Part shown: piece after piece, positions 1 to 64,000 of the stretch | Layout of the letters: every line of letters starts with the position of its first letter | Position numbering within the stretch: position 1 is the stretch's first letter | Source: Prorocentrum cordatum | Lineage: Eukaryota | Assembly (NCBI GenBank): GCA_963575745.1 | Contig: CAUYUJ010000225.1 | Location: forward strand, 434,001-498,000 | DNA length: 64,000 nucleotides | Direction: 5' to 3' | The notes under the pieces: model-generated | Database searches by the model: none | What the model saw: only the letters and a program-made list of their open reading frames with translations | What the model was told of the DNA's origin: nothing | Position numbers and translations under genes: made by a program

Positions 1-382
1 GTGGTGTGGTGGTGCGGCGCCGTGGTGGCGGGCGGATGGGCGCGCGAGAAAGAGGCCCGCGCTGGGGCGAGAACGCCATCCTGAACGACGGAGGCCAAAC
101 ACCGATCCGAACATGAGGCCCACGCTGCAGCGGGAGCACGATTCGGAACGATTCGGGAGCAGAAATGAGGCCGGCGCCTCAGCGAGAGCAGCATTTTAGA
201 AAAAAAAACACAAGCGAAAACCCAACTCCGGGGAATCCTGTGTGTAAAAAAACAGTACGCGGGGGGGTGCCGAATATCTTCCGGACGCCATCAGGGGAAG
301 TGGGGGAGTAGTATTCATATTGTGTAATTGTAGAGGGGGGAAGGAAGAGGACTGAAGAAAAGGGGCTCGGAGGAACGAGGGA

Positions 383-660
383 GTGACGATGATGATGAGA
401 ATGATGATGATGATGATGCTGATGATGATGATGATGATGATGATGATGACGATGATGATGATGCTGATGGTGGTTATGATGATGATGACGACGACGATGA
501 CATTGATGGCGACGATAATGGTGATGATGATGATGGTGGTGATGACGACGACGACGAAAATGACGATGCCGACGATACCGAGAGAAGGAGGAGGAGGAGG
601 AGGAGGAGAAGGAGGAGGAGGAGGAGGAGGGAGAAGGGGAGAGGAGGGAGGAGAGAGCAG
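383..660. repeat. Compound microsatellite (GAT)n/(GAC)n/(GGA)n
   Basis: Directly visible trinucleotide runs; they generate the poly-M/H/I/S ORFs in the track. Confidence 0.95.
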
Positions 661-662
661 GG

Positions 663-2624
663 AGGACAACGACGGTGCCGCCGGCCATGGACGCGTTGTT
701 CCCTATGGAACCGGGCAAGGCGAAGTCCACGCTGATAGTCGGCGCGAAGTGGTCCCAGGCCGCGAACATCTCCACGGACGCTCACAAGGCCGTCAGTTGC
801 CACCGGGCGGGAATCATCGGAGTGCAGTTCTTCAGGAACAAGGACATACCCGCGGGGGGCAAGCTGAAAGCGCTGCAGGACACGTGGGAGGCGGTCAGGT
901 GCTTGATCCTGGAGGAGGTGAGCACGATTTCGCCCAACCTGTACAACATGCTGGCGTTCCGGTCCTACCTGGGACGCAAGGCCGAGTGGGGCGCGGAGGA
1001 GCGGGAGTACGACCAGGTCGGCGGCGCCTTCGGCAGGATGCCCATCGTGATCCACCTGGGGGATTTCCTGCAGCTGGAGCCGACGGGAAGCAAGGTGTCG
1101 CTCATCACCAGCTTCGAGGAACTGGCGGCGGCGGGCATCAACCTCGCCCCAGAGTGCCAGGCAGTGATGAAGCTCTTCTGCAACACGCCGCTGTGCTTCG
1201 AGCTCCAGGCGTCCAACCGCTTCAAGGACAGCAAGCTCCGAGATCGCATGGCGTTCCTGCGCAAACCGGGGAAGCAGGTCCCTCCGGCCATCTGGGCCAC
1301 GTGGAAAGCCATGCAGCTGAAACCCGATGATCGCCGGCTCCAGGAGGAGAGGTTCCAGAACGGCCACATGATCGGGTCATACTGGGACACCGTGGCGCGG
1401 TGGATGAACATGCGTGCTCAACGGGACGCGGACGTTCTGAAGAAGCCCTAAGCCGCCGACAAGTCTGCGCCGACGATGAGCGCCAAGGACGCCGCCAAGA
1501 TGATGAACTGTGCCAACCCGAAGAACACCGGTGGCATGCACGGGCTGCTCCCGGTGCACGTGGGCATGCGGATTCGGCCCCTGGAAGCGCTCGACCTCAA
1601 GAACGGCCTCGTCAAGGATGCCGACGGGCAGATCGTGCACATCGTCGTGGACCCTCGAGATCGAGACGACGTCGAGAGAGCCGCGGGGGAGGGGGAGAAG
1701 AGGATCTACCTGAAGCGCTTGCCGCTGGGGTTCTGGGCGCGCATGGAGAAGTACGCGAGCGCGCTCTTCGTGGGCGACCTGAAGCGCCACGACGACAGCC
1801 TCACGGGGGACCTCGCGGGCCCGCTGGTGTTCATCGAGCCCCGCACGTCGGAGCCGTTCACCTTCCGCGCCTCCAAGGTCACGCGGACGGGCTTCCCGCT
1901 CTCGCACGGCAGGGTCATCACCGCGGCGGCGTGCCAGGGGCGCACCATGCGGGAAGGCGACGGGTCGCGGATCCTCTGACCCGGGTCAATCCAGACCCGG
2001 GTCAGCAGGAAACCAAAAACTGAAATGCAGGAACAAAAAAACTGCAACGCAGGTCCTCGCAAACCCGGGTCAGCCAATACGCGCGGCCGCCTCGCGGCCA
2101 CGAGCGGCTCCCTGACCCGGGTCAGCCAGTGGGGGCCTTCGCAGGATCCTGCAGGATCCGGCGCCCTGGCTGACCCCCGTTTGCACTGACCCCCGTCTCG
2201 AGGCTCCCGAACGGGGCGGGGGAACGGAGCTCCGGGGACGGCCAGACCTCCGGGGCGCGAGCAGTCCGCGGCTAGACCCCGGTCCTGTGGATTTTCGCCC
2301 TGGGCCGTCGGCTGCCCGGCGCACTGCTCCCTCCGCCGACGTCGCCCAGGCGTGATCCTGGACTGCGGCAGCCGCGAAGTCGGGAACGGCAAGAAGGAGG
2401 ACGACGATTGGTGGCTGGAGCTCTATGTGCTGCTCTCGCGCGCCACGCGCCACGAGGACCTCCTGCTCATGCGGGCGCCGCGCATCGAGTTCTTCCTGGC
2501 AGGACCGCCGGAGGGCTTGCGGAAGCAGCTGGAGCAGTTTGCGGCGCGCACGAAGCGGTGCAGGAGGGAGGCGACGGCCCTCGCCAGGGAGCTCGGCTTC
2601 ACCGAGTTTATCCGCGAGGCCTGA
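663..2624 (+). pseudogene. PIF1-family (SF1B) DNA helicase, Helitron RepHel-like C-terminal part; 5'-truncated and frameshifted
   Basis: PIF1 motifs in order: LILEEVSTI (II), FGRMPIVIHLGDFLQLEP (III), FELQASNRFKD (IV), GFPLSHGRVITAAACQGRT (V), LYVLLSRAT (VI). Walker A is absent upstream. Stop/frame change at 1449-1451. A GC-AG intron at 1957-2349 joins MREG to VILDCG in frame. Confidence 0.85.
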
Positions 2625-4677
2625 CCTGAGGAGCGTCCCCCCCGAGCCGCGCCTTCTCTCGACTGCCCGACTACTTGTTTGTCCTCGCGCCACGGACGAC
2701 CCGCGCGCGTCGCTGGGACCCTCTTGGGGCGACCAGCGCGCGTCGCGGGATCTCCGTGCTGCGTTTTGCCCGGCGCCTCGTTCGCCCGTCGTCGCTCTGC
2801 CCAGCGGTCAGAGCCTTGCCCGCTATCAGCCAGCCAGTTAGCTAGCCAGCTCTCTCTGCTCCGCGCAGCGGACGACCCGCGCGCGTCGCTGGGACCCCGC
2901 CTGGGGCGACCGGCGCGCGTCGCGGGGACTCCGCGCTGCGCTGCGCCCGCAGCTTCGGATTTTTGGAGTGCGCGGGCAAAGAGGGAGGAAAAGAAAGGAC
3001 GAAAACGGGCGCGATCCTCGCAAGGGGCGTGCCGACATGGGCGTCGCGGCGTGCGGGCGCTGCCGTCGGGGTTCCCGCGGAAGCTGCCTGCGGCGGCCAC
3101 GCCCAGTGTCACGAGTGTTCGGACAGGCGTGCTCGAGCCGTTCACATTCATATACATTTACATTAAGCGTAGCCATGATCGCATCATGCAAATATACTCA
3201 CTCGCACGCAGACCCATTTACACTCAGATCCCCTCGCGCTCTGACTCGCCCGCGTTCATTCTTTCATAATCTGACATATCGTATTCCTTTGCGTTGTGTA
3301 CTCCGCCACATGTCGGCACACCCCTCATACAGTTCGTGGCCCCACAGGGAGCACCACCGAAGAAGATACTCACAATTGCGGTACTCACAACTGCATATGG
3401 TTGGGTCCTTCACCAGGATAACTCTGTGAAAACGGATGCTGCAACACCATGTGTTTTTATATGTTTTGAGATCCGGACGAGACCCAAGGATTTTGAAAGA
3501 TTCCGGCATGCGCGCGCGACGACGCGCGCGTGCACACTTCGTCCAATTTGTTGCAAGGGATTTTTGTAAGCTAATGCTTCTTGATAAGCGAGTGCGCGCG
3601 CACTGTATTTTTGGTAGGGGATGGGGGGGGGGAACAGTTTAGCTGGGATGATACGGGTTCAAATTTAGGATGGACGATGGGCGCAATACAATATAAATTG
3701 TACACTCCAACGGGGAACCGATAAGTCGGTGGGGATCGATCTGAATACGTTTGATAGGTATGTGGTACCATATATGTGGCGCGCAATATGTAAAGCAGTA
3801 CATGTGGTGTAAGCTATGTGTGTGGTGTCTAAGCCGTGTAGTGCTACGTGGTGTAGCCGCTTTAGACACGATGTAGTTGTGTTGCAGTCCATGTGGTGCA
3901 AGCGACGCGGTGCAAGCAACCTAACGATTGCTCTGTATTGCACTGCGTTGCAACGGAGGTGAGGGGTGCACCGTGTTGTATGTAGTTATGTGTTGCACTG
4001 TGTTGCGGTCGATTGCAATGCAACGGAAGTGACGGGTGCAACGGGGCGGCGGCGAAGGGCGGCGACGGCGACAACGAACGCGGCGACCGACACCCAGGCC
4101 CAAAAGCAGTGGCGACGGACGGCGGCGACGGCGACAGTTCGTTTTTGGACCAACAAAGAATCGTCAGTGCACGCGTTTTTTTTCGTCAGCGGCGAGGGGG
4201 CGAACTCCGCTCCAGCGAGAAGCTAGATAGGGGCACGAACTAGCGAATTGGCCGGCGAGCAAAGAGGGTGGGGGGGACGGCCGAGAGGAAAAAGGGACGC
4301 TCAGACGTCAAAGAGTTCGACGATGAGCAGCCGGGGTGGGCAGCAGCAGCCAGGCGCGCAGGGCCAGAGCGCGGTGGACAGCCGCGGCGAACCACGGTGG
4401 CAAAGGCGGCGGGAGGGCGGCAACCAGCGGCTGGAGATGGCGGGCGGAGAACGTACGTGCACGCACCGTTTGGGGGAAATCAGAGGCAACAGCGTGGAAT
4501 GGGGATTCCCCGCTGCAATGTCCCGGCGGAAAACCGCGGGTCACGCCCGGAAGCCGCGAGGAGGACATCCACCTCCATCCTCCTTGACGTCCACCGCCTC
4601 ATCCCCCTCAGTCCTCCGCAACAAGCACCTGCTCGTGCACCTCTCAAGCAGCACCACCCTGGCATCCCCCTCCCCAT

Positions 4678-4910
4678 CGTCCTCCTCCTCCTCCTCCTCC
4701 TCCTCCTCCTCCTCCTCCTCCTCCTCCTCCTCCTCCTCCTGGGCATCCCAGTCTTCCTCCCCCTCCTCGTCCTGCTGCTCCTCCTCCTCCTCAAATTCAT
4801 CATCATCATCCTCCTCCTCGTCCTGCTGCTCCTCCTCCTCCTCCTCCTCCTCCTCCTCCTCCCCCTCCTGCCTTACCTCCTCCTCGTCCTCCTCCCCCTC
4901 CTCCTCCACC
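4678..4910. repeat. (CCT)n-rich microsatellite
   Basis: Directly visible. Confidence 0.9.
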
Positions 4911-5119
4911 TGCCCCTGCAGCACATCATGGATAAGACGCGGCTGGCTGCATGAATAAGACGGCGCCGATGCACTTACATCCGCGTGCAGCTTGCGCGCG
5001 GGTGAACGCGCAGTCGATCCCCGCGGCATCGCCCCCCAAACATCAAACTAGGCGGTGCAACGGACCGCTTCTGTCAAAGCCTCGTCTCCCCCCTCGGGGG
5101 CGGTTAACCCACCCATCCC

Positions 5120-5151
5120 GCTAATCCAGAAGCCGCATTAAAGTGATCATT
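5120..5151 (+). repeat. Left terminal inverted repeat (GC-TA + ATCCAGAAGCCGCATTAAAGTGATCATT)
   Basis: Exact 32/32 reverse complement of 33206-33237. Confidence 0.95.
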
Positions 5152-5161
5152 TGTTTTTTGG

Positions 5162-5246
5162 CCCCCCCTCTGTCACAGAGGGGGTCAAATATGCCCCCCC
5201 TCTGTCACAGAGGGGGTCTGAGATGCCCCCCCTCTGTCGCGGAGGA
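5162..5246. repeat. Left subterminal palindromes CCCCCTCTGT-C-ACAGAGGGGG x3, 32-bp period
   Basis: Copies near 5164, 5196 and 5228 (third degenerate); the same motif occurs inside the right TIR. Confidence 0.9.
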
Positions 5247-5752
5247 CCTCGTTCTGGGTGCTCTTCTGCCACGGGAGCTCCCGATACGATTGGAGACGAT
5301 AAAATGTGATAGCGGGACGGGGGATTGGAGGGGGAGGGAGAAGAAAACGATGAAGGAGAGGAGGCAACGACAGCCCCGATGAAAGCACCGTTTCTTTTTC
5401 CTTCTCCGCTCGGGCAGCGGTCGCCGAGCACGACGGCGCGCGCGAGTCGCCGCCGCTCACGATGCATTGGCAAGGCCTCCGCTGCTGCGGAGGGTCGACG
5501 TTCGGCCGATGAGGCCTCCCTCCGCTGCTGCGGAGGGGCGGCTCCTGTGCGATGGTTCATCTAAGCTTTTCCCAGGGATTGGTTTCGGGGGGGGGTTCGA
5601 CCCACCTCCAAGTCGTGGTCGCGACCTCCCAGTGCCCCTGGCCGCTACTCCACCCACTGTGGCTGCTCCACCAGTCACTGGGGCGTTTGTCGCTGCCGAA
5701 TGCAACTTGCATGTCGCGCCAGGCGGAGTCGACCATGCGGTCCTGCAGCGAG

Positions 5753-5928
5753 GAAAAAAAAAAAAGAAAAAAAATAAAAAACAAAAAAAAAAACAAAAAA
5801 AAAAAAAAAAGAAAAAAAAAAAAAATAAAAAAAAAATAAAAAAGTAAAAAAAAAAAATAAAAAAAAAACAAAAAAAAAAAAAAGAAATAAAAAAAAACAA
5901 AAGAAAAACAAAAAAAACAAAAAAAAAG

Positions 5929-5977
<49 letters not shown>

Positions 5978-5985
5978 AAAAAAAA
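5753..5985. repeat. Degenerate poly(A) tract
   Basis: About 230 nt of almost pure A; may be a sequencing or consensus artefact. Confidence 0.8.
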
Positions 5986-6326
5986 CCTCGCCGCTCGGCT
6001 GTTGCCACTCGCGCTCCTCGCCCTCCGTGGTGCGCCACCGCTCATCCCTGCGCCACTCCCCGTCTGTTGGTTGCTGCCGTGGCGTTTGTGGCCTCCGCTG
6101 CTGCGGGGGCTCTGGCGGCTCGTGGCCGAGGGCAGCGATCGCGTCCGAGATGTAGATGGCGGCGCCGCGCTGCCCTCGCTGCTCCAGCGGCGCAGGCCCT
6201 GGAGATGGGCACTGCGGGGTCGGCTGCCACCTTGGGTGATAAATAATTATTTCTATATCCCCTCCCTGTCAACTCCCGCCCCTTCCCGACACTCATTTCC
6301 TTATGTCATCCCTCGTCCTGCTCAGC

Positions 6327-8384
6327 CTATTCCTCATTCCCTCTCCTCCCTCCTGCCCTCCCCGTGCTCCACCGCCCCTCTCCCCCCCTCCCCCTTTCGA
6401 CCCCCCGCCGCGACCTTCCATCGCCAGCCGCGGGCATGTCGCGGCCGTCGTCCGCGCTTTCGTCTGCCCATCTTGGTGGGCGCCACGCCTGTTGGGCGCG
6501 CTCGTCTTGCTCGCCCCTCTCGCTGCGCTGCTCTGGTGCCTGGCGCTCGTGCTGCTCGGGCGGCAGCGGCGCCCTGAGCGCAGCTGCCAGCTGTTTCTGG
6601 GCGCGCCTGTCTTTCCTCTCTTTGGCTCTCTCCTGCTTCCTCCCCGGCGAACGCACGCTGGCCATGCGCATTTGGAACAGGAGAGGGTAGTGGGCGCCGC
6701 CGTGCCAGCGCCCCTCCACCTCCACGGTCTCTGGCGGGAACGTCTTCTGCAACGCGCGGAAGAGGGTCACCTCGCGATTACTAGAGTAGCGGTGGTCCCC
6801 TCTAGCCTCAGCCTCGGCGCGCCTCAGTTTCTCACTCTCCTTCTCTTGGATCTTGCGTTGGCATTCCTCTGACTGAGTCAGTAAATCCTGGAGGTGCTCG
6901 CGGGCGTCTTTTTTCGGGTAGTAGCAAGAGTAAGGCATCCCTGGGCCTCCGTTCTGGCTGTGGTGCCAGTACGTCGGCTGCGATGATGGGCTGGTGGCGG
7001 CCCCCGCTGCTGCGGGGGCCTCTGCCTTGCTTCTGTTACGGTACCCGATCTCACCGATCACCGACTTGCGTGCGAAGAGCAACCCCGTCTCGTCTCTGTC
7101 GTGCACGGCGCTCAGCGGCCAGCACAGGGTGTACTCGCCAGGCCTGTTGAAAACGAAGATGCCGCAGCTGTCCAAGCACGGAGTGCCGTCGAATCCGCGC
7201 CAGAAGTACGCTGCTGCCGTCTCCAATCGCATGCCTAGACCCCGAAGACTCGGCAGCGTCTGTGTGAGCGCCATGTTGAAATCCCCACAAAGGATGTCAA
7301 CGCTGTTGTCCTGCAAGATGGTCGCCAACCTCGGCCACCACGTCTTGTGAGCCTCGTTAAAGCCTCTGGAATTTTTCGCCGTGTCGCGGTGGAGGTGCTC
7401 CGCGCACGCCCGCACTTTCGAGCCGAAGTGGGCGTAGGTTTGATCGAAGTAGATCTCAACCACCATGATCCTCGAGAACGCTTCCATATTGCGCCCTTTT
7501 GCTGTTCTGTAGTGGCCGTCGACACTCCTTTCCCAGTGGAGCAGCCGCATTTCGTAACACAGATTTGCGCGCGCAGCGATGCACAAGGACTTGTCCTCAC
7601 GCCCGCGCAGGGTCAAGTATTCGTACTCTGGTCGATTCTGGAGCTGTTGGCAATCGCCAACACTCGCAGCGCGACTCCCTCTTGCTGTCGCCATCGCTGC
7701 TGCGGGGGCGACAAAAAGCCCACCGCTGCTGCTGCTTTGGCCCTCCGCTGCTGACGCCCCCGCTGCTGCGGGGGCGTCCGCCTGCAGCGGCGGTGGTTTC
7801 CCTGGCCGCTGTAGGATTGACTCCATCTGCTCCTCACATTCCGCAAAGCTCGCCACGAGAGCAGGGCAATGCCGCAGCTGCAACTCAAGTCTCCGCCGCT
7901 GGTCCGCGTGGTTGGTCTCGCTCGGCATGGGGCCCCAGTTCCCGAACAGGACGGAAAGGTTGCCCACGTTGTCGTTCCGTGGCCTGTTCACGTCAGCCGC
8001 CCTTCTTTCGCAGAAGAATTTTGGCGGGACGGTGTCGCGAAGAACGCGTTCGCGCCGCTCGACGTCGTTGGGCGGCCTGCAGCCCCTAAATTCCTGAGGC
8101 TCTTCGTCATCGCTCGGATCCACCACGGAGTCGCCTGGGCGGGTGCGTATCGTAGAAACTTCTGATCGCGCCGCCGCTGCTGAGCTTGAGACGCCAGGCG
8201 GCGCAGCCCCCGCTGCTGCGGGGGCGCCCTCTGGCACAAAGGCCCAAGGACCCTTCCAGGGTTCTGCCTGACCACCTACAGGTCGCCAAACCTTCCCAGA
8301 TTTCGCTGTGAACACTGCCGTCAGTCGGCCCCGAGGCCCCGCTGCTGCGGGGCCCAATGGGCTGCTGCTGCTGCGCCGCGCCAT
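6327..8384 (-). CDS. Exonuclease-endonuclease-phosphatase (EEP/DNase I-like) domain protein, 685 aa
   Basis: Uninterrupted ORF with EEP-like motifs in canonical order: SVLFGNWG, ASFAECE, EHLH, DILCGDFN, CLDSCGIFV, GAHYPL. Confidence 0.7.
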   Translation of the reverse strand: MARRSSSSPLGPAAAGPRGRLTAVFTAKSGKVWRPVGGQAEPWKGPWAFVPEGAPAAAGAAPPGVSSSAAAARSEVSTIRTRPGDSVVDPSDDEEPQEFRGCRPPNDVERRERVLRDTVPPKFFCERRAADVNRPRNDNVGNLSVLFGNWGPMPSETNHADQRRRLELQLRHCPALVASFAECEEQMESILQRPGKPPPLQADAPAAAGASAAEGQSSSSGGLFVAPAAAMATARGSRAASVGDCQQLQNRPEYEYLTLRGREDKSLCIAARANLCYEMRLLHWERSVDGHYRTAKGRNMEAFSRIMVVEIYFDQTYAHFGSKVRACAEHLHRDTAKNSRGFNEAHKTWWPRLATILQDNSVDILCGDFNMALTQTLPSLRGLGMRLETAAAYFWRGFDGTPCLDSCGIFVFNRPGEYTLCWPLSAVHDRDETGLLFARKSVIGEIGYRNRSKAEAPAAAGAATSPSSQPTYWHHSQNGGPGMPYSCYYPKKDAREHLQDLLTQSEECQRKIQEKESEKLRRAEAEARGDHRYSSNREVTLFRALQKTFPPETVEVEGRWHGGAHYPLLFQMRMASVRSPGRKQERAKERKDRRAQKQLAAALRAPLPPEQHERQAPEQRSERGEQDERAQQAWRPPRWADESADDGRDMPAAGDGRSRRGVERGRGGEGRWSTGRAGGRRGNEE

Positions 8385-9011
8385 CGCTATTAATAATAAT
8401 GTGATTCAGTCGGGAGTTAGCGTCAAGCCGAAACTCCCAGACAACAAACGCGGCGAGGAGGGGGCCGGAGCGAAGAGGGGGAAGACGGGGCGGATAGGGA
8501 AGGAAAGGGCGGGAGAGAGAGAGGTAGAGAGAGAAGAGAGGAGAACAGGAGATAGTGAGTACTACGAATCAAACAAGTTAACTGACAGAGAGGGATCGTT
8601 AGAGCGAGAGAAGCAGAGAGAGATATAAGAGCTAGAGACTCGAGAGAGAGAGAGGGATAGAGAGGGAATAGAAGGAAGAGAACGGCGCGAACACTATCTA
8701 TAGCTAGAGAAGAAGAGAGAGAGGGATAGAGAGAGGAATGATATAATGACCAGGAGAGATCAGGGAGAAGGAGGGGGGAGAGCAGGAGGAGGGGCGGAGT
8801 GATCGACACCCGCGTGGTTTTCTCCCCCTGCCTGCTCTCCCCCTCCTCTCACCTCCTCCCCCGTCCCCCCTCCACCCTGTTTCTTCTGCGCAAGGCCTGC
8901 GCTACGTCCGCGCGCGCACGCGGCACCTCAGTCGCAGGCAGGTGGGAGAGCAGTGGCTGCTGCCCGAACTCACGCCCCGCGCCTCGCCGCTGCTGCGGCG
9001 GGCCGCGCCTC

Positions 9012-12000
9012 TCAGAGGCCCCCAGCTGCAGGGAGCGCAAGCGCCAGGGAGCCAGACAGACGGCGTCGCGTCTCACTGTGCACAAACATGCTGAAAGCTC
9101 TCGGGTTGCCCCCCAAGTACTCGTCTATGACGCTCTGCAACCATGTGGCAAACGTCTCCGGACACTTTCCACCGAAGTCCTCCATGCCAGCGGCGTCCCA
9201 TTCCCGCCGAAACCAGTCAAAATCTGACCGCTGAGCTGCAGAAAGCCCAGAACCCAAAATCGCAAGGCGATTCAGCGCGTCGCACCTCGACGTTCGACCC
9301 GCCACGCCTCCGCAGCTGCGAAGGCCCGCGCCCAGCTCGGATAGCCCGACATGCTTCATCCTGTGTTTGATATCTATGGCTGCCTCTGCGTCTAAGAGTT
9401 TGGCTTGCTGTGTCCTCAGCAGCTTGCGCGCTTTCTTTACGTCGTCCCCCAGGCGGGTTAGCTCTTCTCTGCGCCGCGCCTCGACATCCCGCAGTCGTTT
9501 CTCGTTTCTGAGCGTCGCCTCGCGGGCGTCCTCGTATGCTGCGAGGGCTCGCTGAACCCCAGGATCTTCCTTCGACACTTCACGCACTCGCCTCCGTTCT
9601 TTCCGTCATTGCGTCTCCATGAACGTGGCCCCCGCGATGTCGCCCCAGCTGCGCAACTCCTCAGCGATCGACGAATGCGTTCTCATCAATTCAGACGTCT
9701 GCTCCGCAGTTTCCATACGAGACGTCGACAGGCCAGGCGGTGCCTCCAGCGCGCTCTCCCCCGCCGCTGCTGCGGTGAGACTTTGATTGGCCCATTCGTA
9801 GTCAAACTCGCCAGCGGCGCTCCACCCGTCGTCGCCCTCGCTCCCATCATCTTCATCTCCTTCGAGGGCGTCGACGGAATTGCCACCCTCAGTGCCCCCG
9901 CTGCTGCGGAGACCCTCGGCTGCGTCTTCCGCCCCCTCCATGCCATGCCAAACCTTGTCGCCCTCGTCAAGAGCCGTGTCGTCTCCAAGGTTTGCGAACA
10001 CGTCGTCGCAGTGGCCGCGTCGAGGGTGCGGGAGGACCAATCGCATGATGTCTTTGTAAGTCCATCTCAAGCGCCCCGCCTGTACCTCTTCTTCGACCTC
10101 CGCTACTGCGGCGGCGACCTTCTCACGCATCCCCAACTTCCTCCAGAAATGGCCTGCCTCCTTGCATATGCGCGCGTCCAAGTCCGCATCCCACAGATTT
10201 GCCTTGAAACCAGTGTCCCAGTACCCGTCTGCCGCAGCCAAGTGAAGACTCATTTGGGACATCACTTCCACCATCAAGTCAATGCATTCTAACTTGTCCA
10301 GCTGTGGGACGCACTGGCCCAGCCTCATGGCTCTCAGCAGCGCGGCTCCTTCTCTCTTCATGTACTCGCGCTTGGCGTGTTGATTCAGATGTGTGTCCAC
10401 AGTTTGGAGGATTGGGGTCACGCCGCCCCCGTGCGGGATGAACACGTACCCTCGAGACCAACATAGCTTACTCACAAGCGGGGACAAGTGAGGGCCATGA
10501 TCATCCGCCATCATAAGTCTCCACTCCCGCTGCTGCGGAGGCTCTGGCAGATGAGGGAGGTGGCGGTCCAGGTACGCGAGCACGCACGGTGTCCGGTAAG
10601 ACCCCTTGGTGCTGGTGGTCGCCGACACCCATCTGCCGAACCCTCGGCGCCGAAGGTGTTCGAGCAGGCGCGGCCTCAACTTCTCTCCTCCCCCCTCCGC
10701 CTTGAACATGCACTCCATCGGTGGGGGGGCCTTCTCTCCGCAGTCGACCCTTGTCGCTCATTGTCATGAAATTGGCCGTCCACCGCTCCCGCACCGCGCC
10801 GTGGCACTCCACCAGTGGCACTTCGACCCCCGCTACTGCGAGGGTCCTCACGCCAGCTGATCCTGTTTCATTGTGGTGGAAAGGCGACTGGTCGAAGTTC
10901 TCCATCTCGGGATCCTGCTCGTTGAGTAGCACGCACGCGGCGCGCACCCTAAACACATTCAGCCAGCCTCGCTCGAGGCGCTCTTCCAAGACGGGCAGCG
11001 GGCACTTGTACTTCCTGTTCGGGTACCGCATGCTGAGGCCGTATTCCTTGCGCCAGGAGGCCCACCAGCGCGACCTCAACTCCACGGCGGCGGGTCGCTG
11101 CCCGATCCGCAGCTGCTGCGTGACGTACTCGCTCATGAGCTCCAACGCTTTGGTCTGGCGCATGCTTTGCGTGAACCTTGCTATCTTCGCTGGCTCTCTT
11201 TGGGTACTTCGCAGTCCACTTTTGATCATCTTCCAATCCACACTGTGCCGAATGGAACTCCACCATTCAAACAGAGCTTGCCGCAACCAAGGGCATTTTC
11301 GAGCTGGGCCCTGTCCCTGGTGTGGTATCCTTTTCCGCCCTTTCCACTTCAGGAGGCGCCCCTGCCCGTGCTGCTTCTCGTGTCCCCGCGGCTGCCGAAC
11401 AGCCTCCGCTACTGCGGAGGCGTATTTCGACGACAGTAAAGCCTTGTGCCAGCGCCGCACAACGTGCGTGCGCTTCCTGAGAGGGAGACGGGACATGGAA
11501 CCCCAGTCCCACGCATCCATGAATGAACGCGCCCCTCCATGCGGAAAGCGCTCTCCAGGCGTCCAGCCTAAAGAGCGCATGTGCTCGTCGAAAGCACCCG
11601 CTATCTCCATCCTCGAGCACAGGAGCGACGGGACCACCACGCGCTTCTTGTTCTGGGCGGGGGCTTGGCGCTCGCAGCCGCGGTTCCTGCACCTCAAGAG
11701 CTGCTCCTCCCGCTCTGCGGGCATCAACTCCCGAGCTACGTCCAGGGCGCACGCAGCGTCTGTCAGTCCTGTCCACCATTGGATGGCTTGCACGAGCTCC
11801 TGACAGACAGCCTCGGCGTCGACTTCCACCACGGCCAAGTCCTCAGGTGGCGCCGCCGCAGCTGCGGCGGCAACGCCCTGTGCTCTCGGAGGGGCGGCGT
11901 GGCCAGGCTGCGGGACAAGTTCTTCGTCGTCTAAGGCGCTCTGCAGGCGACGAAGCTCCTGGACGTCATCCTGCGTGGCTTCTTGTGTCAGGACCATCGC

Positions 12001-15000
12001 GTCGAGGAACCGCGCCAGACGCACCCTTTGCACGATGTAGTCCGCGATGTCCTGGCGGGCGGGCATGGAGGAGGGGCAAGGAGACTCGGTGGGGAGGGCA
12101 CGAGGGGAGAGAAGGGCGCGATGGGAGAGGCACGAAGGCAAAATGGGGAGACAAGGAGGGGGAGAGCATGTGGGGGCAGCAGAGATGGAAGCGAAGGATC
12201 AGGGTGGTCGGAGAGAGCAACTGTCCTGGCGGAGCTCCCTGCGAGACTCTCGCGTGGAAACCTCCTGGGTCATCTGCAACATGCAATCCAAACCGCAGTC
12301 CCCGACTGCGACTGTGGACACGACGAACACACCGAGAGCCGAATAGAAACCGTCCACCGTCGAAGCATCTCCCGTGATGTCCACAAAGTCGGTGGAGACG
12401 CCTGCGTTAAAATGATTGCATAGAATCAAAGGATACTCCTCCGACGCGGGGGCCCAGTCCGGTGGCCCCGATTCTCGGGGGACGGCGCAACACGCGATCG
12501 CGTCCGCCGCAGGCTCGCGGGTTAACTCCTCCAGTTTCCACGGCGGCAAGACAGCTTTGCAAAGGTCGACTCTGTTCCGCCCTTCCCACGCGCAGACGCG
12601 CACCTTCCGCAGAAGTGCAAAGATTACGAAAGCAGAATACCCTATCCACTCTCGGCCCCCCCCCGGCCTTCCGCGAATACTGCGCGACAACTTCATCAAT
12701 TTCTCGAAGCACCTCTGGCCTTGTTCTGAAAGTGCCCCTGCAGGCGCCCCCGCTGCTGCGGGGGCGCCTGCAGGGGCAACCGCAGCGCCTGCTGTCGCGG
12801 CTGTCTGTTCACAGGCGGTAACTGCAGCAACTTCCGCCCCTGGAAGCACGGGTTCCGCTACGTCGCGAACAGCAAGCGGGGCGGGTTGGGGGAAAGCGAC
12901 AGGGGCAACCTCCTTTGCTGAGAGAGCTGCTGTTGCCGCGGAGTCCTTCAGGACAGACTCCACTGCGGAAGCGGCCTCGGCGATTGCGTCGGCGCCAGGC
13001 GCGCCAGCAGGACCTACGGACGCCTCCGCTGTGGCGGGCTCTGCAGAAGGGCACGCGCACGGCGCCGCCGCCACTTCAGGAGGAGGCGCGCACGCTTCCG
13101 CTGACGCACCCGTTGCTGCGGGGCCGTCAGAAGAGCCCGCATACGGCTCCGCTGCCACTTCAGCAGGGGCCACGCACGCCTCCGCTGACGGCCCCGCTGC
13201 TGCGGGGCCTTCAGCAGGGCCCATTGCAGCCCTGTTGTGTTAACCTTTTCCGCCCTTTCCACGTCCGAAGCGCCCTGCCCGTGCTGCGTCTCGTGTCCCC
13301 GCGGATGCCGAACAGCCTCCGCTACTGCGGAGGCGTATTTCGACGACAGAAAAGCCTTGTGCCAGCGCCGCACAACGTGCGTGCGCTTCCTGAGAGGGAG
13401 ACGGGACATGGAACCCCAGTCCCACGCATCCATGAAAGAACGCGCCCCTCCATACGGAAAGCGGTCTCCAGGCGTCCAGCCTAAAGAGCGCATGTGCTCG
13501 TCGAAAGCACCCGCTATCTCCATCCTCGAGCACAGGAGCGACGGGACCACCACGCGCTTCTTGTTTTGGGCGGGGGCTTTGCGCTCGCAGCCGCGGTTCC
13601 TGTACCCCAAGAGCTGCTCCTCCCGCTCTGCGGGCATCAACTCCCGAGCGACGTCCAGGGCGCACGCAGCGTCTGTCAGTCCTGTCCACCATTGGATGGC
13701 TTGCACGAGCTCCCGACAGACAGCCTCGGCGCCGACTTCCACCACGGCCAAGTCCTCAGGTGGCGCCGCCGCTGCTGCGGCGGCAACGCCCTGTGCTCTC
13801 GGAGGGGCGGCGTGGCCAGGCTGCGGGACAAGTTCTTCGTCGTCTAAGGCGCTCTGCAGGCGACGAAGCTCCTGGACGTCATCCTGCGTGACTTCTTGCG
13901 TCAGGACCATCGCGTCGAGGAACCACGCCAGACGCACCCTTTGCACGATGTAGTCCGCGATGTCCTGGCGGGCGGGCATGGAGGAGGGGCAGGGAGACTC
14001 GGTGGGGAGGGCACGAGGGGAGAGAAGGGCGGGATGGGAGAGGCATGAAGGCAAAATGGGGAGACAAGGAGGGGAAGAGCATGTGGGGGCAGCAGAGATG
14101 GAAGCGAAGGATCAGGGTGGTCGGAGAGAGCAACTGTCCTGGCGGAGCTCCCTGCGAGACTCTCGCGTGGAAACCTCCTGGTCATCCGCAACATGCAATC
14201 CAAACCGCAGTCCCCGTCTGCGACTGTGGACACGACGAACACACCGAGAGCCGAATAGAAACCGCCCACCGTCGAAGCATCTCCCGTGAAATCCACAAAG
14301 TCGGTGGAGACGCCTGCGATAAAATGATTGCATCGAAACAAAGGATACTCCTCCGACACGGGGGCCCAGTCCGGTGGCCCCGAGTCTCGGGGGACGGCAC
14401 AACACGCGATCGCGTCCACCGCAGGCTCGCGGGTTAACTCCTCTAGTTTCCACGGCGGCAAGACAGCTTTGCAAAGGTCGACTCTGTTGCGCCCTTCCCA
14501 CACGTAGACGCGCACCTTCCGCAACAGCGCAAAGATTACGAAAGCAGAATATCCTATCCACTCTCGGCCCCCCCCCGGCCTTCCGCGAATGCTGCGCGAC
14601 AGCTTCATCAATTTCTCGAAGCACCTCTGGCCTTGTTCTGAAAGTGCCCCTGCAGGCGCCCCCGCTGCTGCGGGGGCGCCTGCAGGGGCAACCGCAGCGC
14701 CTGCGTTCGCGGCTGTCTGTTCACAGGCGGTCACTGCAGCAACTTCCGCCCCTGGAAGCACGGGTTCCGCTATGTCGCGAACAGCAAGCGGGGCGGGTTG
14801 GGGGAAAGCGACAGGGGCAACCTCCTTTGCTGAGAGAGCTGCTGTTGCCGCGGAGTCCTTCAAGGCAGACTCCACTGCGGAAGCGGCCTCGGCGATTGCG
14901 TCGGCGCCATGCGCGCCAGCAGGACCTACGGACGCCTCCGCTGTGGCGGGCTCTGCAGAAGGGCACGCGCACGGCGCCGCCGCCACTTCAGGGGGAGGCA

Positions 15001-15601
15001 CGCGCGCTTCCGCTGACGCACCCGCTGCTGCGGGGCCGTCAGAAGAGCCCACATACGGCTCCGCTGCCACTTCAGCAGGGGCCACGCACGCCTCCGCTGA
15101 CGGCCCCGCTGCTGCGGGGCCTTCAGCAGGGCCCACCGACGGCCCCGCTGCCGCTTCAGCAGGGGCCTCGCACGCCTCGGCCGGCGCCTCCGCTGCTGCG
15201 GGGGCTCCCGCCCCTGCGGGCCACCCGCCCGCGCATTGCACTAAATGCCAGGGCGCTTGCAAGTCTGACCACTTATTGTAGTCCACGGAACCGTCCGCCA
15301 GACGATGGTCGCTGGGACACGGCCACTGCGAGCAGAAATGAATCTTCTTACACATGCGTCTGCCAGAGTCATAATGGCAAGCCGCGCCGCTGCTGCGGCG
15401 CATAACGAACCCGAATCCGAATATTGTCCCCTTTAGTTTCCGTGGGTTCATGAGCACGAAGTCGGGGTCTTTCTTTTTGTCTTCTTGGTACCAAAACTCC
15501 ACAAATTCGCTGGCCTCGCGGTCGTGCCCGACTCGCAGAGGCGCGTTTGCAGGGCGAGCGTCTCCTGGGTCTGGGGGCGGAGCGGCTGCGGCTGCCATGA
15601 T
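9012..15601 (-). pseudogene. pogo-family DD35D transposase with CENP-B-like HTH and N-terminal OTU-like extension; carries lesions and an internal duplication
   Basis: HTH-like PWLRQALFEWW...TKALELM...SRWWASWRKEYGLSMR. Catalytic motifs ENFDQSP, MADDHGPH and TPILQTVDTHLNQHAK, with 35 residues between D2 and D3. +1 frameshift in the G7 run at 10723-10729. In-frame TGA at 9606-9608 is followed by ORF 9012-9587 in the same frame. GA-AG intron at 12052-12225. Confidence 0.85.
11329..15135. repeat. Tandem duplication of a ~1.91-kb unit within the transposase gene
   Basis: 11329-13223 aligns by eye with 13243-15134 with scattered substitutions; ORF pairs 10501..12141/13014..14054 and 12199..13224/13901..16042 are near-identical. 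Confidence 0.9.
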
Positions 15602-16487
15602 GCCGAAGCCACGCGCGCGCACACGCGGCCGCCCTCTGGTCTCGAGCCCAGCGCTGCAGGGCAAGCAAACGGCCGCATCCCCCCACAAGGAGGATGTACA
15701 AGGGGGCGGGAGGAACGTGGAACAAGGGAGATATGCGGGGACCAGCGGACACACGCCTGAAAAAACACGACCGTCGGCATGCTTCGCGAGGGTTGCTGCT
15801 GTGAGATGGGCTGGTGAGGAGGGGCCCGAACGACTCACACCAGGACGAGCGGCCCGAACGACGCGCAGAAAACTCAGATGCATGCACACACGAACGAACG
15901 CCCCGAACGACTCCGAGAACACTCCCCAGAAAACAAGGCCAGAATGTAGGAAGTCGTCGACATCGTCGTCGAGGGAAGGCGAGCGCGGCACGGGGGATGA
16001 TGATAGTCTCCTCTTCCACCGTGAAGCAAGAGCCCCCCCCAAAAAAAGCGGGCCGCTCGGGCGTTTGTACTAGACGCCAAAAGTGCAACATTCCTGCAGG
16101 CCGCCTCTGCAGGAATTGAGGCGCAGCCCCTCCCGCAGCCGCACTGCGGATGCGCCAGCGGGCGCGGGGGAGCGGCGGTGGCGCCAGCGCGCAGCTGGTA
16201 GCTGTCCCCTCCTCCCCTCCATCATGGCGATGATGAGAATGATGAGCATCCTACGATGATGAGACCCTATGTCCTGTCCCAGAGTCTCGGGCCCCGCCCT
16301 GGGCCGCGGGCCACGCCCCTGCGACCGTGTTATATATACAAACATATATATAAATACACACATATACGTATGTACATACATATACGTCGACACACCATAC
16401 ATACACAATATATACATATATGCATCATGTAATCAGTCAGCGGAGGCCCGACGCCGCCCAAGACGACCGCACGGGGCGAGAGGCAGA

Positions 16488-17020
16488 GCGTGCCTCGAGA
16501 CAATATTTTCTGTTTCTCGGGGGTTTTCTCTGGTTGGCGACGCGCCGCCACCTGCTTCGCTTTCGATGCGCCCTTCACGGTTCCGAGGAGATCCGCCATG
16601 GGATCCCGACCTTTTTCTCCCGCTGCTGCGGGAGATCCTGCTGCAACCCCCGCTGCTGCGGAAGCGTTTTTCACAGGAGTCGCCGCTTCATCCACGTTGT
16701 CTCCTTCTCCGACGCGAAGCTTCCCAAGCACTTGCTCTAACATTGTCGTTTCGTTCAAGGCGCCCTTCACGGCACTGAGACCACGGACCACCTTGAGCAT
16801 GCACAGGCGGTGCTTTCCGACGGGCACGAAGGCTTCTAGGCTTTCCTCGCCGCCAAAGGGAACATAGCGCTCCTCAAATTCCAGAGCAAATCCCGATGCT
16901 CCCTCGTGACTTCGGCACAGTCCGCCCGTCGCGCAGAGCACCCCCATGCTCGCGTCATCTTGGCGCGCTGCTTTCCCGAGAACGACATCCCGCCATGTTT
17001 CCGATGCCTTGCGTTTCATG
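16488..17020 (-). pseudogene. 3'-truncated diverged copy of the 318-aa orphan ORF
   Basis: MKRKASETWRDVVLGKAARQD... parallels MKRKAEGAWREVAVGKAARQD...; similarity stops after RGTLC. Confidence 0.75.
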
Positions 17021-17868
17021 CCGCCGCGCGCAAGCCCTCGCTGCTGCGAAGGCGCCCGCGTTCTAAAAAACATAAAACAAAAAGAAATATCTCATTAAAG
17101 ATAAACCGAAAGATCTAAAAAAGAAAAAAAAACGCCTAAAGCAAAGAGAAAACAATAAAACAAGAAAAATAAAAAAATAAAAAAAAAAAAAAAAAAGAAC
17201 AACACACAACCACAAAACACACCAACAAACAGAAAAAAAAGACACCCCAAAAAAACAAACCTACACAACACTACAATTAACACAAAACTGAACCAAAAAA
17301 TAATAAAAACATGTGGGTACAACTCCCCTCACTGAGATATAACCGCCTGAAAACGGCTATGGAAAGCGGACTCCTCGTCTTGAACAAATCCTCCTACTTC
17401 TCATCGGACTCCAAAACCTAACCACTTCTTGTGGTCGCTTTTCCACGGCCACTGCGAGCATAAATGAATATTCTTCCATGTGCGTTTGCCATATTCATAA
17501 TGGCAAGCCGCGCCGCTGCTGCGGCGCATAACGTAATTACCCGAATCCGAATATTGGTCTCTGTAGTTTCCGTGGATTCATGAGCACTCTGTCGGGGTCT
17601 TTAGGTTTGTCTTGTTGCTATAAAAACTCCACATTCGTTGACCTCGCGGTCGTGCCCGACCCGCAGAGGCGCGTTTGCAGGGCGAGCGTCGCCTGGGTCT
17701 GGGGGCGGAGCGGCTGCGGCGGCCACGATGCGGAAGCCATGCGCGCGCACACGCGGCCGCCCTCTTGTCTCGAGCCCAGCGCCGCAGGGCAAGCAAACGG
17801 CCGCATCCTCGCAATGATCCACCTGTCGGTGCTGCTAGTGTGATGTTGCTGCTGCTGTTGCTCCTCCT

Positions 17869-17902
<34 letters not shown>

Positions 17903-18178
17903 ATCCTACTGGTCCCAACCCCTCCGCCCCGTCCTCGCCAGATTCCGCGAGTTCCTCTTTGTCCTCTAGCGCGCGAGCGCTGGAGAGCCGCAGGCTCGCG
18001 ATCCCCCGCGCGCGCCCTAACCCCTGTCCAGTCGACAGGAACCCGCAGGCATCCACCTCAGCGGTCAGCGCGCCGCTGGCGCGGTGCATGCACCGAGTCT
18101 GTTTGCACAAAAAAAAGCCGTTGTAGCGGTCAGCGCGCCGCTGCTGCGGCGCGCGCCAGCGAGCGGATAACGAGGGCA

Positions 18179-19135
18179 TCACTGCTTTGTGTCCTGTTTG
18201 ATGGCTTTCTGGACCACGTCCTCCAAGAACGCGAGAAGAACCTGCTTTTGCTGCGCACGGGTGGACTGTTTCAAGGGCGTCGTCACTTCCGTCAACGCCA
18301 CGCCTGTGGGCCATTTCTCCTCGTTCAGATCCTGAATCCTGGAGGCCCATTTTCGGCCTGCCATTGGCCCTCCTTTGACCTCCACTGTCCACATCCCAGA
18401 GGGGCACCACCTGGTGGTCCACGGGCGCTTCTCGTCCAAAGCGTCGTCCTCGTCGCCGTCTTTGGGTTCGGGAACGCTTTTGCCCTGGCACTCCTCGCAC
18501 AGGTAATGCAGAAGCCAAGGCAGGTCCTGACTCTGAACGAGTAGTTGCCCATACTTGTTCTCATACACACTAACCTCTTTCGTGTCGGCCTCATCTGGCT
18601 TAGGAGACATCGGCATGGTTACTCTGCAGAGCGTGCCTCGAGGAAACCCTTTCTGTTTCTCAGGGGTTTTCTTCGCTTTCGATGCGGCCTTGACGGTGCC
18701 GAGGAGATCCGCCATGGGATCCCGACCTTTTTCTCCCGCTGCTGCGGGAGACCCTGCTGCAACCCCCGCTGCTGCGGGGGCCTCTTTCACAGGAGTCGCC
18801 GCTTCATCCACGTTGTATCCTTCTCCAGCGCAAAGCTTCTCATACAATTGTTCTAACAAGTTTGTTTCGCTCAAGGCGCCCTTCACGGCACTGTGGCCAC
18901 CGACCACTTTGAGCATCCACAGGCGGTGCTTTCCGACGGGCACGAAGGCTTCCATGCTCATCTCGCCGCCCAAGACAACACAGCGCTCCTCGCATTCCAG
19001 AGCAAATCCCGCTGCGCCCTCGTGATTTCGGCACAGCCCGCCCGTCGCGCAGAGCACCCCCATGCTCGCGCCATCTTGGCGCGCTGCTTTCCCGACAGCG
19101 ACCTCCCGCCATGCGCCCTCTGCCTTGCGTTTCAT
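18179..19135 (-). CDS. Hypothetical cargo protein, 318 aa
   Basis: ATG-started intact ORF of normal complexity; its paralog at 16488-17020 keeps the same frame. No family recognised. Confidence 0.7.
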   Translation of the reverse strand: MKRKAEGAWREVAVGKAARQDGASMGVLCATGGLCRNHEGAAGFALECEERCVVLGGEMSMEAFVPVGKHRLWMLKVVGGHSAVKGALSETNLLEQLYEKLCAGEGYNVDEAATPVKEAPAAAGVAAGSPAAAGEKGRDPMADLLGTVKAASKAKKTPEKQKGFPRGTLCRVTMPMSPKPDEADTKEVSVYENKYGQLLVQSQDLPWLLHYLCEECQGKSVPEPKDGDEDDALDEKRPWTTRWCPSGMWTVEVKGGPMAGRKWASRIQDLNEEKWPTGVALTEVTTPLKQSTRAQQKQVLLAFLEDVVQKAIKQDTKQ

Positions 19136-19409
19136 GCCGCCGTGCGCAAGCCCCCGCTGCTGCGAAGGCGCGCGCGTCCCAGGTGTCGGCCCCCCTCACA
19201 AGTGAACCGCCTGAAAACGGCTATGGAAAGCGGACTCCTCGTCTCGAACAGATCCTCCTACTCCTCATCCGCATCATGCTCCCTCCACGCGCTTCTTTCC
19301 ATCTCATCCAACCCGTCCCCCTCCTTCTCTCCGAACGAGCACAGCTGCCTTCCCTGTCCCTTGACCGCCCCTCTGCCCCTTGAGGGGGGGCCTTGTGTGC
19401 TCTGACCGA

Positions 19410-19725
19410 CCCTCTGTCCCACAGGGGGGGGGGGGCGCCCTGATCGAACGACCACCCCTGTTTCACAGAGGAGGGCGCGCGGAAACGCACGACCCCACCC
19501 CCTCTGTGACAGAGGGGGTCCCGCGCGTTTCCACCCGACCCCCTCTGTGACAGAGGGGGGTCCCGCGGAAAAACGTGGGACCCCCTCTGTCGCAGAGGGG
19601 GTCCCGCGGAAAAGCGCGGGACCCCCCTCTGTCACAGAGGGGGTCCCGCGGACAAGCGCGGGACCCCCTCTGTCACAAAGGGGGTCGGCCTTGTGTGCTT
19701 CGACCGCCCCCCTGTCCCACAGAGC
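19410..19725. repeat. Internal array of the subterminal palindrome (CCCCCTCTGT-N-RCAGAGGGGG), ~8 copies, core period ~42 bp
   Basis: Copies near 19411, 19456, 19498, 19540, 19582, 19624, 19665 and 19708. Confidence 0.9.
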
Positions 19726-20240
19726 GCCCCGCGAACAGGACGGCAGGACGATGAGCAGGACGACGAGCACGGAGAGAGGAAAACAGGACACGGGAGGGAG
19801 GCGGGAACGGACGAGGGGGGACGGAGACGGAGGCGAGGCGCGAGGGGAGGGCAGGACGAACATAGAGGGAGAGGAGCAGGACGAGACCTGGCAGGGGATA
19901 TGCACCAGGAGAGAGATCTCATGGAGGAAGAGGAGGGGAGGGGACGAGAGGCACTCACATTTTCCGCATTTGCATGCCCTCGCACTTGCTCCATTTCTCA
20001 GCGGCCGCCGCGCCGCCATGAAAATTGACGTACCACCGACACTACTGCGGCTGATGCGTGACCTCTCCCATCCCTGTCTGGTGCTGTTTCTGCTGCCCCC
20101 CCCCCCCCTCCCTCTTCGACCTCCTCTCCCCGCCCTTTTCCTCCTCCCCTCCAGCTGACGGCTGCGGGCTGCGACGGGTGGATCATCGGCCGCTGCCATC
20201 TGCCGCTCCGTTTCGCGCACCCTCCGCTGCTGCGGCGGGA

Positions 20241-22733
20241 TCACACGAAGTGGGCCCCCTGGCCAGGGATTGTCATCTTGCCGCTCTTGGGGGTTTTCCG
20301 TCCCTCCTCGGCGTCCTTCTTCCGTTTCTTCTCCTGCTCTTTCTGCTCCTTTTGCCATGTCTGCTTCTCCTTGTGGGTGTCGGTGGCCCTCTTCTCCTTT
20401 GTGATCTGCAGCATCAGCCGATCTCCGCGCACCAGCGGCACCGTGTTGTGCATGCACGGGACAAGCACGCTGCAGACGCGGAGGGGGGCGCCTGGGTGGC
20501 ACTTTGTCATTGTCTGGAACTCGTGCGGTTGAAGTGCAACGTTGAACTTCCAGTGCTCCTGTCCCTGCACTAGCTGGGCTCGGGCAAGTTCTTCTGGTGT
20601 CATCCTCTCAACTCCCCAAAAGAAGTGCAAGGACTCGGTGCCCCCGAACTTAAACTGGTACGGATTCTCTTCCTGTTCGGCCTCGCCCTGTGCAGGCGCC
20701 GCTGCTGCGGGGGCCGCCTCGTCGAGCTGCGGACCCACGGGCGCCTCGCCCTGCGCAGCCCCCGCTGCTGCGGAGGCCGCTTCCTGCGGCGCGGGCTTGA
20801 GCTCCAGCTCTGGCAATTTGAAATCAGGTTGTGCCCAATATGTTTCCATTTTCTCGACGGGAGTCGGACGTTTCTCACCGACTAGCACCTCCACTGCCCG
20901 CGGATTGCTCGAGACTTTCGGGAAAATCTTCGCGGTGGGGCAGCAAGGGAAGAGCAGCAGTTTCCCCTCGGCGATGTCCCCAGTAGCCACCACATGGACA
21001 CTCTTGGCTTGAACGTCATATTGCATCTGGACGGGTTGGGCGCAAGTGTCCGCGTGACGATGGAAGCCAGTCATGACTTCCGCGATGCTTGCTTGGTGCC
21101 ACCTGCCTGTGTCGAGATTGCCAGACGGAGCCGAAGCGTGCCACGATTTCACTGGGACCACCATCAGGCTGTTCACGGGCTTGGACACTTCAGACATCTG
21201 CCTGTTCAGAGGCTTGTCTTCTTCGTTGAACTCTATCAATACTGGCTGCGGGCGAGAGCCCTCGCCACCTCCGCCGCTGCGAGGGCCAGCGGGTTTCTCG
21301 GGGGCCGCGGGCAACTCGTCGGTCCACGGCGCAGGAGGGAGCGGGAACTCTTTCTGTGCGTTCTTTTCCATTTTCTGCCAGGCCTCGCGTACTTCAGCAT
21401 AGTGCGGACGCACTGTCTCGCACGCGGCCTCCACAACTGCCTCCAGACGAGGTTTGTTAGCCTTCACCCTTACGTACGCCTGGTAGAAGGTGTCCGTCGC
21501 AGTCAGAACCGCCCCCGCGGTCAAAGTCGCGCTCTTCTCCCCCCCGTGGGCCTCCGCTGCTGCGGGGGCCAATATGCGACGGACATGCCCAAACAAAGAA
21601 TTGAGCTCCTGTATCCGACTGTTGCCCTCGCTGTGTCCCCAAGCCGTTTCCGGCGCGGGGCATTGTCCGCGCCTCGGATCTTGCGAGTACGCCCTCATGA
21701 CAAGGGCTACCTTCACATGGGGACAATCTATGGGGAGTTGGTTGAGAACGCCCCAGGTGGCTGGTGCCAGGGAGCGTATTTTGTGATCCACCCAACGTCG
21801 ATCATAATCTAGAATTTGCGGTATGAGCTGCCCTGATGCGGCCCCCACGTTGATGACGAAAGTAAACATGTCCTCGAACCATTTGGCCTTGGCGTACTCG
21901 GGATGTCGTTGCGCGCAAGCCTTGAGAACAGTGTCGTACGAGATATTCACGGGGTGTCCTGTCTCAGATCCGCGCGATGCTTTCTTGCCCGCCGCTGCTG
22001 CGGTGGCGACGAAACCAGCGACGGACGTCAGGACCTCGATTTCGTGAGAGGTCACACCTTTTCCCTGTGGGTCGTTCAGGGCCGCGGAAATGATCGCGGG
22101 GCCTTGCGCGAAGACGGCATCGAAGTGAATTTCCCACGAGAGCACCTCGCAAAGCAAACCGTTATCGAGCACGTCCATGAGTTCTGTGAACTTCGGTGCG
22201 CGACGCTTTTTTGGGATATCCCAGGAACCACCTGTACCTGTCTGGAACTCCTCCAAACCACATCCTTTGTGGTCTTCGGGAATGACCCACACTGCGCCGT
22301 GCTTGAGGTTCAGCAGACCAAAGGTTAGGGTGCAGTGGCTCAGCGCCCCGTAGTTGAACGTTGACAAGCTTGTGTACGCCGAGCGTAGAGCCTCCACGGA
22401 CTTCGTTTTCTGCAAGTTGTGGTCCGCGTGCGCCGTGCACGGCCTACCATGGAGGCGCTCGTAATCGGCCTTCTTCCCCGCAGGGAGTTCCTGAACAACC
22501 ACTGCTTCGTGCTGCGCCTCGTTCAAGAGGAACCTGTCTTTCAGAATGCCACACAGGAGATTAACCACTCTGGCAGCGGAGGGGTACGTCCCACCTCTGT
22601 TCTGCGGGTGGACGCAGATATCCTCCAAGGAAATTTTGGCCTTCAGCCGCTGGCCCTCGGAGCCCTTCAAGGCATAGCGGCTGCGCAACGTGGCGGCATC
22701 ATTCAGGGGACCTGACTTGATGTCCTCGGACAT
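20241..22733 (-). CDS. 830-aa cargo protein with a ParB/Srx-like N-terminus and possible SET-like C-terminal motifs
   Basis: Intact ORF. ISLEDICVHPQNRGG resembles the ParB-N start. VHVVATGDIAEGKLLL and MHNTVPLVRGDRLML resemble SET-fold 'A.rdI..GeeL' strands. Domain calls are tentative. Confidence 0.65.
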   Translation of the reverse strand: MSEDIKSGPLNDAATLRSRYALKGSEGQRLKAKISLEDICVHPQNRGGTYPSAARVVNLLCGILKDRFLLNEAQHEAVVVQELPAGKKADYERLHGRPCTAHADHNLQKTKSVEALRSAYTSLSTFNYGALSHCTLTFGLLNLKHGAVWVIPEDHKGCGLEEFQTGTGGSWDIPKKRRAPKFTELMDVLDNGLLCEVLSWEIHFDAVFAQGPAIISAALNDPQGKGVTSHEIEVLTSVAGFVATAAAAGKKASRGSETGHPVNISYDTVLKACAQRHPEYAKAKWFEDMFTFVINVGAASGQLIPQILDYDRRWVDHKIRSLAPATWGVLNQLPIDCPHVKVALVMRAYSQDPRRGQCPAPETAWGHSEGNSRIQELNSLFGHVRRILAPAAAEAHGGEKSATLTAGAVLTATDTFYQAYVRVKANKPRLEAVVEAACETVRPHYAEVREAWQKMEKNAQKEFPLPPAPWTDELPAAPEKPAGPRSGGGGEGSRPQPVLIEFNEEDKPLNRQMSEVSKPVNSLMVVPVKSWHASAPSGNLDTGRWHQASIAEVMTGFHRHADTCAQPVQMQYDVQAKSVHVVATGDIAEGKLLLFPCCPTAKIFPKVSSNPRAVEVLVGEKRPTPVEKMETYWAQPDFKLPELELKPAPQEAASAAAGAAQGEAPVGPQLDEAAPAAAAPAQGEAEQEENPYQFKFGGTESLHFFWGVERMTPEELARAQLVQGQEHWKFNVALQPHEFQTMTKCHPGAPLRVCSVLVPCMHNTVPLVRGDRLMLQITKEKRATDTHKEKQTWQKEQKEQEKKRKKDAEEGRKTPKSGKMTIPGQGAHFV

Positions 22734-22954
22734 CTATCCAGGCGCCCCCGCTGCTGCGGGGGCAGCTTCCCAAACAGATGCTCCGCGACGGTTGCCCCCG
22801 CTGCTGCGGGGCCCCGCTTAAAGCGCGAGTGCCTGTCGCGCGCGCGGACAGAAGGAGGGGCCTCACGGATCCGCGGCCTGCCCGCACTTGAGCAAAAGGA
22901 GAAGGAGAGGAAAGGCAGATAGAGGGAGAGAGACAGAGAGAGAGAGAGAGAGAC

Positions 22955-23007
<53 letters not shown>

Positions 23008-23019
23008 GAGAAAGAGAGA

Positions 23020-23119
23020 NNNNNNNNNNNNNNNNNNNNNNNNNNNNNNNNNNNNNNNNNNNNNNNNNNNNNNNNNNNNNNNNNNNNNNNNNNNNNNNNN
23101 NNNNNNNNNNNNNNNNNNN
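23020..23119. other. Assembly gap (100 N)
   Basis: Run of n. Confidence 1.
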
Positions 23120-24461
23120 CTTCAGCATAGTGCGGACGCACTGTCTCGCACACGGCCTCCACAACTGCCTCCAGACGAGGTTTGTTAGCCTTCACCCTTA
23201 CGTACGCCTGGTAGAAGGTGTCCGTCGCAGTCAGAACCGCCCCCGCGGTCAAAGTCGCGCTCTTCTCCCCCCCGTGGGCCTCCGCTGCTGCGGGGGCCAA
23301 TATGCGACGGACATACCCCAACAAAGAATTGAGCTCCTGTATCCGACTGTTGCCCTCGCTGTGTCCCCAAGCCGTTTCCGGCGCGGGGCATCGTCCGCAC
23401 CTCGGCTCTTGCGAGTGCGCCCTCATGACAGGGGCTACCTTCACATGGGGACAATCTATGGGGAGTAGGTTGAGAACGCCCCAGGTGGCTGGTGCCAGGG
23501 AGCGTATTTTGTGATCCACCCAACGTCGATCATAATCTAGAATTTGCGGTATGAGCTGCCCTGATGCGGCCCCCACGTTGATGACGAAAGTAAACATGTC
23601 CTCGAACCATTTGGCCTTGGCGTACTCGGGATGTCGTTGCGCGCAAGCCTTGAGAACAGTTTCGTACGAGATATTCACCGGGTGTCCTGTCTCAGATCCG
23701 CACGATGCTTTCTTGCCCGCCGCTGCTGCGGTGGCGACGAAATCAGCGACGGACGTCAGGACCTCGATTTCGTGAGAGGTCATACCTTTTCCCTGTGGGT
23801 CGTTCAGGGCCGCGGAAATGATCGCGGGGCCTTGCGCGAAGACGGCATCGAAGTGAATTTCCCACGAGAGCACCTCGCAAAGCAAACCGTTATCGAGCAC
23901 GTCCATGAGTTCTGCGAACTTCGGTGCGCGACGCATTTTTGGGATATCCCAGGAGCCACCTGTACCTGTCTGGAACTCCTCCAAACCACATCCTTTGTGG
24001 TCTTCGGGAATGACCCACACTGCGCCGTGCTTGAGGTTCAGCAGACCAAGGAGTAGGGTGCAGTGGCTCAGCGCCCCGTAGTTGAACGTTGACAAGCTTG
24101 TGCACGCCGAGCGTAGAGCCTCCACGGACTTCGTTTTCTGCAAGTTGTGGTCCGCGCGCGCCGTGTACGGCCTGCCATGGAGGCGCTCGTAATCGGCCTT
24201 CTTCCCCGCAGGGAGTTCCTGAACAACCACTGCTTCGTGCTGCGCCTCGTTCAAGAGGAACCTGTCTTTCAGAATGCCACACAGGAGATTAACCACTCTG
24301 GCAGCGGAGGGGTACGTCCCACCTCTGTTCTGCGGGTGGACGCAGATATCCTCCAAGGAAATGTTGGCCTTCAGCCGCTGGCCCTCGGAGTCCTTCAAGG
24401 CATAGCGGCTGCGCAAGGTGGCGGCATCATTCAGGGGACCTGACTTGATGTCCTCGGACAT
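23120..24461 (-). CDS. Second, gap-truncated copy of the 830-aa protein gene
   Basis: 23120-24700 repeats ~21392-22990 with a few substitutions (e.g. KGSEG/KDSEG, AKISL/ANISL). Confidence 0.7.
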
Positions 24462-24653
24462 CTATCCAGGCGCCCCCGCTGCTGCGGGGGCAGCTTCCCA
24501 AACAGATGCTCCGCGACGGTTGCCCCCGCTGCTGCGGGGCCCCGCTTAAAGCACGAGTGCCTGTCGCGCGCGCGGACAGGAGGAGGGGCCTCACGGATCC
24601 GCGGCCTGCCCGCACTTGAGCAAAAGGAGAAGGAGAGGAAAGGCAGATAGAGG

Positions 24654-24737
<84 letters not shown>

Positions 24738-25238
24738 GAACGGCGGGTCGACGCGGCCTTCTCAGTTTTTCGATACGCGCACATCCGCCTGAACAGGAGA
24801 AGCATTGATACATCGGCCCCCCCCTGTGTGAGAGAAAGGTTGCCCACCCCGAACCCATCTGTGAGAGAAAGGGGCGCTGTGAGAGTTGCGTGTATGGAAG
24901 CGATGATCACTACAAAGACATAATGACGGGCGGGAGGTTGCAGGAGGGAGTGCAAGGGGAAGCGAAGCAAAGGAGAGAGCAGGACACAAGTGACAGCACA
25001 GATGTCGTGTTTTCCCCCACACCGCATGCGATGCCGCACGCGACGCGCGAAACCGCGCTCCCCCGCGCGCGCGCGAGTGCGCCCCTCCGCCGAGGTCACC
25101 CCCCCTCGGCGAAATTCTCGCGACATCCCTCCGCTGCTGCGGAGGGGCGTTCCCCTTGTGCGCTCGGGATGTCGCGGTCATCCTGAGGACCGTACAATCA
25201 ACCATGTGGGGGCACTGTCGTGTTCATCCGCCCCGTAA

Positions 25239-26948
25239 TTACATGCGAAGGGGGTCGGCGCCTTCTTGCCAGGAGCTGCCGACTGGCGGCATCTTGGACC
25301 CTAGTTTGTACCAGTTGCCCCAATGGTCGCGGTACCAAAGTGCCTGATCGAACCCATCGTCATCTTCCACGCCTGTCCTCCGAGCAGTCTTCTCATCCCA
25401 CAACCCACCACGCTCCAAGACAGCAGCCCCCGCTGCTGCGAGGGCTACAGCAGCCCCCGCTACTGCGAGGGTTTGTTTCTTGGAGCTCGCCTTGCGCCGA
25501 GCTAGCGGCCGCGCGGCCGCCTCCGCCGACGCTGCCGTGGGTCGAGCCGCCGCCCCAGCGCGCTTGCTCGAATGAGGTCTGTGGTCCGGTTTCCGAAAAC
25601 CCCTCTTCTCGCCGACGCGGCATCGTCCCGTCCTTGTGTCGGGTTTCCTATTCCTCTTCTCGCCGACGCGGCATCGCCCGATCCTTGTGTCGGGCTTCCT
25701 AACCTTCATGGCTGGCGATCTCGAACCCAAACGGCACGGCAGAGATTGGGAGCGGGACAAAGAGCTGACACATGGAGCGGGACAGGGGCGGGGAGCCCAG
25801 GACGGGCAGCAGGACCGACCACGGGACCGGGACCGGGACCAGCACCCCCGTTCCCGGTCCCGGTCCCGGTCCCGGCCCCGGTCCCGGTCCCGGTCCCGTG
25901 GTCGGTTCTGCTGCTCGTCCAGGGCTCCCCGTCCCTGTCCCGCTCCCGGTCCCGGTCCCGCTCTCCCCCTGGTCCCGGTCCCGGTCCCGGTGTCGGTCCT
26001 GGTCCCTGCAGGACCCCTCCTCCTCCTCCTCCTCTCGCTCGTCCTCCTTTCCCCCCCAGCAAAAAGCAAACGACGGCGACGAGCGCGGCGACAACGACCG
26101 CGATTTCTTCAGCCGCTCAATGCGAGCGCCTGCCTCCTCGCGCGCGCGCGCGCGCCGAGCCCGCGCCTCAGATCTCTTATGATAACCCCCGCTGCTGCGG
26201 AGACCACCCCCGCTGCTGCGGAGGTCTCCGCAGCCGCGCGCCGTCAGCTGGAGTCGCTTGAAGGGCTGCGGCGCCGCGACAATGCCTCGAACGCGTCACT
26301 GTTGAACGCAAACGTGTCCGCAGGAAGCGGCGACTCCCTGGAGAGGAGCTGCGGCGGGGGAGGCTGCGGCGGCGGCCTCGGGACGAGCGGCGCTGCCAGA
26401 GGGCGGGGCGTCTGCGACTCTCTTGGCAGGAGCCGCTTCGGCGGAGGGTGCGGCGGCTGGCTCGGGACGAGCCGCGGTGGCGTAGGGTGCGGTGTCTCCT
26501 CCAGCGGGGGGGCCCCGCGGCGTCCTCCTCCACGCGGGGGAGATGGCGGTGGTGGTGGCATCATTGGCGGCATGCCTGGCGGACGGCATATCTGGCCTGG
26601 GAGGAGCGGGCGCCATGCCCTCGGCCTCAGCATCACCTGACCTGTGTGGGGTGGGTGCGCGGGCGGCGTGGGCAGGAACCGCCCTGCCCACGCCGCCCTG
26701 CGGTCGCCGCCCTCCACCTGCCCACTGCGTCTGGAGCGGCTGCGCCCCCTCTGCTCCTGCCCTCTGCGTCTGGAGCGGCTGCGCCCCCGCTGCTGCGAGG
26801 GCACTCTCCTCATTCGGTCTTTGCTCCTCTGCTCCCGCTTTCTGCGTGTGGAACGGCTGCCCCCCCGCTGCTGCGAGGGCTTCGTCCTCTTTGGGGTTCT
26901 GCTCCTGATATCTTTCTTCTTGTTCTTCTTCTTCTTGTTTTTCTTCAT
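25239..26948 (-). CDS. Possible Arg/Ser/Pro-rich low-complexity cargo gene (frames uncertain)
   Basis: ORFs 26244..26948 and 25239..26069 are RS/RD-rich; only the end (DQALWYRDHWGNWYKLG) looks globular. Confidence 0.3.
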
Positions 26949-27110
26949 CTTCTCCTTCTCCTTCTTCTCCTCCCTCTCACCTCTGTCAGGGTTGCTCTGT
27001 TCGTCCTGGGGCGGCGTGGGGCTGCAGAGGTCGACGGCGTCGCGCCCGTCGCCCTCAAGCTCCTCCTGGGCTCCGTGCGCCCCCGCTGATGCGGAGGCTG
27101 CTGCTTCAGA

Positions 27111-28970
27111 TTATGTCTCCGCCTCCTCCCGGTCTCCGTGCGCCTCCGCTGCTGCTGAGGCTGTTGCTTCGGGTTCTGTCTCCGCCCACTCTCCCCGCTG
27201 TTTTTCCCACTTGGCTTCCCGCTTCCGATCCTTCTTCCTGGCCGCGGCGCCTTTGCCAGACTTCCTGTTCTTGGCTTCTATAAAAACGAACCATGTGTGG
27301 CAATGTTCCGTGAGGCGGTTCGCATCCTGGGCCTTGTGGATCACCCTGTGCAAGTGCGGCCAGTCATATGTATCCTGCTCCTTGCGCTCCGCGTCCGTGA
27401 GCCTGACCCAGGTCGGACGCGCCACCCAATCCAACTGGCGGTACTGCAGGCTGGTGAGGAGCCTCCGCTGCTGCGGAGGCTGGGAATCCTGATTCAACCA
27501 GTGCGGCAGATCAGGCTGCCCGCCCGCAGGGCACTCGCGAACCTGAGCGGGGCCAAGAATCACGATGTAGTGCGGGTGCGTCACGTGACAACCTTTTGTC
27601 GGACACCACAAAGCCAAGCCGAGTACGCCTGTACCAGACGCGCCGCAACTTCTGAGCAGCTCCGAAAGATCCTCCCTGCCTGCGTCAAAGATCCCAGCGA
27701 GAATACGCACTCGGTTCCACAACACCAGGTTCCGCAGCCCGTTGCGGAAGTTCTCGGGCCACGGGTGTCCCGCGAGGCTCGTCTGGTGTCGGAAGAACAC
27801 GCCCCCCACTGCTATGGAGAGTTTGCCTTCCTTTGCTTTCGGATTGTGAGCCACCGCTGCCAGGGTCACCGACCAGGCCTGAACCAGGAACTTCCCGTGG
27901 CAGTGCCAGCGAAGCACCTCGCACTGCTCGACGCGCTCGGGAACCCAGAGGAGAGCCCCGACGCACTCGCGCGCGACCTCCCCGTGGAAGCCACTTTGGC
28001 GGATGAGATCGTCGAGATGTTGCTTCCGCCGATCGCGATTGATGCGTGCACCAGGCTCGAAGGAGACGAAGACGACCCCTTCGCGCCTGTCCCTGACAGC
28101 TGCGACCCAATCCGACAGGGAGGCGCCCGCGCGCAGGACGAGGGAAGCAAAAGCCAGATTCACGCGCGCCTCTGTCTGCCCCTCCTGCACCTGGTCTTCG
28201 TCGTCGTACAGCAGGGGCACAAGAGGCTTGGAATGGCTCGGGCCGCGCTCTTCCAATGGGAAGTGCGGGCGGCCTTCCTCTGGGAAGCCCTCTTGGACAG
28301 GAAGCGCTGGCGACCGAGCCTTCGAGGTCAAGGCGAGAGTCTTGATCGCGCGGGCCCCCGCTGCTGCGGAGGAGCTTTCACGCAGTTTGCGTGCTGCGAT
28401 CAGAGCCTGCCGCTGTCGCCAATTAGTCGTGCAGGGAGATCTCGGTCTCGGGTCATCGGAGCCACCCTGTCCAGGCTCGATTACCACTGTGGCGGCGCCT
28501 GGCTCCACGGATGCCCCCGCTGCTGCGCAAGCCGCCTCCTTAGCCGTTATGACTACAAGGCGGTTGGCGGCGGCCGTTAACTTCCGCGCATCTTCGATCA
28601 GGCCATTCTGCATCAATTCCTGAGCAACCAGCAGGCTCTGCGAAACGCTTTCCTGGGCACCAGACATCGACGAAAACAATGACCGAAGTTTCGTTGCAAC
28701 CTCCCCCCCCGCTGCTGCGGAGGCCGGTGCTGGATCTGCCATTCCATGCGGAACTGCATCAGGGGCCTCCTCTGGCAGCCCCCGCTGCTGCGGAGACTTC
28801 GGCAGAGGTTCCTGCGCGGCTCCAGTCGCGCCAGGCTGCTCCATGCCCTGGGCCGCTCCCGTCGCGGAGGCGGGCGGGCGCGGCGGGGGGCAGACCTGCA
28901 ACGGCTGCGGATTCACTTTATCGCAATGCCATCCCTCCCTGCGCTCAAATGACTTTTCCCCTTGCGCCAC
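27111..28970 (-). CDS. 619-aa cargo protein; C-terminal half looks like a degenerate EEP-fold paralog
   Basis: Intact ORF. HPWPENFRNGLRNLVLWNRVRILAGIFDAGREDLSELLRSCG parallels HKTWWPRLATILQDNSVDILCGDFNMALTQTLPSLRGLG of 6327..8384. Confidence 0.6.
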   Translation of the reverse strand: MAQGEKSFERREGWHCDKVNPQPLQVCPPPRPPASATGAAQGMEQPGATGAAQEPLPKSPQQRGLPEEAPDAVPHGMADPAPASAAAGGEVATKLRSLFSSMSGAQESVSQSLLVAQELMQNGLIEDARKLTAAANRLVVITAKEAACAAAGASVEPGAATVVIEPGQGGSDDPRPRSPCTTNWRQRQALIAARKLRESSSAAAGARAIKTLALTSKARSPALPVQEGFPEEGRPHFPLEERGPSHSKPLVPLLYDDEDQVQEGQTEARVNLAFASLVLRAGASLSDWVAAVRDRREGVVFVSFEPGARINRDRRKQHLDDLIRQSGFHGEVARECVGALLWVPERVEQCEVLRWHCHGKFLVQAWSVTLAAVAHNPKAKEGKLSIAVGGVFFRHQTSLAGHPWPENFRNGLRNLVLWNRVRILAGIFDAGREDLSELLRSCGASGTGVLGLALWCPTKGCHVTHPHYIVILGPAQVRECPAGGQPDLPHWLNQDSQPPQQRRLLTSLQYRQLDWVARPTWVRLTDAERKEQDTYDWPHLHRVIHKAQDANRLTEHCHTWFVFIEAKNRKSGKGAAARKKDRKREAKWEKQRGEWAETEPEATASAAAEAHGDREEAET

Positions 28971-30337
28971 TCTGCTGCTCCCACTTCTGAACTACCTCAT
29001 CCCTTCTACCTCTGCCTGCTCCCTCCTCTTCCTGTTCAGTCCTCCCTCCTCCCTCCACCGCGCTCATTTCTCCTTGCTCCCTTCTCTGCTCCTCCTACGT
29101 GGGGCGTTTCACGACAACGACGACGACGACGCCGACGAGAACGATGACCACGACGGCGACAACGAGGGCAACGACGACCACGACGACGACGACGAGGACG
29201 ATGACCACGACGGCTACCAGCGACGACGACTAGCGACGACGACGATCGACGACGACGACGCCGACCACGACGACGACGGCGAGGACGACAACGAGCGACG
29301 ACGACGACGACAACCGACGCCGACGAGGAACGACGACGACGAACGAGGACGACGATTACGACGACGAGATGACGAAGGATCGAAGATCGAACCTCGAAGT
29401 GCGAAGCTTCGAAATTCAAACTTCGATCTTCGAACTCCGAACTTCCAGCTTCTAACTGCGAACGTCGCTGGGGTGCCAGGGATGGACTGGGATGGAGGGA
29501 AAATGGGAAGGAAAAGCGAGGAAGCGGGAGAGGAAGTTGGAGGAGAACGAACAGGCGTGGAGCGACGAGGAACGGGCGGCGAGGAGCCGACGTTGAGGGC
29601 GGCGGGATGGGGGGACAGGGAGGAGAGGGGAGACTTCAAGACGAAAATCGCGCCACGGCGCCTGCGCGCGCGCTCCCGATCTCGGCGGCCGACGCGCGCG
29701 CCCCTGCAGACATGCAACGCGCCCTTAATTCGAGCCCCGCTGCTGCGGAGCCACCTACTCCACAACCAAATCGTCTGGGGAGCTGTTCGGACCCCAAACT
29801 ACTAGTTCTTCAGCCACTCGGCTCTTGCGAGTCCGCCCTCATGACAAGGGCAACCTTCACATGGGGACACTCAATGGGGTGTTGATTGAGAACGCCCCAT
29901 GTGGCTGGTGGCAGGAACGGACGAGGGGGGGCGGATAGAGGAGCAGGACGAGCACTGGCAGGGGATATGCACCAGGAGAGAGATCTCATGGAGGAAGAGG
30001 AGGGGAGGGGACGAGAGCCACTCATAATTAAGCGCACGCAGGCCCACGCACGTGCTCCATTTCTCAGCGACCGCCGCGCCGCCATGAGAACTGTCGTACC
30101 ACCGCCGCTAATGCGGCGGATGCGTGACCTCTCCCATCCCTGTCCTGCGCTGTTTCTGCTACCGCCCTCCCCCCTTCCAGCCAAGCTCGGGTTTCATGCT
30201 CGGAGACGGGCGCGGCTGGCGGCTCTTAGTGCGGGTGCGCGTGCTGCCTCCAACTCCTCATCCCCCTCCTCCTCCTCTCCTCATCCCCCCTCCTCTTCCT
30301 CCTCATCCTCCTCTATCGGCCCAGCTCCGATCGCCGC

Positions 30338-30637
30338 TCAGCTCTCCTGGTGCGGCTGGCGGCAAAAGTACCGAATATTGCCTGGGATGTCCTTCACCTT
30401 CTTCTTCGACATCTCAAGCATCATCTTGCCCATCTCCTCGGTACGGCGCGCCTCCCCCATCATCTGCCGCGCCTGGTCGACGAGCATCTGGCCCTTCACT
30501 CCAACGGCGCGTGCGTGGCGGCAACGATTGCGCCACTGGAGAAACCGCGCCACCATGGTCGCCCAGTGCCAAACACTGCCCTCCGTCGTGATGAGCTCGA
30601 AGTCATCGACGTCGTACTTGCCCGCGATGCTCGCCAT
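30338..30637 (-). CDS. Small hypothetical protein, 99 aa
   Basis: ATG-started, normal composition, same strand as the other cargo ORFs. Confidence 0.35.
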   Translation of the reverse strand: MASIAGKYDVDDFELITTEGSVWHWATMVARFLQWRNRCRHARAVGVKGQMLVDQARQMMGEARRTEEMGKMMLEMSKKKVKDIPGNIRYFCRQPHQES

Positions 30638-31521
30638 AGCGGCGCAAAAACCGCGAAGGAGCCTCCTCTGGCAGTCCCCGCTGCTGCGGAGACTTCGGCA
30701 GAGGCTCCTGCGCGGCTCCAGTCGCGGAGGCGGGCGGGCGCGGCGGGAGGCAGACCTGCAACGGCTGCGGCTTCACTTTATCGCATTTCCATCCCTCCCT
30801 GCACTCACATGGCTTTTCCCATTGCGCCAGTCTGCTGCTCCCACTTCTGAACTACCTCATCCCTTCTACCTCCATCTGTACCCTCCTCTTCCTGTTCAAT
30901 CCTCCCTCCTCCCTCCACCGTGCTCATTTCTCCTTACTCCCTTCTCTGCTCCTCCTACGTGGGGCGTTTCACGACAACGACGACGACGATGACCACGACG
31001 GCGACAACGAGGGCGACGACGACCACGACGACGACGACGAGGACGATGACCACGACGGCGACCAGCGACGACGACTAGCGACGACAACGACCGACGACGA
31101 CGACGCCGACCACGACGACGACGGCGACGACGACAACGAGCGACGACGACAACGACAATCGACGCCGACGAGGAACGACGACGACGAACGAGGACGACGA
31201 TTACGACGACGAGATGACGAAGGTTCGAAGATCGAACCTCGAAGTGCGAAGCTTCGAAATTCAAACTGCGACCTTCGAACTCCGAACTTCAAACTTCGAA
31301 CTGCGAACTTCGCTGGGGTGCGCGGGATGGGGGGACAGGGAGGAGAGGGGAGACTTCTTAACGAAGATCGCGCCACGGCGCCTGCACGAGCGCTCCCGAT
31401 CTCGGCGGCCGACGCGCGCGCCCCTGCAGAAATGCAACGCGCCCTTCATTCGAGCCCCGCTGCTGCTGCGGAGCCATCTACTCCGCAACCAAATCGTCTG
31501 GGGAGTTATTCGGTCCCAAAA

Positions 31522-32667
31522 CTACTGTTTGCCACCCGCTGCTGCGGACGCCGAGGGCCTGGTGCTGGACGCCGCGGCCCCGCTGCTGCGGGGCCCCTGA
31601 GAGGGCGTCGGCCTCCCCTTCTCTCTGGCGGCGTCGAACTTGACCTTACGCTCCACACCGAGGTCCTTGTGCCAGCGAAAAGTTCCTGACCCGTCGCTCC
31701 CGCCCAAACCCGCGGTTGGTGGCCTCACCGTGTCCGCGCGGGGGACGAGGGGCAGAGCTTCGACCTTCCTGTCGCCCCAGTGCGGGTGTAAACGGACGCC
31801 TGTCCCGTCGTCGCGGTGCAACACGAAATCCCACATCGGCAGCTTCACTTTCACCCGCTGCCCCGCGAACTGTCGCGCGCGCACAATACTCTGACGCATG
31901 TGGTCGTAGCTGTTTGGCCGGACTTCGAGGGAACAGCCGATCAGAGCCCCGCTGCTGCGGGGCCCCTCCACGACCTCCCTGATATCTTCCTCCCTGAGCG
32001 TCGCCGCCATCTCTTGCCACCGCCAAGGGACTTCCTCGTCGCTTTTGAAACCAAAGCTCGTCCTCGCACCGTGGTCGCAAACAGCGACCATGGTGGGCTC
32101 CGCATTGTCAAACCACTTGGCTTCTGACTCGAACGGGGCAGTTGGGTCTTCATTCAGATGGCGCCACCATTTCAACGCTTGATTGTGTTGCTGAAACGAA
32201 GTGCCGAGCCTCTCTTCATAACTCAAAAAATAATTAACATCAAACTTCTCAAAATCCTGGGGCCCGCGCGCCGCCGCCGCTGCGGTGGCGCGGGGCTCCT
32301 GCGCCGCAGGCGCGGCTCGGGATCCCGACCCCTCTCCTGAAACTGTGTTCCCAGGTTCTGGTGAGTTTCGGAGGGCAGCCCTCACGAAATTATCGAATTC
32401 GGGCATGCCGAGACCAGGGGCGCGGGGGCTCACAACGCTAAGCGCGGCGAAGCGAGACGGCCGTTGAGGCGAGACCGCCGCCGCTGCTGCGGCGGCAGGG
32501 CCATCGCGCCATTTGGCGTCCTCCGTTGGCGTGTGCCCGTCTTGTCGCCAGTCTCTCCAACCCCTCGCTGACCAATCATGGCCGTCCTCCCAGCCACGCC
32601 AGCCGCTGCTGCGGCTATCCCACCATCCTCCCGCGCCATCCCATGTGTATCCGCCTGCATCGCCCAT
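31522..32667 (-). CDS. Hypothetical cargo protein (~381 aa from MGDAGG), Trp-rich N-terminus
   Basis: Intact ORF with a globular-looking core (WDFVLHRDDGTGVRLHPHWG); first gene inside the right TIR. Confidence 0.65.
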   Translation of the reverse strand: MGDAGGYTWDGAGGWWDSRSSGWRGWEDGHDWSARGWRDWRQDGHTPTEDAKWRDGPAAAAAAAVSPQRPSRFAALSVVSPRAPGLGMPEFDNFVRAALRNSPEPGNTVSGEGSGSRAAPAAQEPRATAAAAARGPQDFEKFDVNYFLSYEERLGTSFQQHNQALKWWRHLNEDPTAPFESEAKWFDNAEPTMVAVCDHGARTSFGFKSDEEVPWRWQEMAATLREEDIREVVEGPRSSGALIGCSLEVRPNSYDHMRQSIVRARQFAGQRVKVKLPMWDFVLHRDDGTGVRLHPHWGDRKVEALPLVPRADTVRPPTAGLGGSDGSGTFRWHKDLGVERKVKFDAAREKGRPTPSQGPRSSGAAASSTRPSASAAAGGKQ

Positions 32668-33092
32668 TGCAAGACGATGGCGCAGGCGCGCGTTAGGCCG
32701 CGACGGGCCCAGCTGCACCGGTGCTCGCGGGCGATCCCACGGGCGCGGGATGGTTTGAGCATAGCGGCGGCGGACGACGCGACGTGATTGGACGGCGGAG
32801 AACTTGAAAGGAAGGGGGGTTGGAAACGAATGAACGAAGTGGACGAAGAGCGGAAATCGAACCAGAGGGGAGGCGAAAAAAGAGCGGAAAAGAATAAGGA
32901 CATGCAGACGAAGGAGAGTGACGAGGTAGATGGCGGGCCAGAACGGCAACGGAGGATAATGTGGTGGAAATTGTGAAAAGGACGCATGGAAAAACACGAC
33001 GAGGATCACAGACGCAAAGATGATGAGCGCAGTGGTAGCATGACATATCCGAAATCAAGAAGCAGGATGACGAGGAACGGGATGACGAGCAA

Positions 33093-33202
33093 CTCTGTCG
33101 CAGAGAGCCTCCGAACGCACCCCCTCTGTCACAGAGGGCCTCCGAACGCGCCCCCTCTGTCGCAGAGGGCCTCCGAAAATCACCCCCTCTGTCACAGAGG
33201 GC
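33093..33202. repeat. Right subterminal palindromes CCCTCTGTCRCAGAGGG x4, ~31-bp period
   Basis: Copies near 33093, 33121, 33151 and 33183. Confidence 0.9.
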
Positions 33203-33205
33203 CTC

Positions 33206-33237
33206 AATGATCACTTTAATGCGGCTTCTGGATTAGC
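33206..33237 (-). repeat. Right terminal inverted repeat
   Basis: AATGATCACTTTAATGCGGCTTCTGGAT-TA-GC, the exact reverse complement of 5120-5151. Confidence 0.95.
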
Positions 33238-33480
33238 AGACCGTGGAGGCCTTGGATCAGGAATCCAAGGTCTGGAGCCTTGTGGAGATCCACTTGCGTG
33301 GAACGGGGGGGGCAGAAGTTGTCCGCCTCCAATCACTGTGAGCTCTCAACCCTCCGTCCATCTCCTCTCCCCCCCCCTACTTCCTCCTCCATCCCGCCTC
33401 ACTTCTCCCTCCCCCTCCCTCCCACCTCCCTCCCACCCTTCCCCCGCCTCAGATCCCCTGGGAGAGGGCGGCAGGTGAGC

Positions 33481-34500
33481 GGTGCGGTTGCAGTTGCGCG
33501 CCCGCGGGCGGGTTGAAATGTGTCGCCCAGTTGCGGTTGCGCGCCCGCGGGCGGGGTGAAATGCGTCGCCCGCTTGCGGTTGCGCGCCCGCGGGCGGGTT
33601 GAAATGTGTCGCCCAGTTGCGGTTGCGGTTGCGCGCCCGCGGGCGGGTCGAAATGCGTCGCGTAGTTGCCTTTTGCGCGCCCGCGGGCGGGTTGAAATGT
33701 GTCCCCCAGGTGCGGTTGCGGTTGCGCGCCTGCGGGCAGGTTGAAATGTGTCGCCCAGTCGCGGTTGCAGTTGCGCGCCCGCGAGCGCTCGAAATGTGTC
33801 GTTCATGTGCGGTTGCGGTTGCGCGCCCGCGGGCGGGTTGAAATGTGTCGCCCAATGCGGTTGCGGTTGCGCGCCCGCGGGCGGGTTGAAATGTGTCGCC
33901 CAGTTGCGGTTGCGCGCCCGCGGGCGGGTCGAAATGTGTCGCGTAGTTGCGGTTTGCGGCGCGCCCGCGGCGGGTTGAAATGTGTCGGTTGCGGTTGCGC
34001 GCCAGCGGGCGGGTCGAAATGTGTCGCCCAGGTGCGGTTGCGGTTGCGCGCCCGCGGGCGGGTTGAATTGTGTCGCCCAGTTGCGGTTGCGGTTGCGCGC
34101 CCGCGGGCGGATTGAAATGTGGCGCCCAGTTGCGGTTGCGGTTGCGCACCCGCGGGCGGATTGATACGTGTCGCCCAGTTGGGCTTGCGCGCCCGCGGGC
34201 GGGTTGAAATGTGTTGCTCAGGTGCGGTTGCGGTTGCGCGCCCGCGGGCGGTTTGAAATGTGTCGCCCAGGTGCGGTTGCGGTTGCGCGCCCGCGGGCGG
34301 GTCGAAATGTGTCGCCCAGTTGCGGTTGCGGTTGCGCGCCCGCGGGCGGGTTGAAAGGTGCCGCCCAGTTGCGGTTGCGCGCCCGCGGGCGGGTTGAAAT
34401 GTGTCGCCCAGTTGCGGTTGCGAGTGCGCGCCCGCGGACGGGTCGAAATGTGTCGCCCAGTTGCGGTTGCGCGCCCGCGGGCGGTTTGAAATGTGTTGTT
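33481..34500. repeat. Minisatellite, 43-49-bp unit GAAATGTGTCGCCCAGTTGCG(GTTGCG)nCGCCCGCGGGCGGGTT, ~21 copies
   Basis: Directly visible; each unit contains the 12-bp palindrome CGCCCGCGGGCG. Confidence 0.95.
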
Positions 34501-34685
34501 CAAGGTGCCCTCCTGACGTTCAGCCAGCCAATCAGTCAGTCAATCAGTCAGTCAATCACTCAGTCAATCAGTCTATCACCGGCGGGCACGGAATTTCACC
34601 CGGCTCCGCCGGGAAAAAAAGGATCGAACCTCCTCCTCGTCCTCCTCCTCCTCCTCCTCCTCCTCCAAGAGAAGGGCCGGAAGGC

Positions 34686-34815
34686 CATGGTCTCGAAAAA
34701 GTTCCGCGTCACCATCCGCACGGCGGTGCCTGGCATGGTCCGCCCCGCACGACCGGATCTCTGCTTGCAGGAGGACTGGGAACACCAGGTCGTCACCAGG
34801 CAAGACATGAGGCGC
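34686..34815 (-). CDS. Exon of host DEAH-box RNA helicase (motif VI)
   Basis: RLMSCLVTTWCSQSSCKQRSGRAGRTMPGTAVRM; AG acceptor, GC donor; phase matches exon 37825-37937. Confidence 0.9.
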
Positions 34816-34857
34816 CTGCCGGGGGGCCGTGGGCCGTCGCAGGGGGGATATGGTTAG

Positions 34858-35011
34858 GTGGGGCATGTCCCCCTACAGGCGGATTTTGGGCGAACCACAA
34901 GAATACCCCACACATATACCCCCAAAATAATAAAGAACAACTTTACAGAAATCGTCCCCATACTATTTTTTCTATTTTTGAATATTCCTCCTGTAGAGGG
35001 GCACGCCCGAC
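34858..35011. mobile_element. MITE-like ~155-bp element, copy 1
   Basis: Imperfect inverted ends GGGCATGTCCCCCTACAGG / CCTGTAGAGGGGCACGCCCGAC around an AT-rich core; related to 43964-44123. Confidence 0.55.
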
Positions 35012-36304
35012 TCAGGGATATGGACCGAGGACTGGCCGGACTCGAAGGAGGCAGGTCCGAGAAGAGAAAAGGTGGCACACAGAGGCGGTGGCTGCCGCCA
35101 CGGGCATTCGGCGGAATAGGGCAGGGGCACAGATGCAAGAGCAAGAGGACCATCCCTGTTCGGCCTGGCCCGGCATGCGCCAACAAAGCGTGGCCTTGGT
35201 TACCCCGCCACCGTCGAGGAGGAGGAGCAGGAGGAGGAGGAGGAGGAGGAGGAGGAGGAAGAGGATCCGTGCCCGCTCACGATCCACAGCAGTGACCACC
35301 CATCTTGCACCGCGGGCATCTAGAATCCGGCGACAAGGCGCTGGGCATGAGACTGGAGTACGGTCGGACCTACAACCCTCGAAAAAATGAAGCTCAAAAA
35401 CGCCTTGAGCCCCCTTCAATGTCGGCCCCTCCAACGTCGAAGGAAGCCGACGCATGTTCTGGGGGGGTGCGACCCGGCAGTTTCATGCTGACCGACATTG
35501 GAGGGGGGGCGCCAACAAATACTTCGCACTCATTGACGTTCAATCCCACCTAGGCAATCACATGCGCACATACCGTATATTCTTCATCTGACGACTTGCG
35601 CGCTGGCCTCTGGCACCGCTTGGATCCTGTAGCTTTGAACGGTAACAACTTTTCGAACATCCAGATGGTGCATGTCACGTCGTCCGACTCCGGACCACTG
35701 GCGTCGTCCAACCTTGAACGCCCGCGCTGGGGTCGCTGCCGCGTCAACGCGACGCGAACCTACCGTAAGATACGTGACGCATGTTTAAGGTTAATGTTGT
35801 CGAGGGGCTGTAGGACAAAAGGGTATCCTTCAAGAGCATGAAGCCCTTCGCCGGCCAGAACACCCCAAGCCATCAGATCTCTCGAGGGCACCCTCCCCCG
35901 GGATGCACGAAGAACGCCCAGCAAGCACGAAGAAAGTCAGGGCACCCTCCCCGAGCCGACCTCGAACTTATCACTCGGGCCGACCCGCAGCGTGCGCCGC
36001 CCGCGGGGCCTTCGCGACCACGGGGCGCTGGTCGGCGAGACGTCTCGCCCTCCAGCACCGCCGCGGCGGCCGGGCCCCAGGGGCCTTCGACGGCGCAGGC
36101 CCTTGGGAGGCCACCAGCTGGCGCAGGGCGCTCGCCGCGCCGTCGGTGCAGGACGGGCCGCCTGGGCCGCCCATCCTGAGCTAGGAGGGTAGGAGGAGGA
36201 GGAGGAGGAGGAGGAGGAGGAGGAGGAGGAGGAGGAGGAGGAGGAGGAGGAGGATAGACGAGGAGAAGGATAGAAGGAGGAGGGGGAGGAGGAGGAGGAG
36301 GGGC

Positions 36305-36640
36305 GCCGAGTTATCCGGGGTAACTCGGGCCCGGGGTAACTCGGGTTCGGAATCCCGAAAAGCGAACCCGAGTTAGCCCTGACCCGAGTTACCCCTGATG
36401 ATTCGGGGCTCTGGACGCCCGAGTTATCCGGGGTAACTCGGGCCCGGGGTAACGCGGGTCTGGATTCCCGAAACGCGAACCCGGGTTAGCCCTGACCCGA
36501 GTTACCCCTGATGATTCGGGGCTCTGGACGCCCGAGTTATCCGGGGTAATTCGGGCCCGGGGTAACGCGGGTCTGGAATCCCGAAACGCGAACCCGGGTT
36601 AGCCCTGACCCGAGTTACCCCTGATGATTCGGGGCTCTGA
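36305..36640. repeat. 113-bp tandem repeat x3, rich in palindromes (CCCGAGTTA..TAACTCGGG, AACCCGGGTT)
   Basis: Units start near 36306, 36419 and 36532. Confidence 0.9.
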
Positions 36641-37824
36641 TGTACTGGCTCGGCCTGAGGCTGCACGAGCCGGACGACGCACGCCGGACGAGGCGGTTGT
36701 GCCGGGGCGGGCGGCCGAGGCGGCGGCGGCGGAGGCCCACGCGCGCGGAGCCGCGGGGATTTCCTCGGGACGAGGAGCGAGGGCGGTCCCTGAGCGGCGT
36801 GGCTGCCCTCCCTCGTCCGTGGGGCTCGTGGTGGGCATCTCGGGCCCCCTCGGGGGGACCCTCGGGAGAGGGGTCCCTCGCTGCTCAGGGGCTCTCTCTC
36901 CGTCCATTGGGTCGGGCCCGGCGCCCGCCGCGCACCTGCCTGCCGCGCTGGGGGGGCATCCACGACGCCGCGCTGTGCTTCATCCTGGGAACTCCGTCCC
37001 TTCTGCACAGCTCCTCCCTGCCGCGCCCCGAGGCGTGTTGGCAGGGCGGGCCGGGCGTTCTGCCCGAGGCTCCCCCACCACCTGTCGGCCCTGAAACGTA
37101 ACATGCGCAACGGCTTCGCGGGTGGAGGGCAGGTGGCTTCGAAGTGTGGCTCTCGCCCGAGTGCCCCGCACACTCGCTTCCCAAGCTTGCAGCAGCTTCA
37201 AGGACGGAGGGCGGGTCGTTCACAGTGTGTGGCCCTTGCCTCGGCGCCGTGCACATTCCTCTTGAGAGCTTGCAGCACCTTCAAGGATGGCGCGGCGCGC
37301 GTTCGTCCTGCAAGTTTGGATCAGTTCCGGGCATTCGTCTGGCTGAAGTCCCAGGAATGGTGTTCGGGCACGGTTCAGGATGTGAGGACGCCACAGTCAT
37401 GCTGATTCGCGGTGTCGTATCAGGCATGGTGCCCTGGCACGATTGAGGATTGTGGGGACGCAACAACCACGTTGATCCGTGGCGCTGAAGTCCCAGGAAT
37501 TGTGTTTTGGCAAAGTGGAAGATTCTCGGACAGTTGTCTTCCGAAGCCGCACTCCCCGCAAATGAAAATAATTTCTTGTGGGGCCCTATGAAGAGGGAAC
37601 TTGGAGGGAGGGATCCTTGCAACATCGGAGATGCATCTTGGATTTGCACTGGACCTCCCCCTCCTCCTCCTCCTCCTCCTCCTCCTCCTCCTCCTCCTCC
37701 TCCTCCTCCCAGGTCCTCAACACTCATCCTTCTCCTCCCTGCCCTCCTCCTCCACCTCCTGCTCCCTTCCTCCCTCCACCCCTCCCTCTCTCCCTCCCCC
37801 ACTCCCTCTTCCATGGTCCAAGGC

Positions 37825-37937
37825 CTCGCGTCGTACTCGATGGAGCGCCGGAGGCACATGTCTATGACCGCACAGACGGAAGGCAAGGTCAGGGAGCTCT
37901 CGGCTATGTTCGAGGCCAGGACTATGTGGCACACTCC
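37825..37937 (-). CDS. Exon of host DEAH-box RNA helicase (motif V)
   Basis: GVCHIVLASNIAESSLTLPSVCAVIDMCLRRSIEYDAR matches the DEAH 'IILSTNIAESSITIPDV..VID' motif; AG/GC splice sites. Confidence 0.9.
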
Positions 37938-38599
37938 CTCGGGCGGAAGAGGCGGGAGGGGGAAGGGGGAGGGAAGGATGAGGCAAAACGTACGTGCTTT
38001 TTAGAGCATGCACACATGCGTACATTAGTACATGCATCTATTTATGCATGCGTATACAATCCTGCCTTGAGATTAAGAACCTTATCCAGAGCTACTAGTA
38101 GCACATCCATTGAACCCTGAATAGTTTTGGATCCCCAGACTACTGCCCCCCCGGACAATTGATCTCCCACAGACTACTGGTCCCCCCCAACTGTTGGTCC
38201 CCCCCCGCTGGACTACTGGTCCACCCCCTGGACAACCGGTACCCCCCCTAGACCGCTGACTCCCACCCAGACTACAGGTACCCCCGAGATCGACGCCGCC
38301 GCCCCATGTGCGTGCGTGCGTGCGTGCGTGCGTGCGTGGGTGTGTGTCGTGCGCATGTGCGTGTGTGCGCGTGTGTGTATGTGTGTGCGTGTGTGTGTGT
38401 GCGTGTGTGTGTACGTTGTTTCCTCAGGTCCGATGGACCACCGCTGTGGGTTGCTAGGGTCCTTTCTCACATGCTTGTCCACATCGCCCTCCCCCGTCAT
38501 CGTTTCTCGTCTTCCTCATCCGGGTGATGAGATTGTCTCTGCGGGTCCGATGGGCCGTCGCTGTGAACCGCCGTCCGTACCTCGCCGCTCCATGAGCCA

Positions 38600-39525
38600 G
38601 CGAAGGTGGCGACAGTTGCGCAGTTAGCAGCCTCCCGGGGGCCGCGAGGTCTCGGCTAGTTGCGCATACAACTGCACTACGCTGGACCTCCCAGGAACCC
38701 ATGAAAGTGACAACAGTTGCGAAGTTCGCAGTTCGCAGCCAGCCAGGGAGAAGCGAGGTCTCGGCTAGTTGCGCATACAACTGCACTCCGCGGGACCTTC
38801 CAGGAGCCCACTGCGCAGTTCGCAGCCAGCCAGGGAGCAGCGAGGTCTCGGCTAGTTGCGCATACAACTGCACTCCGCGGGACCTTCCAGGAGCCCACTG
38901 CGCAGTTCGCAGCCAGCCAGGGAGAAGCGAGGTCTCGGCTAGATGCGCGTACAACTCCACTCCGCTGGACCTCTTAGGAGCCCAAGCAAGTGGCGACAGT
39001 TGCGCAGAGCGCAGCCAGCCAAGGAGGAGCGAGGTCTCATGTGGATGCGCGTAGCCCCTGACTCCGCGGGACCTTCCAGGAGCCCGCGAAAGTGGCGACA
39101 GTAGCGCAGTTCGCAGCGACCCAGGGAGCAGCGAATTCTCAAGTGGGTGCGCGCATGCCCCCCAGCCCGCTGGACCTCCCAGGAGCCCAAGAAAGTGGCG
39201 ACGGTTGCGCAGTTTTTGCAGCCACCCAGGAAGCAGCGAGGTCTCAAAAGTGATACGCGCTGCCCCTGGCCTCGCTGGACCAGGAGCCCAAGAAAGTGGC
39301 GACAGTTGCGCAGTTCGCAGCCACCTGGGGAGCACCGAGGTCTCAAGTGGACGCGCATGCCCCTCACCCCGCTGGGCCTCCCAGGAGCCCAAGAAAGTGG
39401 CGATAGTTGCGCAGATCGCAGCCAGCCAGGGAGAAGCGATGTCTCAAATGGATGCGCGGAGCCCCCGATTCCGCTGGACCTCACAGGAGCCCACGGCAGT
39501 GGCGAGAGGTGCGCCGTTCGCAGCC
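38600..39525. repeat. Diverged tandem repeat, ~89-117-bp units (AAGTGGCGACAGTTGCGCAGTTCGCAGCCAGCCAGGGAG..CGAGGTCTC)
   Basis: About 9 visible units. Confidence 0.85.
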
Positions 39526-40239
39526 ACCCCATAGCAAAGGCACGCGCAACGGAGGCAAGGAGGCAGGAGGAGAAGGGAGGAGTCAGGAGACAGGAGGAGG
39601 AATCCAGCACACATGATGGTTGGGAATGAAGCAGAAGGAGGAGGCGAAGGAGGACGGAGGACTGAAGACCACAGTTGTCTACTCAGAACGAGAACCCAAC
39701 ATAGGGAAGAACCCAACACAGGGTGATGACATCCAGGAGATTCTATGGCCTGGCCATGATATCCACGCCCCTCTACGGTGCGGGCGCTGGACAAAGAACC
39801 TTTGGATAAGGAACCCAGGGCCTGGGAGCTGGTGGAACTCCGAGCGTGGACTGGCCGTTGGTGTCACCCACCGCCCTCATCAGATAAAGACTCCTCCAGG
39901 GTCTGAGGCCTCCCGGGCAATTCCTGCACGAGCGCCCCCACCGCCAGGGAGCACCTCGGGACGCCCTCGACGCGCGACGCTGCCCGAGCGGCCCCGCCGC
40001 GCCCAGGGCGGCCGAAACGGGCCGTGGACGGCGCGGGCCACAAAGCAGGGCTCGAGGACCGCGGCCCACCTGCCACTGCCCAGATCTCGAGGAGGAGGAG
40101 GAGGAGGAGGAGGAGGAGGAGGAGGAGGAGGACTAGGAGGAGGAGGAGGAGGAGGAGGAGGAGGAGGAGGAGGAGGAGGAGGAGGAGGAGGAGGAAGGGA
40201 GGGTCGAGGGAGAGGGGGCCGGCCGGCGAGCTCGGGGGC

Positions 40240-40306
40240 CTTCGGGGGGGCGTTGAACACCTCCTCCTGCTCCTCCCGCGGGATCAGCGAGTGCATGGGG
40301 AAGATC
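40240..40306 (-). CDS. Exon of host DEAH-box RNA helicase (motif IVa)
   Basis: IFPMHSLIPREEQEEVFNAPPK; GC donor; splices in frame to GVCHIVL. Confidence 0.88.
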
Positions 40307-42030
40307 CTCGCGCCGCGCAGGGGCCGCCCACGCCCCCCGCAGCAGCCAGGGCACCCTGGGCGGTCCAAGAAAGGTCCTGAAGGGGCCTTGGGGACACACG
40401 AAGAAACACACACACACAGACAGCAGGATTCCCAACATTTTCTGTTTTTTGCCTTCCCCACCCACTTCCCATATCTTCCCTTGTTTTCGGGGGAATCGAC
40501 GATTGATTGTGTCTGTGTGTTTCTCCCTCCTGAGATTTGTGGGGGGGGTCGCGTGGAGGCCAGGCGCGTGGCTTCATTCTTGGGGAGTAGGCGGGGGGGG
40601 GAGAAAAGCGCACCTTTCCTGCACCTCCAGGGCCTCCCAGATGGGGTCAGAGTAGATGGGCATCGGCGGTGCATCAGCGACTTCGGCGATGCATCGGCGC
40701 CGTCGGCGTGGAGAACATCGGGCCCCACATCGCGCCGCATCCGCGATGCATCGGCGATACGGCGCGATCCTCCGACTCCATCTGCTCGAACCCCATGTGG
40801 GAGGCCTAGAAGTAATGGGGGGGGGGAGGAAGGTGCACCTTTCGGGCACCTTCTGGATTCACGGGGGGAGGGGGCCTCCGGGGCCTTTCCTGAAACCCGC
40901 GAGTCCCCCCAGTGGTCGCCCACCAGTGCGAAACGCCCGAAGAGGGGGTAGGCAGGGCCGGGCAATCATGGGGTGCACGGATGGGCGGGACGAGCGCATT
41001 GGGGACAGGACAGGAAAAGTCCGCGCCTACACGGCGCATTGGCAGAACATAACAACTTACACAAGCCATGGAAAAATCATGCGAAGACAATTCCGCGCTG
41101 AATGCACCCGCGCCGGAACGCAACCACTGCGCATTACAGTGGGGGGGGCTCCGGAATTCGAAAGCTCCGGGGGCGTCCGAGAGGGGGCGTCCAAGAGGGG
41201 GGGGGGTCGCAGGTCATGGCCCGAGAGGCACGTGCGCGGCCCTGGGGGAGGGGGGGGCCACTGAAAGAGGAAGAGGCGCCATGAGACCAGGGGAGATATC
41301 ATGGCCCCGGTCGCGATACCCCTCGACCCCCTCTTGCAGTAGGGGCCCGACCAAAAGAAACCTTGCACAAGAAACCCAACCCTCAGACTCCAGGACGTCC
41401 AGCGGTTTTCTGTTCTGGCGCGGGAGCGTCGCGCCCTCCGTCGCAGAACAATCGAAACCCAAGAAACCAAGGGCACCCTGGGGGCAAGCAAGGTGTTTCT
41501 TGGCATGGGCCCCCACTGTACCCCTCGCCCCCCTCCTTCGTCAAAATTAACATCAAAAATGGCGAACAAGCCCCTGCGATGTCGGCGCGCCCTTCAATGT
41601 CGAGAGACGCCCCTCCAATGTCGGGGCCAGGACAAAGGTGCTCTGACCGGGAACGACTCGGCAGTTCGATGAGGACCGACAGTGGAGGGGCGGCGCATAC
41701 GAGTACCACCTCGCAGCCATCGCCACTCTGTTCAGCATCTCCCCACAAAATGTCCAGACATGTAAGTTAGATGGTCCTTCATGGGAGCCTCTTCGACGCC
41801 AGCAACGCCCGAACGTGCCATGGATTTTGACCGGATTTGGCCCTGATTCTGACCACGGCGCTCCCCCGCGTCGATGGCTCGCCACTCGCAAGACGCATGC
41901 TACATCGCAATGCGTCGGTGCCCGCGCCGCAGCCGCACAGCGCCACGAAATGGCCCCCACGTGGACCACACAATGTAAGACATTCTTGAGCTTACTTCCG
42001 ACGCCTCTCGGCCGCCCCCCCCCCGCGTGC

Positions 42031-43815
42031 GGGTCACTTTACAACCAGAAGCGCACTTTACAACCAGATGGGTCACTTTACAACCAGCTTATAAAATCCA
42101 AGAAGGGCACTTTACAACCAGGAAGGGCACTTTACAACCAGGCAAGTAAAAACACATATTGAATGCACGCGTGCCTTTCCCTGAAATCTCCGTGGGCAAG
42201 CGCAAGGGTGGCTTTGGGCTCTTTGAGGCATGTTGGTTGTAAAGTTGCCCATCGCGCGCGAAGAAGCACTGCGCACGAGTTGGCGATGCGGCGACCTGGT
42301 GCGCTATGGCATGTTGCGTGCTGGTGGGCGGATTCGAGTTTTGACCTGCTCTCTAAGCTCTGTCGGTCAGTTATGCCATTGCTTGCTCTGCTTTTTTTTT
42401 CTGACGGGCGAAGGCTAGTCGCGCAGGACATACGAATAAACCATGATCCCGTCCAAGACTGGAGCTGCATGGCAATGGAAAGCTGTAGTGGGAGATGTGG
42501 TGGAAGCGGGGGCTACAATGGGAACTGCACGGTGTTGGGAAGCTGCGCTGGCAACTGTGGTGGTCGCCAGGCAACGGTGGGAACTGTGGTGGTAGCTGGG
42601 CTGCAATGGGATTTGCGGTAGTAGCGGGCGGTCAGTCGGAATTGTGGAGGTAGCGGGGCTGCAGCGGTAAGTGTGGTGGTAGCAGGCGCACAGGTGGCGG
42701 TGATGCGCTGTCACGGTGGCTCAAGCTGCTGCGCTGGCACGGTGGCTGAGGCTGCTGCCCGAGCACGATGCCTGCGTTGCTGCGCTGGCACCGTGGCTGA
42801 CGCTGGAAGAAACGATCTTCGAAATAGTTGCATTTATTCGGGACGTTGAACCTCGATCTTCCAAGACGAAGAGCAGCAGGGGGCCAACTGGAGCGGGCAC
42901 ACTTAGCCCCTTGCAGAACACCGTGGGGCTTCAGGGGCCAACGTGGCCCAAGAGACCCGCGGTGCCAATGGCCTAGTTCCCTGGAGCGCTGGGCCCATGT
43001 GGAGGCCACTGGGCTCGCTTCCTGTGAGTGATCCCTAAAATTGGCAGCGCGTCGCCCTGAGCCTTCCTACGTATGCTGTCGCCTTATTCCCGTGCGAGCA
43101 CGGGGCCCTTGTTGAGGCCGCTTGGCCCCTGCTAGCAAGCCCTGTCTTAGTCTGCTGGGCTCAGAGCGCCAGAGCGTCCAGGCGCTCGGGCTCAGAGGCA
43201 TCGCTGGGGCCTGCTCAGAGCGTCCAGGCGCTCGGGCTCAGAGGCATCGCTGGGGCCTGCGCAGAGCGTCCAGGTCCTCGGGCTCAGAGGCATCGCTGGG
43301 GCCTGCGCAGAGCACCCAGGTCCTCGGGCTCAGAGGCATCGCTGGGGCCTGCGCGGGGCGTTCAGGCGCTCGGGTTCAGAGGCATCGCTGGGGCCTGCGC
43401 AGAGAGTTCAGGCGCTCGGGCTCCAGAGCGCCCACGTGCTCTGGATCATTGTTCAGAGCGTCCGCGCGCCCTGGAGCACTTTTGAGAGCGCCCACTTGCT
43501 CTGGAGCATTTTTCAGAGCGCCCAATTGCTCTGGGGCATTTTTCAGAGCGCCCACTTGCTCTGGAGCACTTTGCGGAACGCCCAAACACGCACGGCCACT
43601 CTGAGCTGGTTGTAAAGTGGTCCGTTCTGGTTGTAAAGTGGCCCGTTCTGGTTGTAAAGTGGTCCGTTCTGGTTGTAAAGTGGTCCGTTCTGGTTGTAAA
43701 GTGGGCCGTTCTGGTTGCAAAGTGGACGTTTTCGATGAGAAAACATACTTTCCAATCCTATGTTGGTTGTAAAGTAACCCATCTGGTTGTAAAGTGGTTG
43801 TTCTGGTTGTAAAGA
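42031..43815. mobile_element. Non-autonomous element-like segment bracketed by inverted arrays of CACTTTACAACCAG
   Basis: CACTTTACAACCAG x5 at 42035-42141; its reverse complement x8 (mostly 21-bp period) at 43605-43813; internal 57-bp and 30-bp tandem repeats at 43155-43575. Confidence 0.5.
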
Positions 43816-43963
43816 GACCGAATCTCGCCCTCCCCCCCCTGGGGGCGCTCCGATCTGTTCCCGCCCGGCGTCTGCGCCCAGCTCCGGGCTCTCCCCGGGG
43901 CCCTCGCAGGTCGACCCGCACGGCTCGAGGCACACCGGCGACAGCTGGGGTCTACAGGGTGGG

Positions 43964-44123
43964 GTCGGGCACGGCCCCCATACAGGCGGACGTTGGACAA
44001 CACATTGAAAATTGGTCAAACGGTACCCCCCAAAAATGGTTCACAAACAGTAGCCAAAAAATCGTCCCCCGACCATTTTTTGACCGTGTTTGAACATTCC
44101 TCCTGCGGAGGGACACGCCCGAC
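43964..44123. mobile_element. MITE-like ~160-bp element, copy 2
   Basis: Ends GTCGGGCACGGCCCCCATACAGGCGGA / TCCTCCTGCGGAGGGACACGCCCGAC. Confidence 0.55.
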
Positions 44124-46697
44124 TGAAGTCCAGGGCCACTGTCGCGATTTCTCGCGATGTTATGAACTTTCTCGTGACGTCGGACCTCAGGGAGGGGGGT
44201 CGGCGCGCGTGGGGGGGTGGGCGGGACGAGCTGCCGTCGGGCTGGGTGGCATGGGGAGGTGGCGACATCCGAACCCTACCCCCACCAAGCACCGCTCTTC
44301 CTGAATCGAGGACAAGTGGGGTGAAGGTTCGGATTTCGCCACCTATTCGACGAATCCCGATCCCTGCCCCCGCCGCCCAGCGAGTTATCTGTATCGTTGA
44401 TCGGCGAGGGTACGTTACTTCGCCGCCGACTGACGAGGGAGCGCCCATCACCTGGGGCCTCCGACGCGTGGACTCTTTTCCGACCAGCGGCCCCAGGAGC
44501 TCCCGACCTCCTCCCCCGCGGGCAGCTCTTCGAGCCGGATCAGTGCTTGATGGGCCCGGAAGCGCTCCCGAGAGGCTGAAACTGAGGAAGCAGTCTCCCC
44601 AGAGGCGGCACGCCCAGGGGGGGAGTGACAGAGGGGGCTGGCCTTCTCAGGAGGCGACGGGGCTTCCCGGAAGCCGCCGCGCCCTCTGAGAAGTTGTCTG
44701 CGTCTCTGGGGAAGGCTCAGAACACTCTTCAGAAGGCCAGGAGGCCTTCCGAGCCTTCTGAGAAGGCCTGCCCCCTCTCTCACTCCCCCCCGCGCTTCGC
44801 CGCGGAACCGTGTTTTCAGCCGACGGGCTTTCCATAGGTCTCGGCCCTCGGGGGCCGCTGCCAAACCTCGGGGGCAGAAGCGGATCCGGGCCGAAAAGCT
44901 GCCCTGACTCCGGATCCGCCCTACTTTGGGGAAATTCGTAAGCAGGGCTTGGCATTTCCGCCTTGCTTTTCAAGCCAAAGTAGGGCGGATCTGGAGTCAG
45001 GGCTGGGGGAGCGGCCAGGGCCCCTTGGGACCGCGGATGGAGCAAACCACTTCGGCAGATGTGAGGGCTTCGGGCGTCTGGATACACCGCGTCTCAGGCC
45101 AGGGGAGAACAGTTGGAGGTGAGGGGATTTGGGCACCAACACCAACACAGGGGGGGTCGCCTCCACTGGGGCAAGGCGATCCTGGATTCTGGCGTTGATG
45201 GTGATCTTCAGGCCACCTGGGAAGCCTGAGTATTACACCTTGAGGCCGGGATCATCGGCGAAGAATCGGGCGGCGCTAGGACGAGGATGATTCCGTTCCA
45301 GGGCGTTCTGGAACGCGGCGCCCGAGACATCCTGCAAAGCCGCCAAATCTCGGAGATTCTCGATGTATCTTCGCCCGATGTTATCCGTTATCCTCGTCCC
45401 GGCTTCGTCTTCGAGAGAGAACAGACTACATCTTCGGGCTCTCTCTCCCCAGCCAGACTGTGGTGCCGGACGCACTGCGGCAGTGCCAGCGACGCACTGA
45501 GGGGGGCAGCGTTACGTTATGGGGGGGTAGGGGGGGAGGTTAGGGGCCATAACGCGCGTTATGGCCGACCCACGGCGACCCTTGAGAGGCTCCCCTCGGG
45601 CGAATGGTAACCGGGGGTGAGCCACATTGGGTGCAGAAAAGGGCCCTAAAAGGGCCCTTGCGGGCCCCTCTTGGAGCCAGCTGGCACCCAAAAAGGGCCC
45701 CCAAACGGCGCCTCGAGGACCCCGTTTCTTCACCCCCCAGATGGGCCACTCCCCATTGCCACGCGCCCGAGACCTTTGAGAAGCTGCCTCCCCCGTGCCG
45801 CGGCGACCCGGCCATCCCCGCCCGCGTCGCCATGCGTCGCCCTTCCCGCGGTCTCGCGCGCTGCGGTGGCGCTGCTTCCCCAGGCATCCAGCGTCACGAC
45901 TTTTTCGAAAGACGGGCCCCCGACCGCTCGACCAGCTCCCTAGGACTGGCTGTTCATCCCGAATCGTTTTTGGCAGGTCCCGAGGCCGGGTGAGGACCCC
46001 GAAAGGCCGAACACTTGGAATAGCCTTTGTCTCTATTTCTTCGAGACGCCAGATCTCGAGGTTCCGTCTGAAACTCCACCGGGGCGACGCCAAAAAATCG
46101 CGACGGCCGGCTGTTCGCCTCCCGTCGCCTCCGGAGGCCTGCTCCTGGCCCCACCGGGACCGCCGCGCAGAAAAGAAGAAACAAGAGGAAGACCTGGGGC
46201 CAGGAGGAAGCCCATGGAGACCGACGTGGACCCGATCGGAAGAGAGAAGGCAGGCCTCCGGGGGCCCCTCGGGACCCCCACAAACCTCTGGGGACTGCGG
46301 GGGCCCTCCAGGGGCGCCCACATGACAGACCCCCGGGAAGCCCGCCGCATCGTCGTCGTGGCGAAGGTCGCAATTCGAAGACCGTCAAGGATGACGGAGT
46401 CCCCCTTCGTTCTGCTTGAGCCCCACGCCCAAGCGCGCCTGAGCCCAAATGGCAAGATACGTCGGGCAACAAATATTGGCACACGGGGGGTATCCTCGAT
46501 GAACCCTACTACCTAATTGCGGTGCGATGGCGGTAAAAGAAGGGCACGAGATGGCGGTTATGCCTACTTTACGGGTGGCCTATTTTACGGGAGGCGGTAC
46601 CACAGGACCTTGTATGCAAGGCTCCTGCCACTCCCTGGAATGTTGTGCCGCTCCACATGGGAGTGGGACAGGAGCGCACCGGACATGAGGAAGCGGA

Positions 46698-49010
46698 ATA
46701 ATGCAACCCGAACCGCAACTGTGACCAGGACTGGTCCTGGTCACGGTTCTGATTGTGGTTCATTCGCATTAACAATATTATGATATTAGTGCAACCCGAA
46801 CCGCAACTGTGATCAGGACCAGTTATGGTCATTGATCTGGTTGTGGCTCATTTGCATTAACAATAATAAGATGATACTGATGCAACCCGAACCACAACTG
46901 TGACCAGGACCAGTTCTGGTCACGGTTCTGGTTCACGTAGATTGGCACTCATAATTTCCGAATAATAACGCAACCATAACCACAACTGTGACCAGGACAA
47001 GTTCTGGTCATGGTTCTGGTTGTGGTTCATTTGCGCTAATGATATTAAAACAATATTAATGCAACCCGAGCCGCAACTGTGACCAGGACTCGTCCTGGTC
47101 ACGGTTCTGGTTCTGGTTCATTCGCATTGAAAATCTTATAAAAATATATTAATGCAACCCGAACCGCGACTGTGACCAGGACCAGTTCGGGTCATGGTTC
47201 TGGTTGTGGTTCATTTGCATGGGTAATATTATAATACTATTTAATGCAGCCCGAACCGCGACTGTGACCAGGACTCGTCCTGGTCACCGTTCTGTTTGTG
47301 GCCCATTTGCGTTAATAGTATTATAAAAATATGAATGCAACCCGAAACGCAACTATTACCAGGACTGGTCTTGGTCACGGTTCTGGTTGTGGTGCATTTG
47401 CGTTAATCATATGAAAATAATACTACTGCAACCCGAACCGCAACTGTGACCACGACCAACGCTGGTCACAGTTCTGGTTCGGGTGGGTTTGCATTCATAC
47501 TACTATAATAGTTGTAATGCAACCCGAACCGCAACTGTGACCACGACCAAAGCTGGTCACAGTTCTGGTTCGGGTGGGTTTGTATTGATACTGTGATAAT
47601 AATATTCATGCAACCCGACCCACGACTGTGACCAGGACCAGTTCTGGTCATGGTTCTGGTTCAGGTAGATTGGCACTAATAATATTTAATAATGTTGACG
47701 CAACCAGAGCCACAACTGTGACCAGGACCAGTTCTGGTCATGGTTATGGTTGTGGTTCATTTGCGTTGGTAATACCTAAAAATAAACATGCAACCCGAAC
47801 CGCAACTGTGACCAGGACTCGTCCTGGTCACGGTTCTGGCTGTGGTTCATTCGCGCTAGCAAAATTAAAATATGAATGCAACCAGAACCGCAACTGTGAC
47901 CAGCACCAGTTCTGGTCATGGTTGTGGTTGTGGCTCATTTGCATGAACAATACTATAAAAATATGAATGCAAACCGAGCCGCAACTATGACCAGGACTGG
48001 TTTTGGTCACAGTTCTGGTTGTGGCTCATTTGCGTTACTAATATTTTACTAATATGAACGCAACCCGAACCGCAACTGTGACCGGGACTGGTCTTGGTCA
48101 CTGTTCTGGTTATGGCTCATTTGCGTTAATGATACGTTACTAATACTCATGCAACCCGAACCGCAACTGTGACCAGGACTGGTCCTGGTCACGGTTCTGG
48201 TTGTGGCTCAATTGCGTTAGTAATCTTATAATAATACTCATGCAACCCGAACCGCAACTGTGACCAAGACTGGTCCTGGTCACGGTTCTGATTGTGGCTC
48301 ATTTGCGTTAGCAACATGAGATTAATATGAACGCAACCCGAACCGCAACTGTGACCAGGACTGGTTTTGGTCATGGTTCTGGTTGTGGTTCATTTGCATG
48401 GATAATATGATAAGACTTTTAATGCAACCCGAACAGCAACTGTGACCATAATCAGATCTGGTCACGGTTCTGGTTCACGTAGTTATGACATTCATGATAT
48501 TATACAAATGATAATGAAACAGGAACCGCGACTGTGACCAGGACTTGTCTTGGTCATGGTTCTGGTTCAGGTAGATTGGAATTCATAATATCAAGACGAT
48601 ACTAATGCAACCAGAACCACACCTGTGACCAAGACCAGTTCTGGTCACGGTTCTGGCTGTGGTTCATTCGCATGAATAGCATTAAAAGAATATTAAGCAA
48701 CCCGAACCGCAACTGTGACCAGGACCAGTTATGGCCATGGTTCTGGTTGTGGTTCATTTTGCCTTAATAATATTAAACAGTATTAGTGCAACCCGAGCCG
48801 CAACTGTGACAAGGACTGGTCCTGGTCACAATTCTGGTTCGGGTGGGTTTGCATTAGTGATATTATAATGATATTGATGCAACCCGAACCGCAACTGTGA
48901 CCAGGACCAGTTATGGTCACGGTTCTGGTTGTTGTTCATTCGCATTCATACTATTCGAATAATATTAACGCGACCCGAACCGCGACTGTGACCACGACTG
49001 GTCTTGTTTA
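46698..49010. repeat. ~91-bp-period array (~26 units): ~69-bp imperfect palindrome plus ~20-bp variable AT-rich linker
   Basis: Consensus TGCAACCCGAACCGCAACTGTGACCAGGACYRGTYCTGGTCAYGGTTCTGGTTGTGGTTCATTTGCRTT; degenerate or inverted units continue to ~49300. Confidence 0.95.
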
Positions 49011-49520
49011 TGATTATGGTTTGCTCGCGTTGTTCTGGCTGTATTCGAATACTGCGTCCTGACCAGAAGCAGAACCAAGACCGGGCATTGTCACAGTCAT
49101 GGTTGCGGTGCAATGATACTTTAATGTTAATATTACTGCGCCGCAACCATGACTGGGACTGGTCCAGGTACAGTTCGAGTCGCATTGATTTATAATCATT
49201 GAATAATGCGCATCGTAACTGTGACTCGTTCTGGTCGGAGTCTGGTTCTGGCATTATTCGAATTATCGAATAATGCCAACCTCTACCAGAACCAACACTT
49301 GAACCTTACTGGCCTCGCATCCGCTGGCGCCCCCTCGGCGACTGCTCTGGCTCCGCTGCCAGCGCGCCCCCCGCCGTCCTGCCAGGGCCGGGCGGGGCCC
49401 TGCTGGCGACCCCCATCGGCGGCCCGCCGCCTGCCGGCTGATCTCGCGCGGGGCCCCGCCGCGCACTGCGGCGGCGCCTGCGGGCCGCCAGCCGTCGGCG
49501 AGTCGGCGTCGACGAAGCGG

Positions 49521-50100
49521 CCGGGCCCAGCTCGCGGCAAACCCCCAATCTGTCGGCGGAGTTGCTGGCGGACCTCTGCCCACATTTCCGGGCCGGGGGA
49601 ATCGCATTGCCGGCGATCTGGGATGACCAAACAGCAGGAACTCGAATCCTCCTCTTCCGCGGTGGCCACGGCCACCTTCCGAAGCGGTCGCCCTCTTCGC
49701 GGCGCACCCCTGTCATCGGCTGCCTGGAGGGCCTGCGTCTCCTAGATTCTGGGTGTATCTGATGGCCGCGGTGCCGACGGACTCCCGGTCGCTCGCGGTC
49801 GGGGCCGCCCGGCCGGGACCAGCTCGCGGCAACCCCCAATCTGTCGGCGGAGTTGCTGGCGGACCTCTGCCCACATTTCCGGGCCGGGGGAATCGAATTG
49901 CCGGCGATCTGGGATGACCAAACAGCAGGAACTCGAATCCTCCTCTTCCGCGGTGGCCACGGCCACCTTCCGAAGCGGTCGCCCTCTTCGCGGCGCACCC
50001 CTGTCATCGGCTGCCTGGAGGGCCTGCGTCTCCTAGATTCTGGGTGTATCTGATGGCCGCGGCGCCGACGGACTCCCGGTCGCTCGCGGTCGGGGCCGCC
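49521..50100. repeat. 291-bp direct duplication
   Basis: Near-identical ORFs 49562..49762 and 49853..50053. Confidence 0.9.
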
Positions 50101-53034
50101 TCCAGCGCCGCCGCGACGGCGCTGTCGAGGTATTCGCCGCCCCCGAACGGCGCCCCCCGACGCGCGTGTCCTCCGCGCTCGCTCGAGCAAGCTGTAAGAC
50201 AAAATCCCAGGGGATCTCGGTTCGCTAAGTTAGCCGTTCGCGACTAAGTCTAAGCGCGCCGGACTAAGTTAAGCGGCCGCGGCTAATTTACAGTTCTATG
50301 ATATGAACCCCATGCTATGCGTTGCTACACACTGCTAACATACGTATGTTTACATATAATATACATATGCATACATATACATATACACCTAATACATAAT
50401 ATATATATATATGTATATATATATACGTATATACATATATGTTATGGACATACATTACAATAGCGTGTCTAATACAACATATACTACCGTAATATGTATA
50501 CAATACAAATATGGGCTGGCAAGAGATCCAAGTCATTCTCTTTCGGTCGGGGCAGCCCCTGCGCGAAAGAGGTCGGATGACAATGGGGGCGACGAGGATC
50601 GGCATCGTACGGGCAGCGTGGGCGAACGCTTTTTTGTTGCAATCCTGTAATGCTATAGAAATTTGCGGTCCATGGCAAGGCGGCATCCTGCGATCTGGCG
50701 CAAGGCGGCCGTGCGAGGACAGCGGCCGCGAGGAATGCCCATTTCGAAAACAACCGTTTTGTCTGAAGAGGGGAACGCTCGCGCCACATCTGACCTCATC
50801 TAGCCGCGCGTGTGCGTCTGTGTTTTTCTGTGTTCAATTCAACGCGTTGGCAACTACAGCATGCGTAGCACTGCTGTCGACAGCAGTGCTACGCATTCTT
50901 TTACGAAGCGTTGGGGTGTGACCGCAACCTGGCCTCGGACAGCTCCTCGTCGCCACTGTCCTCGATATCCGCGGGCTCCGACGCACGTCGGGCACCGCGG
51001 GATTAAAAAGTTAACATCAGCACGGCATAGCATAGCTTACGGTTTTTTTTCACCGTCGCGATGCCCGCGCCCAGCGCCATGTCTCGTTGAAAGGGCTCAC
51101 ATCTCCGTTTCGAGATGTACGCCCCAACAAAAATCGGTAGTTCAGGTGTGTGTTTTAGGGCGCGCTGCGCGCGCGCGAAATATTAATCTCGCGCGCGCGC
51201 AGCTCACCCTAAACAAACTACAGTTCGGATGCAAAGGTAGGTTAAGTGAGGGAGTGAGGAAGAATAGTAATCATATTGAGTAGGTGAGGGGTGAGGGGGA
51301 TCCCCGAGAGGGGGACAGGCAGGGTGGCGACGCAGGACGGTCGGCGGATCACGGGAACCGCTTTCTGTAGCGATCTCGGTTCGACGTCGACGCCGATCGC
51401 GGATCGATGACTCGCCGCGCGGCCGCGGTCATGGCGATTTTGGGCGCGCGGCCGCCCCGACGCCGCAGTCGCCCCGACCCTTGGCCAGACCGCGCGGCCG
51501 CGGTCGCGGCGATCGTGGGCGAGCCGCCGCCCCGCCGCCCCCGCGGCGATCCTGGGCGAGCCGCGGTCCCGGACGCCGACCCGACGCCCCCGACGCCCCC
51601 GCCTGGCCCCGTCAGCCCAACATCTCCAGCTAGCCCGACGTCCCCAGCCCGCCCCCTCAGCCCGACGTCCCCAGCCCCATGCCCGACGTCCCCAGCCCAC
51701 CCCCTCAGCCCGACGTCCCCAGCCCCAGTCGACCCCGCAACGAATCCGCCGCCCCCCGACCCGACGCCCCCTCCGATGTCCAGCACGTGGCCCCCCGTGG
51801 ATGGCAGCCCGACCGTCGTCGACAGCCTGTCGGAGCCGACCTTGCCGTCGGGGTCGCCGTCGCCGATGATTCTGGCGACCGAAGACTATCTACTCGAGAT
51901 CACCGTCGACGGACACCGTTGGCATCGCCGACCGTGCTCGGACCGGACACCAGCATCGTCGTCGCCGACCGAGTTGCCCCAGCCGACGGACAGTGACGAG
52001 ATCATGAGCGGTCCAGCCCCCGAGAGTTCGACCGAGAAGCCCGTCGTCGCGGAGGAGGGGGAGGATCTGGCTTACCCCGAGTCGCCGTGAGGGGCCCGCC
52101 GCGGGGATGGAGGAGGAGGAGGAGAAGGAGGAGGAAATGGAGGAGGAGGAGAAGGGAGGAACTCGAGGGAGGGCGGGAGGGAGGAATAGCAGGAGGGAAA
52201 GTGGGCAGCCGCCGCTGGGTCAGCAGACCAAGCTCGGGTCGTCGCGGTCCGACCCTGAACCCAAAACGGCCTGCTCCCCGCGGCAGTCGTCGCTGTCGTC
52301 GCTGTCGTCGTCGTTGTCGTCGTCGTCTTCGTCGTCGTCGTCGTCGTCGTCAGAGTCGTCGTTGTCGTCATCGTCGTCGTCGTAGTCGTCGTCCGAGTCC
52401 GAGTCCGAGTCCGAGTCCGAGTCCGAGTCCGAGTCCGAGTCCGAGTCCGAGTCGCCGTCGTCCTCGTCGTCGTTGTCGTCGTCGTCGTCGTCGTCGTCGT
52501 CTTAGTCGCCGTCGTCCGAGTCGTCCGAGTCGTCCGAGTCGTCGCCGTCTTCTGAGTCCTCCGAGTCGCCGTCGGCACCAGGGGGTAGAAAGTTGGCCCA
52601 GGGACCCGCGCGTCTCGACCAGGATTCCGAGTCGGTCTCCAGCTGTGGCGACGAGGAGTATCCTGGAAACCCTCGTGAACTCGACGGCCCGACGGCCCGA
52701 CGCTCTGACGATCAGCGATGCATCAGCGATGCGTCAGCGATGCGTCAGCGATGCGTCAGCGATGCGTCAGCGATGCGCGGGCGATGCGCGGGCGACACGT
52801 GAGCGAAGCATCGGCAATGCATCGGCGATAGCTCTCGAGGCCCACTCGGCCACGAGAGACTGCGATGACGACGATGCCGACAATTGACGACCGACACAGC
52901 TCACGAATAATATACGTGTGCACCGAGGGCTCGGCGCTGGCTCACGGCGTCGCCGCCTCTGCCTCAGCCCTCATCCTGCCGCCTCTGCCTCGTCCTCATC
53001 CTGCAGCCGCGGCCGCGTCCTCTCTGCCTCGTCC

Positions 53035-53833
53035 TCATCCTGCAGCCGCGGCCGCGTCCTCCTCCTCCTTCTCCTCCTCCTCCTCCTCCTCCTTATCCTC
53101 CTGCTCTGGAGCAGTTGTCGAACTCGGCCCGCATCTGGCTCTCGCCCGATCTGGCCCCGCACTGCCCTGCGCCGTCGATCGGTTATTTCCAGTCTGGCTC
53201 CAGTGCTGCGGGTCGTAGGCGTGATTGGCAATGAGCTGCGTCAACAGCTTATTCTGGTCGAACGGCGCATCCGGATCCATCTCCTCGGGGCGCCGAGTAG
53301 AGCGACCGGAGATGGGGGAAGGGGGGGGGCGACAAGAGAAGGGGGGAGGTGCGCGGATACAGGCCCTCCCCAACAATCGCGCTCCTCTCGTTGCCCACCA
53401 TAGCGCCCTGCAAGAAAGTCGAGCCAACGTTGTGACCCTCTTTCGAAACGTCGTCGAGGTGGAGGGTCGATCTCTTCGAAGTCCCCCTGCTTCTCCCCCT
53501 CCTCGAAGCGAGAGGGGGGCAGGGCGAGGAGAGGGGGAGCTCGGGCGAGGGGGGGGCAATAATGGCAGAGGGGAGGGGGGATGCGGAGGGGAGGGTGGAA
53601 GATAGGAACGCCCCCGTCTCCATCATCTGTTTGAGCTCAGCGCCGAGGGGGAAGTTCTTCTTCACGGTCTCTTCCACCTCGGGGTCGTAGCGGGCGCGGT
53701 CGCTGCGAACCCAGGGGCGATTGTGGTACATGTTGGAGAAGCCTTCCAAGAACATCGAATCCACCTGCGTGCCTGCTGCGCGCTGTATGCGCGCAAGAAC
53801 CTCGCCGTTGGTTTGGGGCCTGGGCGCAGACAT
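53035..53833 (-). CDS. Probable two-exon hypothetical gene
   Basis: Coding-looking blocks MSAPRPQTNG...KQMMETG (53833-53610) and EEMDPDAPFDQNKLLTQLIANHAYDPQHW (~53290-53190) separated by a pyrimidine-rich (minus strand) interval; splice sites not fixed. Confidence 0.4.
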
Positions 53834-54084
53834 AAGTGCGAAAACACACGTGGGAACTCGTCGGAGTACGCTCGAGCCTACGAGGCAACATGCGATGGAT
53901 TGCGATCGGGGGCGTGGATGCATCAGCGGCGCGTCGGCGATGCGCCAGCGATGCGTCAGCGATGCGTCGGCGATGCGTCAGCGATGCGTCAGCGATGTCT
54001 CGGCGATGCCTCGGCGATGCAATGGCGATGCGTCGGCGGCAAAACGAATGCACGCCTCGAGGCCCGCTCGCCCGGAGAGGGGTC

Positions 54085-54143
<59 letters not shown>

Positions 54144-54246
54144 GTGCGGCAGCGATGCCTCGGCGATGCGATGGCGATGCGTCGGCGGCACAACGATAGC
54201 ACGCCTCGAGGCCCGCTCGCCCAGAGAGGGGTCGAGAGGGGGGGGG

Positions 54247-54340
<94 letters not shown>

Positions 54341-54635
54341 AAAAAAGAGAGATAGAGAGAGGGAGAGGAAGGGACAGAGAGAGGGAGGAGGATAAAGGGA
54401 TCGAGGCCGCGAGGGGTAGAGGTGTAAGGGTATGGCGGAGTATGGCTTCCACATCTCGATCGCTCACGGCGCGCCTATGGGATGCCCACCAGCGACGGGG
54501 TGCAGCGGAGCAAGAGCATTAATTGCCTGACGGTGCCTGGGGTGGGCTCATATTGTTGCTCTCGTGCTGCGTGGTCTCAAATCCCTCGAGCTCCCCATGC
54601 CCCTCCCAATCTCGCCCACCCGACCTAGACCCCTA

Positions 54636-54666
<31 letters not shown>

Positions 54667-54750
54667 ACCTCTCTATCTCTCTCTATCTCTCTATATCTAT
54701 GCAGTATTAAATGTTTGTTTGTATTATACGTTCATCGGATGCCGACCCAT

Positions 54751-55907
54751 TCAGGCACCGCCGTTAAACACTTCTTCAAACATATCAGCGAATTTGGAGC
54801 CGAACTGGGGCGGGTACACACCCGTGGCTTTCAGACCAGGCTTCCCCTCATAGTACCCCTTAGGGAGCAGAGCCCACGCTTTCGCGCGGGACTTGGCACT
54901 CGCACTCTTCGGGCGCGAGCGCTTGAGGTGCCGCATAGCCACGGGCAAAGATACAGTTGTGGACAAATGAACGCACTTGGGCCGGGCATCAGGGCTGCGC
55001 GAAAAAGATCCCAACCAAGTGCAAAAACGACTGTGAGAAACCGCACGAGCAAGCGCTTCCATATGAGGATGAGCATCAAGAACGGATGTCACAGGGTTCT
55101 CGAACATGTAAAAAACCCCTCTGCTGAACAAGAGAACTCCGATCCAACTCACGAAGAAAGCCATGCTGTTGCCAGTCCGAACGAATGTTTTCGAATCGTC
55201 CCCGCACCTGTCCTTCGACCTCCCGCTAGTCTCCCTCGAGCGCCAACAGAAGCTCGTGCATTCGATGCCCAGGTGAACTATTCCGCGAGGCATAACGCGC
55301 AGACACAGCAATGTTGCCCAGATCAGCCCAGCAACAGTCGTCAAATTCTCGGTCGGGCAATGCGCCAGGTCGAATGATGCACAAGCGTAGCCCCGACGGG
55401 CGATCGCTTTACCAGGCGCGTCCTTCCCCGCAAAGATGTGGGTGAAATGGAGGTCTCTTTTGTAAATGCCTGGGGGGGGGGGAAGCTACGGGAATCGCCA
55501 CGATCATTCCTACTCATATCCCGCTCATCATCTTGCTCATCCTCGCATTCGCCTCCCCAACCCCCCTCCGCCGCCTCCTCGCTTTCCACCCTGCTTGAAA
55601 CTTGAGTCGCCGATGCACCGGACGCGACGTCTCGCGTCGCCTTGTTGTCGATGGATCGCCGATGCGTCGGTCCACTGACCCCCTGTCGAACCTGCGGTCT
55701 TGGGGGCGGGGTTAATGGCACAACACCTTGCGCTATCAGCGAGTCGGCCGTTCGGAGGGCGAACGACGCGATGTCAGTGATCGGCGGGTTCGGGCATTGC
55801 CGCGAGTACTCCTCAGCCAGCCCAACGACGCGCTGGTCGACAGTTGCCGGCGACGGGGAGATCAGGCCGCCGAGCAACAGCGCGGCGATCACCAGCGAGC
55901 GCGTCAT
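54751..55907 (-). CDS. C5 cytosine DNA methyltransferase-like protein, two exons (55727-55907, 54751-55469), ~299 aa
   Basis: Hand translation upstream of ORF 54751..55344 gives DLHFTHIFAGKDAPGKAIARRGYACASFD (motif I/II), then VHLGIECTSF (IV), YMFENPVTS (VI) and ATGVYPPQFG. The phase-1 GT-AG intron at 55470-55726 keeps the frame. Confidence 0.75.
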
Positions 55908-57432
55908 GGCTGGAACCAGCCGCTCGACCAGAGGCCAAAACTAACGCATGCACTGCACCCAGAGCAAAATATTTGCAATCGTCGCATTCTCGGCCTAGAT
56001 GCGCCCTCCCCCAAATACTTCTGGAGATCGATTCTGTCCCAAAGCCCCTGGTCAAAATCGCCGAACGACGATTGCTCGGCAATTCGGGACAACATCGCGT
56101 TGAGGGATTCATCTCTCCAGGTAGCGTAGGTGCGCGGGTGCCCCATGTCGTAAATCCTGGCATCGGACGGGTCGTCAAACCGAAAGGTTCGATCGACATG
56201 TCGGATGCTGCCCTACGGCGTCTCCCCGGACGCCCTCCTAACTCGCCCCCAGACGATGGGTGGGGAAGGGCAGTCGGATGGGGGGGCACTGATCCCGAGA
56301 GCGCGGGGCGCGCGTGGGGGCGGGGGCGGCGCGGGGCGGGGGTGGGTGGTGGTGGTGGGGGGGGGGGGGGAGGAGGAGAAGGAGGAGAGTAGGAGAAGGA
56401 GGGGGAGTAGGAGGAGAGCAGAAGAAAGAGGAGGAAAGTAGGAGGAGGAGGAGGAGGAGAAGGAGGAGGAGGAGGAGGAAAAGGAGGAGAAGGAGGAGTA
56501 GGAGGAAGAGAGTAGGAGGAGGAGAAGGAGGAGGGGGAGGAGGAGGAGGAGGAGGAGGAGGAGGAGGAGGAGGAGAGTAGGAGGAGGAGAGTAGGAGGAG
56601 GAGGAGGAGGAGTAGGAGGAGGAGAGTAGGAGGAGAAGGAGGAGAGTAGGAGGAGAAGGGAGAGAGTAGGAGGAGGAGGGCCAGGGAAGTCACGAGAGGG
56701 CCCTGAGGGGCTGAGCGGTGCTGCGGCGGGCGGGCACGCCCGAGGGGAGGTACCGACGCCGCCCCCCTGGACGTGGTCGCAGGCCTCATCGAGGCCAGCT
56801 CGCCGCTGTTTGCGCCTGCCCCCCAGCCGCCCTCTCCTCCTCTATCTCATCCCCCCCGCAGCCCTCTCCTCGCCCATCCCCCTCCATCCTCGCACTCACC
56901 ATCCACCCACCCACCCTCGAACCTCACCATCTCCCCCTCCCGCGCTTTCCATTCCCATTTCATCTCGTCTAAAGTTGTGTCCCCACCCTGGTTGTATCCC
57001 GCGGCAGTGGCTCCTCTCCGTCATGTGCCAAAACAAATGGTGTTTGGGCTTTTTCTTGACCGAAGCGATGTCCAAACTAGTGAGATGCCTGAGGGCAAAC
57101 CGCTCGAGCTGGTCGCACGAGGCTCGGGAGAGAGTGTCGGGCTGGCCATCCAAGAATTCGTTCCAATCGTGTAGATGCTTCGCGCACGTGAGTAATCCAG
57201 CCCCCTTTTCAATGCTGCCCGCCTCCTGGGGTAGGAAACGCTGCGCGAAAAACTTGAACAACCATACTGTCTCGTGCGCTTTCGTTTTGACGAGCGGCTT
57301 ACTTTTAGCCCCGAACATCTGATGTTGGAGATGGCCAACCTCACTCGGGTGGTGTCCGAGTCGCCGCTGCTCAGCGTACCGCCTCACAAGCTTCGCCGAG
57401 ATCCACCCAGCGGCCTGCGGCACAAGCAAACG

Positions 57433-57470
<38 letters not shown>

Positions 57471-58952
57471 ACACACCGCAAGCGGAGCCAAACGCAAGCG
57501 CAGCGCCAGGCGATGTAGGGCACACGAGGGAGAGGATCAAGGAGTGAGGCGGGAGGGAGAGGAGGAAGAGGGAAAGGAACGAGGGTTGGAGGCGCAGGGT
57601 CTGAAGGAGCAGAGTGGCGAGGCGCTGCGCTTGCGCCGCGGCGAGCTTTAAAACTAGCGGAGGCCGCCTGGACTTCTCGAGCGTGCAAGTCGCCCAGGCC
57701 CCCGATCTGCGGCGACGCCACCGCTCGCCAGAAACACTCCAGGACAATATATCCCATGACACCCAATCCAACCGTATGTAAATAATCAACAGCAAATGAT
57801 ACAGGTATACTAAGCCCAAATGCCCCAGACCATAGTGGGTTGCGGTTCCTCATCAACGTTTCACCCGAGACCCGCCAGAATCGGACCTTCGTAGGCGCGA
57901 CCATCTCAGTGTATTTTGATGTATTCGGGAGGTTGGGTTGGGGATGCAGCCTGTCGCCAGCGCACAGGGGCTCGGAGGCAGCATTCAAACGTGGGACAGC
58001 CTTGGTGATGCGGAGCCCCCCCCCCGTATTCTTGCGTCTGTCAGGCTTGCGCTTGTCGAACATAAATTGCCCTTGAGTGAACAATGTAGTCAGCTCGTCC
58101 TGCGTGGTGATATCAACCCAACGTTCAGCCCCCACACAGGCATGTTCATGGGCGTCGATAGCGCGAAGCTGCCACGGCGGATCAGCAGACCGAATCGAGC
58201 TGACGAGTTGTTTTTTTCCGCAGCCCGATCGAGCGACCCCGATCGGCAATGATCGGAGGCACATGCCACCAGCGGCGACCGTCCACGACCAGAGAGCTCG
58301 ACCCCGCTATTCTCATTCCCCCAGCTCTCAAGCCCCCCTATCTGCAACATCACAAGGCGTACCCTCGCCGCCCTCTTGCACATGCAATTTGCGCTCGCTA
58401 AAAAAAAGCAATACCTGTATTGATGCATCGATGCGGCTGTCGTAGTGCATAGCGGGCAAGGGTGTTTCTTGCTTGACCAAGTGGGTGCACCCATATACTG
58501 ACATAAGCCCTCCCAGTCGGACATGACGTAAACTATGGCACCGCGAAATCCAAGAGGGGTCCCTGGAATTTTGCAGTCGCCCCCCGCGAAGCCCAAGTGC
58601 GGCTGCGGCCACATGCCGTTCGCCAGAGCCCCAATGGACCACCGCATAAACGAAAATAAAGCGTACATGCTGCACCATCCCCCGCATCCACAACGACAAG
58701 CCACTTGTTTTCGCAGCACGGCCACGACGTGTCTGCGACCAGTGATCACGTTCGAACACGAAATCACCACGATTGACCGCAACCTACCCGCAGAGGCCGT
58801 ACCGCCGTAAGCAGCGGCATCAATGAAGAGCGCAAGCGGCACCACCATTTCCCCAGTGGCGGCACCAGCCTGCATTATGGGGTGCGTCGTCCACGCGGGC
58901 GGGTACGACCTCTGGCCTAGCTGTGCCTTGTAATCCTTAGGGGTGCGGTATG

Positions 58953-59002
<50 letters not shown>

Positions 59003-59148
59003 TCTCTCTCTCGATATATATATATGTATATATATATACACATATCCCCCGCTCTATCCATCGCTCTCTATATGTTTCGCTCTCTATCTCTATCTCTACA
59101 TCCATCGTGCCATCGCTCTCAATACACATCTCATGAACTCTATCCCCC

Positions 59149-59179
<31 letters not shown>

Positions 59180-59675
59180 TGAGATATCGCTTTATAGCTG
59201 AATCGTTATATGTGTTATCCCCCCGAGCCCGCTTCCCAGACAGGTTGTGCCCAGACAGTCCTCAAACGATGTCGGGGATGCAGTCAGTTCAGCATGCAAC
59301 GACTCGTGCAGCGATCGCACCCGCATATGTATAGTTGCATGACGTTTGAGCTTCAGGTCAAACCCAGGGACATCCATGAACTCTGTCTGAAATGACCAAC
59401 TCTCGAATGTTCGGCCTTATTTTTTTGGCGGCGTTGCCGTTGTGTTTGTCTCGGTCTGCTTCTGGTCGAACACCCCAGCGACTTAAGTCCCCCAACGCGC
59501 CAGCCTCTGCTGCTAGGTAACAAATAGTCCCCATAGCTACGCCCGACATCGGCCTGCCCTCGCAGTACATGCCCTGGAGGAACCTAAGTAGTCTGTTGCC
59601 ATGGGCCCGCCGTGTTTCAAGTGTTGCATGTGGGTCTAGGGCATCGCATGTCCTGCGCCGCTTCTTCGGCGCCAT
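55904..59675 (-). pseudogene. CACTA/Mirage/Plavaka-like DDE transposase, multi-exon, with apparent frameshifts
   Basis: Motifs in expected order: VVPLALFID, CRCGCGGWCS, AIVYVMSDWEGL...HPCPLC, AVDYLHTVGLGV, KPKHHLFWH, GHPRTYATWRDESLN; N-terminal NLS-like MAPKKRRR. Confidence 0.75.
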
Positions 59676-60859
59676 GGTGGGGGCTCGAGCCGATCCACTG
59701 CGAATGCAAGTGCGGGTGCAGATGCGATCTCACGCCGAGGTTTTGCGACCGATGGTTTGGCAGGGGGCAAGCGCCCGAGGGCCCGCCCCCTCGCTGTGGA
59801 CTCGGCCCCCCCCCCCCGAACGCACGGCAGAGTAAATGCGCGGGCGGGGGCTTCGCTAGGCGAGCACGCAGGGGTCGCGACTGCCACATTCACCCCAGCG
59901 GCAGCGGACGTCTACCAGAAGCGAGCCCCCGCCCCGCGCGCAGTGGCACTGTGCAAGGCGTTCATGTATATATAGCAGAAGACATGGTGAGGGGATGGAT
60001 GAGCAGGATTGGGAATGAGGAGGGTGAACGAGAATAAGGGGACAGCGAATACATCCACTAGTAGGATGCTCTAGCATATCAACCAGGTGCCACCTGCAAG
60101 CTCAACCGACGTCCTTCGATCATCAGGAGCCGCGCCAGGCGGCGCGCATGACTGCCGCGGGCCGGATGGGTGAACGTCAGCGGAAGTCAGCGATACGTCA
60201 GCGATGCGTCAGCGATGCGTCAGCGCACGATCCCTGTAAAATAACAGGGTCCGGGGGCCCTGATCAGCGGACGTCAGCGATAGATCAGCGATACGTCAGC
60301 GATGCATCAGCGGACTGCGCACGCATCAATTTCACTTCGCACCCATGCCGGAGACGGACATTTCCGCGCACGCGCAGTACATAAGCATTGCTAGCTGGTC
60401 CGAGCACCCAGTTCCCAGTCTTGTCTGCGTACACCCTAGCCACCCTATCCCGCATCTTAAGGGCACCCCTTATCCCCCGATATATCCTCACTTATGATCC
60501 CATATATCTAAGAGAACGCTCGCGATGCCTGAGCACCCCAGTGCGCGCAGGCGTATGGCAAGAGACTAGACATCCCTGAAAGCCTCTGGTATTATAGCAT
60601 CGCGTTGAACACCGAGCCCGCGACGCGGCCAACGCCGTGCCACCCCTCAGGCGCGCGAACACGCGACGCAGGTAGAATCGGCGGCGCGCAGAAGGGCATG
60701 GGGCGAGGGGGTGACCGCCCGAGATGGCAGGATGCTTCGGGTGCGACTCCAATAAGGAGCGAGTCGGCCGCAAAAAACATCCTCGCGCATTCTCGGCTGC
60801 CCCCCCCACCCGCGCCCGTCCGCGCGCCGCTCGGGCACCTGGGGCAAAGAAGCAGTGCA

Positions 60860-61405
60860 CCTACATCCCCCTCCTGCCCCCCTTCTTGGGGTTCGTCTTG
60901 GTCTTCGTCGCCGCGGTCTTGTTCAGGTTAGCGTGGCAGGTGAGCGCGTTGGCGAGCTTGGTCGAAAACTTCTCGCAGAGGTTCTGAGGGGGTGGACGGG
61001 GGAGGCGGTCGCCCGGATACACACGATGCCGCGAAGCCTCGCACCGTCATCTTGCCATCCCACCACATCCTCATTCTCGTTGCCTTTGTTCTCCTCGTCC
61101 CACCCCGGACGTCATCGTCGTCAGCATCACCCCTTTCCCTGCCTCATGCCCACTGCCCCGAGGCCCCCCCCTCGGCGACGGTCGAGAGCAACGAACTCAC
61201 AGGCGCCACCGCCCACCGCGGGCGGCGGGGGGAGCGAGCGGGGAATGCGGACACATTTGCATGCCACATTGGTCCTTCAAGTCGGACTCGATCTGCTCTG
61301 CCTGCGCAATGACCGCCTGCTCGCCACCGACGTGGGCCCAGATCTGCGGGGGGGGGGGGGCGAGGCGTCAACGACGGTCGACGCCAGTGACGACTTAAGA
61401 CGACG

Positions 61406-61471
<66 letters not shown>

Positions 61472-64000
61472 GACACAACCGACGCCGCCGCCGCCGACGA
61501 TACGAGACGCCGCCGACGACGACGATCGTCGACGACAACGACGATCGTCACGACGACGCTGACGACGGTTAAAGCGACGGCGACAGCGGCGGCAACGAGC
61601 GCAGATCGCCTCGGCCTGCTTCACCCCGTTCATGAGGTCCTTCCCCAGCGGCGTGGACTTGGCCTTCGTCCGTGCCTCATCTGCGAGGTCGGTGATGGCA
61701 CCGAGGATCTCGGGGGTCCGTGCCCACTTCCACGCGTCCTCGGTGCCGATCGTTGCCGTCAAGCTATCCGACTGGCTAAGGGACGACTGCAGGCCACAGA
61801 TGATCCTCCTGGCCGCGGCCATCTTCAGCTGTGCAGGGCTCTTCTCCTTCTTGCCAGATGGTTCTGGCGGCTCCTCTTGGTATGATTCCTCATCGTCAGT
61901 TCCCTCCTCAGCGTCGTGCTGCGGCGCGCTCGCACGCCTCCTCTTGGGCTTGCGGCGCGGCTGCTCCTCGGGCGCTGGCGCCTGGGCCCTCCTCCTCTTC
62001 CTCCTCGGCGGCGCGCGTGGCTGCAGCGCGCCATCCTGGGCCTCCTGGGCCTCCTGCTCCTGGCCCTTGGCGGCCGCCGCAGCCTGCCACTCGGGGGGGG
62101 CGCCGCCCTGCGCGGGCCCCGCGGATGAGCTCCCGCCAGCGGCCAGCGCTGCCCGCGGGCCAGTCAAGATGCCGATCGACGTGAGCCTATGCGCGATATC
62201 CTGGTCGGCGCACTCATTCTGCACCTGGAACTCCTGCGGTGGACCAAAAAGAAAGAGAAGGGGAACGGGGGGCGGAAGAGCAGGAGGAGGCGGAGGCGTG
62301 GGATGAGGAGGAGGAGGAGTAGGATCGAGGAGGAGGAGGAGGAGGAGGAGAAGTGGGAGGAGGAGGAGAAGGAGGAGGAGGAGGAGGAGGAAGAGGAGGA
62401 GGAGGATAGCGCAGCGGCAGCGGCAGAGAAGGGCGAGCAGGAGGACATCGGGCGGAAGGAGGAGGAAGGAGGAGGAGGAGGAGGAGGAGGAGGAGGAGGA
62501 GGAATAAGAAGAGGAGGAGACCAGTCCTGCCACCTCTTCTCAAAGCGCTCGCTGTATTTCATTTCGAAGTGCATGAATTTGACCCCTTTGTGGAACATAT
62601 CGCGCTGCACGAACGGGTATCCGAGCTCCACGCACTTCAGCGCGTGGATGCTGATGTTCTGCAGCGTTTCCGGATCCGTATGCCCCGAAGGGCCTCCTGT
62701 TGGGTGAGCGGGCGGCATCCCCCTCCTCCACCCTCCTCCTCCTCCTCCTCATCCTCCTCCTCCTCCTCCTCCTCCTCCTCCTCCCCCTCCTCCTCCTCCT
62801 CCTCCTCCTCCTCCTGTTCCTCATCGCCTCCTCCCCCCTCGCCATCGCCATTGTCACCCTCCATCCCCTCCATCCACTCACCTGTTTATTTAGCTCTTCC
62901 CGCGGCCCACCGCCTATCCCCATCCATCTTCCACATCCATGCTCTTCCCCGTCCTGAGCCCCCTCATCCCCTTCCCCCTCCCCCATTGGGCACGTGCCCG
63001 GAAGCGCAGTCCTTCGAGCTCTGCCATCTTCAGGAAGGACACGCACCTGCCATCCTTGAGCCACTCGTCCGAGCGGGAGGTGCTGAAGACCTTCTGGCGA
63101 GCGACAGCGCCCTTGTACTCATTTTTGGCCCACTTGGCCTGTCGATGTCTCATATTCCTCCTCCTCCCCTCCCTCCTCCTCCTCCTCTCCTCATCCACCC
63201 TCCCCAACTCCTCCTCCTCCTCCTCCTCCTCCACGTCCTCCCTCCGCCTCGTCCTGCATCCTCCTCGTCCTCCTCGTCATCCTTGCCCTCCTCCGCATCG
63301 CCATACGTCGGCCCACTCCTCATCCTCTTCCTCCTTCTCCTCCTCCTCCTCCTCTCTCATTCTCCTCCACCCCCCTCCCCTCCTCCTGCACATTCCCGCC
63401 CTTCTCATCGTACCCCCTTTCCCCCGCGTGCCCGCCTTAACCGCATCAGGGTCAGGTGCGGTCGCCAGCTCCTTGCGCAACTTGGCACTCTTGTCGCAGG
63501 CCCTCTTGAACCTCCACCCGACCATGGACCTCGCCTTGAAGATGCCGTTCAGGTTGTCCACGCAGTGGATCAGCTCGGCGTCGCCTGCAGACTGCCGCTT
63601 CTGCTGCCGCTTCTGATCGGGGCGCGCCCCTGTCGGCGTCGTCGGCCCGCTCTGCGGCTCCTTCAAGCCGTGGTGAGCAGGCTTCTCCCCGAGGCGCTGG
63701 GCGATCGCGGCGAAAGCCAGTGCATGGGGCTCCCGCGGCGGCGTGACGTCTGGCGCACGCGGGCCGCGCGCCCTGGGCGTGACGGCGGGCGTGGGCACAT
63801 CGCTCCGCGCACTCTGCTCCTCTAAGGCCTTCTCCCTCTCCTCATTCTCGCGCTGCTCCTTCATCTGCTGTTTCCACTCGTATGCGTGCCCAGCGTCGTC
63901 CAGCGTGGAAACGTCATCAGCTGCCTCTGAGTGGCTCTCGTCATCAGCTGCCTCGGGGTGGCTCTTCGTATTGTCATCAGCTGCCTCGGGGTGGCTCTTC
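60860..64000 (-). CDS. Multi-exon hypothetical gene, 5' end outside the window
   Basis: Exons 63436-64000, 63012-63138, 62527-62696 and ~61610-62233 splice in frame using GC (63435), GA (63011) and GA (62526) donors with AG|G acceptors. Further probable exons lie near 61260-61345 and 60860-60985. No family recognised. Confidence 0.7.

Follow-up and report, generated by a model that had tools for sequence, protein, structure and literature searches.

The element and its genes

The window, that is, the whole 64-kb stretch of DNA analysed here, contains an element of about 28 kb that extends from one terminal inverted repeat (TIR) to the other (5120-33237) and is dotted with a small, G+C-rich hairpin that is present in about 60 copies. 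When the element is taken as 5124-33233, a TA adjoins both of its ends (TA before 5124 and TA after 33233), a reading whose boundary is ambiguous in that the next two bases (GC/GC) pair as well. The following features were delineated along the element:

5120-5151, plus strand: left TIR, 32 bp, perfect
33206-33237, minus strand: right TIR, 32 bp, perfect
5164-5216, strand not applicable: subterminal palindromic repeats of CCCCCTCTGTCACAGAGGG at the left end, a motif distinct from the studied hairpin
33120-33201, strand not applicable: subterminal palindromic repeats of CCCCCTCTGTCACAGAGGG at the right end, three copies
19498-19684, strand not applicable: internal block with five copies of the subterminal palindrome CCCCCTCTGTCACAGAGGG
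9609-12198, minus strand: putative gene for a DDE-type transposase, split between two frames that overlap (10504-12198 and 9609-10757)
6330-8405, minus strand: 692-aa open reading frame (ORF) with four hairpins, each in the Ala frame
20241-22733, minus strand: 830-aa ORF with four in-frame hairpins
22744-22813, minus strand: pair of hairpins within the leader of the 830-aa gene, the 12-mer cores ending 15 and 65 nt before the ATG
20220-20239, minus strand: hairpin beginning 2 nt past the TGA stop of the 830-aa gene
27114-28991, minus strand: 626-aa ORF with four hairpins
31525-33054, minus strand: 510-aa open frame with its first ATG at 32667 and five hairpins

All long ORFs of the element lie on the minus strand. 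The element also contains internal duplications, and the boundaries of several of these, as judged by eye, fall 3-20 nt from a hairpin.

In overall make-up, the carrier resembles TIR elements that encode a transposase of the DDE type. The transposase is spread over two overlapping frames, and the copy in the window therefore contains a frameshift; its structural model (pLDDT 70.9) retrieves retroviral integrase cores, SETMAR, and Mos1 transposase domains as the top Foldseek rows, all at E≥0.36, and DDE-like motifs can be read by eye. Among 20 transposase members, Pfam DDE_3 appears in two (E 0.12) and HTH_psq in two (E 0.009), and a PDB profile search with the transposase gave no match. The earlier assignment of this DNA to a eukaryotic transposon, made by a sequence-only reading, holds for the 32-bp perfect TIRs, while the DDE-type transposase is indicated by weak fold and Pfam hints.

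The 830-aa ORF has more than 1258 representative homologues or clusters and no Pfam domain, with a weak SET-like fold at the C-terminus of the protein and a weak ParB/SspE-like hint at its N-terminus. A homologue of the 510-aa frame sits downstream of the 830-aa gene in the relative L006. Across the element, 18 ORFs matched no Pfam family at E≤0.01, and 12 had nothing relevant at E≤10; in this search, which recognised no domain of any kind, neither an RNA-binding domain, a capsid-like gene, HUH/Y1, nor a tyrosine or serine recombinase was detected among the ORFs of the element.

A polar hairpin maintained at the nucleotide level

The hairpins occupy most of the element, as summarized by two further features:

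5469-32624, minus strand: hairpin field of 62 sites at E<0.1 (covariance model, filters off, window searched)
12733-12778, minus strand: longest hairpin, with a perfect 21-bp stem and an RNA folding energy of -55 kcal/mol; duplicate at 14645-14690

In the window, CCGCTGCTGCGG is present as an exact 12-mer at 50 places on the plus strand and at none on the minus strand, with all copies located at 5479-32614 between the TIRs; dinucleotide shuffles average 0.03 copies and never exceed 1. Allowing one mismatch adds 17 sites on the plus strand and a single one on the minus strand (the self-complementary site 11856); outside the TIRs, neither strand of the window holds any copy, exact or with one mismatch. 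A TACT loop is found at three sites, two of them in the transposase gene (10100 and 11406) and the third (13319) in the duplicated copy at 13017-14111, which brings the number of sites to 53 but the number of distinct 32-mers to only 46, because the element has internal duplications. Within the window, paralogous copies are distinguished by substitutions or a single GCT unit, tandem units of 21 and 84 nt contain the hairpin, and no copy lies within the terminal 359 bp and 623 bp of the element. Counting per strand, inside and outside the element, thereby bears out the sequence-only reading on the plus-strand TGCT, the occasional TACT, and the confinement between the TIRs; its roughly 60 copies resolve into 50 exact ones and a further 12-17 variants. 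Since all long ORFs lie on the minus strand, the motif is sense to the genes, and its polarity is inseparable from that sense orientation for the same reason.

In the sense direction, the consensus is GCCNCCGC-AGYA-GCGGNGGC, comprising a stem of about 8 bp and a 4-nt loop (AGCA 50, AGUA 3, AGCU 1, AGCG 1, AUCA 1). The typical stem is assigned 8 bp because pairing past +4 is at background, and some stems reach 9-21 bp. The stem covariation score is 0.285 against 0.119±0.014, a value reached in 0 of 500 shuffles, with significant covariation at +1, +3, and +4; the loop and the four inner pairs are fixed, and the rest of the stem covaries. The covariance model places all of its 62 minus-strand sites at E<0.1 within the hairpin field, and its sole match outside the element (49449-49481) is weak, at E 0.17. 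The stems that had been listed from the sequence, including the perfect 21-bp one, are present, and the proposed covariation of the outer stems exceeds that of shuffled controls. Searches of the whole window found no Rfam 15 match at the gathering score on either strand and no tRNA or tmRNA, and no comparable motif was found in the databases and literature searched.

Much of the stem pairing nevertheless reflects a fixed palindromic consensus (83.7% paired cells observed versus 74% in permuted controls), the covariation beyond it being significant. This large consensus share would suit a double-stranded palindromic binding site, in which the half-site GCCNCCGC and a 4-bp asymmetric spacer are bound by a dimeric DNA-binding protein of the element in the manner of multiple parS or operator sites, and the weak ParB-like hint in the 830-aa protein points the same way. 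Such a site is nonetheless very unlikely, as covariation at +1, +3, and +4 is not expected from independent reading of half-sites, a symmetric dimer would not force one orientation of the spacer, and some sites have stems of 9-21 bp.

The coding context separates the nucleotide sequence from the encoded peptide. Of the 53 sites, 33 distinct ones lie in ten long minus-strand ORFs, or 34 ORF copies when the site in an overlap of two ORFs is entered twice, and further copies lie outside the ORFs, in the leaders and trailers of genes. The three frames claimed by the sequence-only reading all occur, but unevenly, with 26 of the 34 ORF copies encoding Ala-Ala-Ala, 3 PQQR, and 5 RSSG. The homologues P0199-P0201 of the 626-aa ORF have the peptides SAAAG, PQQRG, and RSSG. 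When synonymous codons are resampled with the proteins held fixed, 0.23 copies are expected and 34 are observed; at the same time, Ala-Ala-Ala is written as GCAGCAGCG in 28 of 57 cases. These results support the conclusion that the nucleotides, not the peptide, are maintained, by selection or some other process, in line with the earlier reading, which had also reported copies between genes. The peptide does constrain where hairpins may sit, because the Ala frame accounts for 26 of the 34 ORF copies, and the claim that three frames leave the peptide without influence was therefore overstated. The converse explanation, that a P/S-Ala-Ala/Val-Ala-G/E linker is selected and the DNA regularity is secondary, could draw on this frame bias and on one site that falls within a helix predicted with confidence and whose peptide is conserved; it is effectively refuted by the codon resampling, and it leaves unaccounted for the copies in two further frames and in non-coding leaders and trailers, as well as flanking residues that covary by base-pairing rules and not by chemistry.

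Conservation in relatives and placement along genes

The covariation of flanking residues emerges from homologous proteins, where the residues on either side of the motif form 173 Watson-Crick-compatible pairs versus 102 expected (n=386 motifs, chi-square p=1e-16); the covariation of P...G, S...E/D, T...V, and A...A is a protein-level footprint of base pairing. In six metagenome contigs with 60-66% protein identity, 31 copies are sense and none antisense, some at orthologous positions; in L006, the hairpins are still sense even though the gene order is unlike that of the window. Distant homologues carry the AGUA loop variant as the peptide x-Ala-Val-Ala-z, with 287 occurrences against 8.3 expected among 150 representatives, whereas the antisense-frame reading x-ATA-z occurs 11 times against a null of 5.1 in the same set. 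The loop is homogeneous by lineage, with 50 AGCA versus 3 AGUA in the window and mostly AGUA in distant relatives. The hairpin is thus a hallmark of a large, diverse element family with clade-specific loop variants, and searching for it offers a sensitive way to detect this unannotated family in plankton genomes and metagenomes.

The protein alignments show that sites originate by substitution in place and not by insertion. Of 21 motif clusters in the alignment of transposases, 20 occupy columns with residues in at least 11 of 20 sequences, the remaining one being in a lineage-specific insertion, and in the 830-aa alignment 5 of 6 clusters likewise fall in such shared columns. A MITE-like or palindromic insertion of the in-frame Rickettsia palindromic element (RPE) type was rejected, as the presence of a site adds no length in these shared columns. 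No target-site duplication was evident around the copies upon inspection of a 32-nt alignment of 67 sites.

With respect to gene boundaries, a hairpin centre lies within 70 nt of the first ATG, the first in-frame ATG being taken as the start, in 6 of 7 independent genes (permutation p=0.0006), and within 70 nt of the stop in 4 of 7 (p=0.09). Hairpins follow the stops of two genes by 2-17 nt. The two leader hairpins of the 830-aa gene are kept in L001-L003 and L005, and its post-stop hairpin is kept in L002, L003, and L006.

Alternatively, the hairpin could be a functionless, self-perpetuating by-product, with palindromes arising and becoming uniform through template switching or short-tract gene conversion and with loop variants resulting from concerted evolution in the absence of any reader. 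The homogeneity of the loop within lineages resembles concerted evolution, sites turn over in low-complexity tails, the tandem 21-nt and 84-nt units carry the hairpin, and the mismatches resemble simple transition decay. This account is quite improbable, however, as it does not explain the strict polarity of a 4-nt loop (palindrome-making is blind to orientation, and the antisense motif also encodes Ala-Ala-Ala), the retention of some sites at one alignment column even where protein identity falls to 33-41%, or the positioning near start and stop codons; moreover, 12-20 bp is a very short tract for gene conversion.

A candidate transcript tag and its counterparts

The orientation matches the sense of every gene and the sites cluster at start codons, and a role at the level of genes or transcripts is thereby pointed to; a stem that covaries around a fixed loop and four fixed inner pairs is what a protein-read stem-loop would be expected to show. 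The preferred reading, which is held tentatively with a probability of about 0.4, is that the hairpin is a protein-read stem-loop tag on the transcripts of the element. A cis-acting stem-loop, with a G+C stem of about 8 bp and an AGYA tetraloop, would be retained in all genes of a family of large TIR/DDE transposons, always on the coding strand, and would mark their transcripts for recognition. The recognising factor would be a protein that acts in trans, encoded by the element or by the host; it would contact the loop together with the adjoining CCGC/GCGG pairs, leaving the outer pairs free to covary, and may control the fate of the element's mRNAs by influencing the use of start codons, by protecting or processing their ends, or by letting them escape silencing. 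In favor of the transcript tag are the sense bias (50:0 in the window, 31:0 in the six contigs, and 287 x-AVA-z versus 11 x-ATA-z) that is kept in L006 despite another gene order; the occurrence in ORFs, leaders, and trailers and not at the element termini; the start-codon enrichment and the conserved hairpins in the leader and just past the stop of the 830-aa gene; and the codon resampling (34 versus 0.23) together with flanking residues that covary by base pairing.

Against reading as RNA, G.U is not favored over A.C at either the DNA level (30 versus 14 at +1 to +4, with a null of 25.8 versus 16.5) or the protein level (38 versus 40, with expectations of 37.7 and 45.4). In addition, folding energies are equal on the two strands, no RNA-binding domain was found in ORFs that had no Pfam match at all, and being sense to transcripts is confounded with being polar to the element in all DNA examined. 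The mismatch data fit better to single-stranded DNA, in which both mismatches are destabilising, and transversion-type mismatches are depleted with both transition types at expectation. The hairpin may then act on the non-template (sense) strand opened by transcription, or in a single-stranded intermediate of the element, where it would be bound by a structure-specific protein (a nuclease, recombinase, or chromatin writer) or provide a site of recombination by which gene modules are rearranged. The dissimilar gene order of L006, the duplication boundaries seen by eye at 3-20 nt from a hairpin, and the ParB/SspE-like and SET-like hints of DNA or chromatin functions in the 830-aa protein are consistent with this alternative, which is rather unlikely: TIRs and a DDE-type fold denote elements that move as double-stranded DNA by cut-and-paste, a search that matched no domain of any kind gave no HUH/Y1, tyrosine, or serine recombinase, and the start-codon enrichment has no obvious rationale at the DNA level.

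The transcript tag could be extended, in a form that is unlikely as a whole, to a family-specific barcode: a large clade of giant DDE transposons from aquatic protists would place the AGYA stem-loop in every mRNA, in leader, ORF, and trailer, and a dedicated reader would tell their own transcripts from those of the host, so that the former are selectively translated, protected, or able to escape silencing, with the AGUA and AGCA loops recording tag-reader co-evolution. If true, this would be a self-recognition system of a eukaryotic DNA transposon that operates through doubly constrained coding sequence. Any function of the hairpin would raise the questions of how such elements label, control, or shield their transcripts or DNA, what protein recognises the tag, and how coding and structural constraints are reconciled.

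Among known systems, Chi, KOPS, and DUS are over-represented and strand-polarised like the hairpin; they are unstructured words, oriented by replication, DNA ends, or uptake, and genome-wide in bacteria, whereas the hairpin covaries, is oriented with genes, and belongs to one element only in the window. The likeness to Chi, KOPS, and uptake sequences drawn by the sequence-only reading is not supported in view of the gene-sense orientation and start-codon clustering. Dispersed packaging-signal stem-loops occur in the ssRNA viruses MS2 and STNV and in HBV pgRNA, and the hairpin shares with them many dispersed stem-loops in any frame of one strand, with a common loop motif and variable, covarying stems. 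Unlike these, it is known here from DNA alone, is carried as integrated DNA by a TIR/DDE transposon, and has four invariant inner pairs; the suggested packaging role would call for an RNA genome enclosed by a coat protein that binds the loops, and no recognisable capsid-like gene was detected in a search in which 18 ORFs of the element had no Pfam match at all.

REP/BIME and Rickettsia palindromic elements are likewise short, G+C-rich, multicopy palindromic hairpins. REPs stabilise mRNA ends and are extragenic and genome-wide in prokaryotes, and RPEs, which are insertions of at least 100 bp, can sit in frame within ORFs; the present sites differ in being 20 nt long, strictly sense, confined to one mobile element family, and formed by substitution without added length. 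A REP/BIME identity fails on extragenic location, given the 33 of 53 sites in long ORFs, and the Pfam search of the element ORFs, which recognised nothing, gave no match to the RAYT (Y1/HUH) transposase of REP/BIME. Yeast RNase III Rnt1p recognises AGNN-tetraloop hairpins, with the cut measured over a 14-16-bp stem. The sense loops (AGCA, AGUA, AGCU, and AGCG) are of this AG-N-N type on a G+C stem, but one loop is AUCA, the typical 8-bp stem is too short, the organism is not a yeast, and only 2 of 53 sites, the duplicated 21-bp hairpin, have a stem of about 14-16 bp or longer. The histone mRNA 3' stem-loop, read by SLBP in sense RNA only, has a short G+C stem and a 4-nt loop and stands just past the stop, once per mRNA; the hairpins just past the stops of two genes recall this arrangement, yet the sequence is different and there are many copies per gene, including in ORFs and leaders.

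Integron attC sites and IS200/IS605 ends are hairpins read on one strand at the ends of elements or cassettes, with Y1/HUH or tyrosine recombinases. Helitrons carry a 3' hairpin (PMC3627910). The hairpin resembles all of these in its one-strand orientation and compensatory stem changes, and differs in its approximately 60 internal sites, mostly in ORFs though enriched near ORF starts, and in a carrier with TIRs and a DDE-type enzyme. The carrier itself is like the IS630/Tc1/mariner/pogo superfamily in having terminal inverted repeats. Comparable dispersed structural signals are, to our knowledge, known from RNA viruses and bacteria and not from eukaryotic cut-and-paste elements; here, dozens of copies of one oriented hairpin per element, long conserved and with lineage-specific variants, would constitute, if functional, a cis-code running through the coding sequences of a whole eukaryotic DNA transposon family.

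Confinement and polarity of the hairpin motif

The exact 12-mer CCGCTGCTGCGG occurs 50 times on the + strand of the 64-kb window, always within 5479-32614, and not once on its - strand, against a mean of 0.03 and a maximum of 1 in 100 dinucleotide-preserving shuffles. When one mismatch is allowed, the window yields 17 extra + strand sites and a single - strand site, a self-complementary variant at 11856; outside the element, no site with zero or one mismatch is found on either strand. The strand polarity and the absence beyond the terminal repeats claimed in the sequence-only reading are thereby borne out, and its figure of about 60 copies, close variants included, compares with 50 exact copies plus the near variants. 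The 36 kb of flank is free of motif copies, though it is also without any recognisable gene (77 ORFs with no Pfam match). Because all long ORFs of the element lie on the - strand, the motif reads CCGC-AGCA-GCGG on the coding strand, or carries an AGUA loop at 3 sites.

Structural features of the element
5120-5151 and 33206-33237: perfect 32-bp terminal inverted repeat, bounding the hairpin field
Both ends and internal block 19498-19684: subterminal palindromic repeats, unlike the hairpin in sequence
11315-13223 with 13230-15135: internal duplication
21392-23008 with 23120-24732: internal duplication beside a 100-N gap
Within the element: three shorter internal duplication pairs

Perfect hairpins with 4-nt loops and stems of 6 bp or more number 92 in the window; the loop is TGCT in 28 and TACT in 2, and all 30 of these lie inside the element; the perfect 21-bp stem previously reported at 12733-12778 was recovered together with a duplicate at 14645-14690. 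A covariance model trained on 67 distinct sites from the window and its relatives, and run over the window with filters off, returns 62 sites at E<0.1, every one on the - strand and inside 5469-32624; its + strand matches are weaker readings of the same places, and its only match outside the element is at 49449-49481 (E 0.17). Tandem and dispersed duplications within the element mean that some copies are not independent, and only 46 distinct 32-mers remain among the 53 sites with a TGCT or TACT loop. In the viral_contigs set, GCCGCAGTAGCGGC was found at 118 loci, with one chance match each (54 forward, 64 reverse), no locus with two or more matches and no dense cluster. An assembly artefact is rejected as an explanation, since six independent contigs and about 200 database proteins also carry the motif. 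Among the 40 variant positions listed from reads over 19700-22950, none falls in a 12-mer core, where about one is expected by chance, so that the count carries no weight.

The carrier element and its surroundings

With element limits at 5124-33233, an ambiguous boundary, a TA stands next to either end. None of the 18 element ORFs is matched in Pfam, and sequence searches of the PDB with the element proteins returned no match. The transposase family bears DDE-like motifs, read by eye, with weak Pfam hints among its members (HTH_psq in 2 of 20, DDE_3 in 2 of 20); the best Foldseek rows for the transposase model (pLDDT 70.9) are retroviral integrase cores and the SETMAR and Mos1 transposase domains, all at E of at least 0.36. 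The window copy of this gene is split over two overlapping frames and thus apparently carries a frameshift. The switch lies in 10504-10757, the overlap of ORFs 10504-12198 and 9609-10757, near an EGPP...CMFKAEG junction conserved in homologues, and is either a frameshift proper or a sequencing error in a C/G run.

The 830-aa protein (ORF 20241-22733, - strand) is a member of a very large family without Pfam annotation, with homologues from 79% to 25% identity and 1258 representative clusters at E<=0.001 in a profile search; no relative of it occurs in viral_contigs. Its model is poor (pLDDT 58.7), and Foldseek returned nothing for it at E<=0.001. Its C-terminal 220 residues (556-777 in the comparison) resemble many SET domains, with Z scores of 6-7.8 that fall short of what the tool regards as safe, and the N-terminus, in which an HPQNRGG motif is seen, gives weak SspE and ParB-N fold rows. 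Words from this gene occur in marine, plankton, estuary, freshwater and urban metagenome runs and in three coded organisms, with no RNA run among those listed; over 19700-22950, the read contigs are numerous and short, with high depth, which is what a multi-copy family would give, and one presumed-RNA run contributes a single 46-nt piece.

Two copies of the 830-aa gene region, 97.7% identical to each other, are separated by exactly the 100-N assembly gap at 23020-23119, and the tandem duplication around it may be partly a product of assembly. By eye, several duplication boundaries (13223/13230, 15135, 17061/19177, 28761/30657 and 31529) come within 3-20 nt of a hairpin; the palindromes might help to bring about duplication or template switching. 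An A-rich tract of about 235 nt on the + strand (5751-5986; T-rich on the gene strand) is found in the left part of the element, and a shorter tract at 17117-17242 matches it. The database protein P0202 joins sequence like the 692-aa ORF (6330-8405) and the 626-aa ORF (27114-28991), and reflects either rearrangement of an element copy or a gene call that is chimeric. In two related metagenome contigs (L002:1-120 and L003:60-120), degenerate telomere-like CCCTAA/CCCTTA/CCCAAA repeats occur about 400 nt 5' of the 830-aa gene, so relatives of the element may adjoin chromosome ends. The flanks in the window are filled with tandem arrays (33481-34496, 38580-39530 and 46697-49020, with periods of roughly 45-50, 100 and 90 bp) and with many GAG/CCT-type microsatellites.

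Maintenance of the nucleic acid, stem structure and conservation

The ten long ORFs (15.8 kb) contain 34 motif copies, one site in a two-ORF overlap being counted twice, which are read as x-Ala-Ala/Val-Ala-z in 26 cases, PQQR in 3 and RSSG in 5. About 16 sites lie in no long ORF, including two directly 5' of the 830-aa gene's ATG and a third that starts 2 nt past its stop; the three frames and the positions between genes noted from the sequence do occur, although the frames are used unevenly. With the proteins held fixed and codons redrawn from the element's own usage in 1000 trials, only 0.23±0.48 copies are expected (maximum 3), and Ala-Ala-Ala is spelled GCAGCAGCG in 28 of 57 cases. Selection at the peptide level, by which the hairpins would be a by-product of the encoded residues, is rejected by this resampling and is scarcely credible; what is maintained, by selection or by another process, is the nucleotide sequence, in line with the earlier claim.

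The sense consensus of the 67 distinct sites is GCCNCCGC-AGYA-GCGGNGGC. At stem positions +1, +2, +3 and +4, directly outside the 12-mer core, Watson-Crick pairing occurs in 40, 61, 55 and 46 of the 67 sites, compared with 24, 53, 37.5 and 31.6 when the 3' flanks are permuted among sites, and from +5 outward pairing equals background. For the 10-pair structure, 83.7% of cells pair, compared with 74.0±1.0% in shuffles, and the covariation score is 0.285 against 0.119±0.014 (0 of 500 shuffles reach it), although the rows include orthologues and paralogues, which inflates such tests; sliding the partners by 1-3 columns lowers the score to 0.06-0.12. The stem is thus partly a fixed palindromic consensus, with real covariation at +1, +3 and +4, and the covariation described earlier is upheld to this extent. 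A palindromic binding site in duplex DNA is improbable, because both the covariation and the polarity of the spacer speak against it.

Folded as RNA, a typical hairpin has an energy of -18 to -28 kcal/mol, equal on either strand. The asymmetry between G.U and A.C mismatches is not significant, either at the DNA level over +1 to +4 (30 vs 14, null 25.8 vs 16.5) or at the protein level (38 vs 40, expectations 37.7 and 45.4). Transversion-type mismatches are depleted and both transition types are at expectation, a pattern that resembles plain decay of perfect pairs and fits DNA slightly better than RNA. A hairpin in single-stranded DNA, whether of the non-template strand or of an intermediate in transposition or recombination, is a possible, if rather doubtful, explanation, to which the lack of a G.U preference lends weight. 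The paralogous hairpins at 29737 and 31457-31471 differ by one GCT unit in the loop region (CCCCGCTGCTGCGG vs CCCCGCTGCTGCTGCGG); triplet slippage can therefore also alter the core.

The motif persists beyond the window. Six metagenome contigs, whose encoded proteins are 60-66% identical, contain 31 sense and no antisense copies. Several of these occupy orthologous positions (the leader, after the stop and two internal sites), one with a compensatory stem change from C-G to A-U (L001 vs L005), and sites have turned over in the low-complexity C-terminal region of the 830-aa gene. Distant 830-aa homologues and most of the 37 transposase homologues repeat x-Ala-Val-Ala-z instead, which is read as the AGUA-loop version in the same frame; for instance, GCCTCCGCAGTAGCGGAGGC at 11406 of the window encodes ASAVAEA. 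In 150 representatives of the family, [PSTA]-AVA-[GEDAV] occurs 287 times against a shuffle expectation of 8.3, the AAA form 53 times against 12, and the antisense-orientation reading A-T-A 11 times against 5.1; at least two AVA motifs are present in 74 of the 150, and no pentapeptide is commoner than AAVAA in the family as a whole. The same peptides recur in the 4 homologues of a third gene family, the 626-aa ORF.

In 386 AVA motifs from 198 proteins, the flanking residues covary (P with G, S with E/D, T with V, A with A), as predicted from the underlying +1 base pair: Watson-Crick-compatible pairs number 173, where 102 are expected (chi-square p=1e-16). Other homologues also have residues in the alignment columns of 20 of 21 motif clusters for the transposase and of 5 of 6 for the 830-aa protein, and motifs are therefore gained or lost by substitution in place rather than by insertion of small units; insertion of a tiny mobile element is rejected on these counts. 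Some positions retain the hairpin down to 33-41% protein identity. A non-functional palindrome that homogenises itself would account for the loop variants, but sits poorly with the polarity and deep positional conservation and is considered unlikely.

A proposed sense stem-loop tag and its nearest analogues

With the start codon defined as the first in-frame ATG, a hairpin centre lies within 70 nt of the start in 6 of 7 independent genes (permutation p=0.0006) and within 70 nt of the stop in 4 of 7 (p=0.09). We tentatively read the motif, at a probability of about 0.4, as a single-stranded stem-loop in the sense orientation, most likely in element transcripts, which would serve as a protein-recognised tag. 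This reading is favoured because the motif is strictly sense in each of three gene families, of which two span many lineages (287 vs 11 in the antisense frame), is present in leaders, ORFs and trailers, is enriched at start codons, and combines an invariant loop and inner stem with covarying outer pairs. With all genes on the same strand, orientation relative to the transcripts is confounded with polarity along the element throughout the DNA examined. Contig L006 has a homologue of the window frame 31525-33054 after the 830-aa gene, whereas the frame itself is found some 9 kb upstream of that gene in the window; gene order thus differs, and all hairpins stay sense.

No Rfam family matches the hairpin. 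Among the papers searched, the 12-mer strings appear only in ones that seem unrelated by their titles and abstracts, and a keyword search of the literature, with supplements and subscription literature outside its reach, returned nothing like the motif; passages of PMC3627910 deal with Helitron and Fanzor and not with the hairpin. Each of the nearest analogues appears to fail at least one defining feature. In architecture the dispersed packaging signals of ssRNA viruses agree with the motif, yet they depend on an RNA genome and a capsid, and AGNN/Rnt1p hairpins obey the same loop rule but require longer stems than those of the element. REP and RPE elements are extragenic or insertions, the histone 3' stem-loop occurs once per mRNA, and the attC, IS200/IS605 and Helitron hairpins stand at element ends and work with other enzymes. 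As neither these analogues nor Rfam nor the literature searched offers a match, the motif is rated a kind of cis-element, of putative function, that is undescribed for eukaryotic DNA transposons.
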